Virus record (IMG/VR): IMGVR_UViG_3300009537_002640
Span: 142,496-206,495 of that record
Reading direction: 5' to 3' (one strand)
Length of the DNA: 64,000 nucleotides
In this document: positions 1-64,000 of the stretch, one piece after another
How positions within the stretch are numbered: the stretch's first letter is position 1
Layout: each line of letters starts with the position of its first letter
Notes under the pieces: model-generated
The model's database searches: none
What the model was told of the DNA's origin: nothing
Seen by the model: the letters and a program-made list of their open reading frames with translations, nothing else
Made by a program: the position numbers and the translations under genes

Positions 1-939
1 GCGAGCACGGTGACTCAAACCAACAACTCTTACATTTGCAGGAATATGCACGGTGGATTCATAGGTATAGTTTCCTTCTTTGACGTATACAGTTCCGCCA
101 AGTGTAGCTAATGAATCTACAGCCATTTGCATAACAGAGCTGGTTGGCCCATAGTAGTTACCGTAACTGTCTGTACCATCTCCAACTGTAACAATATTTA
201 CATCATCTGCATCGACCAGGGTTGGGCCAGTGTATCTATAGAAAGTAGCGAATAGGCTGAACCTACCGCTTGCATTTGTTGTACCATCTCTGTCGCCGAA
301 CACATTAAATGGATTAAATACACTACCCTCCCCGCTTATTGGTGAACCAGTTAGTCTAACTATACCATTTGCATAGTCAACAGTCCAACGTGCGTCACTA
401 CCAATTCCATTTTGAGCTGTAGGGTCAGCAGTGATTGGAATAGCTCCATAGCCTACGTATGCATCTAGAGTTCCACCATTATCATAAGCGGGGAATAATG
501 CCAGTTCGAAACCACGAGTTGTGACGTCATCATCGGCTGCGTGACCTCTGCCGGGAGACAAATCAGGTGGCACCAAATGCTTTATGCGCACTCGTTCTAC
601 ATCTACCGGGTCATCAGACTCGGGAACGGAATGAACTGCCATGAATGTTTGTGAACTTTGAGTATCATCTATACTTGAAGATGGGACAGAATACAGTAAT
701 GTTTTATTGTGACGAGTTGCAACAGCACCGCCACCGTATCCATCGTCGCCGTAATCAGGAGAGGCAAAATTACTTAGAGCAGTAGGGGTCTCACTGAAGA
801 TATCATCTCTTAGTACAATAGTAGATGTACCAAAAGGCTCTTCGTGAACGGAGTAATCAGGACCCAGCGTATTTGCTTTACGCTGAGCAAGCTTATCTGC
901 TAAAGCAATTTTTTCCTTTTCCAAGTCAGTAGTTGACAT
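1..939 (-). CDS. Partial (runs off left edge) tail/tailspike-like protein; C-terminal part begins a right-handed beta-helix
   Basis: Not in the ORF track; hand-translated. ATG at 939 with GGAGAG upstream, open to position 1 (MSTTDLEKEK...GGTVYVKEGNYTYESTVHIPANVRVVG). GGTVYVKEGxY is typical of the start of pectate-lyase-like beta-helices. Contains DDGY and LDAY. Confidence 0.65.
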   Translation of the reverse strand, partial: MSTTDLEKEKIALADKLAQRKANTLGPDYSVHEEPFGTSTIVLRDDIFSETPTALSNFASPDYGDDGYGGGAVATRHNKTLLYSVPSSSIDDTQSSQTFMAVHSVPESDDPVDVERVRIKHLVPPDLSPGRGHAADDDVTTRGFELALFPAYDNGGTLDAYVGYGAIPITADPTAQNGIGSDARWTVDYANGIVRLTGSPISGEGSVFNPFNVFGDRDGTTNASGRFSLFATFYRYTGPTLVDADDVNIVTVGDGTDSYGNYYGPTSSVMQMAVDSLATLGGTVYVKEGNYTYESTVHIPANVRVVGLSHRAR

Positions 940-953
940 TTACACTCTCTCCA

Positions 954-3620
954 TTACGGTAACAACTGTAACAAAGTCATTATCTTTTGTTTTGAAACTT
1001 CTCTTTCTTCTTCGTGCTGTCCAAAGTATGTAACTTTAACAGCAATCTTATTTTCGGTATTAGCGTTATTTCTAGGGCCAAAAGTAAAAGGCACGGTAAA
1101 ATCACCGGCAGTTCCAGTTACTGCTCCTGCCAATGCCCCATCACCATTTTTATAATGTCCGGTTCTAAACAAACGCCCTATATCAAGCCAACCAGTGCTA
1201 TTAGAATCCCATCCAGGAATCTTTACTTCGATTTTTCCAAACCTATCTCTTTCGTTAGCTTGTTTGTACCTAATGTCCTCAAAAGATATTAGTGAATTAC
1301 CATCGCTCATAATTCTTAATTTACCACCGCTTATAGCATAACCTAAGCTAAATGTTCTGCGATAAGTTCTGTCACCAGTAAGAGCACTGTAGTCTCTGGT
1401 GGTGGAAGAATTATTGGGGACAATACCGTTGCCCACTGTGTAATCATCCTGTGGATAAATCAACCCAGGAATATGTGCTTCATCTGGCACAAATCTACCC
1501 CCGCACTGTAGACTGGGGGTTGATGCTATACTGTCTGTACTAGTTATCACAGTCGCAGCATATCCATCTGTAGGACCTAAAAACTCATGTGTGTCTACAA
1601 CCCTATAGCTTTCGTCTGTAAACCACTCAGTCGTATCTGTAGATCTGCTACTACTATATCCATTAACCAATATTCTGTTTACAAAATCCACGCCATACGC
1701 ATCATAACCATCGCCAGGGCCAAAAGGATAGTATATAGTTGCCCTAATATATCCCCTTGTAGAAAATACATTGGGAGCTGGATGCAACCTGGTATCTATT
1801 GATGGAATGCCGATAGCTACATCACCAGCATCTTTAGCAAAATAAAATGCCTGGTCGTTGTGATCAGGAAGATTTGATGCGGAATATTTAGTGTATCCAT
1901 CGTCAAGCAATTCGCTAGCGTCAACTTGGGCACCGAAGACACCTGCATCAGTACCATGCGGAAAATTAAACACATTGGTGTCGAATTTTAATATCTCTTC
2001 CCGCAAATATGTTTTGTTAAACACATTATTGTCAGAACGTAATTCCACTTCAAACTTATTATTATCTGTTACTATAGAAGTATAATAGGCAATTCCAGAA
2101 AGAAATACTAAATCGCTAGTGGGAGATATTGGATTATGAGCATCATTAATATCCGTTCTAACAGGAATTAAGTTTACATGTTCTATTCCTGGCCTAGTAG
2201 GACTGTTATCTACATAAAAATTAACTATGCGGGTATAGTTCTGCGGGTCCTCATTAAAGTCCGGAACTGAAGTTTCTAAATTGCTGTATACTTCAGCTAG
2301 TGCGGGTTCTCCTCCAAAATCGCCAGCAGTATCTTCAGTCACATAATGAACTATACGGTAAGCTGATAGATTATCGTTTGCGTCTGTTTCCGTGATACCT
2401 TCTGGGGAAGTTAGCTCCCCACCAACAATGTCAGGGTTTGAAAGTGGAATTAGATATCTAGCCATTTGGAGACGGCTAAAGTCATTCTCATAATCATCGA
2501 AAATGTTTTCTCCGCTAGCATTAATGTTAGAGCTATAATCTTCAAACACCGGTTTTCGATCGTAAAGCAATATACTATCGAAATTGGTTAATGTAGGGGT
2601 ATAAACCTGTTGTCCTGCAGCACGTATGTTTTCGTTAAATATATTCTTTAGGTTCAAGACTGCTATTGGGAAAAACTCAGACGCACCACGCAATTTACGC
2701 TGAAGTACCAAAGTTCCACGGTCAGCAGGGAAAATTATTCCGCTCATCATTGCCTGAAGTCTACTAGTACTATCTTTGTCAATTGCAGTCCTAGTAATAA
2801 ACTTAGTCTCTTTAAATCCAACCGATGGTAGGGAAAAGAATCCTGGAACAGCATCCATCCTGTATACTTCAAACTCATCTTCTTTAGGCGGAACCCGTAA
2901 TGGATCCGACGTTCTAGCTATTCGAATTTTTTTAGTTGTATCTCCACCAGATGATATAGTTTCTATATCACCAGCATCTAGTCCAGAAATATCTACAGGC
3001 GTGCCATCAGATTCTCCGGGTGCTCTCCAGGTTAGTGTTTCTGTTCCTACACCGCCTCCCATTTTGAGAAAGGCTCCAGTGCCAGGGTCGGTGTTGCTAC
3101 TTACGTCAATAATTTGAATTCCGCGAATACCAGCATTTCTTGGCTGAGTTTTCTTCATAACATTCTCGCCATTTCCGCCAGTGGTATTGAAAACATGCAA
3201 GCGTCCATAACCATCATACCAGTCAGGAATGCCATCGTTAGGAACTTTAGAATTGTCGAATCCTATTTGATCAGGACGAGGAGGAACTAGAGAGCCTAAT
3301 TCTGAAAGAACGCCCTCGACATCATCTTCGAAATAGTTGTCATCTGAGTCTAGCACAGAAATGGCACTTGCATCGTGAGCATCTTCTGGGTCAGCTTCGT
3401 GTGCTAAAATCAAGGCACGCACATCACCGATTTCATCCAGTCGGGCCCTAACGGTCGCAAATGTACCCGAAGGCTGAATGCCCAATTCCTGCTCGATTTT
3501 TACAATCGCGTCTCGCAGTCTATTGGGGACCTCAGCCCGAATTTCATCAATCTGATTACGGACCAGTGGTAAGGTCGCGTAACCATCAATTGCCTCGGGA
3601 TATACAGAAAAATTAGCCAT
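954..3620 (-). CDS. Virion structural protein (tail/baseplate-like), 888 aa
   Basis: Long ORF; HEADPEDAHDASAIS motif common in phage tail proteins; beta-rich; 5 DGY motifs; tail-gene context. Confidence 0.6.
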   Translation of the reverse strand: MANFSVYPEAIDGYATLPLVRNQIDEIRAEVPNRLRDAIVKIEQELGIQPSGTFATVRARLDEIGDVRALILAHEADPEDAHDASAISVLDSDDNYFEDDVEGVLSELGSLVPPRPDQIGFDNSKVPNDGIPDWYDGYGRLHVFNTTGGNGENVMKKTQPRNAGIRGIQIIDVSSNTDPGTGAFLKMGGGVGTETLTWRAPGESDGTPVDISGLDAGDIETISSGGDTTKKIRIARTSDPLRVPPKEDEFEVYRMDAVPGFFSLPSVGFKETKFITRTAIDKDSTSRLQAMMSGIIFPADRGTLVLQRKLRGASEFFPIAVLNLKNIFNENIRAAGQQVYTPTLTNFDSILLYDRKPVFEDYSSNINASGENIFDDYENDFSRLQMARYLIPLSNPDIVGGELTSPEGITETDANDNLSAYRIVHYVTEDTAGDFGGEPALAEVYSNLETSVPDFNEDPQNYTRIVNFYVDNSPTRPGIEHVNLIPVRTDINDAHNPISPTSDLVFLSGIAYYTSIVTDNNKFEVELRSDNNVFNKTYLREEILKFDTNVFNFPHGTDAGVFGAQVDASELLDDGYTKYSASNLPDHNDQAFYFAKDAGDVAIGIPSIDTRLHPAPNVFSTRGYIRATIYYPFGPGDGYDAYGVDFVNRILVNGYSSSRSTDTTEWFTDESYRVVDTHEFLGPTDGYAATVITSTDSIASTPSLQCGGRFVPDEAHIPGLIYPQDDYTVGNGIVPNNSSTTRDYSALTGDRTYRRTFSLGYAISGGKLRIMSDGNSLISFEDIRYKQANERDRFGKIEVKIPGWDSNSTGWLDIGRLFRTGHYKNGDGALAGAVTGTAGDFTVPFTFGPRNNANTENKIAVKVTYFGQHEEEREVSKQKIMTLLQLLP

Positions 3621-3665
3621 TTATGATCCTCTAGATATAGGTGTAGCGTTCAAATTAATGTGAAT

Positions 3666-3675
3666 TTATTAGTAT
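3666..3675 (-). promoter_or_regulatory. Putative phage late promoter motif (ATACTAATAA)
   Basis: One of six intergenic copies of TAYTAATA on the coding strand; 46 nt upstream of the ATG at 3620. Confidence 0.55.
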
Positions 3676-3683
3676 ATTCATAG

Positions 3684-5396
3684 TTATAAGCCGCTAGGAT
3701 ATTGATATATAACATCCGTCTTATCGTGCCTTCTCATACGAAATTGCTGTCTTCCTGAGTCGCCCAAAACCAAAATGTTTCTGGTAACATCCAGCACTTC
3801 ATACCTAAATTCCTCAAAGAATTCACCGGTATTCTTATCTCTATTAAATAGTATGATTAAATCTCTGTCTTTTAGTGTAGGAATAGTGATTGTCCATGCT
3901 GTCAGTTCACTTGGGTGTGTAAGTCCTTGGTCTCCTTTGATTTCAAGGTCATCTGTGTATGGATGAACCCTTACCATTATCATTCCAAACACATTACGCC
4001 AGTGCTCTGAAATTGGACGGGTATTGTTATAACGGTCATATCCGCCGTCAAAACCTACACCATAACAATATGCACATCTGGTACGCTGGTGCTCCCGGCG
4101 CATACTGATACAAGCACAGCGTTTTCCTGTCCATTTTCTCTTCAATAAAATAGCAGGCATTCCGGTTACTTGTAGCTGTAGGTCTAGTCGAGCAAGATTT
4201 CTTTCCTGCAGGTCTAAACCGCGCACACCATTAAATTCGCCGCCTACATAGCTGTTTACACATCGCCCATCCAGCGTGTCTTGTAGGCTGGGGCGATGAT
4301 ATCCTTTAAAATCGTACGCAGGGAAATCTTCATTCTCAGCATCCGATATAGAAAAATCTGGGGTTATATCGTCGGCATTAGCTGCCCTATAACCATCCTC
4401 GTCTACATTGTAATCTCCAATAGCGTCGACATTGCGAGGAGTTCCATTATCTTCATGCCACGCCGCCGTATCGTTCAGTATTACAGTATTACCGTCCTCA
4501 ATACCTCTAAACAATTGAATGGCTGAACCAATTGCGTGGGTAGAGATTAAAGTAGTGAATGCGCCTCTTCCGGTGTCCTCTATATAGAAGTTCTCGCCAT
4601 CCTTAGATTCATATTGGATTACTTCGGAGCCAATATGTAAAAATCCTTTCTCAGGATATCCATTAGTGGTACTAACATTAATAGTTGCCCCGTAAGCATC
4701 AATGTCATTCTCTAGAGTTAAAACCTCTGGGTACTGATATAAATCCTCGCCTATTTGCTCAAGCTGAGTTAAGTCAAAATCGTTAGGGTCGTATTCAACC
4801 GCTCTTACTGCAAAGTATCTTAGTTTACCAGGCGGGACATTGATAACAACCTGGCGGGCTGTAGTAATTGCCCTTGGACCAGAATTAAAAACACCAAATC
4901 GAGTAGATGATACATAAATGTTGTAATGTATTTGTTTATTAGAGTCAGCAGGAACAGCCTCGCCCCAAGTTAGACGAAGCCCCATTCCATTTCCAACGTC
5001 TTCAATTCTACGCACTCCCACCAAATGCAACCAGGTAGGTTTTTCACGACAGCCAACATGTGCTGATGCTGCTTGCCCACCTGATGCTCCTGATGGAATA
5101 CCCGCTGGAGCCATTGTGAAACTATAGCGCTGAGTATTAGAGGTCATACCATCTTCAGCGACCCACTCCCATTGGTCATAATAAACGCCTGCATCTAGTG
5201 TTTTTGGAGAATCCCACGTAGCTTGATAAAAACCAGTGGACAAACGAGTAACTGGCAGTACGGCAATTAAGTTCCCACCAGACGCAGCATCATATATTCT
5301 AACCGCATTCACTGTGAATGGGTCGAACAAAGAGCCGTTCTCGTAGAACTTTATGCCGACATCTATTTCTTGTCCTATTAGACCACTGCGTGCCAT
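3684..5396 (-). CDS. Putative head-closure/neck protein with N-terminal Ig-like domain and Cys cluster, 570 aa
   Basis: N-terminal Ig/BppU-like strand pattern; C-terminal KRKWTGKRCAC...RCAYCYGVGF zinc-binding insert followed by a beta-rich domain resembling large-phage head-closure proteins. Confidence 0.55.
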   Translation of the reverse strand: MARSGLIGQEIDVGIKFYENGSLFDPFTVNAVRIYDAASGGNLIAVLPVTRLSTGFYQATWDSPKTLDAGVYYDQWEWVAEDGMTSNTQRYSFTMAPAGIPSGASGGQAASAHVGCREKPTWLHLVGVRRIEDVGNGMGLRLTWGEAVPADSNKQIHYNIYVSSTRFGVFNSGPRAITTARQVVINVPPGKLRYFAVRAVEYDPNDFDLTQLEQIGEDLYQYPEVLTLENDIDAYGATINVSTTNGYPEKGFLHIGSEVIQYESKDGENFYIEDTGRGAFTTLISTHAIGSAIQLFRGIEDGNTVILNDTAAWHEDNGTPRNVDAIGDYNVDEDGYRAANADDITPDFSISDAENEDFPAYDFKGYHRPSLQDTLDGRCVNSYVGGEFNGVRGLDLQERNLARLDLQLQVTGMPAILLKRKWTGKRCACISMRREHQRTRCAYCYGVGFDGGYDRYNNTRPISEHWRNVFGMIMVRVHPYTDDLEIKGDQGLTHPSELTAWTITIPTLKDRDLIILFNRDKNTGEFFEEFRYEVLDVTRNILVLGDSGRQQFRMRRHDKTDVIYQYPSGL

Positions 5397-5407
5397 AAGT
5401 TACTCCA

Positions 5408-5788
5408 TTAAACTGGTTCTGACTCGTAGACTCTCACATCTTGTTCACGTGAAGTGTGTATATCTACATCTATTCCTTCTGCTGTGGGAAAGTTTTCTAT
5501 GCGATAAAACATCACATACCTGTCTTCTCTCGTGTTACCTGTGTTTCCTGGAAGATTATATGTGTATCTTCCAGGCTCATTAGTAGAGTCCACCTCGAAA
5601 ACATCCAATTCTGTGCGAGCTGATACCCAAGCAGTACCGCTCCAATACTTAGTATCAGAATCTCTTTTTATCGTAAGAGTGATATACGGAATCTGCCCAG
5701 TTATACCATCGCCAGTAGTCGCGTCTAGTATGAGCAATTCAGTTATTATATCATCTCCAACATTCCAAATGTGCGGTCCACCACTCAT
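5408..5788 (-). CDS. Small Ig-like virion protein, 126 aa
   Basis: Intact ORF with GGAG RBS; strand pattern resembles the N-terminal domains of the 570-aa and 301-aa proteins (PGRYTY vs PGLYHF / TGFYQA). Confidence 0.55.
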   Translation of the reverse strand: MSGGPHIWNVGDDIITELLILDATTGDGITGQIPYITLTIKRDSDTKYWSGTAWVSARTELDVFEVDSTNEPGRYTYNLPGNTGNTREDRYVMFYRIENFPTAEGIDVDIHTSREQDVRVYESEPV

Positions 5789-5800
5789 ATATCAAACTCC

Positions 5801-8800
5801 TTAGTAGAAATCGTTCCAGGTTGTACCATCCCAACCCTGATGCTTCTTAGTAGATGTATTGAAAATTACCATGCCCTCAATTGGCTCTAGAGCGTCTCTT
5901 TCAGTTGTAGTAAGTCTTGGTGGTAAGAAGACACTCCCAACTGTTAGCTCATTACCCACATCTAGATTGCCATCGATGCCAGAATCTCCACCAACACTAA
6001 TTCCTGATGAGAAAGTTGTATAACCGTCAGAAGCTATATTGACTTGCTCTGCACCAGCTGTAATTAATGACAACTCATTTGCGCCAGCAGAACCTATTCC
6101 AGTGTCATAGTCAGACCAAGCAGGAACTAATGTAGGATTAGTTGCACTGGCTGCCTCATTCATTACTGTTCCAGAGCCACTTGTTGCGCCCGATATCTGA
6201 GATGCATTAATGAAGAATGCATTTATGCCCAGAGCAGCTATTCCTATCGTATCATCTTGAGTTTCATAAAACCCTGTATCGCCATCTCCAAATGATATTG
6301 TTGGAGTAGCAGCATCATTTTCTGAAGGTAGGGATAGTTTAGAACCTGTAACTGGAGCTTGTCCAATACCTATATTGCCAGATGTATCTATGGTTAAATG
6401 TGTATTAGTTCCTACTGTTGCATTGCTACCAATTTTGAATGCCTCGGAATCATCATTGTCAATACCTACAGTCCAATCCTGTGTAGCAGAAACACTCAGT
6501 TCTAGCTTGGGATCGCCGCCAGCTGATTGTGCCTCAGCCAAAAATACTGAATCGCTTCCAGCAGTAGAATTAGTGTTGTATACTCGAATGTCTGTATAGG
6601 CGCCATCATTAGCTTGTTGTACATCCCAAGTGGCAGCAGGAGCGGCAGCTATACCGGCATCACCACCAGTAGGGCCAATGCGCATACGAATATTACCACC
6701 AGGTATACTGCTATCCCCTATTACAAACTCTCCACCCAAAGATCTATCTAGCCCAACATACCATAAATCTCCTCCGCTTAGAGAGATATATGGGTCGCCA
6801 CCAGAAGTAGCTAAATCAAGTCTGGCATGACTACTGCTGCCTGAATCCAAATTGGCTATATTGGCAACTACAGATCCTACTGTGGTTTTGCGCATCGACC
6901 AATCCCAAATACCAGTAGTAGTGTGGCCTATTGCAATAAACCCTAGAGAGTCAATACGCATTACCTCACTACCAGCTGTTGATAGTGCTAGTACATCATC
7001 AGATGCCTCCCACCAGCCAGTATCACCGTCACCTAAATTTAATAGAGGAGTTGTTTCGCTTCCGGCGCCTGGTATATTTACAGCTGTAGCCCCACCAGTT
7101 TCAGTGATAGTCAGTCCTTCTACTCCGCCAGCTATTAGAGATATCGCGTCCGCTGCTCCTGAACCCACACCGGTATCCAAATCAAATCTAAAACAATATA
7201 CTGGATTGGTTGCAGTGCTTATTTCGTTACGCATATGCCAGCCACGAGTAGATTGCGCTGCGGCTAAGTCATCAAAACTAGCCCACCATCTAGATGTACC
7301 AACGGAACTGAAGTACACAGCATCGTCGGTAAGTTCGAAGAATCCAGTGTCACCATCACCAAAAGCTATAGTCGGTATCGCCTCGTTGTTCACAGACGGC
7401 ACTATTAAACGACTGCCACCCTGTACTTGTAAATCACCATAAGCATCAATTGTTGGTTGACCCGAGCCACTTGTAATGCGCAATCCTTCAATAGAATTAC
7501 CTATTAGGCTTACAGAACCTCCAGCGTCTATGTTTATATCACGAGTACCTAGAGCTTTTACTACACCAGGATCTGGCCATAACACAATGCCCTCTGAATC
7601 TACTTCTGCTTTAACTCCGGAGCCTGTACTAAATCCTAATCTATTGGATCCGATTCTGTATATTCCTGTATCTGTATCAGATAGGAATGAAATGCTAGGC
7701 AATACAGAGGTTCCATCTGCTACAAATAAACGCCCACCACCCTGAATATTGACATCGCCATAAGCATCTACGGTTGAATTATCGCCTTCAGTATTTCTAG
7801 TGAAACGCAAAGCCTCTTGCCCATCTACTATAGCAGATAGATTATATATACTTCCACCAGCACCTAGACCGGAATTTATACCGCTACCAGTTCTTACACT
7901 AGCATTAGTGTCTGATGGCGAACTAGCTGACAAATTACCACCACCAGCTGCAGAACCAAATTCTGATGATGTAAATGACCAAGCATTCGAACCACTTATA
8001 GATACACCTATTACGGTATCACTAAATGCATTAAATCCAGTATTTCCAGAGCTGCCGAAACCTATAGTTGGTGAAGAGAACCCTTCGACACCAGTTGTAT
8101 TCGGAAATATCAATCGATGATTCAATTGTAGGTTGTTGTTAACCCTATCAAAGTACAAGTCATTATCGCCAGCCAAAGTGCCGGAACTAGTAAAGAATGC
8201 CACATAGCCATCAGCACCTTCTTCTGCCGTAAGTCCACCACCTCCGCCGTAACCATCTAGAGCCTGTAGAATGACCTGAAATGTTTCTGATAGGTCATCG
8301 TTATTTATGGCTCCAGCTACATTTAGATCTCCATTAACATTTATGAATGGTGACCCAGTAGCATCAATTCTTATGCCCTCAATATTATTGGCGATGAGTG
8401 AAAGTTGACTTGTGCCAGCCGTACCAATACCAGTGCCAGAATCCAATGCATCTGGATTGAACGTAGGGGTGGTAGCAGTGGCATCAAAACCACGCATACT
8501 TGGGCCACCCGAAACAGTAGACGAATAATTGACACCGCTCCACGTAAATCTAGCAAAACCACCAAGAGATATTTGTATAGTGTCATCAGCAGATTCATAG
8601 AAGCCAGAATCACCATCACCAAATGTTATTGTAGGCGTTGATGGAGCATTTATCTGTGGGACAAAAAATCTGCTTCCAGTATTAACATGTAGTCCTGTGC
8701 TACTAACATAAGCTCGGGTACTTCCGGCTGTACCAATCTCTAGCTGATTAGTACTATGGTCGAAAATTATGTTTCCGCTCCAAGTTGAATCGGCATCAGC

Positions 8801-11800
8801 AAAAAGCAATGCTCCAAACCCAGTAGTGCTAGAGCCTATAGTAATTCCAACATTACTACCACCCTGGACAGTAAGATCATCATACAGAGCAGACGGAGTG
8901 CCACCATAGCTTGCACCCATAGTAACAGTAGTGGCACTACCTGATTCTGTTATTCGTATGCCTTCAACGCCACCAGCTACCAAGGACAATTGATTAGCAG
9001 CAGCTGAACCTATGCCAGTATCGGTATCGTTTCTACGCGGTACTAGTGTAGGATTGGTAGCGCTAGATATTTCATTCAATATACCTGGACCACCAGTATT
9101 GACATTTTCCATACCTATGCTAGAAAAATCGAATATCTTACTTCCACCAGTAGCAAGGCTTAGAACATTATCTAGAGCAGCATAAAAGCCAGTATCTCCA
9201 TCACCAAAATTTATGGTTGGTGTACTTGCAGTCCCACCAGTTGGAAAATTAACATCAGTTGATCCACCCGATTCAGTAATACGAAATGCCTCAACACCAC
9301 CAGCTGCAAAACCCAATATATCTGCACCGGCTCTAAACATACCAGTATCAAAATCTGATGCAGTGGCAAACGAGTATCCAGGAGTAGATGCAGAGCCACC
9401 AGCTGATGCTACAACGCCACTACTGGAGAACCATCTATCTGATGAATCTATTGTCCATTTCAAATTGCCAGATACGGAAAATGCAAGACTGGTAGAACCA
9501 AACGGAATGCCCATACCAGTTCCAGTGGCTGTATGAAACGAATACCCTGGAGTTGCTACTCCGCCACCACCACCAGCAAATAGACGACCCTCGACATGCA
9601 ACCCATCAGTAGGAGCAGTATCAACACCGGCATCTCCACTACCAATAACTACACCGCCAGCAACATCGAGTTTATTTAGTGGAGCAGTAGTTCCTATACC
9701 TAGTCGGTTATTAGGTCTATCCCAGAATAAATCGTTATCACCAGCTATACTATCACTACCAGTAAAGAAAGCAATATACCCATCAGCACCTTCGGTAGCT
9801 GATATGCCACCACCTCCGCCTCCACCAGCAGGGAAAGATGCTCCAGTACTAGAATTAAATTCAGCTACTGGGACACCATCATCGCTTAAGCACAAAGAGC
9901 CATCTTCAGTGACACTCCAAGTGAATGTGCGATTCGGCCTTCCTTCAGCAGTAGTAGAAACTATGTGCAATGATTCTGGTCCGAGATACAAGTCACGCCA
10001 ACGCAAATCAGGAGTGCCCAATCCCCACATATTATCCGTATGGGGCATCAAGTAACCATCAAAGTATCCATCGCCAGCTACATGCAGCTTAGCTTCAGGA
10101 GACCCAGTGCCAATGCCAACCTCTCCAGTAGTAGATAGCGTCATATTAACAACGCCACCAGAACGGAATCTTAGTTCTTCGTTAACATCGGCTGTTCCAT
10201 ATTGTACATAGTTGCCGGAATTTCTTAATAATACGGAGGAGGTGCCTATACGATAGTCAGAAGCTGTATTAATAGCGCCAGTAGTGGTAATTGAATGATT
10301 AGCTAATGCTACTGTTGGATCTTCGCCAAAACCTACTCTTCTGGCATCTGGACTTATAGATATTACTGGAGTACTACCAGCATATAGTCGCAAGAAACCT
10401 TGTGTGGTCCCGGGTGTCTTTTCAATCTTCCAGGAATAGTCCCGGCCAGTAGTTGTTTCAGCGTCAGTAGATATTATATGTATTGAATCCGTACCAAGAT
10501 ATAAGTCTCTCCATCGCAAATCAGGAGTACCTAATCCCCACATATCATCGGTACGTGGCATCAAGTAGCCGTCGAAATAACCATCGCCAGCTACATGTAA
10601 AAGTGCATCTGGAGCGTTAGTACTAATACCAACTCTCTGGGTATCTGTTATTCGTATAGCCTCTGTTCCACCAGTAACAAATCCTAATTGATTAATGGTA
10701 GCGCGATACATACCAGTATCGCCATCATTATTAAAGCCATAACTTACTACACTAGTGCTTCCAAAACCACTCTGTATTCTTGCTCCAGAATCAGCTGCGC
10801 TAAATATAGACGAGCTATTGGATATAGACCAAGCAGCCTGATTGTTTGTGGCAAAACGTAATGTTGCTCCGCTAGCATATATTCCAGTTCCATTACTAAA
10901 CGTAATTGCAGGATTGGTTGGTTCATCTAATGTTGGTAGAACTATTTGTTGTGCATAAACAGATCCAGTGATAGTAGAATCTCCAACCAAACTAGTGTCA
11001 CCATTTACAGTTACATACCCATCTTCAACACGGATGCTCTCAACTCCACCGGCAATCATAGATAATTGATCAGCACCAGATGAACCAATTCCAGTATTAG
11101 AGTCTGATTTATTAGGGACCAATGTAGGATTTGTAGCTGCAGCATTTTCACGCAAAAGTGCTGGTCCACTAGTTAAATCTGCTTGTATGCTAACATATGT
11201 GGTATACTGACCAGCGTCCCATGAGCCTCTAATAGACCCAAGGGTAGAAACAGCCAGGACATCATCACTACTTTCATAAAAGCCGGTATCAGTATCTCCA
11301 AAATTAATCGCAGGAAGACTGGCGGTTCCAGCAGACGAAAATGTAGTGTCTTGACTTATTACAACTGCAGCAGAGTATGCAGCAATTTTAGATCCTCCTC
11401 CAACAATAATAGCTACCTCTCCTGCGGCCCCGCCAATACCATTGCCGAAAGAACCCTTTCTGGGTATTATTGTCGGATTAGTACTTGATGAAGTCTCGTT
11501 TAGAAGCTGAGCCCCTACACTAAATGCAGAAAAGGAGCCACCTGACATCCTCCATGCTTCTGTACCATTAAAAGTGAACACAAAATCCGTAGTATCTAAA
11601 TCAATATTGTATGTAGAAGCAGAATCAAAAGATAATAAATCAACGTTAACTATGCTATTGCTGCCCATATCCAAGGAGTTACCCATAGTTAGGGTGCCAG
11701 ATATTGCAGTTTGTCCTATAACCCCTAGTCCTGCACCAACACTTAGGTATCCATCTGTACTAACAGTTATATTACCACTAGATTCAGATATTCTTAACCC

Positions 11801-14800
11801 CTCTACCCCGCCAGCAATTAGGGATAGTTGGTCAGCACCAGCACGGCCAAGCCCAGTATCAAGATCTTGTTTATGCGGAGTGATTGTAGGAACGGTGCTT
11901 GTGGCCTCCACATGTCTTATAACAGGACCGCCCGATAATGCAGAAAGTAAACCAAGTCCGGTATTTATTCCGAAAGCCCATGTGCCACCAGATGTAAATC
12001 CAATCGTGTTTGTAGTAACATGATAAATACCAGTATCAGTATCAGAGGCAAAAGTAAATCCTGGTTCTGATACTGACCCCGGCGAGACGGTTATTTGTCC
12101 GGCTACTTCCAAAAGCGTAGACGGAGATGTAGTTCCGATACCCAATCGATTATTTGTTCTGTCAAAGAATAAATCATTGTCCCCAGCTATTGAGTTGGCA
12201 CTAGTAAAGAATGCTACATATCCATCAGCGCCTTCAGACGCTGTAATGCTGCCACTACCATACCCATCAAGAGCCTGTGTGATAACTTGTAGCGTTTCAG
12301 ATAAGTCGTTATTTAATATTGCACCGCCGATGCTTAAATCACCGCCAACACTAGCATCATACAGGAGATTGATATCTGTAGTCCCATCCGCAACTGTTAA
12401 AAGAAGCGTGTCTGTACCACCACCATCACCATCAGTTGTCCAGAGTTCTAATTCGCTAGATGAAGAGTTATATATCCACCAATATCTTGTGATAAATCCA
12501 GCACCAACATTTTGTCCAATACCAAGTCTTCTATCATCATACGCAACCGAATTGCTAATAAAGGTTATGGTAGTGGCGTTAGCCTGAAAAGCAAGAGAAT
12601 TATGGTGGTAAAATTGCATATTACCACCAGTGTCTTTTATATAGGTGTCTGCTGTTGTATCTAGATTAAGGATAAATCTAGCATTTTCTTGCATTTGTAA
12701 ATTACCATAGGCATCTATAGTTCCACCACCGCTGCCATCACCAGTAATGCGTAGTCCTTCCCAGCCACCAGCTATAAGTGAAAGTTGATCAGTAGCAGCA
12801 GCTCCAATACCGGTATTTGAATCTATCCACATTGGAAGAAGAGTTGGAACAGTACTGCTGGCATTTACTCTTGAAAGAGCTGGTTGGGAACTATTGGAAG
12901 AGCCTAAGTAACTGCCATTTGCAAGCCAGAGAGAAGTTCCAGCAATTGCTATTCTAAGATTATCATCGGATGTTTCATAAAAACCAGTATCTCCATCACC
13001 AAATGCTATTGTTGGCATAGAAGCATTATTTACAGATGGTACTATAAGCCTACTATTTCCATGTACTTGTAAATCACCATAAGCATCTACTGTTGCTCCA
13101 GCTACATCTAAGTCGCCAGTTATTCGTAAACCTTCATAGCCACCAACTATAAGAGATAATTGATCTTGAGTAGGAAACCCACCATGACCAATGCCAGTAT
13201 TGCTATCGAACCTTGATGGTAATAAGGTTGGTGTAGTTGGGCCTGCACCAGTATCAGGAAAACCTGCCGCAGTAGATGTAGACGGACCAGATTGCCCGTT
13301 TGATTGAAATACCCAGCGTCTATTTCCTGCCACTGCTACATCTAGTTCATCATCTACTCTTTCATAGAATCCAGTATCGCCATCACCAAAGGCGATGGTA
13401 GGCATAGTGGCATCATTAATCTGTGAAACTATTAGGCGACCATTGCCTTGTACCTGCAAATCACCATAAGCGTCTATAGTTCCGCCACTATCACCATTTG
13501 GTGTCACATACAATAGATAATTGTTAGCCGCAGCGAGCGCTAAACTCCCCAACCCAGTATTTACTATGCCTTCAGACTGATTATGTGTTAGTAACAAATA
13601 TTCATTAGGGTTAACACTAGTGTCATTATTGCTATGTATAATAACCGTAGGATCTGCAAAAGCTCCATGTCCATGATCGACAGCTGTATTTGCGTGAGTG
13701 GTGAATATCATGCTTTTGGCAGTATCACCAAGTGCCCATACCATTGTTGGTTCTGTTTGCTGAGTAGACCAATCTATGAACACATCATCATCAGAACCAA
13801 ATGTGAAATTAACATTATCTTGGGTTACTGGTCTAGCATAAAACCTAGAGATAGCATCAAAATGTACCTCACCATCGACTTCAAGTGCCCCACCTATAAT
13901 AACACTGCCACTTGTAAGACTATGACTAGAACTTGCGCTGGTTCCTAATTGAAGTGCAACAGCGCTATCTGTGATTAGATTGCCATTGAAATCCAGGTCG
14001 GTTGTTCCATCTGTCACTGATAGTAGAAGGGTATCTGTACCTCCGCCATCTCCATCAGTTGTCCATAGCTCAAATTGGGTTCCACCAGAATTATATTCGA
14101 ACCAATAAACCGGGGCTGCTGATACAATACCTACCCCTAGTGGCATATCATTTGATGTTTTTAAGCCAGTTGTAAATGTTGCTGAATTACCGCCAGCAGC
14201 TTGAAAAACATTAGCGCCATTATGTACAAATTGAAGGGTGGAGCCAGTAGAATGAATATAAGTATCAGAATCATCATTGGAATTAAGTATGAGTCGCTGA
14301 TTATCTCTTAGACTAATATTACCATCGACAATTAGATTATCTTGTATTCCAACACTATTGTGAACAGCTAAATATCCATCAACTATTAAGTCACCATAAA
14401 TATTGGTGACAATTGTGCCACTTTCTGTAATACGTATGCCTTCAACTCCACCCGCAATTAGAGATAAAATATCACCTGTAGTGGTATCTGCACCTAAACC
14501 GGTATCATTATCTAAACTAAAGGCGTAAACAGGGCTAGTCGTTGATGCGGGCTGGTTTCGCATCTGGGGTCCGTTTGAAGTTGTTCCAGAAAATGCATTT
14601 CCTACTATTTTGAATCGTGCGCCACCACCCGTAGCAAAACCAATCTGATCAGCTGAAAGATTAAATATACCAGTATTGGGATCAGATATAAATGCTATAC
14701 CTGGTAACGATTGAGAGCCATCTGCCACTAATAATTGCCCAGGAACTCCTACTTCACCAGTATCAGTAATAGACAGATATTCATCAGCAGCTTGTCGTAT

Positions 14801-17236
14801 TCGCAATGTGCCTTGCGATGTAACGCCAAAGTTCCAATCTCGCAATTCCCCCACATCAGTTTCATCAGGATTGGTTCTGATATGAAGTGAGCCTGGGCCT
14901 AGAAATATGTCTTTCCATCGTAAGTCTTCGGTGCCTAATCCGTAAGCATCGTCTTGCACAGGATTCACATAACCATCAACGAGATTTTCTACTGTATTAG
15001 ATATTAGATATCCATCTACCTCTAGAACCCCAACTATAAGCCTACCCGTTACAAAAGCGTCACCAGAAACAGAAAGTTCATATTCAGGGTTATCGAAACC
15101 TATCCCTATACGACCATTATCTACATATAATGAGCCTTCTGCAACATGTAATCGTGTTGCAGGAGAAGAAGTTCCTAAGCCAAGGCGATTATTCATTCTA
15201 TCCCAATAGAAGTCATTATCACCAGCAAGAGCCCTGGTTCCAGTAAAAAATGCTACATAGCCGTCAGCACTTTCGGTGGCGGTAGTATATCCATCTAGGT
15301 CTTTGGTTATAGTTTGAAGAGATTCGGTTAGGGCGCTGTTTATTAGGTCTCCACCAACACTTAGGTCACCAGCTATATCAACAGAATTATCGAAAAACGA
15401 TTGCCCGCTTACAGCTAAAACATAGGGGGAAATAGTAGCACCACCAATACCCACTCGTTGGAAGTTGTCTATTCTAACTGCCTCGCTGCCACTAGTTATT
15501 AGAGATATTTGGTTGGTAGTGTTAGCACCTATACCAGTTGTGGGATTATTGCGTCTAGGCAATAGGGTGGGATTCGTGCTAGATGCAGCCTCATTTAGTA
15601 TAGAACCACCTGTTGTTGTGGAACTTTGTATATAGCCAGCACCTATTATCCAGCTTTCGGACCCAGCGAATGTTAAGCTTATAAGGTCATCTGATGATTC
15701 ATGTATTCCAGTGTCGCCATCACCAAACACTATCGTTGGCTCATTTACAGCGGTTCCGCCAGGCACCAATATTCTATGACCAATAACCAAATTATTATTG
15801 GCTCGATCAAAGTATAAATCATTGTCTCCACCTATAGTACCGTCACCAGTGAAGAAAGCCACATAACCATCCGCCCCTGCTGATGAAGTTACATATCCAT
15901 CTAGACCTTTAACTATAGTTTGTAATGCATCAGAGTGTTGTGTGTAGTGCTCAGATTCAGTAGACACCAGTCCTTGTAAATCAGACGATAGGGCATAACC
16001 ATCCAGGGCGTCACGGATTTCCTGGCGCTGTTGTGAGCTATCAACCCAACGCTGGTCTTCTACCGTCGATAAAGCATATCCATCTAAATCCTTAGTTATA
16101 GATTCAATTGCACCAGCATGTTGTTGATAATGCTCTTGTTCTGTTTGATAAATACCCTGTAAGCTAAATGCATATCCGTCAGACGCATCGCGCAAATCCT
16201 GCAATTGTTGACTACTATCAGACCACCTTTGGTCCTCAATAGAAGTCAGTGCATACCCATCAAGGTCACTTAATATAGTTTGAATGGCGACTGAAACTTG
16301 AGTATGGTGTTCTTGCTCTGTTTGACCATAGCCATCTAGGTCTTTAAGTATAGTTTGTATGGTCTCAGCAATTTGTTGCTTATGTTCTTCTACAGTTTGA
16401 GCCAATCCAGTGTCCGAAGAGTATCCGTCCAAGTTGGATATAATTGTTTGAATTGCTTCTGAATGCTGAGAATAGTGTTCTTGTTCTGTAGTAACCAATC
16501 CTTGCAGATCAGTATCTAAAGCATAGCCATCTAGAGAGTCTCTAATCTCTTGTAATTGTTGTGATGAATCAATCCATCTTTGATCTTCCACCACAACAGA
16601 CGCATAACCGTCTAGATCTTTACGAATAGTCTGCACTACATCACTGTGTTGTAAATAATGCTCTAATTCTGTTTGCACTTGTCCCTGTAGGTCAGATGCC
16701 AGAGCATAACCATCTAATGCTGTTCGTATATCTTGTAATTGTTGTGAGGAATCAATCCAACGTTGATTCTCTATGGTGAGAATTGCATAACCATCTAAAT
16801 CAGATAAAATGATTTGCAATGCTTGTGAAAATTGTGTGTAATGTTCGCTTACAGTTTGATCTGACGCATAACCATCCAAAGCTCCGGGAGGGATTTCTGC
16901 TGTGCCATAACCATCTAGGTCTTTAAGTATAGTTTGGATTGCGCTAGATAATTGAGAATAGTGTTCACTTTCAGTTTGGTCAGTAGCGTATCCGTCTAAT
17001 GCACCGCCAAAGTCCACATTAGTTTGGGTAATATCCTTAATGGTTCTTATGCCAGTAGAATCTTTGAAGACAATATTTTTGTCTTCATCGACAGTAATGT
17101 ATACCTCGTCGCTACCCAGTCCTAACAGTCCTGCTGGGTTGTCCGTACCAATACCAACATAGCCATCAAGCCTATAAATATCACCCTGACTATTTATGGC
17201 CCATCTGGTAATACCTATAGCAGGAATAGTAGCCAT
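5801..17236 (-). CDS. Giant modular tail-fibre-like protein, 3811 aa
   Basis: 11.4-kb ORF; recurrent GIGTxxP, PTIxFGDGDTGFYExxDD and TNPTLxP..TGIG..DQLSLIAGG.EG.RI fibre repeats; five GADGYVAFFT..GDNDL modules; C-terminal PPRLTTTERDAL..GMVIFNT..WDGTTW motif. Confidence 0.85.
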   Translation of the reverse strand: MATIPAIGITRWAINSQGDIYRLDGYVGIGTDNPAGLLGLGSDEVYITVDEDKNIVFKDSTGIRTIKDITQTNVDFGGALDGYATDQTESEHYSQLSSAIQTILKDLDGYGTAEIPPGALDGYASDQTVSEHYTQFSQALQIILSDLDGYAILTIENQRWIDSSQQLQDIRTALDGYALASDLQGQVQTELEHYLQHSDVVQTIRKDLDGYASVVVEDQRWIDSSQQLQEIRDSLDGYALDTDLQGLVTTEQEHYSQHSEAIQTIISNLDGYSSDTGLAQTVEEHKQQIAETIQTILKDLDGYGQTEQEHHTQVSVAIQTILSDLDGYALTSIEDQRWSDSSQQLQDLRDASDGYAFSLQGIYQTEQEHYQQHAGAIESITKDLDGYALSTVEDQRWVDSSQQRQEIRDALDGYALSSDLQGLVSTESEHYTQHSDALQTIVKGLDGYVTSSAGADGYVAFFTGDGTIGGDNDLYFDRANNNLVIGHRILVPGGTAVNEPTIVFGDGDTGIHESSDDLISLTFAGSESWIIGAGYIQSSTTTGGSILNEAASSTNPTLLPRRNNPTTGIGANTTNQISLITSGSEAVRIDNFQRVGIGGATISPYVLAVSGQSFFDNSVDIAGDLSVGGDLINSALTESLQTITKDLDGYTTATESADGYVAFFTGTRALAGDNDFYWDRMNNRLGLGTSSPATRLHVAEGSLYVDNGRIGIGFDNPEYELSVSGDAFVTGRLIVGVLEVDGYLISNTVENLVDGYVNPVQDDAYGLGTEDLRWKDIFLGPGSLHIRTNPDETDVGELRDWNFGVTSQGTLRIRQAADEYLSITDTGEVGVPGQLLVADGSQSLPGIAFISDPNTGIFNLSADQIGFATGGGARFKIVGNAFSGTTSNGPQMRNQPASTTSPVYAFSLDNDTGLGADTTTGDILSLIAGGVEGIRITESGTIVTNIYGDLIVDGYLAVHNSVGIQDNLIVDGNISLRDNQRLILNSNDDSDTYIHSTGSTLQFVHNGANVFQAAGGNSATFTTGLKTSNDMPLGVGIVSAAPVYWFEYNSGGTQFELWTTDGDGGGTDTLLLSVTDGTTDLDFNGNLITDSAVALQLGTSASSSHSLTSGSVIIGGALEVDGEVHFDAISRFYARPVTQDNVNFTFGSDDDVFIDWSTQQTEPTMVWALGDTAKSMIFTTHANTAVDHGHGAFADPTVIIHSNNDTSVNPNEYLLLTHNQSEGIVNTGLGSLALAAANNYLLYVTPNGDSGGTIDAYGDLQVQGNGRLIVSQINDATMPTIAFGDGDTGFYERVDDELDVAVAGNRRWVFQSNGQSGPSTSTAAGFPDTGAGPTTPTLLPSRFDSNTGIGHGGFPTQDQLSLIVGGYEGLRITGDLDVAGATVDAYGDLQVHGNSRLIVPSVNNASMPTIAFGDGDTGFYETSDDNLRIAIAGTSLWLANGSYLGSSNSSQPALSRVNASSTVPTLLPMWIDSNTGIGAAATDQLSLIAGGWEGLRITGDGSGGGTIDAYGNLQMQENARFILNLDTTADTYIKDTGGNMQFYHHNSLAFQANATTITFISNSVAYDDRRLGIGQNVGAGFITRYWWIYNSSSSELELWTTDGDGGGTDTLLLTVADGTTDINLLYDASVGGDLSIGGAILNNDLSETLQVITQALDGYGSGSITASEGADGYVAFFTSANSIAGDNDLFFDRTNNRLGIGTTSPSTLLEVAGQITVSPGSVSEPGFTFASDTDTGIYHVTTNTIGFTSGGTWAFGINTGLGLLSALSGGPVIRHVEATSTVPTITPHKQDLDTGLGRAGADQLSLIAGGVEGLRISESSGNITVSTDGYLSVGAGLGVIGQTAISGTLTMGNSLDMGSNSIVNVDLLSFDSASTYNIDLDTTDFVFTFNGTEAWRMSGGSFSAFSVGAQLLNETSSSTNPTIIPRKGSFGNGIGGAAGEVAIIVGGGSKIAAYSAAVVISQDTTFSSAGTASLPAINFGDTDTGFYESSDDVLAVSTLGSIRGSWDAGQYTTYVSIQADLTSGPALLRENAAATNPTLVPNKSDSNTGIGSSGADQLSMIAGGVESIRVEDGYVTVNGDTSLVGDSTITGSVYAQQIVLPTLDEPTNPAITFSNGTGIYASGATLRFATNNQAAWSISNSSSIFSAADSGARIQSGFGSTSVVSYGFNNDGDTGMYRATINQLGFVTGGTEAIRITDTQRVGISTNAPDALLHVAGDGYFDGYLMPRTDDMWGLGTPDLRWRDLYLGTDSIHIISTDAETTTGRDYSWKIEKTPGTTQGFLRLYAGSTPVISISPDARRVGFGEDPTVALANHSITTTGAINTASDYRIGTSSVLLRNSGNYVQYGTADVNEELRFRSGGVVNMTLSTTGEVGIGTGSPEAKLHVAGDGYFDGYLMPHTDNMWGLGTPDLRWRDLYLGPESLHIVSTTAEGRPNRTFTWSVTEDGSLCLSDDGVPVAEFNSSTGASFPAGGGGGGGISATEGADGYIAFFTGSDSIAGDNDLFWDRPNNRLGIGTTAPLNKLDVAGGVVIGSGDAGVDTAPTDGLHVEGRLFAGGGGGVATPGYSFHTATGTGMGIPFGSTSLAFSVSGNLKWTIDSSDRWFSSSGVVASAGGSASTPGYSFATASDFDTGMFRAGADILGFAAGGVEAFRITESGGSTDVNFPTGGTASTPTINFGDGDTGFYAALDNVLSLATGGSKIFDFSSIGMENVNTGGPGILNEISSATNPTLVPRRNDTDTGIGSAAANQLSLVAGGVEGIRITESGSATTVTMGASYGGTPSALYDDLTVQGGSNVGITIGSSTTGFGALLFADADSTWSGNIIFDHSTNQLEIGTAGSTRAYVSSTGLHVNTGSRFFVPQINAPSTPTITFGDGDSGFYESADDTIQISLGGFARFTWSGVNYSSTVSGGPSMRGFDATATTPTFNPDALDSGTGIGTAGTSQLSLIANNIEGIRIDATGSPFINVNGDLNVAGAINNDDLSETFQVILQALDGYGGGGGLTAEEGADGYVAFFTSSGTLAGDNDLYFDRVNNNLQLNHRLIFPNTTGVEGFSSPTIGFGSSGNTGFNAFSDTVIGVSISGSNAWSFTSSEFGSAAGGGNLSASSPSDTNASVRTGSGINSGLGAGGSIYNLSAIVDGQEALRFTRNTEGDNSTVDAYGDVNIQGGGRLFVADGTSVLPSISFLSDTDTGIYRIGSNRLGFSTGSGVKAEVDSEGIVLWPDPGVVKALGTRDINIDAGGSVSLIGNSIEGLRITSGSGQPTIDAYGDLQVQGGSRLIVPSVNNEAIPTIAFGDGDTGFFELTDDAVYFSSVGTSRWWASFDDLAAAQSTRGWHMRNEISTATNPVYCFRFDLDTGVGSGAADAISLIAGGVEGLTITETGGATAVNIPGAGSETTPLLNLGDGDTGWWEASDDVLALSTAGSEVMRIDSLGFIAIGHTTTGIWDWSMRKTTVGSVVANIANLDSGSSSHARLDLATSGGDPYISLSGGDLWYVGLDRSLGGEFVIGDSSIPGGNIRMRIGPTGGDAGIAAAPAATWDVQQANDGAYTDIRVYNTNSTAGSDSVFLAEAQSAGGDPKLELSVSATQDWTVGIDNDDSEAFKIGSNATVGTNTHLTIDTSGNIGIGQAPVTGSKLSLPSENDAATPTISFGDGDTGFYETQDDTIGIAALGINAFFINASQISGATSGSGTVMNEAASATNPTLVPAWSDYDTGIGSAGANELSLITAGAEQVNIASDGYTTFSSGISVGGDSGIDGNLDVGNELTVGSVFLPPRLTTTERDALEPIEGMVIFNTSTKKHQGWDGTTWNDFY
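15856..17014 (-). repeat. Protein-level repeat array (EHYxQHSxAIQTIxxDLDGY alternating with EDQRWxDSSQQLQxIRDxLDGY)
   Basis: 15 DGY motifs in about 390 aa at the N-terminus of the giant fibre; repeats are degenerate at DNA level. Confidence 0.85.
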
Positions 17237-17250
17237 GTATATTAAGTCTC

Positions 17251-17772
17251 CTAATCAGTTTCCATTAATTCCTCTTTCTTGTCTTTACGGTCCTTTCCAT
17301 CTATATCGTGATAGTCTAATAAACCATCAACATAATCTTCAGCCTTTGCAGGAGACTCGTCGCGCTTTTTATAATCCACCTGAGACTGAAATGCTTCCAT
17401 TTCTGTTTCTCTATCTAAATATTCTTTTTCCCCTTTATTAGGGTCAACATTGTCAGTGAATTGCTGAAGGAAGTGCACCAGTTCGTGCACCAGATAGTGA
17501 GTAGGATCCTGTCCCTTTTCTACTAGCTTCTTATTAATGTAAATCTTCTTGTCTTTAGTTTTTGCTGATACATCTAAATCAGCAAATTCTACAGGCACAT
17601 CATCTATCTTGGATAGCGGGACATTATACTTGTCAAATTTTTCTTTAACCTCAGGATCAGATTTTATCTTATCTTTCATCTTCTGAACCAGCTTGGTCCA
17701 ATCCGGTCCCGCCCTCTTCGAGATTCTGGTTATTGTCTGGTGTCTCTTCGACAGTTTGCGCATCTTTTTCAC
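17251..17772 (-). CDS. Zincin-like metallopeptidase (HExxH), 173 aa
   Basis: YLVHELVHFLQQ plus downstream ETEMEAF glutamate; GTG start, with an alternative ATG three codons later. Confidence 0.75.
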   Translation of the reverse strand: MKKMRKLSKRHQTITRISKRAGPDWTKLVQKMKDKIKSDPEVKEKFDKYNVPLSKIDDVPVEFADLDVSAKTKDKKIYINKKLVEKGQDPTHYLVHELVHFLQQFTDNVDPNKGEKEYLDRETEMEAFQSQVDYKKRDESPAKAEDYVDGLLDYHDIDGKDRKDKKEELMETD

Positions 17773-17932
17773 CCATCAAGTATAGTTGTCTGCTTTGCTC
17801 TAAGCTAGCTATTCGAGATTGGGCTGCCGCAACTGCTGTCTTTAATCCCAAAATCTCTAACTCTAATTCATCCATTGTTTCTGGTTGGCGATAACCTACA
17901 TATTCTACAAAAACTTTCTCTGGCTTTCTCAT
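17669..17932 (-). CDS. Hypothetical coiled-coil protein, 87 aa (overlaps next gene by 104 nt)
   Basis: GGAG RBS before the ATG; heptad-like central helix; acidic tail. Confidence 0.55.
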   Translation of the reverse strand: MRKPEKVFVEYVGYRQPETMDELELEILGLKTAVAAAQSRIASLEQSRQLYLMGEKDAQTVEETPDNNQNLEEGGTGLDQAGSEDER

Positions 17933-17942
17933 TACTTACTCC

Positions 17943-18407
17943 TTATTCGCCAAGAAAAAACTTGGCTAAAACTAGACCTAACGCCAATAAGCCCGGAACT
18001 ATAGTTGCCACAAGCTTTAAGAACCCAAGAGTTTTTTCTCTCTTAAATTCAGCTTCGGTCTTCTTATCCTGATTTACTAGATTTTTTACACCACTAACTC
18101 TTTCGTGTAGTGATTTTTCCATCTCTTTATCGTCTTTAGTATGTTCCTCTAACTCTTTCTCCAAGTCAGATAGGTCTTTCTCCAATAATGCTAGTCGAGT
18201 GATAATAGATTTTTCTCCATTACCATCTCTAACTACGTGAGACAAATACTGAACTTTTTCCTCTATGCCATCCAGCTTTCCTTTGAGCACAGCCATAGCT
18301 GTAGCATTCTCTCGCAATTCTCCCAGCAACGTTTGCACTAATGACGTAGTGGCCTGTAAGCTTTTTGCAAGATCTTCAGCGAGCGCATTATTCTCCGAGG
18401 TGCTCAT
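17943..18407 (-). CDS. Coiled-coil protein with C-terminal transmembrane helix (XhlA/holin-like architecture), 154 aa
   Basis: Long heptad region, then hydrophobic FLKLVATIVPGLLALGLVLAKFFL. Confidence 0.6.
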   Translation of the reverse strand: MSTSENNALAEDLAKSLQATTSLVQTLLGELRENATAMAVLKGKLDGIEEKVQYLSHVVRDGNGEKSIITRLALLEKDLSDLEKELEEHTKDDKEMEKSLHERVSGVKNLVNQDKKTEAEFKREKTLGFLKLVATIVPGLLALGLVLAKFFLGE

Positions 18408-18582
18408 GTAATTCTCCAGCCCTCTTAGCCATTTCCTTACAGTGTTCCTTGTTCTCCTTTAGTTTGGAAAGGGTGCCGTTACCTAATTCATGGGTAAGCT
18501 CTTTAAGATACTCTATTAGTTCTGCCAAGGTCTTATCTTTGGTATTTTCGCTAAGTAGTTCATCAAGTGATTTGTTGCTCAT
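18388..18582 (-). CDS. Small hypothetical helical protein, about 64 aa
   Basis: Start refined to ATG at 18582, coupled (TAATG) to the stop of the upstream 77-aa ORF. Confidence 0.5.
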   Translation of the reverse strand: MSNKSLDELLSENTKDKTLAELIEYLKELTHELGNGTLSKLKENKEHCKEMAKRAGELHEHLGE

Positions 18583-18815
18583 TATGCCTGTGCTCCTATT
18601 ACGCCCCAATCACCCCCGCTAGCTGAAACATAAACGATAGACGTTGGTCCTATTTTGATACTGTATAATCCAGGCGGTACCGGCACAAAATTAACCCCAT
18701 CTAAGCTAAAGGCAAATGTGACGCCGGAATCTACCCCAATATTAAGTTGTCCGATGGGACGGTCAAACTCAAGAGTAGCATCGGTTGTTCCTGAAAAAGA
18801 TGTATTGGCTGCCAT
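18582..18815 (-). CDS. Small beta-rich hypothetical protein, 77 aa
   Basis: GGAG RBS; intact ORF. Confidence 0.55.
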   Translation of the reverse strand: MAANTSFSGTTDATLEFDRPIGQLNIGVDSGVTFAFSLDGVNFVPVPPGLYSIKIGPTSIVYVSASGGDWGVIGAQA

Positions 18816-18825
18816 TGGTTTCTCC

Positions 18826-19731
18826 TTAGATAATTTGCCGTTGTCTCAGATGGCGTAGTCTTAAGAAATTAGGACTCACGGCGGTAACCCTAAATGTTCC
18901 CAATCCTAATGGCCCAGGCTTCATATTTACCTTAATGAACTTAAGCTTTTCTCTGTAAGCCTGCATCTGGGTACTAAATTGACTATTAAGAAGTTCAGAT
19001 ACTTGCGGTGGTTGGTAACTCACCCCATTATCTGTAATAGTAAACTCGCGGCCCCGTTCAATAAGGGCTTGTGCTGCGAGTGCTAAAATTAACGCCCCCT
19101 GAATCAGTATGTCCATAAATTGGTTAACAAACATATCATCAGCGAACGTAAAATGTGTAAAGTGCGGGGTTTGGTTAAATTCAGACAGGCTGTTTATCAA
19201 AAAACAGATAAGCTCGTTGTTGCTAAAAATAGGACAATCAACAAGCTCATATCCACCGGCTCCATCAGGAACCTTAACTTTGCCATCACTTTTTAATCTC
19301 TTTTTAAGAACAGCAAGAAGTTTGTTTATATTACACACTTCTGCCTTACTGAAAATGAAATCATATTCATCTCCTGGCTCGTGGTCAGGAGCATCTGCTT
19401 GTTCCATAGAGCCAGAGGACAATACCAAAAACTCGAATTCATGTTCGACTTCTTCGTTGCCTATTAACGCAACCCACCTGTCTGCCCAGTAACCATCTGG
19501 CGCAGTTAGGGGAACTTCATACGAAAAATGATACAACCCTGGATCGTCGGCAAGAGATATGCCGATATTTGTAAGTGCCTGTCTAACTGTGCCAGTCGAA
19601 TCTCGAATCTCAACCCTGGGAATATTGTCAGCATTAACTGGCTCGCCCAATTGGTTTAAGAATCTAACGTATAGGTCTACTACCTGCCCTCGTAATGCGA
19701 TACGACTGATAGGTTTGATATCCGTTGACAA
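18826..19731 (-). CDS. Putative head-tail adaptor/neck protein with N-terminal Ig-like domain, 301 aa
   Basis: TTG start with GGAGG RBS; C-terminal helical domain (PIFSNNELICFL...EFTITDNGVSYQPP...) resembling large-phage neck adaptors. Confidence 0.55.
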   Translation of the reverse strand: MSTDIKPISRIALRGQVVDLYVRFLNQLGEPVNADNIPRVEIRDSTGTVRQALTNIGISLADDPGLYHFSYEVPLTAPDGYWADRWVALIGNEEVEHEFEFLVLSSGSMEQADAPDHEPGDEYDFIFSKAEVCNINKLLAVLKKRLKSDGKVKVPDGAGGYELVDCPIFSNNELICFLINSLSEFNQTPHFTHFTFADDMFVNQFMDILIQGALILALAAQALIERGREFTITDNGVSYQPPQVSELLNSQFSTQMQAYREKLKFIKVNMKPGPLGLGTFRVTAVSPNFLRLRHLRQRQII

Positions 19732-19758
19732 GAAAATCCTCCAGGATTAAAGTACTCA

Positions 19759-20709
19759 TTAGGAGGCGTCTTCCTCACCAACCTCCTTAATCTTCATCAC
19801 AGTAGCGCCTTCAGCAGTTTTGGTGGCCACCTGAGAATCAAATCTTTCCTCGGCTTCGTCCTCTATGATTTTATCACCAATGACTTGTGCCTCAACTTCA
19901 ATGACGGTAGCCTCGGGCAAATCATCCACTTTTACACCCAGCTCTTCTGCCCTTTTGTTAAGAGCCTGAATTAAATCCATATCCCGTTCCGCTAAAAATG
20001 TACCCTCTTGCGGAGTTATTACATTTCCTCGAACACTAGGCTTAATTTCTTGCTGAACTGGTGGAATTGGCAAATCCTCAGGTTCATCAGCTGGTGGCTT
20101 TGTTACCACAAACGGCTGCGACTGATTAACTTGATTAGCTGGTTGTGCCACTTTGCCCATCGGATGACTTAGTGCTGCCTGCTGTGCTTGCATAGTAACT
20201 ACAGACTGCTTGCTGATTGGGTTAGTAGTCCCAACAGGTTCTGCTTGTGCCTCAGCAGGTGGAGCAGGTTCTTCGTCCTGCTTAGCTGATACTACAACTG
20301 CAGCACCAACTCTTTCCTGCGACACGGCCTCACCCAAGTCATTAATCCCATAATCGGCGAACCCAAAACCTTCAGAGCTTTCTTCCTCCTCAAGCTTAGG
20401 ATTTCCTGGCTCTACCACTACCGAAGTATTGGTCTTCTTAACTAGAACAGGCTCATTGCTCTGCTTAATATGATCCAATGTTGCAGGACGTGGAGTGCTT
20501 GGCCCCTCTACAGGAACAAGAACGCCACTGCTCAGTCTTTTTGCCAAAGAACCACTTTCTAGCGAAGCCTTAACCTTATCTTGAGTTAGATAAGGATTAA
20601 CCTTGAACACATTAACTGTCTTGCCACGAGGAACCTTGACACCCAAATCACTGAGACTAACATCGGACGCACTATCATTTCTTAACCACAGCGTTGCTTC
20701 CTTAGTCAT
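19759..20709 (-). CDS. Hypothetical protein with folded N-terminal domain and acidic/Pro-rich tail, 316 aa
   Basis: Intact ORF with GGAG RBS. Confidence 0.6.
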   Translation of the reverse strand: MTKEATLWLRNDSASDVSLSDLGVKVPRGKTVNVFKVNPYLTQDKVKASLESGSLAKRLSSGVLVPVEGPSTPRPATLDHIKQSNEPVLVKKTNTSVVVEPGNPKLEEEESSEGFGFADYGINDLGEAVSQERVGAAVVVSAKQDEEPAPPAEAQAEPVGTTNPISKQSVVTMQAQQAALSHPMGKVAQPANQVNQSQPFVVTKPPADEPEDLPIPPVQQEIKPSVRGNVITPQEGTFLAERDMDLIQALNKRAEELGVKVDDLPEATVIEVEAQVIGDKIIEDEAEERFDSQVATKTAEGATVMKIKEVGEEDAS

Positions 20710-20711
20710 AC

Positions 20712-20957
20712 TTACTCTCCTTGATCTTCTGGTGCTTCTTCGGTAACCTTAACTTGCTCTGCCTGCTCTCCGTGATGGTTAGCGCCTAGAACATAGGATA
20801 CCTTCTGTCCGGGCTTTAGGGTCTTGAAACCGCCCATATCTATATTGCTCCAGTGTACAAATAAATCACCGGAACCGTCATCCTTGGTTATAAAACCAAT
20901 ACCCTTTTTTGGGTCGAACCAGCACACTTTGCCGGTCAATACTGTATTATCTGACAT
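20712..20957 (-). CDS. csp: Cold-shock domain protein (CspA family), 81 aa
   Basis: GKVCWFDPKKGIGFI (RNP1) and DLFVHWS (RNP2), GGFKTLKPGQKVSY. Confidence 0.93.
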   Translation of the reverse strand: MSDNTVLTGKVCWFDPKKGIGFITKDDGSGDLFVHWSNIDMGGFKTLKPGQKVSYVLGANHHGEQAEQVKVTEEAPEDQGE

Positions 20958-20983
20958 CTTCTGTCTCCTCTTTATTTCTTCAT

Positions 20984-21044
20984 AAAATGCGCGGATTTAT
21001 ATACCGCGCTGAAGCTTAATTGTGGCAGAATATACACCTCTGCC
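20984..21044 (-). promoter_or_regulatory. Two stem-loops in the leader of the cold-shock gene
   Basis: GGCAGA/TCTGCC (21024-21044) and GCGCGG/CCGCGC (20989-21009), the latter followed by AUUUU on the mRNA. Confidence 0.45.
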
Positions 21045-21060
21045 TACACTAATATGAGAA

Positions 21061-21070
21061 ATATTAGTAG
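21061..21070 (-). promoter_or_regulatory. Putative late promoter motif (CTACTAATAT)
   Basis: Intergenic TAYTAATA copy, 104 nt upstream of csp; forms an inverted repeat with ACTAATAT at 21048-21055. Confidence 0.55.
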
Positions 21071-21071
21071 T

Positions 21072-21371
21072 TTACTCGTCGCTATTATTTGAATCAGTGG
21101 AATCCTGTTCAGGCTGTGGAGGAGGAGCGATTAGCCCTTCTTCCTCGGCTGCCAGCTCCAGCACAACAGAAATAGCGCCTCGGGTTCTGAGTAGGTCTTC
21201 TTCTATGCCCTTAAGCCTCAGACGAAGCGATTTCAGCTCTTCCTGCTGTATATTTTGGAGGGTTTCTAGCTCTTTCAACTTCTTCACATACTTCCTGGTA
21301 GAGTCCTTTAATGCGCTATCTTCTCCTGCACGTTCATTCAAGTACCCTATTACATCTTGCTCTGTAACCAT
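21072..21371 (-). CDS. Coiled-coil hypothetical protein, 99 aa
   Basis: GGAG RBS; heptad pattern. Confidence 0.6.
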   Translation of the reverse strand: MVTEQDVIGYLNERAGEDSALKDSTRKYVKKLKELETLQNIQQEELKSLRLRLKGIEEDLLRTRGAISVVLELAAEEEGLIAPPPQPEQDSTDSNNSDE

Positions 21372-21374
21372 ATC

Positions 21375-22022
21375 TTACTCTCCTATAATCTTATGGTAAA
21401 CCTTACCATCTTCAATTATCAGGTAAGTTCCATCCAGCATTATGCTACCGCTATCATGGATGTGCTTACCGTCCTTATATTGGGTTCCTGTTAAGTGTGT
21501 ATGTCCCATAAGGATATTGTCGCCAGGATTCCCAAAATTGTCTATGATTTCCTCTCGTTTTCTTCTGGTTCTTTCTTCGTATAAGGGGTTATCTCTCATC
21601 ATCGTCTGAAAGTCTAACTTGAACAAACGATGGCCCCAAGAATGGATATTCGCTAGAATTTTAGAATACCACGCTTGGTCATAAAATGGATACACCTGAT
21701 GCCCATGCAGAGCCAAAAAGTGCTTATCGAATCTATACATATTAAACACTTTAGCGCCAGGAATATAGTGTTGGTCAGCCTTTACTGGGTCGTGATTTCC
21801 TGCGACCCAGATGACCGGAATATCTCTTGCTATATCGACTATCGCATCTATCACCTTGCTTTCTCTAACTGCTCGACGATAACCTAACATCCAACAGTCC
21901 ACTATATCACCATTTAGGAGTAGTCTATCATAGTCTTCTTTCTTCAACAACTCAACAATGTCGTCTTCGTTTCTTAGACGTGCATCACCAACATGCAGGT
22001 CAGAAAAGACTAATGTTCTCAT
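21375..22022 (-). CDS. Calcineurin-like metallophosphoesterase (LpxH-like motif set), 215 aa
   Basis: SDLHVG, GDIVD, GNHD, HGH and GHTH motifs in canonical order. Confidence 0.9.
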   Translation of the reverse strand: MRTLVFSDLHVGDARLRNEDDIVELLKKEDYDRLLLNGDIVDCWMLGYRRAVRESKVIDAIVDIARDIPVIWVAGNHDPVKADQHYIPGAKVFNMYRFDKHFLALHGHQVYPFYDQAWYSKILANIHSWGHRLFKLDFQTMMRDNPLYEERTRRKREEIIDNFGNPGDNILMGHTHLTGTQYKDGKHIHDSGSIMLDGTYLIIEDGKVYHKIIGE

Positions 22023-22023
22023 T

Positions 22024-22884
22024 TTACTGTGCCTTTTTAGCCACCATATAACCGTGAGAAATCATCTTCTGGATTTCGTCCGGATTGAATTCCAGTAGGC
22101 TTTCGCTTAGGATTTTCTCGGGACGATAAACATTAATCTTCACATACTTTTTGTCAGGACGCGCCCCTACTTTAACTAGCTCATTTATTAGTAGAGCAAT
22201 CCTAACATCATTTTGTGCAGTTTCGTCTGACATGATAGACACGCTTCGGAGTGCAACTTCCAAAGTGTTTCCTGGATTAGCTTGAATCTGATCCATGCTT
22301 TCTGTTGAGCAAAGAATAACATCTACTTCGTCTGCACCCAAACCAATAACATTACCAAGAGGAGTAACATCACGAACTCCGCCATCTGTATAAAGTTCGC
22401 CCTCTAGCTCGACAGGTAAAAGCATTCCTGGAAAAGCTGCACTACCAAGAACAGCATCTGCTAAACGTGGGTAATCTTCGCCAAACATCCTATAATCTCC
22501 AGACTTCAAAGATACCGCGCCAACTCGTAATGTGTTGCCAGATGCTAAAATTTTCTTTTGGTCAAGGGTTCTATATATCATTTCTTGTAAAGGCTTCGAG
22601 TTGAAAAGTGCATTTTTCCAAAGCCCATGCAGTTTTCCAAAAGGACACCATCTCTTATAGACACTTTTAGTATCTATTTTAGACCACAAACCCTCAAGAC
22701 CAGCAATAGCCTGACCCTTTTGTTCTGGCTTAAACATGGCTAGATAGGCGGCGTTAATAGCGCCTACCGAAACCCCCAAATAAGTATCGTACTGTAATCC
22801 TTTGTCACCCATAAGGTGCTTCAATACTCCAACTTGAAACGCGCCGAACTGTCCCCCGCCGCTCAATATCAGTGCTCTTTTCAT
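22024..22884 (-). CDS. Patatin-like phospholipase, 286 aa
   Basis: LSGGGQFGAFQVG oxyanion loop, GVSVG nucleophile elbow, DGG catalytic Asp. Confidence 0.92.
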   Translation of the reverse strand: MKRALILSGGGQFGAFQVGVLKHLMGDKGLQYDTYLGVSVGAINAAYLAMFKPEQKGQAIAGLEGLWSKIDTKSVYKRWCPFGKLHGLWKNALFNSKPLQEMIYRTLDQKKILASGNTLRVGAVSLKSGDYRMFGEDYPRLADAVLGSAAFPGMLLPVELEGELYTDGGVRDVTPLGNVIGLGADEVDVILCSTESMDQIQANPGNTLEVALRSVSIMSDETAQNDVRIALLINELVKVGARPDKKYVKINVYRPEKILSESLLEFNPDEIQKMISHGYMVAKKAQ

Positions 22885-23744
22885 TATTCATCCTCCGATG
22901 TTCCATAGAAAGTTGCTACCGCTATATCTCCAGTAAAAGCCATATCATTTTCAAGTTTAATCCTAATCTCCATTCCGTACGACGACACTAAGTCTGTAGT
23001 TCCGCGATCTTTGTAGTGCCATCTAAATATGTGTATAGGGCCCTTCATTGCCCTCCATCCGGACCCACCCATTTGCGGAATATTTGGATAAGCCAGTTGT
23101 GCATCGTTTATGTAATCTTGCATGGTCTGATAATAGGTTGCGCTACCTATTGGTATCTTTGTCCCAGACGGTATTCCGGGCATTAGCTGTGGTGCGAATA
23201 CATCTACAAACCCATAGGCTTGGAATACCACAGTATCGGTAAGTACTATTGTTTCAGCACTAAACTGAACTTCTACTTCAGTCACCCTTAATACCTTGCC
23301 ACTATCCGGTGCAATAGTCCAAGAAGAACCAGTCTCATAATAATAGGTCATTAGCACCTCTGGGTCTCCGACCAACGCTGAGTTGAAAATTACCTGACCA
23401 TTGTCGTAGTCTATAGTGTAATCACCATCATAGGCATCCGGGCTGTTTTCAGTTTTAGCATATCCGTCAACTGTTATGGTTGGACTATATTGTGCACGTA
23501 GCTTTCGCTCACCAGTTATTTTGCCGTGATTGACATCAATAAGATAATCGTTCGCTATAGAAAAAGTGGTAGCATCACCATCATCGGTAAGAACTTCATC
23601 TTCTACCAGTGTAGAAGAAGGATACCAGGTTGTACGATCGCACCAGTTTACTGATATAATATCCACCCTTTTTTCTTCGGGCGCAGATATATCAATTTTA
23701 GGATACCCCCTAGTAGAGGTAGGAGTTTTTCTAAAGTCTGTCAT
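22884..23744 (-). CDS. Virion structural/tail-associated protein, 286 aa
   Basis: Beta-rich; DGY motif; translationally coupled on both sides. Confidence 0.6.
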   Translation of the reverse strand: MTDFRKTPTSTRGYPKIDISAPEEKRVDIISVNWCDRTTWYPSSTLVEDEVLTDDGDATTFSIANDYLIDVNHGKITGERKLRAQYSPTITVDGYAKTENSPDAYDGDYTIDYDNGQVIFNSALVGDPEVLMTYYYETGSSWTIAPDSGKVLRVTEVEVQFSAETIVLTDTVVFQAYGFVDVFAPQLMPGIPSGTKIPIGSATYYQTMQDYINDAQLAYPNIPQMGGSGWRAMKGPIHIFRWHYKDRGTTDLVSSYGMEIRIKLENDMAFTGDIAVATFYGTSEDE

Positions 23745-25003
23745 TATGTTAGATCCTCCTTGCCATAATGAATGAATGCTCTAAATCTGGTTAGACTTGA
23801 TAAATCATCTTTTATAACTATGTCCAACCTCTTATTACCATCTATTCTTATAGATGCTGGTTCTGGCTCTAGCTTAAAGGTTACCATCTTTTCATTGTCA
23901 AAAAAGTCTATTATGTTTTTGGCATCAAATCTTCCAAATAAATCAGTGTTATCCTTTATAGTTATCGACCATCTTACTGGAGAAGATTCATACGCATCAG
24001 GATTGTATTGTCTTATGATAATTCCGTTTTCTAGTCCACCAGCGATGTTAGCAAATGCCGTAGAACTCCACCCTGAGTCACCAGTAGCTATAACAAAACA
24101 TATGGACCCTACATGCCAAGCCTCATACGCATCGGGTGTTACGGAAAAAGTGTATGGCCCATTTGCTGCTCCGCTATCAAGCAACTCTATGTCGTCAAAG
24201 TAAAAGTGTTGTCCGCCCTTGCTCGCGTACTTAAAATGTAGTTTTTGAACCAAATTACTACCTAGTTCAAAATCAGCAATAGGGATTGTTACTTTCTGCC
24301 AAACATCTAAATCAAAATCAGCAACATAATCGGCCACACTTAAAGCAGTGCCTTTGGTTGAACCGCCTGATGCTTTCCATAATACCTGTAAGTCAGAGCC
24401 AGCAGGATAAGCCTTAGGTTGCATCCAGAAAGACAAGGTAGAGTAGTTGGCAGCAATATCTAGTTCACTTCCATTATCTAGTTTAGTCTGATTGCCTGCC
24501 GAAGTGGTGGTTGAGTCTAATCCATCTGTTCCACTATGTGCTGCTGAAGCCGAGTTCTCTCCCTGTCCAGTTAGCTCCCAATCATCACCAGCATCAGCGG
24601 TTCCATTCCATACTACTGTAGCTGAGCCAGACAAACTAGCATCCATTGCCAACTCTTCATATCCATCAGGGGTTTGTAAGAATTTCGCTTGGCTTAAACA
24701 TAACTCTCTATGTGCGGTTACAGGGGTGTTATTAGAGGTTACTGGTTTTGGACGAATATTCTCAAGCCCAACTATTGTGGCTATAGCATCATCCCTGCGT
24801 CCAACCTCAATAACATCATCATAAAAATTAGCCTCAAAGTCGCCCCAGGTGTCAGCAACTACCCGTGTCTCATAAACAGTATCGCGGTTACCTGCCCAAA
24901 GAGTGCCCTTTTGATAGCCGTCCTCCCAGAAGTATACCTGGAAGCTATTGTTTTGAACTACTTGTTTCCAAACAGAGTAGCTGGTATGAAGTATATCTGT
25001 CAT
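23744..25003 (-). CDS. Tail-associated protein with galactose-binding/CBM-like beta-sandwich, about 419 aa
   Basis: Start refined to 25003 (ATGA overlap); TLSFWMQP...WQKVTIPIADF...HFYFDDIEL pattern typical of CBM-like jelly rolls. Confidence 0.55.
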   Translation of the reverse strand: MTDILHTSYSVWKQVVQNNSFQVYFWEDGYQKGTLWAGNRDTVYETRVVADTWGDFEANFYDDVIEVGRRDDAIATIVGLENIRPKPVTSNNTPVTAHRELCLSQAKFLQTPDGYEELAMDASLSGSATVVWNGTADAGDDWELTGQGENSASAAHSGTDGLDSTTTSAGNQTKLDNGSELDIAANYSTLSFWMQPKAYPAGSDLQVLWKASGGSTKGTALSVADYVADFDLDVWQKVTIPIADFELGSNLVQKLHFKYASKGGQHFYFDDIELLDSGAANGPYTFSVTPDAYEAWHVGSICFVIATGDSGWSSTAFANIAGGLENGIIIRQYNPDAYESSPVRWSITIKDNTDLFGRFDAKNIIDFFDNEKMVTFKLEPEPASIRIDGNKRLDIVIKDDLSSLTRFRAFIHYGKEDLT

Positions 25004-25581
25004 AGAGCCCTCCAAACTATAATGCCACTTTGTATATCTCGGCTAGTACTATTATCTGTAGATTTCATTTTGACTTGTAATGATGTATCTATGCACAATG
25101 GGTCAGGCGGCACCCACATCCAACGATTAGGTGCATATTGAAAAATATCAAAATTGCTTGTCGAATTACCGGAGCTACCATAACTATAATAGCCACTGTT
25201 ACCGCCGGTTCCTAACTGCATATCCTCTAACTCCTCTAAATCAAATCCATCACCTGTTGGAAACACATCTGTGCCATCAATGGTTACTTGAATATATATG
25301 TGGTCTGAGTCTACCTCAAATAGCAACTTGTAAAATATAGCTGGACCGTTAATAGTATGAACAACATCAAACCCGCTACTGTATTTGGGTAAATCATGAT
25401 CATCCAATCGTTCGTATTTGAGGTTTTCTACACACCCTCCTCCATCACTACCAGGAAAAGGCCGCGTTTTGGCAGAGACAAGCACCCTATTAGCATCTAT
25501 AGCTGCATCTCTCTCTACACTAATGGGATTCCCATATCCATCAGTAGCTGTAACTGGATTTAATACTACTACTCCGCTCAT
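25000..25581 (-). CDS. Virion structural protein, 193 aa
   Basis: Beta-rich ORF in fibre cluster; DGY near N-terminus. Confidence 0.55.
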   Translation of the reverse strand: MSGVVVLNPVTATDGYGNPISVERDAAIDANRVLVSAKTRPFPGSDGGGCVENLKYERLDDHDLPKYSSGFDVVHTINGPAIFYKLLFEVDSDHIYIQVTIDGTDVFPTGDGFDLEELEDMQLGTGGNSGYYSYGSSGNSTSNFDIFQYAPNRWMWVPPDPLCIDTSLQVKMKSTDNSTSRDIQSGIIVWRAL

Positions 25582-26405
25582 GTTAATGTCCTCGTGATAC
25601 TAGTGATTCTGTTGCCTTGATAAGTAAACGTCTCAGTTAGAGTTTCAACTGCAACCCCGCTAGAGTTATATTGGATTGTTACAGCCTGAGATACACGGTT
25701 ACCGTTTGTGTAGCTAAACTGCTCCTCTCTTATCTTGGTGGTTTTTCCTACGTCAGTCCAAACTGTAATGTTTGATACTTTGTTGCCGTTTACATAGGTA
25801 ATTTCTTCAAAAGAATCTTCGGCTATGTTGTGAACTAGCTCATCCAAACCTCTATGATTAGTAGTTTGTAAATATCCATCCAGTGTTCCAGGGGGTAATC
25901 CAGAACCTCCTGAATACCCGTCTAGTGCATTCTGTAAGACGGTGAGCTGGTTGCTTAATATATTTACGTCAGAGACAAGCGCGTATCCATCCAGCAGCGC
26001 TTGAGATATGTATCCATCTAACAAAGCAGAAGATAGGTATCCATCCAGGAAATTCTGAACAAAAGTTACCTGTTGTCTTAGTGCTCTACCAGCATAGCCA
26101 TCTAGGTCTCTTAGAGGAATTCGTTTATGTGTGCCAGTACTCGCATCATAAATCGGTATAAGATGAATGTTTTCATCTGACTCTTGGGTTATTGGAAGAC
26201 TAGATAAATCTAATACTATTTGCACACTGCCTAAAGAGTAGTCTGGCCTAGCATCTCTCCAATCTAAAGAGAGTTGAGAGTAGCCGTCAGTTAGCTCATA
26301 ATCCCCTTGTATGCGCACACCCTCACCAGCTTCCAATGTAGGGCTATCGGGGGTTTGGCCAATGATAATCTCATCAGTTATTGTAGCAGGGTTTGTAACA
26401 GCCAT
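25578..26405 (-). CDS. Fibre-like protein with 7 DGY motifs, 275 aa
   Basis: LDGY repeats in a helical segment; C-terminal beta-repeat (YVNGNKVSNITV / YTNGNRVSQAV / YQGNRITSIT). Confidence 0.6.
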   Translation of the reverse strand: MAVTNPATITDEIIIGQTPDSPTLEAGEGVRIQGDYELTDGYSQLSLDWRDARPDYSLGSVQIVLDLSSLPITQESDENIHLIPIYDASTGTHKRIPLRDLDGYAGRALRQQVTFVQNFLDGYLSSALLDGYISQALLDGYALVSDVNILSNQLTVLQNALDGYSGGSGLPPGTLDGYLQTTNHRGLDELVHNIAEDSFEEITYVNGNKVSNITVWTDVGKTTKIREEQFSYTNGNRVSQAVTIQYNSSGVAVETLTETFTYQGNRITSITRTLT

Positions 26406-26408
26406 GAT

Positions 26409-27398
26409 TTATGCCACCCTCGACATCTGAAACGTTAGCCTATAAATACCACCAAAAAAACTAACAGCAGAACCATTGCCATTGTAAACTCTCATTGTCA
26501 TATAGTCGTTCGCAGATAATTGAACCATCCTAGAGTGTTCTCCGTTCAACTCAATCACATCACCCTGATGCTCATAATGAAGAGAATGAAATGCATCATT
26601 CTTGTAAAAATATATACCCACAACACTTGCTGTATAGGATATAGAACAATGACCAGTAACCTGATATATACCATCTACAGGGGCCACAAGTTTATGAGAA
26701 TTTGCGCGAATTTCATAAGTAGTAGTTCCATCCGGAGTCGTGTCCCATGCATTTCCAACGGTCAAAGTATCAGATGTATTACTAGAAACCTTTCTCCATT
26801 GGCCGGAACCAGTGCCGCCTGTTAGTAAAACTATATAGCCTGTATATGCATTAACAGTCCAAGTTTGGGTTGTATCCTGCAGAGTGGTAGAGGTTTGAGT
26901 TCCAGTAGCCGTTCCACTATCAGTAAGAGACGGATCATGCATCGAAGATTCAGTTTCAAACTCAGTACTATTAAACGGAATATCAGTTGACGCACCAGAT
27001 TTAGTTACTAGTGAAAAAAAATCACTATAAGCACCTACAGCATATGACAGACTCTTCCACGTGCCCACCCCTGTACTATCAGCAGTTAAGACGTACCCAT
27101 CCTGTGCCCCAGGAGGAAGCTGGAAGCCTTGGACTTTAGCTAGCCCATCTACATCCAATTTTTCAGTAGGGGATTCAGTTCCGACACCAAGATTTCCGGC
27201 CACATAACCATCGCCATCACTCTTGGCAAAAAAGGTAACGCCACCAGTGGAGTTGACAGCTCTAACCCCACTGGTGCCATCGTTTGTTGTGACTGCCAGA
27301 AAGACATTATAACCATCAACACCTAACTCATCATTGTCATCACGGATCCACCCTTCGCGGACCCCATCTTCGGGGTCTATTTTACCAAAGGTGCCCAT
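26409..27398 (-). CDS. Tail-fibre-like protein with C-terminal C1q/TNF-like domain, 329 aa
   Basis: GNLGVGTESP fibre motif; C-terminal LVAPVDGIYQV...IYFYKND...VQLSANDYMTMRVYN matches the C1q-like pattern. Confidence 0.65.
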   Translation of the reverse strand: MGTFGKIDPEDGVREGWIRDDNDELGVDGYNVFLAVTTNDGTSGVRAVNSTGGVTFFAKSDGDGYVAGNLGVGTESPTEKLDVDGLAKVQGFQLPPGAQDGYVLTADSTGVGTWKSLSYAVGAYSDFFSLVTKSGASTDIPFNSTEFETESSMHDPSLTDSGTATGTQTSTTLQDTTQTWTVNAYTGYIVLLTGGTGSGQWRKVSSNTSDTLTVGNAWDTTPDGTTTYEIRANSHKLVAPVDGIYQVTGHCSISYTASVVGIYFYKNDAFHSLHYEHQGDVIELNGEHSRMVQLSANDYMTMRVYNGNGSAVSFFGGIYRLTFQMSRVA

Positions 27399-27411
27399 TA
27401 GTTATAGCCTC

Positions 27412-30303
27412 TTATACTATATTTTGTGCTACATAACAAACCTTAACTAGATGCACATTAGCATCCTTAGGATATGTATCTGTTCCAGCATCACCCCTAC
27501 GTACCAGGTTGACCACTATCAGGTCATCAGTGAGGCTTACATCTCCTGCTGATATCGCAAGGTTGTCTTCTGTACTTTGTAATTCATCAGCTGTTCCTGC
27601 CGCAGTTTGCAGATAATCAACATTTGTAGATGCTGAGGAAGCTAATTCGGTCAAAGCAAGAGATTTGTATTCAAGTCTCCACTCAACATCTCCAGCATCA
27701 GCAGTCTCTGGAGACCATATTACTTCTAGCTCGATGTCACTCAACCCATCCCAATCTGCAGGAACAGGCATTGTCCATTGAGTCCTAGAAGTACTCTTTT
27801 CTTTGTATGCCAGTCCGGGTGTGCCAGAAATATTGGTAACGTTAACTACACCGTTCTTTACGCCGCCGTCTATATCTAGCCACAAGCACTTCTTATATGT
27901 AGTGTCTAGGTTTTCCAGGCTTAGGTCACTTAGATAGCCATCAATTGCCTCAAGGGCAGATTGAACAGTATCATCTGTCATGTCTGGGCCAAACGTTGTG
28001 AACACAAGGTTGTTAGTTCCAACCAAGTCAGCACCTGCAGTAGCATTGTGCTTTGTAGTTCCACCGGCATCACTCAAGGCAATAACTGTTCCGCCATGGT
28101 TCGCATTATTTAGGTAGATGTCTGTCCAACCATTAGTTGCATTACCAAGTGAATCAGTGTTATCTGTAGCAGGTATAACATCTGAGCCATTGCCGTCTAG
28201 AACAACTCCGCCAGCACCATCTAGTGTTAGCGCACCAACCGAAGTGCTGAAGTTTGAAGCAGCATCAGCATCGATACTAACTGGGCCTATGGTATCAACA
28301 TCCATACCGCCGTCAGCAGTTACTCGGAATTGCTCAGTACCAGCTATAACCACATCGCCATCTACAGCGTTGGTTGTTATTGTTGCATCTCCACCGTCTG
28401 CATCATTATCATATGCAGTCTGGAGTGTTGTTGCCTGTGATACACCAACTGATAAATACTGGAGATAACCATCAATAGCCTCAAGAGCAGATTGTACTGT
28501 ATTGTCAACCATGTCTAATCCGAAGGTCAGACTAAAGTTTTCAAAATTTGTGCCTACTAGATCAGCACCAGCGGTAGTATTATGAGTAGTAGTACTACCA
28601 GCTGCACTTAGGGCTATAACAGCTCCACCATGTAGCGCATTGTTTAGATATATATCAGTCCAACCATTAGTTGCACTACCCAGGGAATCTGTATTGTCTG
28701 ATGCAGGGATTACATTAGAGCCATTGCCGTCTAGAACAACTCCACCGGCACCATCTATAGTGACCGTACCAGCTGTGGTTGTAATATCAGAAGAAGCACC
28801 GGCATTTACAGTGAATGCGCCAGATAAGCTTGCATCAAATGTTGCACCGTCTTGGTCAAAGTCGCTATCCAAGTCTATACCGCCTGTAGCAGTTACTTGG
28901 AACGCCTCGGTACCAGCTATTACAACATTACCATCTGTAGCATTAGTTGTAATAGTAGCATCCGAACCATTTGGATCATTATCGTATGCCCGCTGTAGTG
29001 TTACAGCATCAACCTCAGCATTGATGAAATCGCTAAAGTCGCTAAAATAAGCATCAATTGCCTCAAGAGCAGACTGGACGGTGTTGTCAAACATATCACC
29101 GCCAAAAGTCTCGAAATTGGTATAATTGGTACCAATCATATCGGCACCAGAGTAATCATTATGTATCTCTGGTCCACCTGTACCAATATCACTCAAATCT
29201 AGAGTCGCCGCATCTTCTGCAAGATATGGCAACGGTCTAAAGGTTTGAGCCTCTGGGGTTACATTGCGGTCTATAGAAATTTCCCATCTGCCCTGAGTAT
29301 CATCCCAGTGAAACTCTACGTAACCATCTGAGCCTACTTCCATCTCTATACCGGTTGTGCCAGAGAATGAGGGCTCGGTACCAACATTCAATCGCACTAA
29401 TCGGTCTTCAACGAATAGGTCTTCAGTGTTTACTGTAGTGGTGGTACCTTGAACTGTAAGGTCACCATCAATAACCATATCGGAAAGAACTCGAACATCA
29501 ATTTGTTCGGGGGAAAGATCACCAAGACGAAGTTCATTAACGCTTGTCTCGGCTCGTAAGAATTCAGAACCAGCTCCTTGGTCAACTACGAAGTCTGAAC
29601 CAGGAGATTCTAGTCTGTTTATGATATCACCAGAACTGGTAACCTCAAAAGTAAGATTAGCACTATCTACGGTGAAGTTTGAGTCTAGGTCAGCAGCTAT
29701 TGTTACTGCGCCTACGGTATCTACATCAACACCACTATCAGCTGTAACCCTAAATGCCTCGCTACCAGCGATTACAACGTCGCCGTCTAGTGCATTGGTG
29801 GTGATTGTTGCATCTCCACCATCATCATCGTTATCATAGGCTTGTTGTAGAGTAGTTGCGCTTAGAGCTGCTACTTGGGAAGCAAACGCGACACGCTCCC
29901 ATGCAAAAGCGCCATCAGAGTTTACGTAGAGATAACCATCGTTGTAGTTTGTACCAAATGAACCTTGATTTCCGGCTATAGTGCCATCTGGATTAACATT
30001 GAACATATGAATATCAATGCCAGTTACCTCATCCTCTAGACTTACAAATGCCTCATTAGCTTTGCTTTCACCTCTAACTAGAACATTGCCGCCATGAACT
30101 TCAGCATTACCAGCTATGGACAAGTATCCGTCACTGGTGCCTACTATAACGCCAACGTTGTCAGAGTCCAAGACACGAAATTCGGTGCCGCCGCCCGAGT
30201 CGCCGAGTTTTATCTCAATATTTTGGACTTCAACATTCCAATCATTGGTTTCTACGTCGCGGTTAAAACCCTGTTGTACCGCATTTTCATAATCAAAAGC
30301 CAT
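27412..30303 (-). CDS. Tail fibre protein with internal repeats, 963 aa
   Basis: Three copies each of TLQxAYDNDxxGxDATITTNAxDGxVVIAG and DNTVQSALEAID[GA]Y; C-terminal domain paralogous to the 312-aa neighbour. Confidence 0.75.
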   Translation of the reverse strand: MAFDYENAVQQGFNRDVETNDWNVEVQNIEIKLGDSGGGTEFRVLDSDNVGVIVGTSDGYLSIAGNAEVHGGNVLVRGESKANEAFVSLEDEVTGIDIHMFNVNPDGTIAGNQGSFGTNYNDGYLYVNSDGAFAWERVAFASQVAALSATTLQQAYDNDDDGGDATITTNALDGDVVIAGSEAFRVTADSGVDVDTVGAVTIAADLDSNFTVDSANLTFEVTSSGDIINRLESPGSDFVVDQGAGSEFLRAETSVNELRLGDLSPEQIDVRVLSDMVIDGDLTVQGTTTTVNTEDLFVEDRLVRLNVGTEPSFSGTTGIEMEVGSDGYVEFHWDDTQGRWEISIDRNVTPEAQTFRPLPYLAEDAATLDLSDIGTGGPEIHNDYSGADMIGTNYTNFETFGGDMFDNTVQSALEAIDAYFSDFSDFINAEVDAVTLQRAYDNDPNGSDATITTNATDGNVVIAGTEAFQVTATGGIDLDSDFDQDGATFDASLSGAFTVNAGASSDITTTAGTVTIDGAGGVVLDGNGSNVIPASDNTDSLGSATNGWTDIYLNNALHGGAVIALSAAGSTTTHNTTAGADLVGTNFENFSLTFGLDMVDNTVQSALEAIDGYLQYLSVGVSQATTLQTAYDNDADGGDATITTNAVDGDVVIAGTEQFRVTADGGMDVDTIGPVSIDADAASNFSTSVGALTLDGAGGVVLDGNGSDVIPATDNTDSLGNATNGWTDIYLNNANHGGTVIALSDAGGTTKHNATAGADLVGTNNLVFTTFGPDMTDDTVQSALEAIDGYLSDLSLENLDTTYKKCLWLDIDGGVKNGVVNVTNISGTPGLAYKEKSTSRTQWTMPVPADWDGLSDIELEVIWSPETADAGDVEWRLEYKSLALTELASSASTNVDYLQTAAGTADELQSTEDNLAISAGDVSLTDDLIVVNLVRRGDAGTDTYPKDANVHLVKVCYVAQNIV

Positions 30304-30322
30304 TTGAAAGCCTCCGTTGAGT

Positions 30323-31261
30323 TTACTCTATTCCTCTTCCTGTGTATTCCATTCTAACCAAGCCCACTTGTGCTGCAGCTCCGTATGTATCGCTGCCATC
30401 GTGTACTCTCTCTACGTTTATTATTAGAATGTCACCAGCATTTATATCTAATGATGATATAGCTAAATTTTGCCCCGTATCGGTTAGCCTATTTGCTACT
30501 CCCGGGGACGCTTGAACAAATGAAACCGAAGTCATAGTGCTATCTACATCATCAGAATCACTTGTAAGGGATCTATATCGGATATTCCAGTGTACATCTC
30601 CTGCGCTTGCATTTCTCGGAGACCAGAATACCTTGACGACTATATCTGTCCCGAACACATAATCCTCTGGAACAGATGCAGAGTATCTCACTCTGCCTAC
30701 GCCGCTGGGTTTGTCTAAAAATCCAAGAACTGGGGAATCATTTACATGGCCTATTTGAACATTGCCATTTTTCATGCCTCCAAATATATCAAAATCCTTA
30801 TATTTGGAGAGGTCTTGACCAACACTAAAGCTGAGGTTTGCTACATATGCATCTAGTGACTCCAGGGCCTCTTGAACCGTATCTCCTTCTGCAAGGAAAG
30901 AGTTAGAGTCGTCATAGAGTACCTGGTAGCCATCTATCAGTCCATTTATAGATGCCCGCTCATCAATAACTTCCAGCACTATGCCGCTTGCTATTTCTAC
31001 CCGAGCTATCTTGGTGCTGAGAGTAGGAAAACCAGTGGTATTATCTAATACCAGCTGGTCATACTCATCTAGATAAACATAAAATGTAGCCGTTGCCCCG
31101 ACCCAGCTCGGATCAGACACATTCACAATGCCAGCAAAAGTCTTCCCGCTAGCGTAATTGCCGCCAGCGATATTTATCGCGTCGGCGCTAGCGTAGGACT
31201 TGGTAGCACGGAGGGCATCAAAATGCCCCTGTAACTGTCCTGAAGTGGGTTTATTGGTCAT
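30323..31261 (-). CDS. Tail-fibre-associated protein, 312 aa
   Basis: TVQEALESLDAY motif; C-terminal domain similar to that of the 963-aa protein. Confidence 0.65.
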   Translation of the reverse strand: MTNKPTSGQLQGHFDALRATKSYASADAINIAGGNYASGKTFAGIVNVSDPSWVGATATFYVYLDEYDQLVLDNTTGFPTLSTKIARVEIASGIVLEVIDERASINGLIDGYQVLYDDSNSFLAEGDTVQEALESLDAYVANLSFSVGQDLSKYKDFDIFGGMKNGNVQIGHVNDSPVLGFLDKPSGVGRVRYSASVPEDYVFGTDIVVKVFWSPRNASAGDVHWNIRYRSLTSDSDDVDSTMTSVSFVQASPGVANRLTDTGQNLAISSLDINAGDILIINVERVHDGSDTYGAAAQVGLVRMEYTGRGIE

Positions 31262-31300
31262 AGATTCGCCTTAGACCACGGCCCTTATCTATACCGTGGA

Positions 31301-31310
31301 TTATTAATAG
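31301..31310 (-). promoter_or_regulatory. Putative late promoter motif (CTATTAATAA)
   Basis: Intergenic TAYTAATA copy, 40 nt upstream of the ATG at 31261. Confidence 0.5.
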
Positions 31311-31341
31311 AATTATCCCTGTATTAAATTGTACTTAGGCA

Positions 31342-31557
31342 TTATGAGATGCCTTCAATGCTCTTAATTGCTGTCACGTAGCCATCAAAAAAATCATCTA
31401 CAGTATCAGTAAAAACCGGTGTATCTACATTGAGATGAACTGTCTTAGCTAACGCCGGGTCACCATCATCACAAACCCTGTATACAAATTTCGCTGAATT
31501 GGCGCCATTTTCATCGCCCAATATAACCAATCTTACTGATTCTAGTTGCTTAGCCAT
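31342..31557 (-). CDS. Small hypothetical protein, 71 aa
   Basis: GGAGG RBS; ends FFDGYVTAIKSIEGIS. Confidence 0.6.
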   Translation of the reverse strand: MAKQLESVRLVILGDENGANSAKFVYRVCDDGDPALAKTVHLNVDTPVFTDTVDDFFDGYVTAIKSIEGIS

Positions 31558-31580
31558 CGCTTAAATCCTCCTGATATTTA

Positions 31581-33374
31581 TTATGTTAATGTAGTGGAAT
31601 ATGTAGTTCCACTAATCCTTACTTTTAACTCCCGTGTTCCGCCGTTATCTGTTATCCAAACATCGCCGTCTTCTAGCGTTGTTGGGTCAGAAGCAAAAAC
31701 TGGGACATTGAGTGGGGCCAATTCTGTATCAGCTCCTGCTCGAATCTTATTAGCTACCTCAAACTCCTCAGCTACATATCCATCTCCCTGCACATATAGC
31801 TTGGCGCTTGGGTTATTTACGCCTATACCCAAATTGCCAACACTGGTTAGGCGTATATGCTCAGTAAAAACACCATCGTCCATCAGCTCAATTGCCAGAT
31901 AGGTATTCTCTGACGAATCGGTAGCATCCTCTGTGCCTGAAGTAATCCTACTGGCATTAAACAAGGCACCACCAGTATTCTCCAATCTGGTGAGTATGCC
32001 TGAGCCAATCCCGGTTAAAGCACCTATAGGGTGAGAGGTAGTTCTCTCTACAATGGTAGAATCTACTACTGTGCTTCTACTTGCTGTATCTTTCTGTATC
32101 AACAGAGTAGACTTAGTTTCATCGATTGATTTAACCCTCAATCCCTCTGCAGCTCCCTCATGATTCACATCCAGGGTGGGAGTTGGGTTGGTGCCTGCAC
32201 TTGTTCTCAATCTTAATGCAGAGCCAGTTGTTAAAGTCTGAGTAAACCTTATTTGGCCGTCGTCTACTGTTATGTTTTTAGCACCACTTGGACTATTATC
32301 GTAAGCGTTCTGTAGGTTGGTTGTTCCTCCACCTCCTCCGCCTAGAGAGCCGGGAAGAATCATAACATCAACTACAGCATCATAATCTACATTATCGGCG
32401 AACTCTATACTGGTAGTATCTCTTTCCACATAACATTGTGGAGAGAACTGAGCGACACCATTCAGGAAGACCAATAACCTATCTTTGCCTAATGGATATT
32501 CATAGCCGTCCAGAGTGTATACTGTATTAAATGGAGTATTATCTGCATCGGAACCATACTTTCTGATATGGTATACTTGTCCAGTAATCCCTATGCTCTG
32601 CAGATACCCATCAATCTCTGTTATGGCATCCTGGACATTGTTGGCAAAGATAATGCTGTTGCCAGAATCATCATAACCTATTTGATACGCATCTATATCT
32701 ACTCTAAGCTCAGGACAATCTTCAGTTGGTACAACTATCAGACCGTCGCCAGCTATACTCTGAATATCCAGAGATACCTGAGTATATCCTTCAACCGTCT
32801 CTACGTTTATATTACATCCAGCTATAACTTCGTAGCCATCCCCACTGCCTCCTTGGTGAGGGCCTACTCCGAACGCTACCAAATCTGGGTCTAAGTCTTC
32901 AGGAGCAAACTTAAGGAACTCTCTGATGGGCGCCCAGGCATAAGTTATTTGAGTCCTAAACCCAGGAGTGGTTACAACCGGTGTATAGGTCTTAATCTGA
33001 AATGTCTTATAGTTTATAGCATACTGGCCAGCAGAAGTAAGTGTTGTAGCAAAATCTACTTCGGTGGCAAATATAGCTGCTGCAGTAACACCAGCATCTT
33101 CGCTGGTAAACGTAACAGATGTGGTTTGTCCACCAGTAGCACCGCCTATATCATCTCTAGCAGCATTTAACACGCTGCCTTCTTCAGTTAGGCCAGCTCC
33201 CGGGCCGCGCTGTAGGGTTATCAATGAACCAGGTGGCAAGGATACAATATCAGCGGCAGTGACTAATTCAAGAGTCACTTCCTCTACGATACGCTCATCA
33301 CCACTATGTTGGTGTCCGGTTCGAGCAGCAACTCGCTCTAAACGAACAACCCTGGTATCATTAATAACGGTCAT
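31581..33374 (-). CDS. Tail-fibre-like protein, 597 aa
   Basis: NVQDAITEIDGY, TTNLQNAYDN and GNLGIGVNNPSAKLYVQGDGY fibre motifs. Confidence 0.7.
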   Translation of the reverse strand: MTVINDTRVVRLERVAARTGHQHSGDERIVEEVTLELVTAADIVSLPPGSLITLQRGPGAGLTEEGSVLNAARDDIGGATGGQTTSVTFTSEDAGVTAAAIFATEVDFATTLTSAGQYAINYKTFQIKTYTPVVTTPGFRTQITYAWAPIREFLKFAPEDLDPDLVAFGVGPHQGGSGDGYEVIAGCNINVETVEGYTQVSLDIQSIAGDGLIVVPTEDCPELRVDIDAYQIGYDDSGNSIIFANNVQDAITEIDGYLQSIGITGQVYHIRKYGSDADNTPFNTVYTLDGYEYPLGKDRLLVFLNGVAQFSPQCYVERDTTSIEFADNVDYDAVVDVMILPGSLGGGGGGTTNLQNAYDNSPSGAKNITVDDGQIRFTQTLTTGSALRLRTSAGTNPTPTLDVNHEGAAEGLRVKSIDETKSTLLIQKDTASRSTVVDSTIVERTTSHPIGALTGIGSGILTRLENTGGALFNASRITSGTEDATDSSENTYLAIELMDDGVFTEHIRLTSVGNLGIGVNNPSAKLYVQGDGYVAEEFEVANKIRAGADTELAPLNVPVFASDPTTLEDGDVWITDNGGTRELKVRISGTTYSTTLT

Positions 33375-33380
33375 CTAAGT

Positions 33381-33590
33381 TTACACCTTTTTCAGAACAC
33401 TGCAGTTTATCTTTATCATCTCCCCGCAGTCAAACCTAACGCGAGTCCAACTTCTTTTGTCTCCCATGAGATTTAATACTATACTGCTGCACTCACAAAA
33501 ACATCTATGTCTGTGTAGTTCAACATACTTCTCCTCTGTTATTTCCACAGGAGCATTCTTTTTCATTTCTACAAGAGGATGCTTAGACAT
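33381..33590 (-). CDS. Small Cys-containing (possible zinc-binding) protein, 69 aa
   Basis: HRCFCEC...DCG...NC; GGAG RBS. Confidence 0.5.
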   Translation of the reverse strand: MSKHPLVEMKKNAPVEITEEKYVELHRHRCFCECSSIVLNLMGDKRSWTRVRFDCGEMIKINCSVLKKV

Positions 33591-33599
33591 AGTAACTCC

Positions 33600-36500
33600 T
33601 TATGTTAAGTACGCCAATGCAATCATATCTACCTGTGGCGCCTTACCAGATGCATTGGTTGTTAACGTTATCTCTATATAGATGTCTTTATCTATAATAT
33701 CTGTAGCTGGAGGGTCGAACGCTATGTTGATATCCTTATTCTTGCCAAACTTAAAACCAGATTGAGGGGATACTTCGAAGTCAGTGGTTAAGTACCAGTT
33801 GGCATTTGTGTGTGGAGGAATAGCTGCATAAGGATCATCTGTGCTTATACGAATATCTATCTGGCTACTATTATTACCCAAGTCAAATCTAGTGGAATTT
33901 TGGTCCCAGTCAGCAGGAGCTGTAATATTAACATTCCTATACGATGTACCAGCAGCAAATCCAAAGACCATAAATCGTATATTGGACCCCTGAACTCCTG
34001 TAGGATTAGTGGTCAGTCTTATCCTCTTGCTGCGCCACACATATTTGGCAGTGCTAGCTCCAGTAGGATTAGCTTCAGTTCCCCCGTGTGAATTAGGAAC
34101 ACTTATTTTAGAGCCCCAGAAGTTTGCAGCGAACAAATCAACTCCAACCGTACCAGTATTGTTCTCTGTAAGCTGGTCATTAGATAGGTGCTGCGAAAAA
34201 GCCTCTGGATTAGCCAGATCTATAAGCGTCAAGTTAGTAAAAGCACCATCGTTCACATAGGCCACAATACCATTGTTGGCATCCCAAGCTTGTATTTCAG
34301 CGTCTGTAACTCCTAAAGGAACAGCACGGGCATTTTGAGCGACAGTAAATTGAGATAAACTACCTCCGTCACAGAATATAGTGCCATTAGAGCCGTCTAC
34401 CTCAGAGCCACGAACAGTTCTATATACAGCTGAAGAGTTATCATCTACAATGCGAATCCTTCTGTTTATCATAAACGCTCTAAATGAATCAGAAGATACC
34501 TGAAATGCACCACCTGAAGTTCCATCAGTAATAAATGCAATCTCACTAGCAATGTTATCTATACCATTTGCTGATAATACATCTTCATTAGTTGCCTCGT
34601 CGTAACAGGTTGAGGCTTCAGTAACAGTGGCATCATTTCCAGTAGCATGGAAAATGGACGCTCTGCCGATAGCTCTTCCTTGGTCATCATTTCTGGTACT
34701 TCCAAGATTGGTAACAAATGGGCCTCTATACTGAAAAGTATCTAGCTGTGGAATAGCTACAGCCGAACTCGCTCCCCAAGGAGAGGCATCAAAGGTACAC
34801 GAATCTCCTGCGTCTATAGGGGCATTCATTCTGACCGTGACGTATACGTTTTCTCCATGCCTTGTAAGAATATCATTGGCTGTTATGCTCTGAACACCGG
34901 AACTAAAGTTATGTTCGCATGCTTGTTCAGTATTGTCCTGGTTGTCTGCATCGTCATCCATTACATTGTAGCCGTCGTAACCGTCGTTCAGATATCCATC
35001 GATAATATCTACGTCTATTTGAACATCTAAGATTTCTGGCGGAACTACATCTATACAGAACTCCTCATCATTATTATCAATAGGGTCTGCATCCAGCGGC
35101 AACTTATGGCTACAGTTTATAGCGGTATGCAAAATAAACTCTGTGCACCCACTTGTATCAGGAGGATTGCTCACTGTCAAAGTAGCTGTAAACGTATCAC
35201 CTGGAAGTGAGCCACTTAATGGAGACAGAGTTCCTTTATTTGGGTCGGCTATAGTTATTTCTGGAAGCTCACTCAAACAATCATTAAAAATGAATCTTAC
35301 TCCATGAGTTCCATCACATAGAATTGGAGAGGTTAGGTTGTATGCACCCGTATTATCTCTTCGCCATCTAATAGAACTAATCCTAGGCGGCGTATCATCT
35401 AATCTAATCTGTAAGTTTCTGGTAGTTTCTGAACAGTTAGATTGCTTTCTCGCCCTAATTCTAAAATTGGTAGTTGTGAGAGAAGTGCACCCCTGGTTTT
35501 CTTCAATGCCAGAGGCGCCTAGATCCCACGTTATCTTCTTATTCACCGCATAAACGGTAGGGTCAGGAATAGTGAACCTACCGTTCGGCGAGGAATAAAG
35601 AATTTCGGTGAAGTCAGAGACATCCATGTAGGCATCTACTGACTCCCCGAACTTAAGGCAGAACTGGCCAGCTGGGTAAATTAAGTCGAGGCTCTCATCA
35701 AATGATTCGATTACGGGAAAATCGTTATCAAATAATACTAGAGCATCGCCCACTGTAGAAGTACTTTCATTGGCTATATTGCCAAGGAAATCTTCAGCGG
35801 TTACATTAATGTCGGCGTACCCATTGGGCTGGCCAGTTCTTGCCACAACTGTCCCCGTCCAGATGCCCGAGCCAGGAGAAGTCTCGGTTAAGGCAACAGT
35901 TGATTGTATTGCATCACCTGCATCGACATCTACAGATGTAGCTAATGCGTATCCATCCGTGCTGGTTGTGACGGTGACGTCAAAGCTTTGTCCAGCTCGC
36001 ACGGCGGTTTGTTGAGTACCTGTAAAAGCACAAATGGGGTACTCGAATGTTATGCTTATTATATTAGGCCCTAAGGTGCGTCTCTCTACTACGATGGTCT
36101 TAGTGTCATTAGTGTGACTTCCCCCAAATATGAAATAGAAATATCCATCAGGGAAACCATCTACAGAATCAAATTCTGGGTCATCGAAACTAAATACTCC
36201 GGTAGTAAATTGAACCTCGCCATCCTTGCGATTGCCAGAGATAAATGTCTCGGTAGCAGTCGCGACCTCTTCAAATAAAAATTCGCCCTCAGTCAACACG
36301 GTGGTCGGCTGAAGGCTGTCGATTAGTGTAGCGTTCTTAAGAACGGTATATGTAATTGTGGGAAGAGGCTCACCGTCTATGGTGTGCCTTAGAGTTACGC
36401 CCCTTATTTCTAGGTCGCCTGAACCCATAACAAATTGGTTAAAGCCATACCTTGTGATGGAGCCGGAAGTTGCTGGGCCCGCAACATTGCCTAAGGTTCC

Positions 36501-37187
36501 TGAGCCTGCGCCAGAAACCTCTAATTCATCTACTTCTATAAAGGGATAGTAGCCATCTCCGGAAGAGACAACTATTGTGTCGCCGTCACCATCTGTTAAC
36601 TCAGTCCAACTGCGCTCTACACCAAACGGATCTACAAAGTAGAACTCGTCATTCTTGATATAGATACCACCTTTACCAAGTTCAAATGGGTTGGTGTCAA
36701 GGTTAGGAAGAACTAGACCATCGCCTAATTCTAATTGACAGGCGATATAAGCATCGCCTAATACCTGGAGCGCAAGTCCACAAGGGCTCGCATGCTCTAC
36801 AGATAGAACGGGCTCGTCAAAGAATTCGTCTGATACACTAAATTGCACTAGAGGAAGCGCAGGAGAAGGGTTGGAAGAGAACACACTAAGGCCCCTTCCG
36901 ATGTTTTCGGAATTATCAATATCTACTGCAGCATCAGCGGTAGATGTATTTCCAGTTTGTTGTACGAAAAGAGCAGAGCCAGTGCCTGCGTTGATAAGAG
37001 TAAAGACATCTCCAGCACCAGTGCCGGTCTTATTAATACCAGACGCAGGAGATGTTAAAGTACGAATCGCCGTAGTGATCAGATACTGTGGATGGTCATC
37101 ATCCAATAATCCCGTCAGTAAACCATGATCATTATAACCGTCACCGCCCGTGCCTCCCGTAAAACGTCTGCCGACAAACTTAGACAC
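33600..37187 (-). CDS. Large tail/fibre-associated protein with Ig-like domains, 1195 aa
   Basis: GTG start with AGGAG RBS; N-terminal DHGLLTGLLDDDHPQY motif typical of phage fibres; 7 DGY; many scattered Cys. Confidence 0.7.
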   Translation of the reverse strand: MSKFVGRRFTGGTGGDGYNDHGLLTGLLDDDHPQYLITTAIRTLTSPASGINKTGTGAGDVFTLINAGTGSALFVQQTGNTSTADAAVDIDNSENIGRGLSVFSSNPSPALPLVQFSVSDEFFDEPVLSVEHASPCGLALQVLGDAYIACQLELGDGLVLPNLDTNPFELGKGGIYIKNDEFYFVDPFGVERSWTELTDGDGDTIVVSSGDGYYPFIEVDELEVSGAGSGTLGNVAGPATSGSITRYGFNQFVMGSGDLEIRGVTLRHTIDGEPLPTITYTVLKNATLIDSLQPTTVLTEGEFLFEEVATATETFISGNRKDGEVQFTTGVFSFDDPEFDSVDGFPDGYFYFIFGGSHTNDTKTIVVERRTLGPNIISITFEYPICAFTGTQQTAVRAGQSFDVTVTTSTDGYALATSVDVDAGDAIQSTVALTETSPGSGIWTGTVVARTGQPNGYADINVTAEDFLGNIANESTSTVGDALVLFDNDFPVIESFDESLDLIYPAGQFCLKFGESVDAYMDVSDFTEILYSSPNGRFTIPDPTVYAVNKKITWDLGASGIEENQGCTSLTTTNFRIRARKQSNCSETTRNLQIRLDDTPPRISSIRWRRDNTGAYNLTSPILCDGTHGVRFIFNDCLSELPEITIADPNKGTLSPLSGSLPGDTFTATLTVSNPPDTSGCTEFILHTAINCSHKLPLDADPIDNNDEEFCIDVVPPEILDVQIDVDIIDGYLNDGYDGYNVMDDDADNQDNTEQACEHNFSSGVQSITANDILTRHGENVYVTVRMNAPIDAGDSCTFDASPWGASSAVAIPQLDTFQYRGPFVTNLGSTRNDDQGRAIGRASIFHATGNDATVTEASTCYDEATNEDVLSANGIDNIASEIAFITDGTSGGAFQVSSDSFRAFMINRRIRIVDDNSSAVYRTVRGSEVDGSNGTIFCDGGSLSQFTVAQNARAVPLGVTDAEIQAWDANNGIVAYVNDGAFTNLTLIDLANPEAFSQHLSNDQLTENNTGTVGVDLFAANFWGSKISVPNSHGGTEANPTGASTAKYVWRSKRIRLTTNPTGVQGSNIRFMVFGFAAGTSYRNVNITAPADWDQNSTRFDLGNNSSQIDIRISTDDPYAAIPPHTNANWYLTTDFEVSPQSGFKFGKNKDINIAFDPPATDIIDKDIYIEITLTTNASGKAPQVDMIALAYLT

Positions 37188-37207
37188 GCTATTTTCTCCT
37201 GTTTATA

Positions 37208-37519
37208 TTATGCCTGGTGTCTCCATGCCTCTACTCTAACGAGTACAGGATCGCCTGGTGTAGCCCTCCGAAACCACACTTTGTTTTGAAATCTGTTATC
37301 AAAGACTATCCCTTCGCTGGGCCTGAGCGGAGTCATATCTCCGTGTACAGTTGTCCCATCGAAAGAATATTGAATTACATCAGCCTGGTTATCACTTTCT
37401 ACCATCAGTGCTATTCCCACCGAGGTAAAATTCCAACCAACTCTGTGGTCAGAAAATGAAGTTGAGCTGACGTATAGTTTGTCAAAGAAATTGATGTCTT
37501 TGCGCCGATTAGTCGCCAT
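37208..37519 (-). CDS. Small beta-sandwich protein, 103 aa
   Basis: GGAGG RBS; beta-strand pattern. Confidence 0.6.
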   Translation of the reverse strand: MATNRRKDINFFDKLYVSSTSFSDHRVGWNFTSVGIALMVESDNQADVIQYSFDGTTVHGDMTPLRPSEGIVFDNRFQNKVWFRRATPGDPVLVRVEAWRHQA

Positions 37520-37574
37520 TGACTAAACCTCCTGTAAAAGCTGGACACACTTATAGGGTTCAATAAAGGCGAAA

Positions 37575-37584
37575 ATATTAGTAT
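37575..37584 (-). promoter_or_regulatory. Putative late promoter motif (ATACTAATAT)
   Basis: Intergenic TAYTAATA copy, 56 nt upstream of the ATG at 37519. Confidence 0.55.
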
Positions 37585-37630
37585 ATGCGGGAAGGTAAAA
37601 TAAGGTAGGACGAGCCACAAAGACTCGTTA

Positions 37631-37954
37631 TTATTGAGGTAATTGGGATATTTTAGCTATTAAATAGTCTTCATAAAACTGCTCTAATCTGGTAGGTTTG
37701 TATATTTGTCCGGTCTCGGCAAACCCTAAACCCATATCGGTAGTTATAGACTTTTCGACTAAATAACTATCTATTGGCTTGCTGTAGTCTATAAAATCGA
37801 TGGAGTTTAACTGTTTGAACCAAGGATACATGTTTATAACTACTCTCATACTCAGTGATGACTCTAGGCTTACCACAACCCTGGTGCTTGTGTCCAGCTC
37901 TACACGCCACCAGTGCAAATCGGTGCACTTCTCTAGGATATCAGATGCCCTCAT
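37631..37954 (-). CDS. Hypothetical protein, 107 aa
   Basis: Intact ORF overlapping the upstream stop. Confidence 0.5.
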   Translation of the reverse strand: MRASDILEKCTDLHWWRVELDTSTRVVVSLESSLSMRVVINMYPWFKQLNSIDFIDYSKPIDSYLVEKSITTDMGLGFAETGQIYKPTRLEQFYEDYLIAKISQLPQ

Positions 37955-38468
37955 TGTTTAATCCAGACAGTTTGTAGGCGAGCCAGTCGTGCTTTAGATC
38001 ATGGAGATGGCTGTATACCGTTCCAGTACACATAAGCTTCAGGGTATGTTGATAACTCTCACCTATAAGCTCTATTTCTGATGGCTTGGTAAGCTCCTTG
38101 AATTGCTTGGGATGCTTGTCAATAATAGTTGCTTCCTGTTCAGTTAGAAACAATATGGGGTCTGAAGAGTAAATGTCATCGCAATAGCACCTTAAGCCCT
38201 CTATTCCGAGCCGTTTCTTGATATTCTCTAGCTCTTTGGCCTCTTCCAAAGCCTGTTCTAGCTCCAAAACGTCGCCAGTGGGAGCTAAATTGTGCTGAAT
38301 GTACTCTATTTCGTCGAGTAACTTATTCAGGAAGTCGTAGTCTCTCCCCCGCAAACTTTGGAGAAGCTTATCCTTAAACGTGGGAGAGAGATGCTGCGTG
38401 AACATATCATTAGAATATTCTAATGCATCAATAAACTCTTGTCTTAAATCAGTATGTCTAAAATCCAT
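37941..38468 (-). CDS. Hypothetical helical protein, 175 aa
   Basis: Intact ORF with purine-rich RBS. Confidence 0.55.
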   Translation of the reverse strand: MDFRHTDLRQEFIDALEYSNDMFTQHLSPTFKDKLLQSLRGRDYDFLNKLLDEIEYIQHNLAPTGDVLELEQALEEAKELENIKKRLGIEGLRCYCDDIYSSDPILFLTEQEATIIDKHPKQFKELTKPSEIELIGESYQHTLKLMCTGTVYSHLHDLKHDWLAYKLSGLNNEGI

Positions 38469-38482
38469 ATCTTACTCTTTCT

Positions 38483-38836
38483 TTAGTATTCTGCTGTCAC
38501 AGCGAAGCCATTTTTAACCAGGTATTCATTTAGTGTTTCTGAGCTATCTGCTAAATATATGTAGGCGATATAGCGTCCGTATTTGCCAGTTTTATCTTTC
38601 TCAGTTTGCACGACAACATCCTTGTTCAATATCAATCGCTTAACTTCTTCTGTAGCAGCTATGCCCTTTTTGTACTCTTCAGAATCCTTTTTAACGCCAT
38701 GAGTTTCAGGAGTATTTATTCCAGCAAGCCTAACCCTTTCTTTCACATAGACTTTTAGCCCCAAATCTAAATCTAGGTCTACAGTGTCTCCGTCGACTAC
38801 ATTATAGCAATGCGCTTTATAAGTATAGAAATCCAT
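38483..38836 (-). CDS. Thermonuclease (SNase-like) protein, 117 aa
   Basis: VVDGDTV, RVRLAGINTPE, DKTGKYGRYIAYIY and LNEYLVKNGFA SNase motifs; GGAGG RBS. Confidence 0.9.
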   Translation of the reverse strand: MDFYTYKAHCYNVVDGDTVDLDLDLGLKVYVKERVRLAGINTPETHGVKKDSEEYKKGIAATEEVKRLILNKDVVVQTEKDKTGKYGRYIAYIYLADSSETLNEYLVKNGFAVTAEY

Positions 38837-38875
38837 AGTAATCCTCCTATTACATTATACCCCGTCCACGATCAT

Positions 38876-38904
38876 AAAAAAAGGAGCCACGAGGACTCCT
38901 TTTT
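38876..38904 (-). terminator. Intrinsic terminator after the major capsid gene
   Basis: mRNA GGAGUC-CUCGU-GGCUCC stem-loop followed by U7 and flanked by an A-tract. Confidence 0.85.
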
Positions 38905-38934
38905 CGTTTTATGGGTTGTTACCGTCAGCTAGAA

Positions 38935-39960
38935 TTAGCCTGCTGCTACATCCTTACGGCCAACTGCTACACCACGTGGGTTGACAATACCGATTCCGAT
39001 ATTTTCGTTCACGACCCAACCTAGCTTGAGCTGCTTGGGCTCATCAGCTGGGAGAACTTCAATATCTTGACGGATTGGCATTACACCAACGAACTCAGGG
39101 TCAGCAACACCGAAGATAGTTCCAACAGGAACAATCTTAGAAACGATGATGTCTGCGCCCCAAAGGTGTGCAAAAAGACCAGTCTGTAGGATTTCACGCT
39201 GAGTGACCATATCTACCTCTCCACCAGTGCCAGCTGCCTGACCACCGCCAGAGCCCCAGTTTAGAATATCGTTGAACTCAACGATGTTCATTAGGAACTT
39301 GGTAGTTACTAGGTCCCAACGGTCTACCTGAACTTTAATCTCAGAGAGATCGCGCTTTAGAAGACCTGCATCCGCGATATCCTGTGCAGTATTCTCGCCA
39401 CCGAGAGAATCATCACCTGCGAAATCCAGAGCTGCGAAGATGTTGGCATCCTCTTGTGCCTGAATTTCCTGACGTGCTTTCTGCTGGGCACGGTCGATGA
39501 CGTTAAATCTACGACGCTTCACCTCAGAAATACGTACAGTTGGGTTTGAAACAATCTCAAACTCAGGGACTGTTACACGGTCTGCGAAGACACGAGACTC
39601 GGGTGCGGAGCCGTTGCTAGAAATAACAACTGCGCTCACATCGATATCACGGTCATACACAGGCAGTGCACCTTGTGGTAGGGGGTCTACGACTAGAACT
39701 CGACGACCGACGCCTTGGTAATCCAAGTTACGACGAATTGGGTTCGCCATAGCCTGACCAAGAGCAACCTTTCCTTCCTGAGTCATAAGAGCACGACGAA
39801 CTAGCTCGTCCTTCTGCTCCTCTGTGAAAGAAGGCTGACCAGCAAGATTCTGGTTAGCCGATTGGTTCTGCTGGATGATAGACGCAAACTTTACAATCTG
39901 CGCTAACGCATCACGACTATCAACTGCGTTCAACTCCCCATGTGTATTAAACATACTCAT
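38935..39960 (-). CDS. Major capsid protein (HK97-like fold), 341 aa
   Basis: Start refined to ATG 39960 (GGAGG RBS). PIRRNLDYQGVGRRVLVVDPLPQGA..., PEFEIVSNPTV, RRFNVIDRAQQKARQEIQAQED and C-terminal GWVVNENIGIGIVNP match large-phage MCP patterns; position after protease/scaffold and decoration genes; own terminator. Confidence 0.85.
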   Translation of the reverse strand: MSMFNTHGELNAVDSRDALAQIVKFASIIQQNQSANQNLAGQPSFTEEQKDELVRRALMTQEGKVALGQAMANPIRRNLDYQGVGRRVLVVDPLPQGALPVYDRDIDVSAVVISSNGSAPESRVFADRVTVPEFEIVSNPTVRISEVKRRRFNVIDRAQQKARQEIQAQEDANIFAALDFAGDDSLGGENTAQDIADAGLLKRDLSEIKVQVDRWDLVTTKFLMNIVEFNDILNWGSGGGQAAGTGGEVDMVTQREILQTGLFAHLWGADIIVSKIVPVGTIFGVADPEFVGVMPIRQDIEVLPADEPKQLKLGWVVNENIGIGIVNPRGVAVGRKDVAAG

Positions 39961-40114
39961 GAAAGTACCTCCAAAAATTAACCTACGGCTCTTCTGGTCG
40001 TATATTGGTCCGTCCCATAAGAGTCCATAGAGTATCAATTAGTTTTGATTTTCTTCGTCGGTATAACCGACAGGTGCACAACGAAGTCAAATCAGGTCTT
40101 ACAGAGAATCGAAA

Positions 40115-40142
40115 TGTGGGGCCGGGCAATACCAGCCCCACA
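40115..40142 (-). promoter_or_regulatory. Strong 11-bp stem-loop between decoration-like gene and MCP
   Basis: UGUGGGGCUGG-UAUUGC-CCGGCCCCACA followed by UUUCGAUU; weak terminator or mRNA-stabilising hairpin. Confidence 0.6.
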
Positions 40143-40164
40143 ATCGTATTTAGCTTAAGCTATG

Positions 40165-40878
40165 TTATGCGTTGTGAGTTGCACCGAGATACTGGAACTT
40201 AACTCGGTCAAATGTCTCAGCAGCACCAACTAGCTTGCCAGGGGTGGTTACTAGAGATCCACTACCTGAGGTTTCTACAAACATACCGATTTTGTCAGCT
40301 GCCGCGACTGCCGCAGTAGACACGCTGAGCTTACCTGAAGTAGGCTCACGGTATAGTAGGTCACCTGGTAGAGGAGTATCATTTAGGCCACCGGGTCCAC
40401 CTGGGCTACCAGATGTATTTGGGTCTAGTGATGCATGTAGAGCATCGCTAGAAACCGCGTACAATCCTGGCTTGTCCCACGCTGTCACCTTACCAGAACC
40501 TGCTGCAGTGTGAGGTCCTAGCAAAGAACCGCCACTGGAAGTTGTGGTAGCAAGACCAACCGGCGTACCGATTAGCTCACCAAACAAGGTGCCATAGTGT
40601 GCCTGACCGTCGTCTAGCAAGTAGAAAAGCTTACGAGTCTCAGTTGCAGTATCGGCGATACGAAGCACTGGACGACTTGCAGTAGGGGTACCTACGTCAA
40701 CTTCGTCTGCAACGTAACCGTCGAGAACATCTGATGCTGCCTTTTCGCTTGCACTGTTGGTGCGAGATGCCTCGTCTAGAGTACCAACCTCACCGCCAAG
40801 GACGTTTGCTAGATCTGTGTCTAGGCAGTCAAACTGACCCAAAGGCTGAAGACCTGGCTGTAATAGATATAATGCCAT
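40165..40878 (-). CDS. Putative capsid decoration/cement protein, 237 aa
   Basis: Start refined to ATG 40878 (GGAGG RBS); immediately upstream of MCP; Gly-rich beta protein; shares GSG[KR]xTxWxxxGx[YF] with the 231-aa ORF. Confidence 0.6.
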   Translation of the reverse strand: MALYLLQPGLQPLGQFDCLDTDLANVLGGEVGTLDEASRTNSASEKAASDVLDGYVADEVDVGTPTASRPVLRIADTATETRKLFYLLDDGQAHYGTLFGELIGTPVGLATTTSSGGSLLGPHTAAGSGKVTAWDKPGLYAVSSDALHASLDPNTSGSPGGPGGLNDTPLPGDLLYREPTSGKLSVSTAAVAAADKIGMFVETSGSGSLVTTPGKLVGAAETFDRVKFQYLGATHNA

Positions 40879-40970
40879 TTTGTTATCCTCCAAATTAGTT
40901 TTTGGGTGGTAAATTCTCACTGACGAAGCAAATTCGATATAGAGAACAACCTTCTTATACTTACATCTAA

Positions 40971-40980
40971 ATATTAGTAG
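40971..40980 (-). promoter_or_regulatory. Putative late promoter motif (CTACTAATAT)
   Basis: Intergenic TAYTAATA copy, 93 nt upstream of the decoration-MCP unit. Confidence 0.6.
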
Positions 40981-40994
40981 ATTTCTTTCGCGAC

Positions 40995-42515
40995 TTAGTA
41001 GTTATTTACTATGTTAAATGCTTCAATTAGGGTATTTCGGTCGGTTATTCGGCCATCTGGGGCTACTAAGGCACCAGTCCATTCGTCGGTTTTTGACCTT
41101 TTATTGAAGTCTTGCTCTAATCTTTTCAGGGTCTGTATCGTATTTCGGTCTACTCGTCCAGTTTGCTGTATACCCAAAAGACCTTGTATCTCAGAAACCT
41201 CATTCTTACCAGGCTCTTTAATGGTCATGCCAGGAGTCTTGGATATATCGGCTGAAACACCCAGTCGTTCTGCTAATCCTACCAAAGTATTAGTTGATTC
41301 TTGAACAAAAGTAGTTATCTTCTGACCTAATTGTTTGGCTAATTCTGGATTATCGCTACCCTCTACAACCGTCTGCCAATCTCCAAGAGCGCCGTTGATG
41401 TCATTTATTTCTTTAGACATCTTAGTTACATACATCTGGATTGCCCTTTCTGCATTTTCGCCTTTCAGAGCACTATCTACACCTGCAGAAAGTCTTGCCA
41501 TATCGGATAAGGAGCCTTTAGCTTCATTAACCACTACCCTTCCTCTACCAGATACTTCTAACCTGGATAATTCAGAGGAAAGCCCATTGCTTGCTTTGCT
41601 ATTTTCTGCTGGAGGGTTATCGTCAAACCAACTATATATCTTTAACAACGCTGCCCCACCTGCCAATGCTGCAGCGGACAACCCTAATCTCCTTGCAGTA
41701 TCACCCACAGTTAGACCCATAATTTTCTGTCGAGTGGTTAGCTTTCCACCGCCTGCAATTAGGTCTGCTATTTTGTCTTTTGACATTAGCTTACTTAGTC
41801 GAGCGTTATTCTGAGGATTAGCCAGCCACAATTCCAATTGACGAGATGCCGCAGGATTCCTCTTAAGAGCTATATATTTTCTCACGAATGCCGTGTCAGA
41901 ACCAGATGTGGTTTGCTTCATAATATTCTGTGTCAGATTGAAAGCCTCTTCGTATTTTCCTCGTGCTTGTGCAACACCAGGATGAGTCATTGGGGCATCT
42001 GAGGAGCGTAATACATCAAGAGCACCTCTTACATTACCACTATTAGCATTTTGCCATGCACCAGATAGAGTTTCCATCAACTTTTGATTCTCAGTCACTC
42101 TACCCTGCAAGTCCATCAGCATCTGTTCTGCTTGTTCATGTGCAACTTGGTCTAATTGTTGTGGGTCTACTTTTTTCGTAGGATAAACAGTTCTAGTAAG
42201 CCTTTGAATTTCTCGCTGGTCTTCTAGAATTTCAGCCCTAAGTCTTTGCAAAGCTTTAGATAAGTCGCCGTGTCCAGAGCGAACAAGCTTTGTAACCTCT
42301 GCTCCAGCTTTTTCTCCGAGGTCACTAACCTGTTTAAAATCAGTCACAAGCTTTTCAGCCATTCGGGCAGCACCCTCTGCACTTTCTTCAACTGCTTCTT
42401 TTCCAGCGCGAGCCCACCATTTAGCAGATGCACGAGCAAGATCATCGCTGGCACTACCAAATGCTTTAGCAACAGCTTTAGCTACTGGGCTTACCAACTT
42501 TCTAAGTAGGCCCAC
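40995..42515 (-). CDS. Putative ejection/internal virion protein, 506 aa from GTG (probably the 3' part of a frameshift fusion with 42557-43087)
   Basis: Helical; hydrophobic LGLSAAALAGGAALLKIYSWF; C-terminal PG-binding-like EVSEIQGLLGIQQTGRVDRNT; no RBS before the GTG and the frame stays open upstream past 42590. Confidence 0.7.
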   Translation of the reverse strand: MGLLRKLVSPVAKAVAKAFGSASDDLARASAKWWARAGKEAVEESAEGAARMAEKLVTDFKQVSDLGEKAGAEVTKLVRSGHGDLSKALQRLRAEILEDQREIQRLTRTVYPTKKVDPQQLDQVAHEQAEQMLMDLQGRVTENQKLMETLSGAWQNANSGNVRGALDVLRSSDAPMTHPGVAQARGKYEEAFNLTQNIMKQTTSGSDTAFVRKYIALKRNPAASRQLELWLANPQNNARLSKLMSKDKIADLIAGGGKLTTRQKIMGLTVGDTARRLGLSAAALAGGAALLKIYSWFDDNPPAENSKASNGLSSELSRLEVSGRGRVVVNEAKGSLSDMARLSAGVDSALKGENAERAIQMYVTKMSKEINDINGALGDWQTVVEGSDNPELAKQLGQKITTFVQESTNTLVGLAERLGVSADISKTPGMTIKEPGKNEVSEIQGLLGIQQTGRVDRNTIQTLKRLEQDFNKRSKTDEWTGALVAPDGRITDRNTLIEAFNIVNNY

Positions 42516-42556
42516 AGGTATAGCTGTTTTATGTAGTGGACTTACCCGACTGCTGA

Positions 42557-43087
42557 TTACCCTTCGTCTGTCGGTGCCTCGTCGAAAGGGGGGCCAGCCT
42601 CCTCTGCAAGTAGAGCTTCTAGTTCAGCATCTATGTTGTCTGCAGAATCATTCATGGCACTCAGTGTATCAGACATCTGGGTCACAACTCTTTTCGCTGC
42701 ATCAGTTAGAGAGTTAGCTACATCAGTTGCACCAACTTCTTCTGCAGCTTCAGCCATTTTTACTAGACGAACAACAGTATGAGCATATCTACCCACCAAG
42801 GAGCCGGTTGGGCTTTTATTCAACATTTCTATGAGCTTCTTCTGCTGCTCTACTTGATTTTCTACCAAGCCACCATCACCGCGAGCTTCTGCAACATAGA
42901 CTGGCTCTGGATGAGCCTCCTCTATTATGCTCTTCTCTGGCTGGTCTAGTCTCTTCTTTCGGATAGTTTCTACATCCTCTTGGTAAGGATTAGGCTCTGG
43001 TAATGCGGTCTTCTTAAGACCTAAGACATTAGTTTCAGAAGCAATCTTTAGAAACTCTATCATAACCTCGGAATTTTCCCAATTCAT
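42557..43087 (-). CDS. Internal head protein, 176 aa
   Basis: WENSEVMIEFLKIA N-terminal motif, AHP..VEN motif and helical-hairpin tag, each shared with neighbours. Confidence 0.7.
   Translation of the reverse strand: MNWENSEVMIEFLKIASETNVLGLKKTALPEPNPYQEDVETIRKKRLDQPEKSIIEEAHPEPVYVAEARGDGGLVENQVEQQKKLIEMLNKSPTGSLVGRYAHTVVRLVKMAEAAEEVGATDVANSLTDAAKRVVTQMSDTLSAMNDSADNIDAELEALLAEEAGPPFDEAPTDEG
42584..42603 (-). promoter_or_regulatory. Candidate -1 ribosomal frameshift site (AGGAGG, 7-nt spacer, C CCU UUC)
   Basis: X XXY YYZ heptamer in the 0 frame of the 176-aa ORF; the -1 frame is the open frame of the downstream 506-aa ORF. Confidence 0.5.
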
Positions 43088-43089
43088 AT

Positions 43090-43698
43090 TTAGCTCCTTG
43101 GCCCCATATATCCTTGGGGACCATAATTTTTCGGGTCTAGCGATGGGTCTTTTGGAAGAAACTGAAAAGCACCAGCCATCTCTTCACCCTTCTCTCTGGC
43201 ACCCTCTTCATTTCCACTAGTAAACATATCGTAAATTTCGCCTATCTTGGTAAAGCCAAAAGCAAACAGTAGATACTTAGCTGCACGCCAAAGATTCTTT
43301 AGTAGTGCTCGTGGACTTATAACATATTTCCATATGAACTTAAGCACCACACTTGCGAACGCTTCCTTTACTATCTGGTTTTCCATAGAACTAGCGATTT
43401 TGTTTATTCGTTCATCGTTTAGGTTGGCTGTTGCTGGCATTCCAAAAAGCTGTGTAGTAACACCTTGTTCATCGAGCCATCTACCAAAGTCCTCTAACCC
43501 ATATCCGTAATTAGATAAAACTTTATCAAGGGCAGTTATCATCATTCCGCTCCAACCGAAAACAGATGGGGCGTATGATATCAATCTAAAAAGATTTTGC
43601 CCGGGGCCTTGATCGGTTCTCCACATACCTTGAACCATTTTCTTTATGCCTTCTGCAACAAATGCTCGTTTTGAAATATATCGCATAGCTTTGTCCAT
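43090..43698 (-). CDS. Putative ejection/internal protein with hydrophobic helices, about 202 aa
   Basis: Start refined to 43698 (TAATG coupling); ISKRA and IVKEA motifs; hydrophobic segments. Confidence 0.6.
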   Translation of the reverse strand: MDKAMRYISKRAFVAEGIKKMVQGMWRTDQGPGQNLFRLISYAPSVFGWSGMMITALDKVLSNYGYGLEDFGRWLDEQGVTTQLFGMPATANLNDERINKIASSMENQIVKEAFASVVLKFIWKYVISPRALLKNLWRAAKYLLFAFGFTKIGEIYDMFTSGNEEGAREKGEEMAGAFQFLPKDPSLDPKNYGPQGYMGPRS

Positions 43699-45347
43699 TA
43701 TAGAATCGAATTGCGTCCCTGAAAACGGCCATAGTTCCTCTTTACATAATCTTGTAGCATAGGCATGCTCCAATCAGATGGAGGGGGCAGTCCTCTTGGT
43801 CCCTTAAATACCTGTGACACCAGTCGCACTTGATTCTCTCTACTAAAACCCCTATTAGCTAGCCAAGTTTGTGCCGGTGTTCCATCAATAAACTTGTTAT
43901 TGAGTGCAGCTAAAATTTCTGCACCTGTAGGGTTCCACTTATGAGGCTGCTCTTCAACATCATAGGTTCCGCCACCATACTGAACTCCAGTCTGTCGCTC
44001 TTGTGGAGCTGCACCAGGCTGAGTACTTTGTTGCACTGTCTGTGACAGAGTATTAACCTTTTGGCTTATAGCATTCAATACAGCAGGATTTTTACCAACT
44101 ACCCTATAGTCTGTTTGTGGCACATTCATCCACTGACGCAAACGAGGAGACGAATTCATAAATGTCTCCAGCGCCTTTTGAGTATTTGGTCCATAAATGC
44201 CGTCTTCATTGATTCTGCTTGCGCCAGTACTATATGCCTGGTTAAGATAGTTCAAAGACTGTTGCATGCTTGTTACGGCTGGATTCCTTCTGGACAATTG
44301 TCGCTGAGTCCTCTCTTTCTTAGCCGCTCCAGCTGGCCCCCTAAGAGTAACTTGAGTTCCGTCGCCAAGTGTTAGAGCGCGTTTAGACAACCGCTCCTTA
44401 GAGCTTGCTGTAGTAGCAGCAGTGCCTAAGGCTTTTTCAAACAAGCCATGAAGCATAACTAAACTCTGAACGTTGTTCTTAACATCTTCAAGAGTTGCAC
44501 TCTTTGATGCCAACGCTTCTGCCAAGTTGTATCCTGCTTCTTCGCTCTTATTATCGAATTTAGGAGGTCCGCCAAAGCGCTCAGAAAGCTGGTCATACAT
44601 AGATTTTACTTTCTGCCCAAGCTCAGCAAGGTCCTTATTTAAAGTCTGCCCATATTCCTCGACAGCTTTCTGCATAACGGCCTTTTGTTCAGATGCTGCT
44701 TTTTCTTTTAGCTGTAACATAGCAGTTAGTGTCTTATCAATTGCCTGTTCAGCCTGCTCAGCATCACCAGATATCAAACCACCATAACCCCAATCGGTAA
44801 GTTTTGGCTTCAATTGCGTAGGAAACCACTCCTTAAGGCTAACAAGATACTTTGTAAGTTCTGTTAGAGCATTAAGCTTACCTTTGGTTTGTTGAAGTTT
44901 CTCTTCCTCAGACTCAGGAACATCCTGAACGCCCATAGCCGCCTTAAACTCTTTTAGTTTGCCGGTGACTTTTTCTATCTGAGCTTTGGTTTGTTCGTCC
45001 TTAGGATCTAAGTCCTCAAACCTTTCCACTAAATCATCCAAATTATCATCAGCCAGCTTAGTAGCCTGCCAAACAATAGTAGCTCCAAGAATAAGAGCCA
45101 TTGCCGCCCAGCCTGCTGGTCCTGCAGGAGCAAACATTCCAGCTACTGCAGCGGCTTTACCGGTGACACCAAGAGCTAATGCGGCTTTAGCAGCACCAAT
45201 AACTGCTGCCTCCGTAGCTACATTGCTTAATATAGCTTCGCCCCAGTCAGAACTAGCGGCTTCTTTCACTATAGCAGGGGCCATAGCAATACGCGCATAT
45301 TCCTGCATGATTTCGCTATTTTCAAACTGAGACATATAGCTCTCCAT
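43698..45347 (-). CDS. Putative ejection protein with membrane-like segment and peptidoglycan-binding domain, 549 aa
   Basis: FENSEIMQEYARIA motif; about 45-aa Ala/Gly hydrophobic stretch; VTSMQQSLN...DGIYGPNTQKAL PG-binding-1 signature; LSKRA linker. Confidence 0.7.
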   Translation of the reverse strand: MESYMSQFENSEIMQEYARIAMAPAIVKEAASSDWGEAILSNVATEAAVIGAAKAALALGVTGKAAAVAGMFAPAGPAGWAAMALILGATIVWQATKLADDNLDDLVERFEDLDPKDEQTKAQIEKVTGKLKEFKAAMGVQDVPESEEEKLQQTKGKLNALTELTKYLVSLKEWFPTQLKPKLTDWGYGGLISGDAEQAEQAIDKTLTAMLQLKEKAASEQKAVMQKAVEEYGQTLNKDLAELGQKVKSMYDQLSERFGGPPKFDNKSEEAGYNLAEALASKSATLEDVKNNVQSLVMLHGLFEKALGTAATTASSKERLSKRALTLGDGTQVTLRGPAGAAKKERTQRQLSRRNPAVTSMQQSLNYLNQAYSTGASRINEDGIYGPNTQKALETFMNSSPRLRQWMNVPQTDYRVVGKNPAVLNAISQKVNTLSQTVQQSTQPGAAPQERQTGVQYGGGTYDVEEQPHKWNPTGAEILAALNNKFIDGTPAQTWLANRGFSRENQVRLVSQVFKGPRGLPPPSDWSMPMLQDYVKRNYGRFQGRNSIL

Positions 45348-46969
45348 TAGATATTGATGAATTGCTTTATTTGATCAGGGGTTAGGCTTTTAACTGTTCC
45401 TGCAAACTCCTGCTCTAATTTGCCCATTGCAGCTTCTGGGGTAAAGAAACGAATCATAGATTTATAAGATTCTCTAGCCCTAGTACGCAAAGCTTGTTCT
45501 AATTCTGGTGCTCGGCGAAGAGGAAGTCTAGGAAATCTTTTTTGAAACGTCTGAAGCATCAACTGCTCTGCCGCTTGTGGACTCGGACCCTGTGGTTGAG
45601 CCTCCCCCGGCGCCGTCTCTTCTTTCTTTGCTGTTCCAGCACCCTGATTCTGTACTGCATCAAATATAGCTCTAAAGCCAGCCTTACTCTTTACGGCTGC
45701 CCATGCATCTGGATACTTTTGGCGTAACACGTTAGCAAGCTGCCTATCAAAAGGTTGATTTGCTTTCGGCTGTAAGCCCACCATAGTTCTAAGTCGATTT
45801 TGCAGCTGAGTTAGCCTCATCTTTTTCTTATCTTGAGTAGTAGCAGTACCAGATTCATCGAGATTAATTTCTCCTGCTCCAGCAGCCTCCCAACCCTCTG
45901 GGGTTGTAGGAAACCCTGTTTGAGGGTCAACCTTCTGCTGAGTAGTTGCTACTCCAGAATCTTGCTGTTGTCTGCGTTGAGCTAACATTTGTTGTTCTGC
46001 TTGGAGATTAGGAGACCATTGTGCAACCATTGGCTGCACAACACTAGGTAGGTCAGGAGCATTTTTGCCCCATCGAGATTGAAGTTTTTGTAGTGCACTC
46101 ATTGCTTCAGTCAAAGTAGGCATTGAGGTTCCTTGCCACTCACGAATTACCATAGGCTTATTGAATCTCCCACCCAAATCAGCTTGGTTTAGAGCATCCA
46201 ATACCTGCTTCTTAAATTGTTGTGCCGCAGGACTCGCAGCAACCTTTACTTTTTTTTTTAACAGTGAGTCAACACGGTCAGCCGCCTTAACGTACCCAAG
46301 CTTATCCAGTCGGTCAGCTAGATTTAGAAGAGCTGCGTAAGTTCCCTTGGGCATGCTTAACGCAACCTCTACATCCTTCTTTTGCTGCTCGACGATGGTC
46401 TCTACCAAATTCTCATCAGTTTTGCTGTGAGTAAGTTCGGTCCTAGTGCCACCACCCGGATGAGCCTTATCTACTAGCTGTTCGCCAGTCTCGCCAGATA
46501 CATCATAAAGCTTTTCTTCTGCGGTTTTCATATTCTCCATCTCTGCGGATTGTTGTTTGGTTAGGTCCAACTCAGGAAGTTTGGCGTGGGTAAGAGGCGT
46601 AACCCAAGCGTTTGTTACTTCTGTGTGAAACTTTTGAGCTGCAGCCTGTACTTCTGGATTATTAGCGTATGCTTTGGTCCAATGAGCAACTACGGCGTCA
46701 CGAATTCGACCCAAAAATAAGCCAAGCCTCTGATTAGGAATCTTGCCATAGTATTTGGCATGAAACTTATTCATAGCCTGAGTAGCATCCATAAATGGAT
46801 TCTTTGAGCGCATGAGCTGATTAATGGTTTGTCTCATCTCATTAGCAGCTGGACCAGCTTCTTTCAACAGCTCCTCATCTGAAGCTTGTTTGACTAAGCC
46901 CTTGTTAGCAGCAATGTTTGCAAACTCTCTCATCACTTCGCTATCATCAAAATTGTAATTGTGTCGCAT
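45347..46969 (-). CDS. Putative internal/ejection protein, 540 aa
   Basis: FDDSEVMREFANIA motif, AHPGGG-TELTHSKTD motif, helical-hairpin tag, Gln-rich linkers, degenerate PG-binding-like segment. Confidence 0.7.
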   Translation of the reverse strand: MRHNYNFDDSEVMREFANIAANKGLVKQASDEELLKEAGPAANEMRQTINQLMRSKNPFMDATQAMNKFHAKYYGKIPNQRLGLFLGRIRDAVVAHWTKAYANNPEVQAAAQKFHTEVTNAWVTPLTHAKLPELDLTKQQSAEMENMKTAEEKLYDVSGETGEQLVDKAHPGGGTRTELTHSKTDENLVETIVEQQKKDVEVALSMPKGTYAALLNLADRLDKLGYVKAADRVDSLLKKKVKVAASPAAQQFKKQVLDALNQADLGGRFNKPMVIREWQGTSMPTLTEAMSALQKLQSRWGKNAPDLPSVVQPMVAQWSPNLQAEQQMLAQRRQQQDSGVATTQQKVDPQTGFPTTPEGWEAAGAGEINLDESGTATTQDKKKMRLTQLQNRLRTMVGLQPKANQPFDRQLANVLRQKYPDAWAAVKSKAGFRAIFDAVQNQGAGTAKKEETAPGEAQPQGPSPQAAEQLMLQTFQKRFPRLPLRRAPELEQALRTRARESYKSMIRFFTPEAAMGKLEQEFAGTVKSLTPDQIKQFINI

Positions 46970-46982
46970 GATAATACCCCTA

Positions 46983-48014
46983 TTATCGGAAACGAGCTAG
47001 TCGCTTCTCTAGTAATTGTGCCGCCGAATTTATATCCTTGGCCCGACCCTTCTGAATCATTTGTTGTAACACCCTCATTAAGGTCCCTGTATCTTTATAG
47101 GGTCTTGGTACCTTTGGGTTTTGAAATACCTTCTGTCGTATTGCTTGTGCCGCCTGCTGTAATTGAGCAGGATTGGCCTGCTGTGCCGGTCTTTGCTGTT
47201 GAACAGGTTGTCGTGGAGCTTGCTGAGTCTGCTGTTGCTGCTTTCTAGCTTGCCATTGCTGTTGCATTCTTTGCTGAGGTGCAGTATTACGAGGGGGATT
47301 TTTCTCCATTTGGCCCATCTCATCCCATATATCTGCGCCCTTAGCTATAGATTCTTTGATTCCACGAATAACTTTCTCAACCTCATATGCCTCTGAATGC
47401 CTTCCTTCTGCACCTAGACGATATGCAGTGTCCTCTAGACGATTCAGAAGTATCAAACTAAGCCCTTCAGGACCAGAACCTTCTTCTGGAACACTTACAT
47501 CATGTGCCTCATCGCTAGAGCAACGAGGGCAGTCACAATCAGGCCCACATGTACACTTGCCTTCTTCACAACCGCAGTCACATTTTGCCTTAGCATCCTC
47601 AGCGTCTTGTTCCATTAGCTCTTTTAGCTTTTCTTCAGCGTCTTCCACTGTTTCTTCATCGGGCTCTTTCTTTGCAGGAACTTCATAAACCAATCTTTCA
47701 TCTTCGCTCTTCTCTTTGAGCTTTGGCAAACTACTCAAATCATAGAAATCCCCAGCGACTTTTTCAAAATCACCAGGTAAAATGACTGATTTAAGTTGGC
47801 GATGAAAGTATGCCATGTCATTTGAACCAGCTGTTTGTCCAAGGGCAACACGATGACGCATTTCTTTGATGAAATCGCCTAGTAATGTATTAACCTCTTT
47901 GCTAGAGGCCAACTTTTGTGCTACAATACGCTGCCTTTCATCATCAAGTAGATGAGCTACTATATTGATAAAAGTGTCCTTGTCGGATGCATGTATATAG
48001 TCAAAAAGATTCAT
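46983..48014 (-). CDS. Internal head protein with Cys cluster and Gln-rich segment, 343 aa
   Basis: CDCGCEEGKCTCGPDCDCPRC; degenerate hairpin tag; Q-rich linker. Confidence 0.65.
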   Translation of the reverse strand: MNLFDYIHASDKDTFINIVAHLLDDERQRIVAQKLASSKEVNTLLGDFIKEMRHRVALGQTAGSNDMAYFHRQLKSVILPGDFEKVAGDFYDLSSLPKLKEKSEDERLVYEVPAKKEPDEETVEDAEEKLKELMEQDAEDAKAKCDCGCEEGKCTCGPDCDCPRCSSDEAHDVSVPEEGSGPEGLSLILLNRLEDTAYRLGAEGRHSEAYEVEKVIRGIKESIAKGADIWDEMGQMEKNPPRNTAPQQRMQQQWQARKQQQQTQQAPRQPVQQQRPAQQANPAQLQQAAQAIRQKVFQNPKVPRPYKDTGTLMRVLQQMIQKGRAKDINSAAQLLEKRLARFR

Positions 48015-48023
48015 CGTTGCTCC

Positions 48024-48719
48024 TTAGAACCATAAAAATTCAAGAGTTTGGTCAATTCCACTCGGTGGCCCTGTAACCATTGCTATACCAGGATGACTTG
48101 CAGTTGGTGGTGCTGTAGTCAGCTTTCCCTCTGCATTGACAAACAATTGGGCATTTACCACATATCGTTGTCTTGTATCAAACTGGTCTGTCTGAAAGAT
48201 TCCTCTTGCGAACCAAATTGTCATTCTTCCGCTACCTACTGTAGTGTTGTCTCCAGGAATATTTGGTATTCTGTAGACATAGCTAACAATCACACGTACA
48301 GAGTCCGGAATCTGGTCGCCGTCTGAATCATAATTTAGCTCTGTGCCCGCTGGAGCTGTAATCACCCCATTTACATCGTTGAGCGAAAGCCCCTCGACAT
48401 CAGCAACAAAGCTGTTTCTAACCACATTAGCAAATCTAAGAGTTTGCATTTCATCTTTGGCGGATACATAAGTGTACCCATCAGCAGCTAAAACACCAAC
48501 CGCTGGTATAATAACCACTTCGTCTGTTACTGGTGCTGTAAAAGCCGAAGTATTAATGTCATCTATAATACCAAACGGTGCTGTGCCATCCGAAACGCCA
48601 CAAACAATTTCATTGCCTATAACTTTTAGCTGAGCTATTTGCCCTGGTTGAAACTCCGCAGTGGGGTCAACCGGAAAGCTTAGAGGCAAAGTATTACCTA
48701 CTTGAATCAGTCTTAACAT
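48024..48719 (-). CDS. Putative capsid decoration/cement protein (paralogue of 40165-40878), 231 aa
   Basis: FQPGQIAQL...PFGIIDD and GSGRMTIWFARGIF...LFVNAEGKLTT pattern typical of beta-tulip-like decoration proteins. Confidence 0.6.
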   Translation of the reverse strand: MLRLIQVGNTLPLSFPVDPTAEFQPGQIAQLKVIGNEIVCGVSDGTAPFGIIDDINTSAFTAPVTDEVVIIPAVGVLAADGYTYVSAKDEMQTLRFANVVRNSFVADVEGLSLNDVNGVITAPAGTELNYDSDGDQIPDSVRVIVSYVYRIPNIPGDNTTVGSGRMTIWFARGIFQTDQFDTRQRYVVNAQLFVNAEGKLTTAPPTASHPGIAMVTGPPSGIDQTLEFLWF

Positions 48720-48748
48720 AAATTAGCCTCGCAAGTGGTCAAAAACAA

Positions 48749-49096
48749 TTATTCAGTTTCTGCTTGCAAATCGCGAACGATTACACGCAACGCTTCATCA
48801 ACTGCTGAAGAAGCATCATCTGCACCAGCCTCATCCAACTCTGTAGCAAGCTTGGTAAGTTCCTGAAGAACACCTAGAACGACAGCTTTCTTTTTCTTCT
48901 TGTCATCCTTTTTGTCTTCTTTCTTCTTATCCTTCTTATCTTCCTTGTCGTCCTTCTTTTTCATAAAAGGAGGAAGCTTCTTATCATCCTTGTCGTCGTC
49001 CTTCTCATCATCTTCCTTTGCAGCAGTAACCATTAGCCCCTGCTTGCTCAAGAGATTGTGAAGTTCCAACATCATTTCATCGCCAGATCGTGACAT
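48749..49096 (-). CDS. Small K/D-rich head protein with hairpin tag, about 115 aa
   Basis: Start refined to 49096 (GGAG RBS); K/D/E low-complexity tract, then LTKLATELDEAGADDASSAVDEAL. Confidence 0.65.
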   Translation of the reverse strand: MSRSGDEMMLELHNLLSKQGLMVTAAKEDDEKDDDKDDKKLPPFMKKKDDKEDKKDKKKEDKKDDKKKKKAVVLGVLQELTKLATELDEAGADDASSAVDEALRVIVRDLQAETE

Positions 49097-49097
49097 G

Positions 49098-50486
49098 TTA
49101 TTCTCCTCTGAGTTTATCAATAAATTGACCTTCTGGACCATAATCTTCCATGTTCCACAAGTGCTCGCGGCTCTTAGTGTTTACTAAGTAGCCAGTATCT
49201 AAATCTTCTTCCGATAATTCCTCGACATCGGTTTCTCTATCAACATCTTCTTCGTTCTTAGGTTCCCATTCTTCTTCAACAAATGTCCCTTCTGGGGCCT
49301 CCTCTAAGGTTCCAAACATCGGGTCAACCATATATCGGCGCTCATCTTCCTCTCCCGGACGTCTTTTCAGCTCCTTGAAAACTCCGTGTGGCTCCCAACC
49401 TTTATCGGTGGGGTCTTTTTCTCGTTCTTCTTTAGGTCGTAAGTCTACAAAACGCTCCCAGTCTGCCGCAATCGCATCTAGTTCTGTAGCTAGTTCGTGC
49501 TGGCCTTTGACATCCAGAACTGTTGCCACTTTTGCAAGCCTCATGGCTATTTTCAAATATAATCCTTTGTTCATATTAGCCTCATGAAGAGAACGTCCAC
49601 CAGTAAGTTTTATGTACTCTTTTCCTAAATTATTTCTCCAGCCCTGTACGGCTCCTCTAAATTTACGCATCATTGGGGACTTAGGATCAGCGCCCTTATC
49701 CAACAGTTGCTTATATTTTTCCATCTCTATAGCTATGCGTGTTTTAAGTACCTTTACAACCCTATCTAGAAAAAAGTTTTTGTAACGTTCTGTCTCTTTC
49801 CCATCACCTATCTGAGCCCACATACCAATTCTTCTACCTAGCTTCTGAAATTTACTCTGGGTATTTAAATCTTTAGCAAACAGCTGTCCTTTTTCATCCG
49901 ATTCAGCCACCCTAACGATTGCTTCAAATAAATTTGGCAAATGTCTGGCTAGACTATGTGCCACACCTGACTTTTCCCAAGTATTAGATGCGTCTAGAAG
50001 CACCAGCGGATCATTTTCTATAAGAAACTTTGCACCCTCATGTATATATGGCTCAAATTGTGGGTCTGTTCTTCTACTATACTGATTAAAAAAGTAGATT
50101 ATTCGTTCTGGATTACCCATAACCTCGTTATCAAGCACCCAGCCAGTAATTGGATCGTAAAATGTCTCCTTCATATATCTGCCAGCCAAATATGCCATTG
50201 GATTTCGTCTGGCCACAGTAGCAGCATTTTGAGCATCTTCCAATTCTTCCGAACCACTATAAGTTTTTAGAACATCATCTAGGCTTAATTCATGCATCAT
50301 AGTAGGAGATATGCTTAACGATGATGAGGGAGTTTCTATGTACTTCACTCCAGGTGTCTGAGTAATATCTTCACCACTATACTCTACTGGTTCTTGCGTC
50401 TCAAATGTAGGAAGTGGTGGAATAGGAACTGGCAACTGGTCTTCGTCGTCACCCGACCACTTGAATATCATATTGCCTATTCGCAT
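49098..50486 (-). CDS. Putative internal head protein, 462 aa
   Basis: Helical core, hairpin tag LAKVATVLDVKGQHELATELDAIA, acidic tail. Confidence 0.65.
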   Translation of the reverse strand: MRIGNMIFKWSGDDEDQLPVPIPPLPTFETQEPVEYSGEDITQTPGVKYIETPSSSLSISPTMMHELSLDDVLKTYSGSEELEDAQNAATVARRNPMAYLAGRYMKETFYDPITGWVLDNEVMGNPERIIYFFNQYSRRTDPQFEPYIHEGAKFLIENDPLVLLDASNTWEKSGVAHSLARHLPNLFEAIVRVAESDEKGQLFAKDLNTQSKFQKLGRRIGMWAQIGDGKETERYKNFFLDRVVKVLKTRIAIEMEKYKQLLDKGADPKSPMMRKFRGAVQGWRNNLGKEYIKLTGGRSLHEANMNKGLYLKIAMRLAKVATVLDVKGQHELATELDAIAADWERFVDLRPKEEREKDPTDKGWEPHGVFKELKRRPGEEDERRYMVDPMFGTLEEAPEGTFVEEEWEPKNEEDVDRETDVEELSEEDLDTGYLVNTKSREHLWNMEDYGPEGQFIDKLRGE

Positions 50487-50498
50487 TAGCCATCCTCA

Positions 50499-50717
50499 TT
50501 AATTCATTTCTTTAGGTTGCTGCTTATCAGCGACCCATGAATCCGCATAAAATTCAAAGTAGCCTGCGATTTCTTCTTCACTCAGGCCCTTATTTCGTAA
50601 ATCTTCTATCTCAATTTGCATTTCCAAATCTGTTAACAGATTCTTCATATTGTCAGCGACTAAGTTGAACATAACGAGTCTCTCGATGTAAGGAGAGGCG
50701 GAGTGCCATAATGACAC
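50499..50717 (-). CDS. Small hypothetical protein, 72 aa
   Basis: GGAG RBS; intact ORF. Confidence 0.5.
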   Translation of the reverse strand: MSLWHSASPYIERLVMFNLVADNMKNLLTDLEMQIEIEDLRNKGLSEEEIAGYFEFYADSWVADKQQPKEMN

Positions 50718-50760
50718 TCCGCCCTTCGTATGAATTCTGCTCCTGAATACTAGCCCTTAA

Positions 50761-53700
50761 TTAGCGCCAATTAAGCTGTGCCAACTGCTCATTTAGGCTT
50801 GGGGCATTAACTGGTTCTGGACTTGCGGTAACAGTCATTGATTGACCGGCACCATCAGCTCCTACACGGGGTAGGGAACCGCCCTTCCTAGAATTGTAGT
50901 TAGCTACTACACGCTTATTTGACTCAAAAGCTGCGTCATCAAAGTTCATCAGCTGGTCAACGTATCCCTCAAGGGATGCCTGAGTAGAAGCGATTAGCCC
51001 CTTCTCCTGAGCCTGGAGACCTACTGCATACGCTCTGCGTAGCTTGGTCTTGTACTCTCCGTTGTCAGCTTCCTTCTTCTTAGAAGCAAACTCTTTGCTC
51101 AAGTCTGCACCGAAGCTACCAGTGTCAGGACCTTGTGCCCAGAACTTCTTCCAGTAAGAAGCTGCTGCTGAGTCAACCTTACCCTCAGCCACCAACCTAT
51201 CAACATCTTCAGCCTTGAGTGCGCCCTTAACAATTGCCTCTTGAATGAGAGCAGCTGCCTCACGCACATTTCTTGGGCCAGATTCAGCGACATCTCGCAT
51301 TACATCGTGAATCTCAGAAATGGTTTCAACATGAGCACCGTCTGTCTTGGTATGAGTTAGCTCAGTTGTAGTACCCTTTCCGCCTGGATGAGCCTCAAAG
51401 TACTCTTTCTGAGTTGCATTCTCTGCCTTGCCCAAATCCAACTCATACTTTCCAAGGATGTCACCTGCTTGAGCAAGAAGAGCATCACGCTCAGCCTTGC
51501 GAGCAGCCATTACAGAATCTAGAGCTTCGTCAACTGCGAAGTCACCATCATCTGCCATCATTGCCCCACCACATGACTCATCATGTGCATGGTCCTCGGC
51601 ACACATTGGTGCATCTGCATCATCCTCGTCTTTCTTCTTCTTTTTCTCATCCTTCTCATATTCATCTTCTTCATCCTCGTCGGACTCTTTATCCTTTGCG
51701 AGGTCAGGATGCGTAAGCTCGCCCTCTGGACCTTTTTCTTGCTTCTCTTCCTGCAGAAGCTTCATTAGAGAAGCCTCATCAGCATCAGTTAGAGCATAGT
51801 CCATCTCGTCGCCCATACCCATCATGTCCATATCACCCATAGCCTTAGCTAGAAGTGCAGCACGATTTTGAGCACGGACCCTTAGAGCTTGTTCTAGAAG
51901 TTCAGCAGCCTTCTTCTCGGCGTCAGACTTTTCGGACTTCTTATCTTCCTTCTCGTCCTCATCATCTTCATCCTCGTCTTTCTTCTTTTTCTTAGCTGCT
52001 TCTTTCTTCTTCTTATCCTCTTTGTCATCCTCATCTTTGTCTTTCTTGTCTGCCTTTTCGTCTTCCTTATCATCGTCTTTCTTCTTGGCAGCTTCTTTTT
52101 TCTTATCTTTCTTCTTCTTATCCTCTTTATCATCCTCATCTTCATCGTCGTCTTTCTTCTTCTTAGCCAAGACAACTTCAGCTTGAGCAAGTAGAGTCTC
52201 GCTGTCGGCTAGAGCTTGAACAGCTGCACTAAGAACACGGCCCTTAGTTTCACCATCAAGGTCTTCTGCCTTATCAAGAGCTTCGCTCACAAGAGCTAGC
52301 TCATCAGCAGACTCATCTAGGAGGGAGTGAACCTCCATAGCCTCATCGCGGAACGCTAGAGTTTGTTCCATTGGACTTTCGGAACCACCTTCGCCTTCCT
52401 CGTCGACCTTAACTTCAATGTCGACTAGTTTCTCACCACCCTCATCAACAGCCTTGCGGATGTCGTCTAGAGCAGTTTCAATCTTAGTGAGGCCAGCTTC
52501 TACCTTGCCCTTGAGATCAGGCTCATCTTCCTTCTTCTCTGGTGCAGGTGCTTCACCCTCAGGAGCTGCAGGAGCAGCTTCTGGTGCAGGTGCGTCTCCG
52601 CCTGGAGCTGGTGCTCCACCTGCTAGAGGGTCAGCTCCACCGGGAGCCAAAGGATCTTGAGCACCCTTTAGGAGATATGAAACCTCATCAAAGCCTTCGG
52701 TGCGGATATGGCGAATAATATCCTTTCCGTAGTCCTTGGAGCTTAGATAATCCCAGTTCTCATCAAGCTGGTCATCAAAGATTTCCTTGCCGGTTGCAGT
52801 TAGAATCAACTTGTCACCAGCATACACATCCCAACGGGATGCATCCTTGACTAGATTGCCTTGGTCATCAGCGACCTTGGTAAACTTTGCACGAAGGCGG
52901 GCACGCAACCACATCTTCTTTACTTTCTCGTCGCCAGGAACCATACCATCGGTACCGCCCATGTCGTAGATGCCTTGTAGGTGCTTATCTTCGTTATCGC
53001 GGATTTTGTCCGCTTCCTCTTTTGGATACTTTTCCTTGCCAGGGGTTGGCTCATTGATACCACCACCGCCTAGCCAGTAAGCGCGACGTCGTAGTCTACG
53101 CTCCTGTAGTTGAGCTTCAGTTAGCTTTCCATCTTCAGCTGCATCCTTGTCAGTCTTCTGAACCTGCTCTAGCAGTGCTTGACGGCGTAGTTTACGCTCC
53201 TCAATCTCTGCTTTCTTCTTGTCGGCTTTACCGCCGCCAAGATTGCGGGTTTCCCACGTTCTTCCTTCATCGCCTGGGTGAAGACCTTCGGATCCAGTTT
53301 CTAATGGCTCGCCAACCATTTGCTTATCTTCAGTGTCACGGATTTTATCCGCTTCTTCCTTCTCATACTTAGGCTTACCTGGAGTAGGCTCATTAATGCC
53401 GCCTCCACCTAGCCAATATGCTCGACGTGCTTTGGCACGGGCACGTAATCTCGCAGAATTCATATTGTCGTCCTCCTTAGAGACTGTTTTTAACTCATTG
53501 AATGATTTACTTAGTTTTTCTATCTTGGATCGAAGGAGACGTATTTCATTAAAAAGAACACCCAGGTTTCCGTCTCCCTCTAGACTAGCCAATCTCTGAC
53601 TAGGCTCGACTGATATTGGTGTAGTGGTAGTGCGATACGTACCTTCACCGTTGCCAGCCATTGGACTTACACTTGGCTCTGACCCACCACCAGTAGCTGG

Positions 53701-54789
53701 TAAAGCAGGAGGAGCCTCGTCTGTTTCAGTATTGCCGATGCCGAATTTGGCAGCTAATACCTCTTCGATTTTTTCTTTTAGAGCAGGGTTGGTTACAGCC
53801 TTCAATGCCGCGACCAATTCACCCATATCCATATTTTCTAGACCATGTATGGGTGAGCTTTTAGCCTCTACTCTTTTAGTCTTTTGTTCGAGTTTCATTA
53901 GCGTGTTAAGCTTAGTTTGCATTTCGTTGATGTTGTCAGCAAGCGCTTGTAGTTCAGTTGGGTTTACACAGGCACCAACTAGCAACTCGTCAATACGCTC
54001 TTGTTTTTGTTCAGCGTAATTCTGCAAGCTTGCGACTATTTGTCGGATTTTTGCCAGACCATCAGCGCCATTAACTACGAGGCTTAGCTCGATTGGGCTT
54101 AGGTCTAGGTTCACTTCGCCATAATTTGTGCGTCCACGAACATGATGACAATAGTCTCGTTCGGTTCTCGCTACATGGCCACATTCGGTGCATACGGAGC
54201 GACCGACTGCCGTACCCATTGATACGCAATTAGCATATCCGGTTTCTACTTTGCGTGCTAGGTCAGGGTAATTCTTCCTATCTAACGCAAATAAAGCATG
54301 AACCCTCTTAAACTTAGGGTCATAGTAAGTATCGATTATTATTCCACGAATGCCGTCTACGCTATCACTCTTGTGGTCTTTGCATAGTGGCTTTCCTACC
54401 CAGTTCTTGTAGGCTTTTAGCAGCTCATCTTCAGGAAAAATGTCACCATTAGCATTCTTGTAGGGCTTTAGTCCATCAGGAGATTCCCATTTCACAGAGT
54501 GCTCGTTGCCCTTTACCTTAATAGGCACGAAAGACCCCTTAGCTGGCTTACCATTAGAAGCTAGAACGGGCTCACCTGTATCCTGGTCTATCAAACATGC
54601 TTCAGCAGCATGCATCATAATAGCGTGGCCATAAAGAAAGTCACTAGCTCTTGGAGCAATCCTCTTTAGCTTCTTGGCTAACTTAACAAACCTTTTGGCG
54701 ATTTGTTCGTCCGCTAGAGCTTCTTTCGGTGTCATCAGATTTGTGTCTGGTGAAAAGCTTAGATTCTCTCCGATTTTCCTAATAGCCAT
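50761..54789 (-). CDS. Prohead (maturation) protease fused to a large scaffold region, 1342 aa
   Basis: N-terminal HK97/herpes-type protease signatures: NGDIFPEDEL, KPLCKDH (H139), VSMG (S190), CTECG..YCHH zinc site, IELSLV..GAD; then about 1000 aa of acidic, K/D/E-rich and coiled-coil sequence. Confidence 0.85.
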   Translation of the reverse strand: MAIRKIGENLSFSPDTNLMTPKEALADEQIAKRFVKLAKKLKRIAPRASDFLYGHAIMMHAAEACLIDQDTGEPVLASNGKPAKGSFVPIKVKGNEHSVKWESPDGLKPYKNANGDIFPEDELLKAYKNWVGKPLCKDHKSDSVDGIRGIIIDTYYDPKFKRVHALFALDRKNYPDLARKVETGYANCVSMGTAVGRSVCTECGHVARTERDYCHHVRGRTNYGEVNLDLSPIELSLVVNGADGLAKIRQIVASLQNYAEQKQERIDELLVGACVNPTELQALADNINEMQTKLNTLMKLEQKTKRVEAKSSPIHGLENMDMGELVAALKAVTNPALKEKIEEVLAAKFGIGNTETDEAPPALPATGGGSEPSVSPMAGNGEGTYRTTTTPISVEPSQRLASLEGDGNLGVLFNEIRLLRSKIEKLSKSFNELKTVSKEDDNMNSARLRARAKARRAYWLGGGGINEPTPGKPKYEKEEADKIRDTEDKQMVGEPLETGSEGLHPGDEGRTWETRNLGGGKADKKKAEIEERKLRRQALLEQVQKTDKDAAEDGKLTEAQLQERRLRRRAYWLGGGGINEPTPGKEKYPKEEADKIRDNEDKHLQGIYDMGGTDGMVPGDEKVKKMWLRARLRAKFTKVADDQGNLVKDASRWDVYAGDKLILTATGKEIFDDQLDENWDYLSSKDYGKDIIRHIRTEGFDEVSYLLKGAQDPLAPGGADPLAGGAPAPGGDAPAPEAAPAAPEGEAPAPEKKEDEPDLKGKVEAGLTKIETALDDIRKAVDEGGEKLVDIEVKVDEEGEGGSESPMEQTLAFRDEAMEVHSLLDESADELALVSEALDKAEDLDGETKGRVLSAAVQALADSETLLAQAEVVLAKKKKDDDEDEDDKEDKKKKDKKKEAAKKKDDDKEDEKADKKDKDEDDKEDKKKKEAAKKKKKDEDEDDEDEKEDKKSEKSDAEKKAAELLEQALRVRAQNRAALLAKAMGDMDMMGMGDEMDYALTDADEASLMKLLQEEKQEKGPEGELTHPDLAKDKESDEDEEDEYEKDEKKKKKDEDDADAPMCAEDHAHDESCGGAMMADDGDFAVDEALDSVMAARKAERDALLAQAGDILGKYELDLGKAENATQKEYFEAHPGGKGTTTELTHTKTDGAHVETISEIHDVMRDVAESGPRNVREAAALIQEAIVKGALKAEDVDRLVAEGKVDSAAASYWKKFWAQGPDTGSFGADLSKEFASKKKEADNGEYKTKLRRAYAVGLQAQEKGLIASTQASLEGYVDQLMNFDDAAFESNKRVVANYNSRKGGSLPRVGADGAGQSMTVTASPEPVNAPSLNEQLAQLNWR

Positions 54790-54792
54790 TGA

Positions 54793-55530
54793 TTACTCCT
54801 CGTCTTCTTTTTCTTCGTTTAACCAGAAATTTTCCATTTCTTCTTGAGAAATCTCTTCTGTCTCGTGACCAAAGTCTTCATCGTCATCAGGGCCCCATTG
54901 CGACTTATTAAGAGCATCTTCTTCTTCATCTGGGTCTGGTAAATACTGCTCTTCCTCTCCAGGTTCCACTTCTTCTACGCCACCTGGACCTGCCCTAAAA
55001 GCACCAAGCATTTCCTCTTCGTCCAAATCTTGCTTTAGATTAACGTTGGGAGAATCAATGGCCTGGTCTGAACTAAAAAAGTCTAGAGCTGCTTGGCTTT
55101 CGTCGTCATTAGCTTCGTCCTTACCCAAATCTTTACGTAGCTTTTCGAAATCAGACTTAGAGGGACGCTTGCCGAAAGTCATTGTGTAAAAGTCTTTCTT
55201 AGCAGAGTCTAAGCATTCCTGAGTCCTTTCCATATCCTTAATTACTTTATCGAGTCCTAGTTCCTTTATAGCATCAGCAATATCGAAATAACGCATACGA
55301 CGAGATAATTCGCCCAGCCCCTTACAACCATTATGCATAGCGTCTTCTGCATCCACCAGAAACACTATCAGGCTCTTCTTAACATCATCATTCAAGCCTT
55401 TTAGAGGGGCCTTTGGACGTGCAGCCTTAGACCGCAACACACCATCGACAGCGCCAGCCAAGTCGAATTTTTTCTCTTGGTCCAGTTTGTCAGCAAGCCT
55501 AATCAAAGCATTAATATGCTTAGCGTCCAT
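54793..55530 (-). CDS. Putative internal head protein, about 245 aa
   Basis: Start refined to 55530 (AGGAGG RBS); N-terminal hairpin tag; acidic tail. Confidence 0.65.
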   Translation of the reverse strand: MDAKHINALIRLADKLDQEKKFDLAGAVDGVLRSKAARPKAPLKGLNDDVKKSLIVFLVDAEDAMHNGCKGLGELSRRMRYFDIADAIKELGLDKVIKDMERTQECLDSAKKDFYTMTFGKRPSKSDFEKLRKDLGKDEANDDESQAALDFFSSDQAIDSPNVNLKQDLDEEEMLGAFRAGPGGVEEVEPGEEEQYLPDPDEEEDALNKSQWGPDDDEDFGHETEEISQEEMENFWLNEEKEDEE

Positions 55531-55702
55531 GTTCACTCTCCTCCTGATTTTCTGTGCCACACTTGCATAAGACATCGTTATTTTCACCATCCAAAGCCAC
55601 TACGGTAAGGGGTTTTCCACACTTGTCACACTTCTTTAGTTCCAAGTCGTCATCATAAAATCCCTTAATTGGCTCAGGGTCACCTGTTTTTACGAATGCC
55701 AT
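55520..55702 (-). CDS. Small zinc-ribbon protein, 60 aa
   Basis: CDKCG...CKCG; start refined to 55702. Confidence 0.6.
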   Translation of the reverse strand: MAFVKTGDPEPIKGFYDDDLELKKCDKCGKPLTVVALDGENNDVLCKCGTENQEESEHGR

Positions 55703-55703
55703 G

Positions 55704-56294
55704 TTATCCCTCAATAAGTTGTCTAATGATTCTAGAGCGCTTTTTCATGCGAAATCGCATATCGCTTAATTTCATCTTGCCTAAAATATCCTGGTCAATG
55801 TGTGTAACAAATTGGCTATCTATTACATCAACTATCGACTTTTGTCTTTTTTCGATTTGCTGGGCCAGTTGCTCTAGTGTTTTGGTAAAACCATCACGGT
55901 CGGTTTCGTTCAATAGGCTCATCATTGCTTCTGCGCCATCGGACAACTCGCCAACCTCAGCCACCAGAACTTCACGCAACCTAATCATCTCTGGGTCGCT
56001 GATTTCTGAGAGCTTCTCCAGGTTTCCCTTTACCTTTGTGAGAAATGTATTAAACTTAGTCTTTATCTTCTTCCTATATCTAAGCAATTTCCCTCGATAT
56101 TTATTCTTCAGATCATCCTTAGATGGGCGTTCATTTGCCACTGAATCTTTAAGGTCTACAATGGTTTTAACTGCTGAGTCCAAATCTTCCAAGCTATCAA
56201 CGAACTCTTTTTTTACAGCTTTGGCAACCTCACGCTCTTGGGGCGTGATATCTAAAGTCATTTGTGGTCCAGCTGTTGCGTTGGATATTTTCAT
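55704..56294 (-). CDS. Helical/coiled-coil hypothetical protein, 196 aa
   Basis: GAGGG RBS; helical pattern. Confidence 0.6.
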   Translation of the reverse strand: MKISNATAGPQMTLDITPQEREVAKAVKKEFVDSLEDLDSAVKTIVDLKDSVANERPSKDDLKNKYRGKLLRYRKKIKTKFNTFLTKVKGNLEKLSEISDPEMIRLREVLVAEVGELSDGAEAMMSLLNETDRDGFTKTLEQLAQQIEKRQKSIVDVIDSQFVTHIDQDILGKMKLSDMRFRMKKRSRIIRQLIEG

Positions 56295-56377
56295 TAGTTG
56301 CCCTCACCATATTTATATGCCCTCAGATTCCTCATAAAGAGTAGATTATACACTGGTCCGTATATATCTATCGACAA

Positions 56378-56387
56378 ATATTAATAG
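56378..56387 (-). promoter_or_regulatory. Putative late promoter motif (CTATTAATAT)
   Basis: Intergenic TAYTAATA copy, 84 nt upstream of the unit that includes the protease/scaffold gene. Confidence 0.5.
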
Positions 56388-56400
56388 ATTTCAAGGGCAT

Positions 56401-57177
56401 TTATCGAGTCGAATCCCCGTAAGGACTCTCTAAATTACCATACCCGCTGTAAAAATAGGCATCGCTAAAGCCTTGAAACATACCAGCATTCTGATTATCA
56501 GTCACTCCTGTGCCAACTCTACCGTTAGAGCGAACCAAATCATCTAGCCCGTCTAGTGCCTCATCTGAGTTGTAGTACTCTGCCATCTCTTCTAACTCTT
56601 CGTCAGTCAATTCTGGCTCAGGAGGCATATTTTCAAGTGCCTCTAGCTCTTCTTCAGTATACTCTTTAACAGCATTATCCAACTCAGTGGCTTCTTCAAA
56701 TCGACCTTTTTCATCTAAGTCAGATGCTATTTGTAGAAGCCTAGCAGCTAATCGTGCAGATTCTGGTACATTAAACATACTATAACCTCCGCCTGTGCCA
56801 TCTCCACCTATATAACCCTGATTTTCAACGTTAGATTGCTCTTCCGGAATATAATCGGATGTCAAATCCTCTAAAGATGAGTCAATTGCTGCCATTGTAT
56901 CATAAAGAACCTTTGCCTTATCTATGAATCCGGCTTCTTCCAGATACTTAGCAAGGTCTGAAAGCTTAGACAAAGTGTGGGTTTCGGCATCCATACTATC
57001 ATTAGCATCGTCGTCTTTGTGTTTAAAGTACTCTACCTGCTGCTCTCTCTTTTCAGCCTGGCCACGGGAACTATAAGGGCCGCCAAGCTGTTTACGCTTG
57101 CCGTCCTTACCCTTCTTTCGAGAGAATAGCACGTATCCTTTGTCGGTTTTCCTAATGATTGCTGTTTTTATTAGCAT
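56401..57177 (-). CDS. Putative internal head protein with two hairpin tags, 258 aa
   Basis: LIKTA N-terminus, small basic domain (GYVLFS..KQLGGPY.SRGQAEKREQQVEYFKH), two copies of the tag. Confidence 0.65.
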   Translation of the reverse strand: MLIKTAIIRKTDKGYVLFSRKKGKDGKRKQLGGPYSSRGQAEKREQQVEYFKHKDDDANDSMDAETHTLSKLSDLAKYLEEAGFIDKAKVLYDTMAAIDSSLEDLTSDYIPEEQSNVENQGYIGGDGTGGGYSMFNVPESARLAARLLQIASDLDEKGRFEEATELDNAVKEYTEEELEALENMPPEPELTDEELEEMAEYYNSDEALDGLDDLVRSNGRVGTGVTDNQNAGMFQGFSDAYFYSGYGNLESPYGDSTR

Positions 57178-57184
57178 ATCGCAC

Positions 57185-57553
57185 TTATTCCTTAGTTTCC
57201 GGTGTTAATCGTTTATCTCGTATATCTTTAGATACTTCTTTCCAGGCTGGCTGTAATACTATAATGTCGTGCTGGCCATTTTGTCTGATAGCCGCCACAA
57301 AGAAAAATGTCTTAGACTTTCTTATTTCCGCTTTTTCGCCAGAACGCAAAGTGAATCTAGTTAATGGCTCAGCATTAGCATAGTCCCAAGCCATTATCTC
57401 GTGTATATCTCTTTTTTTTAACCCTTGCATTTTAGGGTCGTTTGCAAATAGTCTTTGCCAATATTCACGCGCAGAACGGCTTACACCTACACCAGCACTG
57501 GTAGGGGTAAACACGCCGCATTTGTAAATATCGTGTCGAATAGATAACATCAT
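57185..57553 (-). CDS. Hypothetical protein, about 122 aa
   Basis: Start refined to 57553 (ATGA overlap). Confidence 0.5.
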   Translation of the reverse strand: MMLSIRHDIYKCGVFTPTSAGVGVSRSAREYWQRLFANDPKMQGLKKRDIHEIMAWDYANAEPLTRFTLRSGEKAEIRKSKTFFFVAAIRQNGQHDIIVLQPAWKEVSKDIRDKRLTPETKE

Positions 57554-58260
57554 TTTCCAACTAGTCGCAAAAATCTCTCTATCTTGTGTGATGGAATGCA
57601 TATCCCTAAATGGTCAAATGCTGTATGCCCCATGGAAAGTAGACCTATAACCTCTCCGCTATCATTGAATACAGGGCTACCGGAGTTTCCTCCTGCTGCC
57701 GCTGCCGATATGATAAGCCTATCTCGGATTAATGGAGTAACATCTTTTGACGGATTGATAACCACACCAGGCTCTTCATACATCATAAACCCCAATGGTG
57801 CGCCCACTAACATCACTTTGTCTTTTCGCTTCACTGTACTATAGTCAGCGAACTTAACAGGCTTTAGATTATGCTTTGGTAGTCTCATCAAACAAAGGTC
57901 GTTTGATTCATCCATCTCCAGCATCTCTACGCCGTTTCGTTGTATCTCTACATCTTCTAGTAGATACGTTAACTTGATATTGTCTTCTAGTATGTCCATT
58001 ACTTGAAGCTCAAATATAGCAACACAGACATGACCAGCTGTTATTAAATGGTCTTCATCATAAGCAAAAGCAGTTCCGTTGATCTCGTTAACACTTTTTC
58101 TCGCTTTTACTGAAACCATGCCCACTGAGCGGGCAAGGTTGGTTGGCAAATCCTCTCTTCTAGCTTCCTCTTGCTGAGTAACTACTACTGGCTCGGGAGC
58201 ATGTACATTTATAGAACACCCCGTAAGCATTAACACTAGTAGCACAAAGATGCGTTTCAT
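57550..58260 (-). CDS. Lipoprotein trypsin-fold (S1/HtrA-like) serine protease, 236 aa
   Basis: MKRIFVLLVLMLTG-C lipobox signal; TAGH, DLCL and GNSGSP catalytic triad motifs; no PDZ domain. Confidence 0.88.
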   Translation of the reverse strand: MKRIFVLLVLMLTGCSINVHAPEPVVVTQQEEARREDLPTNLARSVGMVSVKARKSVNEINGTAFAYDEDHLITAGHVCVAIFELQVMDILEDNIKLTYLLEDVEIQRNGVEMLEMDESNDLCLMRLPKHNLKPVKFADYSTVKRKDKVMLVGAPLGFMMYEEPGVVINPSKDVTPLIRDRLIISAAAAGGNSGSPVFNDSGEVIGLLSMGHTAFDHLGICIPSHKIERFLRLVGK

Positions 58261-58886
58261 TCGTCTGAGGAACGCTCTTTGGTTTTTGCCATTGTATCTA
58301 ACATGTCATCAAACTGACTAGCTAGTTTGGTGTCTCCTTGCTCATCTAAAAAGCTTGCAATTGAAACCAGGTCCTCTGGTTGCATCCTTAAGCCTACTCG
58401 CTGAGCCAGGTCAGCCACTACTTCATCAATAGCCCTGGCCTCGTCATAAAGACCATCCTTATCTAGCTTGTAAGCAACTTTGAATAATTTAGCTAACATG
58501 GAATCCCTCCTTAAACTAGATTCTTTTTCTAACTCCTTCTGAAGCTCAATTTCCTTCTTCAGCAAGAATGATAGACGTTTTGCCTCTTCTTCTGTTATAT
58601 CATCTCTTTCCTTTAGGCGATGTATGTTCTCTGCAACCTCATCGAGTTGCTTTCGTGTTCGTTCTTTGGATGCCTTCTTTTCTGGAACTCGGTCCCGTTT
58701 AGATATTTGCTTTCTTTTCTTTTCAGTGAGATTATGAAACCATATATCTCCTATAGTGGCAGCTATCTGTTCCTCAGAGTACTCAGGAGAGTTTTTCTTT
58801 ATCTCCTTTTTCATCTTATCAAACCACTTCTTAGGTGGGCGTTGTTTCTTTTGAGATTTTTCTTTTGCAATTACCCGTTGAGTCAT
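58257..58886 (-). CDS. Basic helical protein with two hairpin tags, about 209 aa
   Basis: Start refined to 58886 (AAGGAG RBS); LFKVAYKLDKDGLYDEARAIDEVV and LVSIASFLDEQGDTKLASQFDDML. Confidence 0.65.
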   Translation of the reverse strand: MTQRVIAKEKSQKKQRPPKKWFDKMKKEIKKNSPEYSEEQIAATIGDIWFHNLTEKKRKQISKRDRVPEKKASKERTRKQLDEVAENIHRLKERDDITEEEAKRLSFLLKKEIELQKELEKESSLRRDSMLAKLFKVAYKLDKDGLYDEARAIDEVVADLAQRVGLRMQPEDLVSIASFLDEQGDTKLASQFDDMLDTMAKTKERSSDE

Positions 58887-58897
58887 TTGAAAGCTCC

Positions 58898-59218
58898 TTA
58901 TACAATATCTCGTGTCTTTCCGTTTCGTGGACGGCCATAGTGAACAGTAGAGGTGGTGCTGTCGCTTAGGCGGAAGCCAGAACCTACTTCCCAAAACATT
59001 TTGACAAAATCTTCGCTTATGTAAAACTCATTACCTTTATCGTTCCTAAGCTTTAGAATACCACAGTCTTCATCGTAATCTATAGGGGTAGCGATAACGA
59101 TTGTGTAGGACTGTGCATCACCATCAGCATAAGATAGCCACTCAGAATCCAGGTCGATAAAAAGCTCTAACTTCTTGTTAAGAAAGTTAGTAGCTATGAA
59201 TTTGCCATTTTTTGCCAT
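58898..59218 (-). CDS. Small beta-rich hypothetical protein (possible Sm-like barrel), 106 aa
   Basis: GAGG RBS; beta-strand pattern only, fold call tentative. Confidence 0.55.
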   Translation of the reverse strand: MAKNGKFIATNFLNKKLELFIDLDSEWLSYADGDAQSYTIVIATPIDYDEDCGILKLRNDKGNEFYISEDFVKMFWEVGSGFRLSDSTTSTVHYGRPRNGKTRDIV

Positions 59219-59230
59219 TTTAATCCTCTA

Positions 59231-59629
59231 TTAAGTATTGTATCGGGCTTTTCCACGAGTACCAACATATTTTAGTCGTATATGTCTATTGGACGCATCA
59301 ACTTCCCAAATTGCCGCATAAGCTGATCTTCCGCCTGTTAAATGACAATGAAAGAGTCCAGAAGATAATAGTTTACTAAAGTTAGGCCATTTATACAGGT
59401 ATGGACTTTTTTTCAGATCCGTAATAAGATTATGTGCAGTTTCTTGAATCCGCTTGGGCAATTTCGAAATCCCCTTTAATACTGACTTCGGAATATCCAC
59501 AGTCCATTCTTTTGCAGTTTCTGGGTCGGAAGAGTATGAAATTAATATCTCATCTATTTGATCAGCAATATCATAATATCCTAGTTTGTCTAGTCTATTA
59601 GCCACATTGCACAGTGTTTTCAAAAACAT
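59231..59629 (-). CDS. RelE/ParE-superfamily toxin-like domain with N-terminal hairpin tag, 132 aa
   Basis: WTVDIPKSVLKGISKLPKRIQ...FSKL...FHCHLTGG..YAAIWEV...IRLKYVGTRGKARY matches a RelE-like pattern; GGAGG RBS. Confidence 0.7.
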   Translation of the reverse strand: MFLKTLCNVANRLDKLGYYDIADQIDEILISYSSDPETAKEWTVDIPKSVLKGISKLPKRIQETAHNLITDLKKSPYLYKWPNFSKLLSSGLFHCHLTGGRSAYAAIWEVDASNRHIRLKYVGTRGKARYNT

Positions 59630-62600
59630 TATTCCCCTCCATTTCCCTGTATAGCTCTAGTCGTCCCGCTCGTTTTGACAAAGCTTTTGGTTTAGAGCTG
59701 GCAAATCTAGAATCCCTTTTGAGTTTAGCAACAGAATCATAAAACATTACCATCTCGTATGGAACGTCCAGTACGTTTCTATTATCCTCTATTCGTATGC
59801 TCTTATGTGGAGGCATCTTTTCAAGAACATTCTGTATTGTCTTCAAGTAGCTGTCTGAAAGTGCACCAGGAACATCAAAGGTAGAAAACATATCCATTTT
59901 AGCAACCCTCATCCAACCCTTAGATAATGCATCCTCATAAGTAGGTTCTTCGTCCGGACCAAAGTAACCAAAAAACTCTGGATGGTCCTTTATAAAGAGT
60001 ATATGTCCATTAGGCGCATCATAGAGCTTGCCATCCGGAGAAAACCACCAGGCATTGTAATCTGCTCGCTTAGATAGTGATTTCTTACCAAATGGAATAC
60101 GCTTCTTATTTCCACAGCTCCATACTTGAACATGGTTAGCTGTCCAAGAACCACTTGGTACTTCGCCATCGAACTTCTCTTTAGGTGGTTCCATGTATTC
60201 AAGTGTCACGTGAGGTTTGTAGGATGGAAAATGATCATCAACCTCTACGCCTGCTTCAATCAAAGCTTTTTTCAGTGCCTTGTGCAACTTATGTAACTCT
60301 TTGGACACCACAGCCATCTTAGCAATCTTACAATTATCAGAATGCTTGGTTGCAGGAAAGTAAGTCGGCTTCTTATCTAGTTCTAACTTTATAGGGCTAA
60401 AGTCCTTGATAACATCACGTACCACGCCATACACAGTCTCCTGCTTTTTCTCAGGCACATCTCCTATGTACAATACTGTTACATGAGTGGCGCTATCGTC
60501 GTGTTCGCCTAAAGAGGGAAATTGCTTAGACATGTCTTTTGGCAGAAGTATAAACACACCAGCACCATGTTTTCTGTCCTTTTTCTTCTCGTCTCTTTTA
60601 GAAAGCTTCTTTACGCCATCCCTAATTGATAGTGATTTCTTGCTTACCATTTCCTCTGCCCACTCTGGCAGTTCAAGCTCCATCTTATTAGGGTCTTTTA
60701 TGTTGCGTGCATTATTGGCGCTCTCTATGTAGTCAGGATAGTCCTTGTCCAAACCTAAGTCAAAGAAGGAATCAGGGTTGGTATCTACTAATTGAACTAT
60801 TGCGCCGCGACCAAGCTCAGGGAACTTATGATGTAAGTGATAGTAGAAGAATGCACGTGCATCTTGCTGAGACAAAGCCTCAGCTGCAGCTTCTAGTAAC
60901 TCCTTAAACTCATCTTCTTCGCGCTCATGATACTTGAATACAAAATAGAACTTGGCATTGTCCTCTAACATGTTTTTCAATGCAAGAGCCTCTTCCTCTG
61001 GGCATTCTTTATGTAGCCCGCGATAGAAGAATGCATCAGGGTCGTTCTCTGCTAATTGTTTAGCTTCGTTGTCGCTAACATCGTGAATATCGTGCTCTGG
61101 CTCTTCCTCGTCTCTGTGTCTAAAGATAGGAGCCTTCTCAAACCAGTCACCCATCTCATCATCTTCGCCATGACCCATGTCTTCGTCATTAAGCTCATTG
61201 TTGATTTCAAATATAAGGTCTGGCACAGTTTGATTGTGTGCTATTTTGAAAGCATCAGCAAACTTGCTAACTATTTCATTAGGCACACCAGATGCCACCA
61301 TGTCTTCATACAGATACGGAGCTATGGTTATTTGGTCATAGTACTCTGGCTCTGCATAAGCTCTACCCAAATACCTCTGCTTGGCACTCGTTAAAGCCTG
61401 TGGGTCGAACTTAGCTTCGTATATGTTGACATGAACAGCATTATTTACCGGCTCAATTTTAGCCGTCATTCTCACCGGGACATCTTTGTCTCCTGACAAT
61501 ACCTTTACCGCTCTAGCTATAGCATTTAGGTCTGCTCCAGAAACATCAAATGCTGTTCCCTTAAGGTGTGCTGGATGTTTCTCTGGCACTTTAGGCGGGC
61601 CAACTATGTAGCGAAATTGCTTAGTCAGAATCCTGGCCTTTTGTGCAGGGTCAGTTACAGTAGGGTAGTATATGTTAGCACGATATCTTTTCCACGCATT
61701 TTCAATGATTTTAGTCTGGTCTTCTAGTGTGCGAGAGCCAGAAGTTAAACGTGCCCCAGGTGGTAAAAATGGGCTTAGCATTGCCCATGCACTTAGTATA
61801 GTTTCATTAATCTTAGCCCTAGGAGAAATATTTAGTGCTTTCCTCTGATCCTCAGATAACTGCACTCCTCCCTCCTCTTTAGGAACAACACTTACAGATG
61901 GAGAAAGTTTCTCTTTCATTTCCCTAACTCTCTCTGTATGCTGCTCGGTTAGCGCCCTAACAGATAGTGATTGGCGCTTAACCATACGAGGCTGTTGTTT
62001 TTGATAAAGAGCGGCAACGAAATCTTTCATAGGAGGCATGACAACACTGCTGCCCAAAACTACATGAATAGCGTTATTGGCTGGCTCCACCAAAGAGCTT
62101 ATAACCTGAATAGAGCCAGGGAACGCTGCAGCAACCTCCATAAGGGTCTTATTAATGGCCCTAAGATTACTTCCAGTAATATCAAATGCTACACCTTCCT
62201 GATGTTCAGACTCGCCAACGAAAGCTATATCTGGTACCTGTACACCCTTAGGAGACTTATTCCTAATATAGCTTACCATTTGATTGAGGCGCCTCTTCTC
62301 TCTGCGATTAAAATCCTTGTCGTTTACGGCCTTCCAATACATTACTCTCAACTCTTGGTCTGTTATCCCAAGCTCTTTAGAGAAAGTAGTATGATAGACA
62401 CCCTGGTTTCGCTTCCACTCGCCAGGCTTACCAGCGTAACTTCTCCAGTACTCCAAAACTATCTTGGCCTGTTCACCTGCGCCACGATAAGCACTACTAA
62501 GGTATGTATTGTTTGGCATAAACGGAGCTATTATTCTCCATGCGCGTTCAATGCTTGGGGTTAACGTCGCGGACTCGTACACATTAGTGACGTTTTTATT

Positions 62601-63470
62601 AACGTCTACCAGTTGTGCATAGTTCTCCCATCGAGACGGGTCAGTTACCGGCGCGTTTACATCTACAGGTGGAGTAGGAGTATGCTTAATGGTGCTTACA
62701 GGAAGCTCTTCTTCCTCCATATATGATTGCGCTCGTATGCTAAAAGCCTTCTTTTCCTTTTTCTCTTCTTTACCTTCGTGCTTTTCTACAAGTTCAGGGT
62801 CAAGATACTGATTCTTGAGAGTAGAGGCTTTGTGACCAACTATATCTGCCACCTCCTCTAGTGCCTCTTTAAAATCCTTCTTCTTTAACATTTCCTTCAT
62901 AAGACGATTGGCGTGAAACCCTCGCAAATCTTTAGCGCTGATATCAAATGGTTTCAGATATCTATTAACGGCACGATCCCAAATCTTCTTACCATCGATT
63001 TCAAATATGAAGTCATCAGCCTTTTTACCCTTCATAAGGTCTCTGATAGCCTTAATAACCTCATTATTTTCAAGCACAACGTTTTGTTCCACTTCACCTT
63101 TTCCAGGAAAATCAAAAGTCATTTTCCCTGAGCCGCCCTTAACGTGCTTTACTTTAAGAGTAGATGCTCCGTAGGTTCCTTCACGAGCAGATTCCTCATT
63201 ACCAATGCGCATAGCTGTCTCATCCATAATTCCAACTATGGCTGCAATAGCTTTGGTTCGTTCATCATCGGACTTTAGGTCTTCGCGATACTGCTTACGC
63301 ACCTTATCAAGCTCTTTTTCCAACTTCTTGAGCTTATCTTTCTTCTCTTCCCAGCGCTTTTCAACATGCTTCTCGTCGTATACCCACACGTATCCCTTAT
63401 CGGTCTTCTTCTTTTCCTTGTAAGCCGGTTTGTCAGAGGTAACTTTTGCTCGTTTACTTAGCAGGTTCAT
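59598..63470 (-). CDS. Polyvalent polyprotein: DNA topoisomerase IB + two M15 Zn-peptidases + 4 helical repeats + 2H phosphoesterase + C-terminal domain, 1290 aa
   Basis: TopIB R88, K124, K180/R183, H213, Y222; M15 motifs S[AG]xR..H..G.AFD..H twice (H423/D430/H469 and H635/D642/H680); HVT996-998 and HVT1087-1089. Confidence 0.85.
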   Translation of the reverse strand: MNLLSKRAKVTSDKPAYKEKKKTDKGYVWVYDEKHVEKRWEEKKDKLKKLEKELDKVRKQYREDLKSDDERTKAIAAIVGIMDETAMRIGNEESAREGTYGASTLKVKHVKGGSGKMTFDFPGKGEVEQNVVLENNEVIKAIRDLMKGKKADDFIFEIDGKKIWDRAVNRYLKPFDISAKDLRGFHANRLMKEMLKKKDFKEALEEVADIVGHKASTLKNQYLDPELVEKHEGKEEKKEKKAFSIRAQSYMEEEELPVSTIKHTPTPPVDVNAPVTDPSRWENYAQLVDVNKNVTNVYESATLTPSIERAWRIIAPFMPNNTYLSSAYRGAGEQAKIVLEYWRSYAGKPGEWKRNQGVYHTTFSKELGITDQELRVMYWKAVNDKDFNRREKRRLNQMVSYIRNKSPKGVQVPDIAFVGESEHQEGVAFDITGSNLRAINKTLMEVAAAFPGSIQVISSLVEPANNAIHVVLGSSVVMPPMKDFVAALYQKQQPRMVKRQSLSVRALTEQHTERVREMKEKLSPSVSVVPKEEGGVQLSEDQRKALNISPRAKINETILSAWAMLSPFLPPGARLTSGSRTLEDQTKIIENAWKRYRANIYYPTVTDPAQKARILTKQFRYIVGPPKVPEKHPAHLKGTAFDVSGADLNAIARAVKVLSGDKDVPVRMTAKIEPVNNAVHVNIYEAKFDPQALTSAKQRYLGRAYAEPEYYDQITIAPYLYEDMVASGVPNEIVSKFADAFKIAHNQTVPDLIFEINNELNDEDMGHGEDDEMGDWFEKAPIFRHRDEEEPEHDIHDVSDNEAKQLAENDPDAFFYRGLHKECPEEEALALKNMLEDNAKFYFVFKYHEREEDEFKELLEAAAEALSQQDARAFFYYHLHHKFPELGRGAIVQLVDTNPDSFFDLGLDKDYPDYIESANNARNIKDPNKMELELPEWAEEMVSKKSLSIRDGVKKLSKRDEKKKDRKHGAGVFILLPKDMSKQFPSLGEHDDSATHVTVLYIGDVPEKKQETVYGVVRDVIKDFSPIKLELDKKPTYFPATKHSDNCKIAKMAVVSKELHKLHKALKKALIEAGVEVDDHFPSYKPHVTLEYMEPPKEKFDGEVPSGSWTANHVQVWSCGNKKRIPFGKKSLSKRADYNAWWFSPDGKLYDAPNGHILFIKDHPEFFGYFGPDEEPTYEDALSKGWMRVAKMDMFSTFDVPGALSDSYLKTIQNVLEKMPPHKSIRIEDNRNVLDVPYEMVMFYDSVAKLKRDSRFASSKPKALSKRAGRLELYREMEGNNVFENTVQCG

Positions 63471-63753
63471 TAATGTTCTCCGGGTCTAAGTTGCGTACGT
63501 ATCGTTTGTTTCTTGTCATCCAATCTAATAGTTTGCCCAGGTTTCTAATTACAACTCTTCTGTGCCATGTGGGCTCCATAGTGCAAAGTGTATCGTATAT
63601 ATGTCGTGCTGTCTTAATAACCTCATCAGCGTGCGAAGGACTAGAGTGCTTTTTGGCAATATCGAACTCTATTTTGAGTGTTCGCATAGCTTTATTGATA
63701 GTGTGAGTATTCTCGTAGTCCAAGAATATGTTCATTTTTGCCAGCATATTCAT
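63454..63753 (-). CDS. Hypothetical helical protein, 99 aa
   Basis: Intact ORF, AAGGG RBS. Confidence 0.5.
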   Translation of the reverse strand: MNMLAKMNIFLDYENTHTINKAMRTLKIEFDIAKKHSSPSHADEVIKTARHIYDTLCTMEPTWHRRVVIRNLGKLLDWMTRNKRYVRNLDPENINEPAK

Positions 63754-63763
63754 GAGCTAACCC

Positions 63764-64000
63764 TTATACTGGTGGAGGACCACCAGCTCCTCCGCCACCT
63801 AGACCACCGCCACCTGGTGGAGGGCCACCCATGCCTCCGCCTGAACCGCCTCCTGGGCCTCCCATAGGTGGCATTGGCGGACCACCGCCTCCACCACCAC
63901 CTAATGGTGGTGGGCCACCCATACCGCCACCAGGACCGCCCATTCCACCTGGGCCTCCTGGCATTGCTCCAGGAATACCAGACTCTTCGGCTCCTGGAGT
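63764..64000 (-). CDS. Partial CDS (runs off right edge): Gly/Pro/Met low-complexity C-terminus
   Basis: Frame open from 64000 (TPGAEESGIPGAMPGGPGGMGGP...GGPPPV*); identity of the upstream domain unknown. Confidence 0.6.
   Translation of the reverse strand, partial: TPGAEESGIPGAMPGGPGGMGGPGGGMGGPPPLGGGGGGGPPMPPMGGPGGGSGGGMGGPPPGGGGLGGGGAGGPPPV

Follow-up and report, generated by a model that had tools for sequence, protein, structure and literature searches.

Why is a single tripeptide, Asp-Gly-Tyr (DGY), so frequent in the tail and fibre genes of an uncultured jumbo phage? The question was raised by an earlier note on a stretch of 64,000 nucleotides (the window; positions 142,496 to 206,495 of the 206-kb contig IMGVR_UViG_3300009537_002640), which counted about 70 DGY in the predicted tail, neck and fibre proteins and proposed that they signal post-translational decoration or crosslinking of the virion exterior. 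The observation held and proved stronger than stated. The interpretation is only partly supported, as the surroundings and the behavior of the motif are in agreement with a glycosylation sequon, but there is no direct evidence that any virion protein is modified.

Enrichment of DGY in peripheral virion proteins

Recounting of the ORFs at 1-37187 showed 72 DGY in 11,726 aa, whereas 3.7 are expected from composition and 12.4 from a dipeptide Markov model, and all counts per ORF given in the note were exact. DGY is the most over-represented tripeptide in these proteins, makes up 72 of 92 xGY tripeptides and holds 18% of all tyrosines. The first and the last residue are strict, since DGF was found twice, DGW not at all, EGY once and NGY three times, but the glycine can be replaced by alanine (DAY 17 times, against 2.7 expected). 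The ORFs at 37208-63470 hold 2 DGY in 8,296 aa against 1.2 expected, which is background and not depletion. The null is well calibrated: 172,143 aa of unrelated bacterial ORFs gave 17 DGY against 17.3 expected, and the T4 long tail fibre proteins gp34-38 gave none in 3,091 aa.

When the analysis was extended along the contig, 22 peripheral tail proteins were found to hold 85 DGY (4.27 expected), about twenty times more than by chance. The outer baseplate holds 9 against 0.72 and the decoration-like proteins 2 against 0.11. In contrast, head proteins hold 0 against 1.06, core tail proteins 0 against 0.64 and the enzymes of the sugar pathways 1 against 2.61; head, sheath, tube and other core tail proteins and 54 sugar-pathway enzymes together hold 1 against about 4.5. 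In 37,131 aa of cytoplasmic proteins of relatives 6 DGY were present against 5.6 expected. A similar frequency in cytoplasmic proteins had been named beforehand as an outcome that would speak against a modification signal, and it was not observed. However, cytoplasmic proteins are not significantly depleted of DGY, so there is no sign of avoidance. The division made in the note between surface and internal proteins needs correction, as the major capsid protein (38935-40038; phrog_2522, E 1e-78) and the true tail sheath (857 aa, outside the window) are both exterior and have no DGY.

Fifteen different 9-mers encode the motif, their codon use matches that of the genes overall and the opposite strand carries only 2 copies, which shows that selection acts on the protein. 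Repeats explain only part of the enrichment. Of 74 sites, 35 fall into families of clearly related repeats, 22 of them into one family, but collapsing of sites with similar flanks still left 39 independent contexts, about 10 times the expectation.

Proteins that carry the motif

The proteins listed here by window position all lie on the minus strand. The giant fibre protein (5801-17236, 3811 aa) holds 33 DGY, shows a weak match to the Pfam End_tail_spike stalk at aa 2213-2252 and has a precomputed PTL_trimer hit on record. Within it, aa 81-458 (15863-16996) form a segmented coiled-coil rod with 16 DGY, most of which are spaced 27 or 34 residues apart and each of which ends a helix in heptad register. 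Hydrophobic residues peak at positions -1, -5, -8, -12 and -15, and the register shifts after the Tyr.

A 275-aa fibre-like protein (25578-26405) carries 7 DGY, with one in each of three consecutive 9-residue units (aa 121-147). Its C-terminal ∼95 aa are a conserved beta-hairpin domain, the only part that folds with confidence in AlphaFold2. Modules are shuffled among the fibre proteins, and the N-terminal modules of the adjacent 329-aa fibre-like protein (26409-27398, 3 DGY) are shared with homologs of the 275-aa ORF. The 1195-aa fibre-like protein (33600-37187) also has 7 DGY, including a cluster of three within 11 residues in an acidic stretch (34968-35000); only its aa 388-599 resemble a sheath outer domain, and it is not the main sheath. 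Further carriers are a 963-aa fibre protein (27412-30303, 5 DGY, two of them at helix ends) and a 597-aa fibre-like protein (31581-33374, 4 DGY), for which two sites are kept in one orthologue (L007).

In an 888-aa tail protein (954-3620, 5 DGY), comparison with one orthologue (L084) showed 2 conserved sites, 2 unique to this protein and 2 unique to the orthologue. Positions 1-939 encode the N-terminal 313 aa of a 2180-aa tail protein that runs off the window, with 1 DGY inside the window and 4 in the whole protein. One DGY each is present in a 570-aa tail protein with a weak baseplate-wedge match (3684-5396) and in a 312-aa tail ORF (30323-31261), while three tail ORFs of 286, 423 and 193 aa (22884-25581) hold 1, 2 and 1, respectively. 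The stretch 17251-22884 inside the fibre block holds six ORFs, of which three are enzymes without DGY: an M91-like peptidase (17251-17772), a metallophosphoesterase (21375-22022) and a patatin-like phospholipase (22024-22884). A 301-aa ORF in this stretch (18826-19731) has 1 DGY, which is kept in the L005 and L006 orthologues; the L015 orthologue also has one and the L011 orthologue has none.

On the head side, a 251-aa protein next to the capsid gene (40165-40920), decoration-like by position, has its DGY at 40714-40722. The DGY at this aligned position is invariant in 36 of the 37 nearer orthologues, directly after a conserved helix and before an indel-rich loop, but is absent there in the roughly 40 more distant orthologues. 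The second copy, at 48474-48482, lies on a hairpin turn of a 231-aa head-module protein (48024-48719), where near relatives have DGY or DAY and distant relatives D-x-N or G-P-N. Therefore, the fold of these proteins does not need the motif.

The same turnover was observed in larger families. The 940-aa baseplate protein family has 13 DGY columns, of which only one loop is shared between subclades, whereas the other clades have TGT, DDT, NRT, GGE or NIR elsewhere, indicating that different subclades gained the motif independently. Nevertheless, each protein keeps 3-6 copies against about 0.3 expected, and the 2185-aa family shows the same pattern. In the AlphaFold2 model of the 940-aa protein (pLDDT 77), 10 of 13 DGY columns are coil, three are directly after helices and two lie in a loop with pLDDT below 50. 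Once present the motif is conserved, as 15 of 18 sites are kept at 56% overall identity. Tandem DGY arrays vary in copy number, with up to six or more units, some with a spacer residue.

A sugar-synthesis island adjacent to the tail genes

The note had suggested that transferases be sought elsewhere in the genome, and indeed a glycosylation island of at least 40 kb starts 50 bases after the last tail gene on the same strand. It holds nine glycosyltransferases in its first 10 kb, PseB-, PseC-, PseH- and PseG-like enzymes of a pseudaminic-acid-like pathway, three NeuB/PseI-like synthases, CMP-transferases, TagF-like transferases and a pyruvyl transferase. No flippase, polymerase or lipid-carrier transferase is on record in it. 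The arrangement is conserved in three deep subclades (A, B and C), all of which are DGY-rich. The first gene, encoding a 401-aa GT4 glycosyltransferase, has orthologues in all three, while the rest of the island varies.

The favored reading, with a probability of about 0.4, is that DGY, with DAY as a minor variant, is a short linear motif in the fibres, the outer baseplate and two head-surface proteins of a clade of uncultured jumbo myoviruses, and that it is most likely the recognition and acceptor site of the cytoplasmic glycosylation machinery of the phage. In this view the tyrosine hydroxyl would be the acceptor, the Asp two residues upstream and the small middle residue would be the recognition determinants, and the 401-aa GT4 is the best candidate for the priming enzyme. 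The motif is placed where a tyrosine can be presented, at helix C-termini, at turns that already had a Gly and in flexible loops, and in the coiled-coil rods, where about a quarter of the sites sit in a precise register, it also has a plain structural role as the helix stop. The analysis itself established the enrichment and its restriction to one class of proteins, selection at the protein level, conservation together with positional turnover, the tandem arrays, the placement in loops and at helix ends and the adjacent conserved island. That the island acts on virion proteins, that DGY is what it reads and that Tyr is modified is inferred. Tyrosine O-glycosylation is rare and is not known to have been reported for a phage virion, and the island could instead modify DNA or the host envelope. 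Every relative seen has both DGY and the island, with no DGY-rich clade without the enzymes and none with the enzymes but without DGY, so shared descent could explain the co-occurrence. In addition, the capsid shell and the sheath, the largest exposed surfaces, have no DGY, and some tyrosines may be partly buried, since 22 sites place the Tyr where a coiled-coil core residue would fall and at some turnover sites an aromatic residue was already present (EEF or EEY changing to DGY).

Alternative readings and related systems

It remains possible, though somewhat less likely, that DGY is a purely structural idiom that nothing reads or modifies: a helix C-cap plus the first residue of a trimeric beta-layer in segmented coiled coils, the start of foldon-like hairpins, or a tight Asp-Gly turn followed by a strand-forming Tyr in beta-helical rungs. 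At 22 sites, about a quarter, the upstream pattern is an exact a/d heptad, with hydrophobic residues in 95% at position -1, 77% at -5, 86% at -8, 50% at -12 and 64% at -15; the Tyr falls where position d would be and the register then jumps. Spacings are 9, 23, 27 and 34 residues, that is 7n+2 or 7n+6, and exactly these insertions were shown to produce beta-layers (Hartmann et al., 2016, PMC4786415). In these alpha/beta coiled coils, helical segments in heptad register are interrupted by 2- or 6-residue insertions in the pattern a-b-c followed by three beta residues, of which the middle one is small and hydrophobic. Beta-layers are common in phage fibres, and the same paper lists examples with an aromatic first residue: P22 gp26 (D-Y-V-S), T4 fibritin (G-Y-I-P) and T7 gp17 (S-F-V-A). 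Here the residue after the Tyr is usually A, L or V, and DGY often arises at turns that already had a Gly. However, the published consensus sequences are K-A-D and [aliphatic]-A-T-K-x-[DE], and DGY is not among them. The model explains only the 22 or so helix-end sites, not the loop sites, the arrays or the clade specificity. A structural benefit should be universal, yet the T4 fibres have none and unrelated proteins sit at expectation. Phe, Trp, Asn and Glu substitutes are almost absent, orthologues with the same fold, including those of the sister clade, lack DGY at the same positions, and position turns over while copy number is maintained. The motif also sits in Gly-rich, acidic and low-confidence loops and occurs in a non-fibrous multidomain protein.

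It is unlikely that DGY is a docking motif for another phage-encoded reader, such as an assembly chaperone or a cementing or partner protein. The clade specificity, strict residues and positional turnover call for a trans-acting reader but do not say which one. No candidate reader was identified, up to 33 copies in one protein and arrays of variable length are unusual for a stoichiometric docking site, and the large adjacent enzyme island offers a simpler reader. Slightly less likely still is a metal-binding or cross-linking site, in which Asp and Tyr would coordinate Ca or Fe, or dityrosine or isoaspartate links would harden the fibres. Some copies lie in Asp-rich stretches, among them 34968-35000 and tandem arrays, the 940-aa protein has dockerin-like Ca-loop repeats near one DGY, and Asp-Gly is chemically prone to isomerisation. 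However, the Asp residues at -2 and -4 that define DxDxDG loops are not enriched (1.6-fold and 0.8-fold), no oxidase or peroxidase was seen and most sites have hydrophobic or small neighbours. An artefact of internal repeats, shared modules or a DNA-level signal is contradicted by the 39 unrelated contexts, by the 39 DGY that remain against 2.4 expected when the giant fibre is excluded, by the diverse codons and by the independent gains at non-homologous positions.

In mycobacteriophages, the phage reportedly encodes its own glycosyltransferases and glycans are attached to virion proteins in the cytoplasm, at the C-termini of the capsid and tail-tube subunits (Freeman et al., 2023, as cited in PMC12619734). 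Here the capsid protein and the tube-like protein have no motif, the candidate carriers are fibres, outer baseplate and decoration-like proteins, the candidate acceptor is Tyr within a defined tripeptide, and the island, for which the evidence is from sequence alone, is far larger and includes a nonulosonic-acid pathway. The short bacterial sequons D/E-X-N-X-S/T (Campylobacter PglB) and D-(S/T)-(A/I/L/V/M/T) (Bacteroidota O-glycosylation) are likewise motifs of three to five residues with a required acidic residue just upstream of the acceptor, which sit in exposed loops and are free to move during evolution. Those systems act in the periplasm from lipid-linked glycans on Asn, Ser or Thr, whereas here no lipid-carrier enzymes were seen, the substrates assemble in the cytoplasm and the acceptor would be Tyr. 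The cytoplasmic GT4 enzymes SdgA/SdgB, on Ser-Asp repeats, and GtfA/B, on serine-rich repeat proteins, modify many copies of an acidic-plus-hydroxyl repeat of variable number in fibrous surface proteins before export or assembly, but their acceptor is Ser, and the similarity of the 401-aa GT4 to Gtf1 (4PQG) is weak and generic (E 7e-4). In flagellin glycosylation islands (pseudaminic or legionaminic acid pathways plus transferases) the acceptors are Ser or Thr without a strict sequon, and no Maf-type transferase was recognised here. They resemble the arrangement proposed here in that a Pse-like sugar pathway is encoded next to the genes of the filament it decorates, and that glycosylation is cytoplasmic and occurs at many sites.

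Distribution and strictness of the DGY motif

All genes in the last 64 kb of the 206,495-bp viral contig IMGVR_UViG_3300009537_002640 lie on the minus strand. The major capsid protein is encoded at 38935-40038 (phrog_2522, E 1e-78), and at the DNA level its gene resembles the capsid gene of Bacillus phage G. Everything at 1-37187 belongs to a block of large tail proteins, most of which could not be annotated, and no cultured phage was found to carry similar fibres.

The earlier note reported that D-G-Y saturates predicted surface proteins, and this observation was confirmed, its counts per ORF being exact. The ORFs at 1-37187 contain 72 DGY in 11,726 aa, whereas 3.7 are expected from composition and 12.4 from dipeptide frequencies. 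DGY is the most over-represented tripeptide in these ORFs, makes up 72 of 92 xGY and holds 18% of all tyrosines. When the giant fibre was excluded, 39 copies remained against 2.4 expected. The composition null is sound, since 172,143 aa of unrelated bacterial ORFs gave 17 copies against 17.3 expected; the phage T4 proteins gp34-38 contained none in 3,091 aa. Phage G was also considered as a control, but its tail genes are not next to its head genes and the stretch examined held no fibres. Fifteen different 9-mers encode the motif, their codon use is like that of the genes overall, and the plus strand holds only two copies in any frame. Therefore, selection acts on the protein. Clustering of the sites by flank similarity resulted in one family of 22 helix-end sites, a few small families and 34 singletons, which leaves 39 independent contexts in the tail block.

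To determine which proteins carry the motif, the contig was followed upstream. The DGY-rich block continues for six more genes, among which the proteins of 2180, 1040 and 1702 aa have 4, 4 and 5 copies, respectively. These are followed by the true tail sheath (857 aa, phrog_2839 and phrog_279), a tube-like protein, a tube initiator, a 1581-aa protein and others, a set of 6,025 aa without any DGY. Three outer baseplate proteins of 1075, 2185 and 940 aa are enriched again. For this genome, 85 copies were counted against 4.27 expected in 22 peripheral tail proteins (16,472 aa), 9 against 0.72 in the 3 outer baseplate proteins (4,200 aa) and 2 against 0.11 in 2 decoration-like proteins (482 aa). 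In contrast, 0 were counted against 1.06 expected in 22 head and other proteins (7,814 aa), 0 against 0.64 in 11 core tail proteins (6,025 aa), 0 against 0.18 in three enzymes inside the fibre block (674 aa) and 1 against 2.61 in 54 sugar-pathway enzymes (12,626 aa). The dividing line is therefore not exterior against interior, as the earlier note had proposed, because the capsid shell and the sheath are exterior and have none; it runs between peripheral appendage or decoration proteins and everything else.

The 1195-aa ORF at 33600-37187 is not the main sheath. Only its aa 388-599 resemble a sheath domain, it matches phiKZ-like sheath proteins weakly and over one segment only, and its N-terminus is shared with a fibre-like protein in the relative L007. 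The real sheath, with a C-terminal sheath domain, was found about 54 kb further along in gene order (2118-4691 of L086, a stretch of the same contig), so that an unusually long block of fibre genes sits between the head genes and the sheath. Relatives with a capsid identity of 75% or less at first seemed DGY-poor, however, those loci simply contain no fibre genes and their baseplate proteins are DGY-rich.

The motif is strict. DGY occurs 72 times, against DGF 2, DGW 0, DGH 0, EGY 1, NGY 3 and SGY 1, and DAY, the only tolerated variant, occurs 17 times against 2.7 expected. Leu is 4.5-fold enriched just before the motif, and A, L and V are 2.4- to 2.9-fold enriched just after it. A DNA pattern for three tandem DGY, searched in bacterial and archaeal genomes, returned simple-sequence repeats in unrelated places.

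Helix-end sites and positional turnover

In 22 sites the upstream sequence is a clean heptad pattern, with hydrophobic residues at position -1 in 95% of the sites, at -5 in 77%, at -8 in 86%, at -12 in 50% and at -15 in 64%. This reads as Leu(a)-Asp(b)-Gly(c)-Tyr, with the Tyr where position d would be, and the next hydrophobic positions are out of register. In the giant fibre (aa 81-458) most of the spacings are 27 or 34 residues, a spacing of 23 also occurs among the 22 sites, and in the 275-aa ORF (25578-26405) three units follow each other at 9 residues. Spacings of 27 or 34 and of 9 residues equal 7n+6 and 7n+2, and such insertions of 6 or 2 residues were shown to turn a trimeric coiled coil into a beta-layer, with phage fibres listed that have an aromatic first layer residue (Hartmann et al., PMC4786415). 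The residue after Tyr is A in 9, G in 4 and L in 4 of the 22 sites, which is compatible with a small hydrophobic middle residue but not strict. A helix-end role is accepted locally for about a quarter of the sites, although it is inferred from sequence, as the rod region was predicted only as a monomer, at a pLDDT of 30-50.

Sequence searches of solved structures with the giant fibre, the 963-aa ORF and a profile of the helix-end repeat found no PDB relative. Among cultured phages, neither the fibre rod nor the 940-aa baseplate protein had a match. AlphaFold2 gave a confident model of the 275-aa ORF only for its C-terminal domain. Homologs of this ORF share this well-conserved domain of about 95 aa, made of beta-hairpins reminiscent of YD repeats, whereas their N-terminal parts are different combinations of the same few short modules, each bounded by DGY, which points to module shuffling among fibre genes.

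A fold element does not explain the whole pattern. The enrichment is clade-specific, since T4 fibres and unrelated proteins lack it. The decoration-like protein has 76 orthologs in the capsid-anchored loci, and at the aligned position 36 of the 37 nearest have DGY, directly after a conserved helix and before an indel-rich loop, while its neighbors vary freely. The remaining, more distant orthologs have Gly-rich loops and no DGY at that position. Similarly, the 231-aa head protein carries DGY or DAY on a hairpin turn where distant relatives have D-x-N-G or G-P-N-G. The fold therefore does not need the motif.

The motif also moves. Orthologs of the 940-aa baseplate protein from three subclades (A, B and C), about 30% identical, keep 3-6 DGY each against about 0.3 expected, yet of 13 DGY columns only one loop is shared between subclades. 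At the other columns the other clades have TGT, DDT, NRT, GGE or NIR, often around a Gly that was already there. The 2185-aa family gave 25 columns, of which three are shared. Once present, however, a site is kept: 15 of 18 sites are conserved between genomes at 56% identity, where about 18% would be expected for an average triplet. Tandem arrays of up to six or more units, with or without a spacer residue and with variable copy number, occur at one locus of the 2185-aa family, and the 1195-aa ORF has three copies within 11 residues. In the AlphaFold2 model of the 940-aa protein (pLDDT 77, pTM 0.69) 10 of the 13 columns are coil, three are directly after different helices, one gained in each subclade, and two lie in a loop with pLDDT below 50. 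A Foldseek search with this model gave no meaningful match. A motif that is strict, specific to one clade and one protein class, conserved where it stands yet repeatedly gained elsewhere, points to something in these phages that reads it.

A sugar island directly after the tail genes

Fifty bases after the 940-aa baseplate gene, on the same strand, a sugar island, the candidate reader of the motif, begins and runs for at least 40 kb, about a fifth of the contig (contig about 55,000-95,000; 1169-20996 of contig stretch L093, and stretches L105 and L143). Nine glycosyltransferases lie in its first 10 kb and one more, a GT2, at its far end. The island contains a 401-aa GT4, six GT2 (one of 711 aa with two GT2 domains) and a second GT4, PseB-, PseC-, PseH- and PseG-like enzymes, GlmS, three NeuB/PseI-like synthases, two CMP-sugar synthetase-like proteins, a small cytidylyltransferase, two TagF-like glycerophosphotransferases, a pyruvyl transferase, and acetyl- and several methyltransferases. 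The Pse-like matches fall below the equivalog cut-offs of NCBIfam, so the sugar is Pse-like and not proven pseudaminic acid. No flippase, polymerase, ABC exporter or lipid-carrier transferase is on record in the island, which fits soluble cytoplasmic acceptors, although many island genes have no annotation.

The order of tail genes followed by the island holds in every relative where the flank reaches. It was found in subclade A, in subclade C, where the first GT4 matches at E about 1e-74, and in subclade B, where the island follows after four more tail genes and a LAGLIDADG homing endonuclease gene, which sits exactly between the last tail gene and the first glycosyltransferase (13233-14132 of L142, a subclade B stretch). 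In subclade B the first enzyme is a fusion whose N-terminal half is orthologous to the 401-aa GT4 (E 7e-78). The rest of the island differs between subclades. The GT4 family is confined to these phages, with 179 proteins at E of 1e-20 or better. Island-side proteins of 14 relatives are at background for DGY, with 6 copies against 5.56 expected in 37,131 aa.

The large GT2 (L093, 4421-6556) matches only generic GT2 domains in cultured phages. Its conserved N-terminal domain of about 200 aa (aa 1-200) has no family match and recurs at the front of a different GT2 in subclade B (L142, 16375-17886, aa 7-208), which makes it a candidate substrate-recognition domain. A pattern-based scan for the large GT2 added only one further contig, therefore its absence elsewhere is not informative.

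Readings of the motif and further genes of the contig

The earlier note's interpretation, post-translational decoration or crosslinking of the virion exterior, is partly supported. Its suggested search for sugar-transferring enzymes elsewhere in the genome was positive, and one finding that would have spoken against it, a similar DGY frequency in cytoplasmic proteins, was not observed. The motif behaves like a sequon: the acidic residue two positions before the acceptor recalls D/E-X-N-X-S/T, and the repeated arrays next to GT4 enzymes recall Ser-Asp and serine-rich repeat adhesins. However, nothing shows a modification, and there is no negative control, since every relative seen has both the motif and the island; as the GT4 family is confined to this clade, there is no independent case either. 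Moreover, tyrosine-linked glycans are rare, the shell and the sheath are bare, some tyrosines sit where a core or a pre-existing aromatic residue sat, and the island could serve modification of DNA or of the envelope. The reading of DGY as a glycosylation site is therefore tentative, with a probability of about 0.4. The enrichment, its restriction to one protein class, the turnover of positions and the adjacent conserved island rest on the sequence analysis, whereas a covalent glycan on the motif, the tyrosine as acceptor, the exposure of the sites, the activity of the island enzymes on virion proteins and a trimeric beta-layer at the helix ends are inferred.

In a more specific form of this reading, which is slightly more doubtful, a conserved GT4 would prime the tyrosines and a variable island of about 40 kb, a fifth of the genome, would build a glycan containing a pseudaminic-acid-like sugar. 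The fibres, outer baseplate and capsid decoration of a widespread clade of aquatic jumbo phages would then be coated with sugar, and the number and position of sites would evolve as in the glycan shields of animal viruses. If the motif is a glycosylation site, it would be the first sequence-defined sequon for virion glycosylation in a phage and a rare case of tyrosine-linked glycosylation. It would also explain why these phages spend roughly a fifth of their genome on sugar chemistry. Glycosylation sites could then be predicted from sequence alone across hundreds of uncultured genomes, which raises the question whether the coat serves protection from proteases or grazers, masking, or adhesion.

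A purely structural reading is the closest rival and only somewhat less probable than the glycosylation-site reading; a fold element fits the helix-end sites but does not explain the whole pattern. If the motif is only structural, it is still a clean new sequence signature for helix stops and turns in trimeric fibres, and would pose the question of why one clade alone uses it. Recognition by another reader, such as a chaperone or partner protein, is less likely still. Metal binding or cross-linking is improbable, and for a DxDxDG or EF-hand-type calcium loop Asp is not enriched, at 1.6-fold at -2 and 0.8-fold at -4 relative to the Asp of DG. Calcium-loop, RTX and collagen-like readings all fail on position-specific residues; for a collagen-like Gly-X-Y helix, most DGY are single, and arrays have at most about 6 units, many broken by a fourth residue. 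An artefact of repeats or a DNA-level signal is very unlikely, the latter being ruled out by codon diversity.

Literature searches for DGY with tail fibres and for a DGY motif gave no papers, and searches on tyrosine glycosylation and on nonulosonic acids in phages gave nothing relevant. A 2025 paper describes aquatic 'moraphages' of 200-307 kb with four core glycosyltransferase families and predicted Bacteroidota hosts (PMC12619734); the present lineage may correspond to, or neighbor, this group, and the paper does not report the motif. Phage virion glycosylation is known from mycobacteriophages, as cited there. Compared with these, the present case would differ by a defined tripeptide, a tyrosine acceptor, fibre and decoration carriers, and a very large island.

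Further proteins of the contig carry recognizable features. Three enzymes sit inside the fibre block, an M91-like zinc peptidase (17251-17772), which also weakly matches an eCIS core domain, a calcineurin-like phosphoesterase (21375-22022) and a patatin-like phospholipase (22024-22884), and these may be virion-associated enzymes used during entry. The 1702-aa tail protein (13137-18245 of contig stretch L083) contains a right-handed beta-helix region (Pfam Beta_helix, E 3e-10), as in tailspike depolymerases. In the 940-aa outer baseplate protein (10001-12823 of contig stretch L092) two dockerin- or EF-hand-like calcium-loop repeats of the D-V-N-x-D-G-V-I-D type lie at aa about 605-690, and one of them is followed by a DGY. 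Two very large head-module ORFs of 1342 and 1290 aa (50761-54789 and 59598-63470) each contain a short segment resembling a head maturation protease, while the rest has no recognizable family.

What the first reader, a model, noticed from the sequence alone, without database searches (positions are those of the whole stretch)
40995..46969. Putative ejectosome cluster: shared N-terminal motif, membrane-like helices and peptidoglycan-binding domains
Seen: three ORFs begin with [FW]-[DE]-[DN]-S-E-[VI]-M-x-E-[FY]-x-x-I-A (FDDSEVMREFANIA, FENSEIMQEYARIA, WENSEVMIEFLKIA). The 549-aa, 506-aa and 202-aa ORFs have Ala/Gly-rich hydrophobic stretches. PG-binding-1-like segments occur at ~44153-44295 (DGIYGPNTQKAL), ~41125-41215 and, degenerate, ~45720-45815. 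Established: T7 gp14-16 and P22 gp7/16/20 are ejected from the head to build a trans-envelope conduit. Inference: an uncharacterised conduit anchored on the cell wall.
Basis: partly seen in the sequence, partly recalled or inferred. Interest (0 to 1): 0.65.

Follow-up and report, generated by a model that had tools for sequence, protein, structure and literature searches.

The report
Tagged head-internal proteins of jumbo phage
Five neighbouring genes in the head-assembly region of an uncultured 206-kb contractile-tailed phage encode proteins, three of which start with the same short helix; this tag most likely brings them into the capsid, as known tags do in phage T4, so the finding is a new variant of a known idea and not a proven cell-envelope channel.

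Summary
The shared N-terminal motif is real. It occurs exactly three times in the 206-kb genome, always at an ORF start. It is also conserved at the N-terminus of 1-3 head-module ORFs in nearly every related metagenomic phage examined. The cluster lies between a prohead protease-scaffold fusion gene and the decoration-like and major capsid genes of a phage G-like jumbo myophage.

Two tagged proteins (540 aa, 176 aa) carry a second module ending in a confidently predicted helix-turn-helix hairpin. The C-terminal part of the protease-scaffold protein has the same module, and it is found in about 1,780 metagenomic protein clusters.

The hydrophobic stretches are only marginally membrane-grade in the window but clearly so in orthologues. 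One peptidoglycan-binding-like segment (549-aa protein) is supported just below threshold. The 540-aa copy is a degenerate remnant, and the 506-aa copy is only a partial weak match.

Best reading: these are prohead core or ejection proteins, recruited by an N-terminal tag like the T4 capsid targeting sequence and by a scaffold-like docking hairpin. An envelope-directed role after ejection is possible.

No homology to T7 or P22 ejectosome proteins was found, and the phage has a tail sheath. Packaging, cleavage and membrane insertion are all untested. This is a new variant of a known kind, of moderate interest.

The parts
50761..54789 (-). 1342-aa prohead protease-scaffold fusion. Residues 1-260 are the protease domain, with invariant C-x-D-H139 and S190-M-G and a Cys/His insert. 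A long charged, repeat-rich tail follows. Residues about 1117-1216 carry the AHP/hairpin module.
   Evidence: phrog_18299 head maturation protease, E 1.3e-15. 35% identity to phage G gp19, which is described as the head maturation protease. Alignment A3. Module shared with the 540-aa and 176-aa ORFs.
45347..46969 (-). 540-aa tagged protein: N-terminal tag, AHP/hairpin module, Gln-rich region, degenerate PG-binding-like remnant.
   Evidence: (homologues in 44 loci)
46910..46951 (-). N-terminal tag of the 540-aa protein (residues 7-20)
   Evidence: 33.8 bits
46220..46492 (-). AHP/hairpin module of the 540-aa protein (residues about 160-250)
   Evidence: blastp to the 1342-aa protein E 2.3e-8 and to the 176-aa protein E 9e-7; iterative search
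45720..45815 (-). Degenerate remnant of a PG-binding-like segment in the 540-aa protein (residues about 385-416)
   Evidence: No profile match in the window. Orthologues in L004, L005 and L002 keep the D-G-x-x-G-P-x-T signature at the same place.
43698..45347 (-). 549-aa tagged protein (probable true start 45335): tag, Ala/Gly-rich hydrophobic region, helical bundle, PG_binding_1-like domain, small C-terminal domain.
   Evidence: 11-member family A1; AF2 model, mean pLDDT 66
45285..45326 (-). N-terminal tag of the 549-aa protein
   Evidence: 23.7 bits. Mean identity across the family is 58% in the tag and 36% overall.
45069..45239 (-). Ala/Gly-rich hydrophobic region of the 549-aa protein (residues 37-93)
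   Evidence: KD19 maxima 1.59 and 1.48. Conserved in kind but variable in length across the family. AF2 pLDDT below 50.
44160..44285 (-). PG_binding_1-like segment of the 549-aa protein (residues 355-396)
   Evidence: Pfam E 1e-3, 19.7 bits, cut-off 23. PHROG endolysin matches. SleC 9h68 at E 0.006. Foldseek SleC probability 0.72 but E 2.3. pLDDT 78-89.
43090..43698 (-). 202-aa untagged protein with weakly hydrophobic segments (ATG overlaps the stop of the 549-aa ORF). It is the orthologue of the two-TM ORFs of relatives.
42557..43087 (-). 176-aa tagged protein: tag plus AHP/hairpin module. It is the most widely conserved member, and it is fused to the 506-aa protein in L002 and L005.
   Evidence: Homologues in 62 loci
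43040..43081 (-). N-terminal tag of the 176-aa protein (residues 3-16), followed by A-S-E at residues 16-18
   Evidence: 31.1 bits
42668..42940 (-). AHP/hairpin module of the 176-aa protein (residues about 50-140)
   Evidence: AF2 model: hairpin H53-74/H77-100 of the modelled piece, pLDDT about 95.
40995..42515 (-). 506-aa untagged protein (GTG start) with one Ala/Gly-rich hydrophobic helix (residues 277-295; 41631-41687) and a C-terminal partial PG_binding_1-like match (41125-41215). It is the C-terminal half of a fused protein in relatives.
40165..40920 (-). 251-aa conserved protein directly upstream of the capsid gene, in the position of the phage G decoration gene
   Evidence: Homologues in 76 loci. 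Phage G gp26 decoration gene precedes the capsid gene. Function inferred from position only.
38935..40038 (-). Major capsid protein
   Evidence: phrog_2522 E 1.2e-78; 53.5% identity to phage G gp27
48024..48719 (-). 231-aa highly conserved head-module protein that precedes the tagged genes in relatives
   Evidence: 55-74% identity in 38 loci. Atlas gives only a weak lead to the lambda gpD decoration family, score 0.83.

Best explanation
The cluster encodes the internal (core or ejection) proteins of the head of an uncultured jumbo myophage related to phage G. Three of them (540, 549 and 176 aa) begin with a 17-20-residue amphipathic helix. The family consensus is [W/F]-x-x-S-x-V-M-x-E-F-x-K-I-A-x-E-x-G-L-I.

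The helix most likely acts as a prohead-incorporation or assembly signal, like the T4 capsid targeting sequence and the shared N-termini of SPN3US gp53 and gp54. It would bind a common partner in the scaffolding core, or bundle the tagged proteins together. It may then be removed by the prohead protease encoded at the head of the module.

The 540-aa and 176-aa proteins have a second module: A-H-P, then L-V-E-N/T, E-Q-Q-x-K, and a helix-turn-helix hairpin. The C-terminal part of the protease-scaffold protein carries it too. It is best read as the element that docks these proteins to the capsid shell or scaffold, as the shared C-termini of lambda C and Nu3 and the C-terminal hairpin of the P22 scaffolding protein do.

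The hydrophobic segments (549, 202 and 506 aa) and the PG-binding-like domain suggest that some of these proteins act on the host envelope after release from the head.

Shown: gene context, the tag and its conservation, the second module, and the domain signals.
Inferred: packaging, cleavage, ejection and envelope action.
For: (1) Context. All genes are co-oriented and tightly packed or overlapping, in the order protease-scaffold, 462, 130, 231, 343, [540, 549, 202, 176, 506], 251, capsid. Phage G has the same protease-to-capsid order, with a virion-associated peptidoglycan hydrolase in between.

(2) Tag. It occurs three times in the genome, always N-terminal. In relatives, 63 ORFs pass at E<=1e-3. 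All 60 in related loci are on the capsid strand, 1.6-9.3 kb upstream of the capsid gene. 32 of 34 loci with enough upstream DNA have at least one. Among the 150 best database proteins that carry the second module, 95 have the tag, and 93 of these start it within residues 1-14. In five whole related records of 211-442 kb the tag occurs only in these head-module ORFs. In the 549-aa family the tag is more conserved than the rest of the protein (58% against 36%).

(3) Logo. S 93%, V 88%, M 74%, E 86%, F 71%, K 63%, I 78%, A 76%, and E 61% at the position that gives A-x-E. The hydrophobic positions are spaced 4,3,4,3. A-x-E is the cleavage motif of the SPN3US protease, and gp53 may be cut at residue 12. 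The T4 tag ends in I-A-E and is cut there.

(4) Second module. It is shared with the protease-scaffold tail. It is found in 1,780 clusters at E<=1e-3. The hairpin is modelled at pLDDT about 95.

(5) Precedent. SPN3US gp47 is an ejection protein with a propeptide followed by a transmembrane helix, and gp53 and gp54 share identical N-termini.

(6) Hydrophobic segments are membrane-grade in orthologues. The PG-binding signal passes the Pfam cut-off in one relative, L019, at 27.9 bits.
Against: - There is no protein-level evidence that any of these proteins is in a virion, is cleaved or is ejected. No cultured relative carries them, and phage G lacks both motifs.
- The protease cannot be assigned to the T4 gp21 family by sequence, so cleavage after Glu is only an analogy. 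The 540-aa and 549-aa proteins lack Glu at the consensus A-x-E position.
- Unlike T4, the tag is not found on genes elsewhere in the genome, so it is not a general cargo tag.
- The similarity to the T4 tag rests on about six residues and needs a gap.
- Hydrophobicity in the window is marginal.
- The PG-binding matches in the window are below threshold.
- No fold match supports any enzymatic or channel function.
Confidence: 0.55

Rival explanations
1. These proteins form a T7 gp14-16 or P22 gp7/16/20-type ejectosome: head-stored proteins that, on ejection, build a trans-envelope DNA conduit anchored on peptidoglycan.
For: Position in the head module. Hydrophobic segments are membrane-grade in orthologues. 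PG-binding-like segments. Giant myophages do eject head proteins, one with a TM helix.
Against: No profile similarity to any ejectosome family. A tail sheath homologue is present, so the contractile tail tube already spans the envelope. No lytic transglycosylase or other catalytic domain was found. The window's own hydrophobic stretches are below usual TM thresholds. No channel-like fold was found.
Confidence: 0.15
2. The proteins are pure assembly scaffold or core proteins. The tagged proteins are paralogous scaffolding components that are degraded and expelled during maturation and never reach the host. The tag mediates scaffold-scaffold contacts and the hairpin mediates coat contacts.
For: The module is shared with the protease-scaffold fusion. 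Hairpin-only copies occur in other small acidic head-region ORFs. The tag is confined to head-module genes. Long helical regions are predicted.
Against: This does not explain the conserved hydrophobic segments, the PG-binding-like domains or the folded C-terminal domain of the 549-aa family. The size and number of these proteins exceed what a scaffold needs, given the 1342-aa protease-scaffold.
Confidence: 0.2
3. It is a lysis or envelope-remodelling cassette embedded in the structural region. The 549-aa protein would be a signal-anchored wall-binding protein, with membrane partners (202, 506 aa) acting at the end of infection.
For: PHROG endolysin matches over the PG-binding region. N-proximal hydrophobic region.
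Against: No catalytic domain. The tag is shared with non-hydrophobic proteins that carry the protease-scaffold docking module. Synteny inside the head module is strictly conserved in dozens of relatives.
Confidence: 0.05

Closest known systems
T4 capsid targeting sequence (CTS) of internal proteins IPI-III and Alt
   Same: A short N-terminal sequence is shared by otherwise dissimilar head proteins. It holds an aromatic residue after Glu and ends in I-A-(x)-E, and it lies in a phage with a prohead protease.
   Different: The tag here is longer (about 17-20 residues against 10). It aligns with the T4 tag only with a gap, so homology is not shown. It is confined to 1-3 genes inside the head module and not spread over the genome. 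Cleavage and targeting are untested. The protease is not assignable to the gp21 family by sequence.
SPN3US / phiKZ ejection (E) proteins: gp53/gp54 with identical N-termini, gp47 with propeptide plus TM helix
   Same: Jumbo myophage. Paralogous head proteins share a conserved N-terminus while the rest has diverged. A hydrophobic segment follows directly after the N-terminal signal. An A-x-E motif lies near residues 12-18.
   Different: No sequence similarity. The capsid lineage is different (phage G-like). The SPN3US propeptides are mostly over 100 residues. No proteomics exists for this clade.
Lambda C/Nu3 and P22 gp8-type scaffold docking elements
   Same: A module ending in a helix-turn-helix hairpin is shared between the protease-bearing protein and other head-module proteins. 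In lambda, the protease and the scaffold share a C-terminus. In P22, a C-terminal hairpin binds coat protein (both from general knowledge).
   Different: Here the module is a separate paralogous domain and not a nested in-frame product. It lies N-proximal or internal in the tagged proteins. It has an invariant A-H-P and V-E signature of unknown role. Foldseek found no specific match.
T7 gp14/gp15/gp16 and P22 gp7/gp16/gp20 ejectosomes
   Same: Several neighbouring genes next to the capsid gene, hydrophobic segments, and a cell-wall-related domain.
   Different: No homology. The phage is a myovirus. There is a wall-binding-like domain only, with no wall-degrading domain.
Phage G head module (gp19 protease to gp27 capsid, with gp22 hydrolase found in virions)
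   Same: Closest cultured capsid (53.5% identity). Same protease-to-capsid order, with a wall-directed protein in between.
   Different: Phage G has neither the tag nor the AHP/hairpin module. Its protease is not fused to a long scaffold. Its wall-directed protein is an enzyme.

Membership tests
T7 gp14-16 / P22 gp7-16-20 ejectosome proteins | Sequence or profile similarity to the known ejection-protein families | tested here: not met
   No Pfam or PHROG hit of that kind for any of the five proteins. No significant structural match in PDB or BFVD.
T7 gp14-16 / P22 gp7-16-20 ejectosome proteins | Short-tailed virion that needs an extensible conduit | tested here: not met
   The 1195-aa ORF at 33600-37187 matches tail sheath phrog_15433, E 3.9e-14.
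T7 gp14-16 / P22 gp7-16-20 ejectosome proteins | Stored in the head and ejected into the envelope | not testable with these tools
   Needs virion proteomics, fractionation or cryo-ET.
CTS-tagged internal head proteins (T4 type) | Short conserved N-terminal sequence shared by otherwise dissimilar proteins | tested here: met
CTS-tagged internal head proteins (T4 type) | Tag removed by the prohead protease at a Glu that ends the tag | tested here: inconclusive
   A-x-E is at the expected place in 61% of 113 unique N-termini, and in the 176-aa protein but not the 540- or 549-aa proteins. The cleavage itself is not testable here.
CTS-tagged internal head proteins (T4 type) | Tag also marks cargo genes scattered through the genome | tested here: not met
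   Only head-module ORFs carry it in the window's genome and in five related records of 211-442 kb.
CTS-tagged internal head proteins (T4 type) | Protease of the T4 gp21 family | tested here: inconclusive
   A head maturation protease is present (phrog_18299), with conserved His and Ser. No Pfam or PDB sequence match assigns its family.
PG_binding_1 (PF01471) | Score at or above the Pfam gathering cut-off (23 bits) | tested here: not met
   549-aa protein 19.7 bits. 506-aa C-terminus 14.8 bits, partial. 540-aa protein none. A relative's large ORF (L019) reaches 27.9 bits.
PG_binding_1 (PF01471) | D-G-x-x-G-x-x-T-x-x-A signature within a three-helix unit | tested here: met
   This holds for the 549-aa family only. 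D382, Y385, G386, P387 and T389 are invariant. Helices are modelled at pLDDT 78-89. SleC PG-binding region at E 0.006.
Scaffold-type coat-docking hairpin | C-terminal helix-turn-helix hairpin shared with the protease or scaffold protein | tested here: met
   Hairpin at pLDDT about 95. Module shared by the 1342-, 540- and 176-aa proteins.
Scaffold-type coat-docking hairpin | Binds the capsid protein | not testable with these tools
   No capsid or scaffold partner was tested: the single complex job went to the tag-protease pair, not to this module. Needs pull-down or a procapsid structure.

The most novel reading that the evidence does not exclude
A contractile-tailed jumbo phage clade carries a dedicated three- to five-protein machine. 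Its subunits are bundled through their shared N-terminal helices and parked on the capsid interior by a scaffold-like hairpin. After ejection through the tail tube, the machine inserts Gly/Ala-rich fusion-peptide-like segments into the host membrane and holds on to peptidoglycan. This would be a myovirus counterpart of the podovirus ejectosome, built from unrelated parts.
Probability: 0.15. Interest if true: 0.75.

Novelty: new variant of a known kind. Interest (0 to 1): 0.5.

Why it matters
Head-internal and ejected proteins of jumbo phages are hard to recognise from sequence. How they are sorted into the capsid is known in detail only for T4 and partly for SPN3US and phiKZ.

A compact, strongly conserved N-terminal tag, together with a docking module present in about 1,780 metagenomic protein clusters, would give a sequence rule for finding such proteins in a large uncultured clade related to phage G. 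It could also serve as a portable tag for loading foreign proteins into large capsids.

If the membrane- and wall-directed modules act after ejection, the clade would show how a contractile-tailed phage supplements its tail with envelope-active cargo.

Tried and rejected
- Complex prediction of the protease domain (A3) with the first 60 residues of the 176-aa protein (A4) gave no answer: score 0.01 against a mark of 0.32. This is not evidence for or against binding.
- Foldseek searches of the 549-aa model against PDB and BFVD, and of the module model against PDB, gave nothing significant.
- Atlas feature searches gave only weak leads.
- blastn of the cluster, and tblastn of the 176-aa and 231-aa proteins, against GenBank phages found nothing.
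- The viral-contig scan seeded with the 549-aa protein found nothing. The scan seeded with the capsid protein did work.
- No sequencing run was listed for the cluster, so no reads were laid.
- A fourth, degenerate tag at the start of the 130-aa ORF, and a tag-like stretch near the N-terminus of the protease, looked suggestive by eye. Neither is supported by the profile.
- Phage G has neither motif.
- Weak profile matches of the 549-aa hydrophobic and coiled-coil region to paramyxovirus fusion proteins (E 0.08-0.5) are treated as compositional only.
The analysis was redone from coordinates.
Full report
WHAT THE WINDOW IS

The window is the last 64 kb of a single 206,495-bp virus record. Every sizeable ORF lies on the minus strand, and no tRNA gene is present.

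- The 367-aa ORF at 38935-40038 is the major capsid protein (phrog_2522, E 1.2e-78). Its closest cultured relative is gp27 of the 497-kb Bacillus phage G, at 53.5% identity.
- A 1195-aa ORF downstream matches a tail sheath family, so the phage is a myovirus.
- The 1342-aa ORF at 50761-54789 starts with a head maturation protease domain. It matches phrog_18299 at E 1.3e-15 and is 35% identical to phage G gp19, which the literature treats as the head maturation protease. An alignment with ten relatives shows invariant C-x-D-H139 and S190-M-G, plus a Cys/His insert. Neither Pfam nor PDB sequence searches assign a protease family.
- The rest of this protein is long, charged, repeat-rich and scaffold-like.

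The finding therefore sits inside a head-morphogenesis module. The order is protease-scaffold, 462, 130, 231, 343, then 540, 549, 202, 176, 506, then 251, then capsid. Stops and starts are overlapping or nearly abutting.

THE N-TERMINAL MOTIF

The motif is real and specific.

- In a six-frame scan of the whole genome, the strict pattern occurs three times only. Each copy lies a few residues after the start of the 540-, 549- and 176-aa ORFs.
- It never occurs in 200 shuffles.
- A profile built from relatives scores the three copies at 24-34 bits. The maximum for 3,000 shuffled N-termini is 8.3.
- The three DNA copies differ at synonymous positions, so selection acts on the peptide.

Eighty related loci were retrieved from IMG/VR with the capsid protein.

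- 63 ORFs carry the motif at E<=1e-3.
- All 60 in related loci are on the capsid strand, 1.6-9.3 kb upstream of the capsid gene, with the motif at the ORF start.
- 32 of 34 loci with more than 7.5 kb of upstream DNA have one to three such ORFs.
- In five whole related records of 211-442 kb the motif is found nowhere else.

A logo over 113 unique N-termini gives [W/F]-x-x-S-x-V-M-x-E-F-x-K-I-A-x-E-x-G-L-I:

| Residue | Frequency |
|---|---|
| S | 93% |
| V | 88% |
| M | 74% |
| E | 86% |
| F | 71% |
| K | 63% |
| I | 78% |
| A | 76% |
| second E | 61% |

The hydrophobic positions are spaced 4,3,4,3. This is the pattern of an amphipathic docking helix (my reading of the logo). In the 549-aa family the tag is the best-conserved part, at 58% mean identity against 36% overall.

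A SECOND SHARED MODULE

The 540-aa protein (residues about 160-250), the 176-aa protein (about 50-140) and the C-terminal part of the protease-scaffold protein (about 1117-1216) share a module of about 95 residues.

- Pairwise blastp gives E 2.3e-8 and 9e-7, and iterative searches confirm the match.
- H and E are invariant and A, P and V nearly so, within A-H-P ... V-E-N/T ... E-Q-Q-x-K ... P-T-G. A helix-turn-helix hairpin follows. AlphaFold models the hairpin at pLDDT about 95.
- Foldseek finds no specific relative for it, as expected for a hairpin.
- A profile of the module finds 1,780 clusters at E<=1e-3 and 950 at E<=1e-10 among 1.84 billion representatives. None of the ten clusters looked up carried an informative phage or virion name.
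- Of the best 150 hits, 95 also carry the N-terminal tag, and 93 of these start it within residues 1-14. None of the 21 hits with the module at the very end of a long protein (the protease-scaffold type) carries the tag.
- Hairpin-only copies occur in the 130-aa ORF and in three ORFs further upstream.

I read this module as the element that parks these proteins on the scaffold or shell. The precedents are the shared C-terminus of lambda C and Nu3 and the coat-binding hairpin of the P22 scaffolding protein (established knowledge; not tested here).

HYDROPHOBIC SEGMENTS

In the window these are weak.

| Protein | Best 19-residue Kyte-Doolittle mean |
|---|---|
| 549 aa | 1.59 |
| 506 aa | 1.38 |
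| 202 aa | 1.32 |

The orthologous segments in relatives reach 1.7-2.2, at conserved positions.

- The 549-aa family has a Gly/Ala-rich stretch of 40-60 residues directly after the tag. AlphaFold leaves it unstructured, so there is no sign that it is buried in a soluble fold.
- The 202-aa protein is the orthologue of two-TM ORFs of distant relatives.
- The 176- and 506-aa proteins form one fused protein in L002 and L005.

PEPTIDOGLYCAN-BINDING-LIKE SEGMENTS

- 549-aa protein: the segment has the invariant D-G-x-Y-G-P-x-T signature. Pfam gives E 1e-3, below the cut-off. Endolysin PHROGs match over the same region. A family profile matches the PG-binding part of SleC at E 0.006, and there is a weak structural echo.
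- Relatives: a large ORF in L019 passes the Pfam cut-off, and large ORFs carry up to three copies.
- 540-aa protein: the window copy has lost the signature, although its orthologues keep it.
- 506-aa protein: the C-terminus gives only a partial match, E 0.034.

No catalytic wall-degrading domain was found anywhere in the cluster.

MECHANISM

The best-supported reading is that these are prohead core or ejection proteins.

Precedents from the literature:
- T4 internal proteins and Alt carry a 10-19-residue N-terminal targeting sequence that binds the scaffolding core. The prohead protease cuts it off after I-A-E.
- SPN3US gp53 and gp54 have identical N-termini while the rest has diverged. Its protease cuts after A-x-E, possibly at residue 12 of gp53. 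Its ejection protein gp47 has a transmembrane helix right after its propeptide.

The tag here ends in A-x-E in most family members and in the 176-aa protein, but not in the 540- or 549-aa proteins. Cleavage therefore remains an inference.

The 549-aa protein has the tag but no hairpin module. The tag may therefore bundle the tagged proteins together, or bind a common core partner, while the hairpin module provides the anchor. The untagged 202- and 506-aa proteins may ride along through hydrophobic contacts.

A role on the host envelope after ejection is suggested only by the hydrophobic and wall-binding-like modules. In phage G, a wall hydrolase encoded in the head module was detected in virions.

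- There is no homology to T7 or P22 ejection proteins.
- The phage has a sheath.
- No channel-like or lytic fold was found.

A pure-scaffold model and a lysis-cassette model are weaker, for the reasons given under rivals.

LIMITS

- There is no cultured relative with these genes, and phage G lacks both motifs.
- No sequencing run was listed.
- The one complex prediction gave no answer.
- The similarity to the T4 tag covers about six residues with a gap. It is a lead, not evidence of common descent.

Noticed in passing
window 48749-49141, 56401-57177, 58257-58994, 59231-59629 (minus strand): The hairpin part of the AHP/hairpin module (L-x-x-L-A-x-x-L-D-x-x-G-x-x-x-x-A-x-x-L-D) recurs without the tag in the 130-aa ORF (one copy), the 258-aa ORF (two), the 245-aa ORF (two) and the 132-aa ORF (one, E 0.01). 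This suggests a larger family of small hairpin proteins around the head module.
   Followed up: partly
window 50761-54789 (minus strand): The protease-scaffold protein holds two near-identical copies of a unit of about 35 residues (R-R-A-Y-W-L-G-G-G-G ... E-E-A-D-K-I-R-D), at roughly residues 455-492 and 569-606. It also has long Lys/Asp/Glu low-complexity tracts that resemble the 130-aa ORF.
   Followed up: no
window 42516-42556 and loci L002, L005: The 176-aa and 506-aa ORFs are separated by 41 bases containing stop codons, and they lie in different frames. The 506-aa ORF has only a GTG start with no obvious ribosome-binding site. In L002 (652 aa) and L005 (754 aa) the two are one protein; in L004, L006 and L007 they are split.
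   Followed up: partly
window about 47517-47579 (343-aa ORF, minus strand): A dense Cys cluster (nine Cys in about 21 residues, metallothionein-like), followed later by a Gln-rich tract. No family match.
   Followed up: no
window 38483-38836 (minus strand): A staphylococcal-nuclease homologue (PF00565, E 2.8e-16) is encoded directly downstream of the capsid gene.
   Followed up: no
window 59598-63470 and 57550-58260 (minus strand): A 1290-aa protein combines a eukaryotic-type topoisomerase IB core (E 7.5e-31) with a 2'-5' RNA ligase-like domain. A 236-aa trypsin-like peptidase lies nearby, upstream of the head module.
   Followed up: no
window 5801-17236 (minus strand): A single 3811-aa ORF with only a weak endosialidase tail-spike-like match (E 4e-4). 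Presumably a giant fibre or tail protein.
   Followed up: no
window 48024-48719 and 40165-40920 (minus strand): The 231-aa and 251-aa head-module proteins are weakly similar to each other (E 0.033). The Atlas gives a weak lead from the 231-aa protein to the lambda gpD decoration family (score 0.83). They may be two decoration or cement proteins.
   Followed up: partly
protein P0162 (database hit, not in the window): A 2024-aa DUF4347 protein of Chlorobium chlorochromatii matches the central part of the module profile in 11 separate stretches (E 1e-22). This is either a repeat-driven artefact or a bacterial repeat related to the A-H-P ... V-E-N core.
   Followed up: no
549-aa family profile, positions 68-176: The Gly/Ala-rich segment plus the following helix gives repeated weak matches (E 0.08-0.5) to the fusion-peptide and heptad-repeat-A region of paramyxovirus F proteins. 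Probably compositional, but the layout is reminiscent of a fusion peptide.
   Followed up: no

What the first reader, a model, noticed from the sequence alone, without database searches (positions are those of the whole stretch)
42515..42620. Candidate programmed -1 frameshift fusing the 176-aa ORF to the 506-aa ejection-like ORF
Seen: near the end of the 176-aa ORF the mRNA reads AGGAGG-CUGGCCC-C CCU UUC, a canonical X XXY YYZ heptamer (42590-42584) with an SD-like hexamer 7 nt upstream. The -1 frame is open into the 506-aa ORF, whose GTG lacks an RBS. The bridging peptide (RRGTDRRRVISSRVSPLHKTAIPVG) contains the K-T-A motif typical of head proteins here. The ~697-aa fusion would give the 506-aa ORF the same F/W-x-x-SE[VI]M-x-E N-terminal motif that its 540-aa and 549-aa neighbours have. 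Established: -1 frameshifts at such heptamers make lambda gpG/gpGT and E. coli DnaX gamma. Inference: two stoichiometrically linked internal proteins. Alternative: a sequencing indel in the C6 run splitting one gene.
Basis: partly seen in the sequence, partly recalled or inferred. Interest (0 to 1): 0.8.

Follow-up and report, generated by a model that had tools for sequence, protein, structure and literature searches.

The report
Conserved -1 frameshift in jumbo-phage head gene
A giant phage makes a short protein and a long fusion protein from one head-assembly gene by letting ribosomes slip back one base at C CCU UUC; relatives conserve the slip site and a hairpin after it, so it is a real new example of a known trick.

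Summary
The 176-aa ORF (42557..43087, -) and the "506-aa ORF" are one gene read in two frames. C CCU UUC (42590-42584) sits in X XXY YYZ register.

In 19 independent split loci from other metagenomes the heptamer, the 5-nt spacer and the hairpin are all kept. The hairpin shows compensatory changes. The heptamer's first C is the wobble base of codons for about ten different amino acids.

The -1 frame encodes a conserved peptide ([VI]SPLxKxA) upstream of any start codon. Start codons are not conserved, and in two loci the first one lies more than 400 nt downstream. Single-ORF relatives (633-801 aa) read straight through the same junction, so the 697-aa fusion is a genuine product.

These fused relatives form one clade. 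They keep the heptamer and hairpin and have a -1 stop 0-1 codons later, so there the slip would make the short product (dnaX-like).

A sequencing error is excluded by this conservation.

Function is inferred: a head-module protein with a shared N-terminal motif and a probable K-x-A maturation site. The arrangement would load a large cargo domain at a fixed ratio, Gag-Pol style. It is a new member of a known kind.

The parts
42557..43087 (-). Short ORF (176 aa), the 0-frame product. It has an N-terminal W-x-x-SEVM-x-EF-x-KIA motif, then LKK-T-A, then a conserved helical domain. It ends 8 codons after the slip site.
   Evidence: It is 69-85% identical in L002/L004/L006. The family has at least 183 members at E<=0.001. 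107 of the 120 listed representatives end 0-14 aa after a PF/PL/FF/SF dipeptide. AlphaFold model is helical, mean pLDDT 68.6.
42598..42603 (-). SD-like AGGAGG, 7 nt upstream of the heptamer. A possible local enhancer, not conserved across the family.
   Evidence: SD-like strings 6-11 nt upstream occur in roughly half of the 19 split loci (read by eye). They overlap Glu/Asp codons. No test was done.
42584..42590 (-). Slippery heptamer C CCU UUC. In this window only, a second in-register heptamer C CCC CCU at 42593-42587 overlaps it. A slip at either gives the same peptide.
   Evidence: CCCTTTN is present in 16 of 19 split loci and in all 7 fused loci (5 long, 2 distant). The X position is C in 16/19 split loci although it is the wobble base of codons for many different amino acids, and the two preceding codon positions are highly variable (entropy 1.57 and 1.52 vs 0.88).
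42579..42583 (-). Spacer of 5 nt (GACGA) between the heptamer and the stem-loop.
   Evidence: the spacer is exactly 5 nt in 19/19 split loci and 6 nt in 5/5 long fused loci.
42538..42578 (-). Stem-loop. Outer helix GGC (42578-76) pairs with GUC (42541-39). Internal loop is A on one side and GUAA on the other. Inner helix CCGAC (42574-70) pairs with GUCGG (42550-46). The 19-nt loop holds the 0-frame stop TAA (42559-57).
   Evidence: The covariance model built on 9 other loci gives one hit in the window, exactly here (25.1 bits, E 8e-5). 92.2% of cells are paired against 80.6 +/- 1.7 in shuffles (0/500). 30 cells changed on both sides against 12.2 +/- 3.0 (0/500). Pairing is 13-60% when partners are slid.
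40995..42584 (-). The -1 frame part of the long product: 529 codons from CGA (42584-82), plus the stop. All-alpha, with a weak C-terminal PG_binding_1-like motif.
   Evidence: it aligns to fused P0141 residues 141-633, starting 12 codons upstream of the GTG. AlphaFold mean pLDDT 75.2. PG_binding_1 matches in 6 of 34 family members, best E 1e-4.
42522..42545 (-). Codons for V-S-P-L-H-K-T-A, the conserved junction motif [VI]SP[LI]xKxA. Probable prohead-protease cleavage site (inferred). Its first codons also form the 3' side of the stem-loop.
   Evidence: The motif is present in all split loci in the -1 frame and in all long fused proteins in frame. Related LHK-x-A occurs in the distant L008 and L022.
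42513..42515 (-). GTG that the mechanical ORF list gives as the start of the '506-aa ORF'. Most likely an internal Val codon, not a start.
   Evidence: No SD upstream. The codon is GTA in L002. The first possible starts in relatives are scattered: -46 nt (an upstream GTG in L035), +23 to +95 nt in most loci, and +125 to +443 nt from the 0-frame stop in others.

Best explanation
One head-module gene of a phage-G-like jumbo phage is decoded in two ways.

Most ribosomes read the 0 frame and terminate at TAA 42559-57, giving a 176-aa protein. A fraction pauses on the stem-loop that begins 5 nt after C CCU UUC. With tRNA-Pro and tRNA-Phe in the P and A sites they slip one base back onto CCC UUU and continue in the -1 frame for 529 more codons. 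The result is a 697-aa fusion (...AGPPF-RRGTDRRRVISSRVSPLHKTA...).

Shown by sequence comparison:
- the slip site, spacer and hairpin are conserved at the nucleotide level, with compensatory changes;
- the -1 frame is coding before any start codon;
- single-ORF relatives prove that the fusion is the native architecture.

Inferred:
- The first ~28 residues are shared with two neighbouring proteins. Together with the N-terminal domain they take the protein into the prohead.
- The [LIV]-x-K-x-A sites are cut by the prohead protease, which would free the large C-terminal part.
- The frameshift efficiency fixes the ratio of carrier to cargo-bearing chains, as in Gag/Gag-Pol.
- In one clade a 1-nt longer spacer puts both parts in one frame while heptamer and hairpin are kept. 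There the same slip would end translation 0-1 codons later and give the short protein, as in dnaX.
For: (1) Register and open frame.

(2) Split conserved. Six loci were found through homologues and more through collection scans. All 19 distinct split loci have a long -1 ORF (471-603 codons where complete) opening 1-21 codons before the heptamer. The 0-frame stop lies 0-42 nt after the heptamer.

(3) No usable start. The first ATG/GTG/TTG of the -1 ORF is at +407 nt (L009), +443 (L038), +245 (L013) and +125 (L017), after conserved residues. The window's GTG lacks an SD.

(4) Heptamer: CCCTTTC/T/A in 16/19 split loci, TTTTTTC in one, and U UUU tetramer variants in two. The wobble-position C is conserved over variable codons.

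(5) In E. coli, C_CC.U_UU.C and C_CC.U_UU.U are in the most efficient class, and U_UUC and U_UUU are the best tetramers after A_AAG. Stimulatory structures start 5-8 nt downstream (PMC4066793).

(6) Hairpin. In my fixed-register count 101 of 120 cells pair, against 25-68 when slid and 76 +/- 3.5 with partners shuffled (0/2000). Covariance model R1, built from 9 loci, finds exactly one hit in each of 15 further loci, at the expected place. It finds nothing else in 298 kb except one E=0.89 hit. On the tree I read at least 3 independent CG to UA double changes at pair 2.

(7) Fused relatives P0131, P0141, P0155, P0156, P0171 and P0179. The two frame pieces of the window align to P0141 residues 3-~130 (the local alignment runs on weakly to 152) and 141-633.

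(8) Fused loci keep C CCT TTT, a 6-nt spacer and the hairpin, with a -1 stop 0-1 codons on.
Against: There is no direct evidence of the product. Read and transcript pile-ups could not be made (look-up of sequencing runs closed), and there is no proteome or reporter data, so efficiency is unknown.

The hairpin is modest. Single-sequence folding energies are not better than shuffles (window z = +0.69 over 111 nt; z from -2.0 to +0.9 in 19 loci). RNAalifold on the plain MAFFT alignment found nothing.

The outer helix never varies, so it is supported only by G-C/G-U alternation at one pair.

Two close relatives (L004 A CCU UUU, L006 G UCU UUU) have lost the X XXY half of the heptamer.

The functional story (capsid targeting, K-x-A cleavage, cargo) rests on motif sharing and enrichment only.
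Confidence: 0.86

Rival explanations
1. Two separate genes. The 506-aa protein starts on its own at GTG 42515 (or by termination-reinitiation after the TAA), and the conserved sequence between them is a regulatory RNA.
For: Gene callers annotate two genes in every split locus. A GTG/ATG/TTG exists within about 20-95 nt of the stop in most loci. There is indeed a conserved RNA structure in the interval.
Against: Start codons are not positionally conserved: GTG in the window is GTA in L002, and ATG in L002 is GTA in the window. The first possible starts are 125-443 nt downstream in L009, L013, L017 and L038, inside conserved protein sequence. There is no SD at the window's GTG. Changes between the 0-frame stop and the putative starts are mostly synonymous in the -1 frame. 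Fused relatives align from 12 codons upstream of the GTG.
Confidence: 0.06
2. Transcriptional slippage. RNA polymerase drops one base in the C/T run, so a fraction of mRNAs encode the fusion in a single frame.
For: The window has a C6 U3 run. Slippage-based dnaX expression is known in Thermus (from established knowledge).
Against: Most loci have only C3 T3 (CTCCCTTTC), far shorter than the runs known to cause productive slippage. What is conserved is an X XXY YYZ register relative to the 0 frame, plus a hairpin at 5-6 nt. That is the geometry of ribosomal slippage, not of polymerase slippage.
Confidence: 0.04
3. Artefact or decay. An assembly or sequencing indel in the C6 run, or a recently broken gene.
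For: Homopolymer run at the site in this window. Fused single-ORF relatives exist.
Against: There are 19 distinct split loci from different samples and assemblers, 42-85% identical at protein level. All have the same frame relation, a conserved 0-frame stop shortly after, and intact long -1 ORFs. 107 of 120 family representatives end right after the dipeptide. The split forms are the majority state on the tree, and the long fused forms are one nested clade.
Confidence: 0.02

Closest known systems
E. coli dnaX (tau/gamma) -1 frameshift
   Same: A slippery heptamer followed by a stem-loop about 6 nt downstream, with an upstream SD-like enhancer, in a bacterial translation system. Two products share an N-terminus in a set ratio. 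The fused clade here (heptamer + hairpin + -1 stop 0-1 codons later) has the same truncating geometry as dnaX.
   Different: In the window and in most relatives the shift extends the protein by 529 residues instead of truncating it. The heptamer is C CCU UUC, not A AAA AAG. There is no homology. The upstream SD-like element is not conserved here.
Phage lambda G/GT tail assembly chaperone frameshift
   Same: A phage morphogenesis gene with a short major product and a longer -1 fusion, conserved across many phages although the sequences diverge.
   Different: This gene lies in the head module, between the protease-domain protein and the major head protein, not between the tail tube and tape measure genes. 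The extension is three times the length of the short product. A covarying hairpin is part of the signal. There is no sequence similarity.
Capsid-gene frameshifts: T7 10A/10B and Lactobacillus phage A2 gp5A/5B (cited in PMC10885494)
   Same: A -1 frameshift in a head gene gives a C-terminally extended minor virion component.
   Different: There the shifted gene is the major capsid protein itself. Here the major head protein is a separate gene (38935..40038, phrog_2522).
Gag/Gag-Pol of retroviruses and totiviruses (Giardiavirus CCCUUUA, PMC8230311) and West Nile virus NS1' (C_CCU_UUU, PMC11797035)
   Same: The same heptamer family with a downstream structure. The proposed logic is also the same: an assembly domain made in excess, a minority carrying a large C-terminal cargo, and release by a maturation protease.
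   Different: Those are eukaryotic RNA viruses, and no homology exists. Protease release and co-assembly are only inferred for the phage.
Capsid-targeting propeptides of T4 internal proteins, cleaved by the prohead protease
   Same: A short N-terminal motif is shared by several head-module proteins (three per locus). It is followed by a short conserved site ([LIV]-x-K-x-A) that also occurs near the N-terminus of the major head protein (IVK-F-A).
   Different: The motif sequence and the presumed cleavage rule differ (T4 cuts after L/I-x-E, from established knowledge). Nothing here has been tested biochemically.

Membership tests
Programmed -1 ribosomal frameshift signal (bacterial heptamer + stem-loop type) | X XXY YYZ heptamer in register with the upstream (0) frame | tested here: met
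   C CCT TTC at 42590-42584. CCCTTTN is in register in 16/19 split loci and all 7 fused loci (5 long, 2 distant). This motif class is highly efficient in E. coli (PMC4066793).
Programmed -1 ribosomal frameshift signal (bacterial heptamer + stem-loop type) | The -1 frame is open across the site and leads into a long ORF that cannot be initiated on its own | tested here: met
   The frame opens 1-21 codons before the heptamer. The first starts are scattered, up to +443 nt from the 0-frame stop. No SD at the window's GTG.
Programmed -1 ribosomal frameshift signal (bacterial heptamer + stem-loop type) | Stimulatory RNA structure starting 5-8 nt downstream, supported by covariation | tested here: met
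   Spacer 5 nt (19/19 split) or 6 nt (5/5 long fused). The covariance model recovers 15 non-seed loci. Caveat: single-sequence folding energies are unremarkable.
Programmed -1 ribosomal frameshift signal (bacterial heptamer + stem-loop type) | Nucleotide-level conservation of the signal beyond what the proteins require | tested here: met
   The wobble C of the heptamer is conserved over about ten different codons. GGC and RTAAGYCC are invariant, including synonymous sites (Val always GTA/ATA, Ser always AGY).
Programmed -1 ribosomal frameshift signal (bacterial heptamer + stem-loop type) | The trans-frame protein is actually made (junction peptide, reporter activity) | not testable with these tools
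   No proteome or reporter data. Indirect support: single-ORF relatives align across the junction.
dnaX-type truncating frameshift (applies to the fused clade L015, L016, L047, L053, L054) | Heptamer and stimulator inside a long ORF, with a -1 stop immediately after the shift | tested here: met
   C CCT TTT, a 6-nt spacer, a hairpin with covariation inside the clade, and a -1 stop 0-1 codons after. Whether the short product is made was not testable.
Tail assembly chaperone G/GT-type frameshift | Gene pair located between the major tail/tube gene and the tape measure gene | tested here: not met
   The pair lies between a protein with a head-maturation-protease domain (50761..54789, phrog_18299) and the major head protein (38935..40038, phrog_2522).
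Capsid-protein frameshift (T7 10A/10B, A2 gp5) | The frameshifted gene is the major capsid protein | tested here: not met
   Neither piece matches any PHROG or Pfam capsid family. The major head protein is a separate gene.
Protease-processed, capsid-targeted internal head proteins | Shared N-terminal targeting motif followed by a protease site; the protein is present in virions | tested here: inconclusive
   The motif is shared by three proteins per locus in six phages. [LIVMH]K.A is enriched in the head module: 16 hits in about 5.1 k residues against 7 in about 16 k elsewhere (my tally). Cleavage and virion presence were not testable.

The most novel reading that the evidence does not exclude
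The cassette is a ratio-setting device for loading a large cargo protein into a phage head, a bacterial-virus counterpart of Gag/Gag-Pol. Evolution has flipped its polarity at least once. A 1-nt change in the spacer turned 'slip to extend' into 'slip to truncate', while selection kept the heptamer and hairpin. So both products are needed in both configurations. That would make this family a natural experiment on how frameshift efficiency and product ratio are tuned.
Probability: 0.35. Interest if true: 0.75.

Novelty: new member of a known kind. Interest (0 to 1): 0.62.

Why it matters
Well-documented programmed frameshifts in tailed phages are mostly confined to tail chaperones and a few capsid genes. 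This one is a complete, covariation-supported -1 signal: heptamer, fixed spacer and stem-loop. It sits in an unannotated gene family of uncultured phage-G-like jumbo phages, and the family has more than 180 members.

Current gene callers split the gene and misplace the start of the large protein, by up to about 140 codons in L009 and L038. The covariance model and the [VI]SPLxKxA junction motif give a direct way to correct those annotations.

The coexistence of split and fused forms with the same signal makes the family a good system for studying how frameshift polarity and efficiency evolve. It also gives a testable handle on how jumbo phages load internal head proteins.

Tried and rejected
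- Megablast and tblastn of the region and of both proteins against 50,697 phage records: no match. No cultured relative carries the gene.
- Bacillus phage G, the closest isolate by major head protein (53.5% identity), has an annotated frameshift in the same module. It is in its endolysin gene 22/23 at A AAA AAG, which is unrelated. Its gp20/gp21 pair is not a visible homologue by eye.
- The first IMG/VR scan with alignment A1 chose poor patterns and found only 2 loci. It was repeated with A3.
- RNAalifold on the MAFFT alignment found only 3 trivial pairs, because loops of 3-25 nt were misaligned. Single-sequence folds had insignificant z-scores. The helix became visible only after anchoring on the invariant flanks.
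- Profile searches of both domains against PDB sequences found nothing meaningful. Foldseek of the 506-aa model against PDB gave no hit with E <= 0.1. The Atlas search gave only weak PG_binding leads.
- Three encoding-contig look-ups returned no DNA.
- Literature searches found no description of this frameshift.
- Rejected ideas: initiation at ATC/ATT/ATA in the bridge, because no such codon is conserved and L006 has ACT there; and the upstream SD as the main stimulator, because it is not conserved.
Full report
**What is in the sequence**

The window is part of a 206-kb IMG/VR contig (IMGVR_UViG_3300009537_002640). All large ORFs are on the - strand. The finding lies in a head module. Going downstream it contains:
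- a 1342-aa protein with a head-maturation-protease domain (50761..54789, phrog_18299);
- several unannotated ORFs;
- the 540-aa and 549-aa ORFs;
- a ~200-aa ORF;
- the 176-aa ORF (42557..43087);
- the '506-aa ORF' (40995..42515);
- a 251-aa ORF;
- the major head protein (38935..40038, phrog_2522, E 1e-78).

The closest isolate by major head protein is Bacillus phage G (53.5% identity).

- C CCT TTC at 42590-42584 is in X XXY YYZ register.
- AGGAGG lies 7 nt upstream.
- The -1 frame is open into the 506-aa ORF.
- The GTG has no Shine-Dalgarno sequence, while most neighbouring genes do.

Of 17 junctions in the window where another frame continues for at least 80 codons, only this one has in-register slippery heptamers.

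**Relatives keep the split**

The 506-aa protein has three close homologues of 496-510 aa. Their contigs have a 176-187-aa gene immediately upstream in the +1 frame relative to them. A profile of the short protein finds at least 183 relatives, many on contigs of 50-480 kb. Scans of IMG/VR and JGI metagenomes gave further loci.

In 19 distinct split loci, with the short protein 42-85% identical to the window's:
- the -1 frame opens 1-21 codons before the heptamer;
- it runs for 471-603 codons where the contig allows;
- the 0-frame stop follows 0-42 nt after the heptamer.

In L010, L014 and L006 a -1 stop lies one codon before the heptamer, so the frame change is confined to the heptamer-to-stop interval.

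Of the 120 listed family representatives, 107 end 0-14 residues after a PF, PL, FF or SF dipeptide.

**The long ORF has no start of its own**

The first ATG/GTG/TTG in the -1 ORF is not conserved. The window's GTG is GTA in L002, and L002's ATG is GTA in the window. In L009, L038, L013 and L017 the first candidate lies 407, 443, 245 and 125 nt past the 0-frame stop.

The peptide [VI]SP[LI]xKxA is conserved in the -1 frame upstream of nearly all these candidates. Between the window, L002, L004 and L006 the differences in that stretch are mostly synonymous in the -1 frame: ATC/ATT, AGC/AGT, AGT/AGC, CCA/CCC, CTA/TTG, AAA/AAG.

**The fusion is the native architecture**

A profile search of 1.84 billion representatives with the long protein found single-ORF relatives of 633-801 aa. 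Their N-terminal 130-140 residues are the short protein's domain. Their junction reads PF-xx-G[TA]-...-[VI]SPLxKxA. That is the same pattern as the window's predicted trans-frame peptide, PPF-RR-GT-...-VSPLHKTA.

The window's 0-frame piece (M1-F168) aligns to P0141 residues 3 to about 130 (E 1e-40; the local alignment runs on weakly to 152). Its -1 piece aligns to residues 141-633 (E 6e-51), beginning 12 codons upstream of the GTG.

**The slip site is selected as nucleotides**

Across the 19 split loci the heptamer is:
- CCCTTTC in 11;
- CCCTTTA in 4;
- CCCTTTT in 1;
- TTTTTTC in 1;
- ACCTTTT in L004 and GTCTTTT in L006. These two keep the U UUU tetramer.

The first C is the wobble base of codons for Pro, His, Asn, Val, Leu, Ser, Phe, Ile and Arg, plus Cys and Tyr in fused forms. 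It is C in 16 of 19 split loci, while the two preceding positions of that codon are highly variable.

Where the 0 frame reads CCT TTA (Pro-Leu), the -1 frame still reads CCC TTT. So what is kept is the heptamer, not the 0-frame residue.

In E. coli, C_CC.U_UU.C and C_CC.U_UU.U belong to the most efficient heptamer class. U_UUC and U_UUU are the best tetramers after A_AAG (PMC4066793). C_CCU_UUU is the West Nile virus site (PMC11797035), and CCCUUUA is the proposed Giardiavirus Gag-Pol-type site (PMC8230311).

**A conserved stem-loop follows**

Downstream of the heptamer the alignment shows invariant GGC after exactly 5 nt. Further on there is an invariant R-TAAG-Y-CC, in which even synonymous sites are frozen: Val is always GTA/ATA and Ser is always AGY.

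Anchoring on these two strings shows a two-part hairpin:
- GGC pairs with GYC (the middle pair is G-C or G-U).
- There is a 1 x 4 nt internal loop (N / RUAA).
- An inner helix of 3-7 bp differs in sequence from locus to locus: CCGAC/GUCGG, CCGG/CCGG, CCUA/UAGG, CUCGU/ACGAG, CUC/GAG, CCC/GGG, CCUGC/GCAGG, CUUGC/GCGAG.
- The loop is 3-25 nt and usually contains the 0-frame stop.

In a fixed register, 101 of 120 inner-helix cells pair. This compares with 25-68 when the partner is slid by 1-3 nt, and with 76 +/- 3.5 when partners are exchanged among loci (0 of 2000 shuffles reach the observed value).

A covariance model built from nine equal-length loci gave the following:
- it found exactly one hit in each of 15 other loci, at the expected place;
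- it found one hit in the window, at 42578-42538;
- it found nothing else in 298 kb apart from one E=0.89 hit.

On the resulting alignment:
- 92.2% of cells pair, against 80.6 +/- 1.7 in shuffles;
- 30 cells carry changes on both sides, against 12.2 +/- 3.0;
- the covariation score is 0.39 against 0.21 (each 0/500).

That alignment is fitted to the model. The independent fixed-register count guards against this. Pair 2 is CG in 18 rows and UA in 7, with no mismatch. On the protein tree I read this double change as having arisen at least three times.

Caveats: single-sequence folding energies are not exceptional, and the outer helix never varies.

**Polarity flip**

The five long fused loci form one clade nested among the split forms (support 95/90). 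They keep C CCT TTT, have a 6-nt spacer instead of 5, and keep the hairpin with covariation inside the clade. They have a -1 stop 0-1 codons after the heptamer.

The simplest reading is that a 1-nt change in the spacer fused the frames. The slip, still selected, now yields the short protein, which is the dnaX arrangement. This is inference from sequence only.

Two distant, shorter fused relatives (L008, L022) keep C CCT TTC but have no hit to the hairpin model.

**What the proteins may do (inferred)**

- The first ~28 residues of the short protein (W-x-x-SEVM-x-EF-x-KIA...L-K-K-T-A) are shared with the 540-aa and 549-aa neighbours, and with their counterparts in five other phages.
- The major head protein has IVK-F/Y-A near its N-terminus.
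- [LIVMH]K.A occurs 16 times in about 5.1 k residues of the head module and 7 times in about 16 k residues elsewhere, by my tally. It never occurs in the 3811-aa ORF.
- The junction motif ...PLHK-T-A fits the same pattern.

This suggests an N-terminal capsid-targeting segment and K-x-A maturation sites. Cleavage at the junction would release the large C-terminal part inside the head.

The short protein is predicted to be helical with disordered linkers. The long part is all-alpha. It has no PDB relative by sequence or fold and only a weak PG_binding_1-like C-terminal motif (6 of 34 members; Atlas leads).

**Rivals**

- An assembly indel or a pseudogene is excluded by the 19 independent split loci.
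- Independent initiation is contradicted by the missing or scattered starts and by coding conservation upstream of them.
- Transcriptional slippage is unlikely, because most loci have only C3U3 and because what is conserved is a codon register plus a hairpin at 5-6 nt.

**Verdict**

This is a new, well-supported member of the class of programmed -1 frameshifts, in a previously undescribed jumbo-phage head-gene family.

Noticed in passing
window 43698..46969 (-) and homologous ORFs in L004, L006, L009, L010, L053, L054: Three proteins per locus share an N-terminal motif: F-[DE]-x-S-[ET]-[VI]-[ML]-x-x-[FY]-A-x-[IL]-[AM], followed within about 10 residues by [LIM]-[IVK]-K-x-A. In the window they are the 540-aa, 549-aa and 176-aa ORFs. 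It looks like a common capsid-targeting propeptide with a cleavage site.
   Followed up: partly
window 38935..54789 (-), head module: The motif [LIVMH]K.A is concentrated in head-module proteins: major head protein IVKFA, five copies in the 540-aa ORF, and four in the protease-domain protein. It is absent from the 3811-aa ORF.
   Followed up: partly
window 42587..42593 (-): A second in-register slippery heptamer, C CCC CCU, overlaps the conserved one. It is specific to this contig (the C6 run). A slip there gives the same peptide.
   Followed up: partly
window 5801..17236 (-): A single 3811-aa ORF. No analysis was done.
   Followed up: no
window 43696..43700 and 45345..45349 (-): The ATG of the 549-aa ORF overlaps the stop of the 540-aa ORF and has no SD. 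The listed 227-aa TTG ORF most likely starts at the ATG at 43698, which overlaps the stop of the 549-aa ORF. That would give about 202 aa, matching the 184-204-aa homologues. Both cases look like translational coupling.
   Followed up: partly
window 38935..40038 (-): The mechanical TTG start of the major head protein is probably wrong. The ATG at codon 27 has a GGAGG 6 nt upstream, and homologues start MFNTHGELNA...
   Followed up: partly
window 38483..38836 (-); L053:5971-6735 and 7296-8109; contig of P0097: Homing-endonuclease-like genes sit next to the head genes. In the window a 117-aa ORF (phrog_452 endonuclease, E 1e-36) lies just after the major head protein. LAGLIDADG_2 genes occupy the equivalent region in two relatives.
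   Followed up: no
L055:13866-15535 (Bacillus phage G, record 19865-21534): Phage G has an annotated two-piece CDS (endolysin genes 22/23) in its head-gene region, with GTAAAAAAG (A AAA AAG) at the end of gene 22. It is a different frameshift in an unrelated gene.
   Followed up: partly
L018/L042, L037, L035, and proteins P0100, P0074, P0064: Some homologues carry a variable, often Cys-rich insert (CxxC-type strings) between the helical domain and the slip site. P0064 has Pfam hits PF23455 and PF00684.
   Followed up: no
L055:11766-12254 (phage G gp20): gp20 of phage G begins MSKKISRLKKTALMP. This is the same L-K-K-T-A string as in the window's short protein, although the proteins are otherwise not visibly related.
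   Followed up: no
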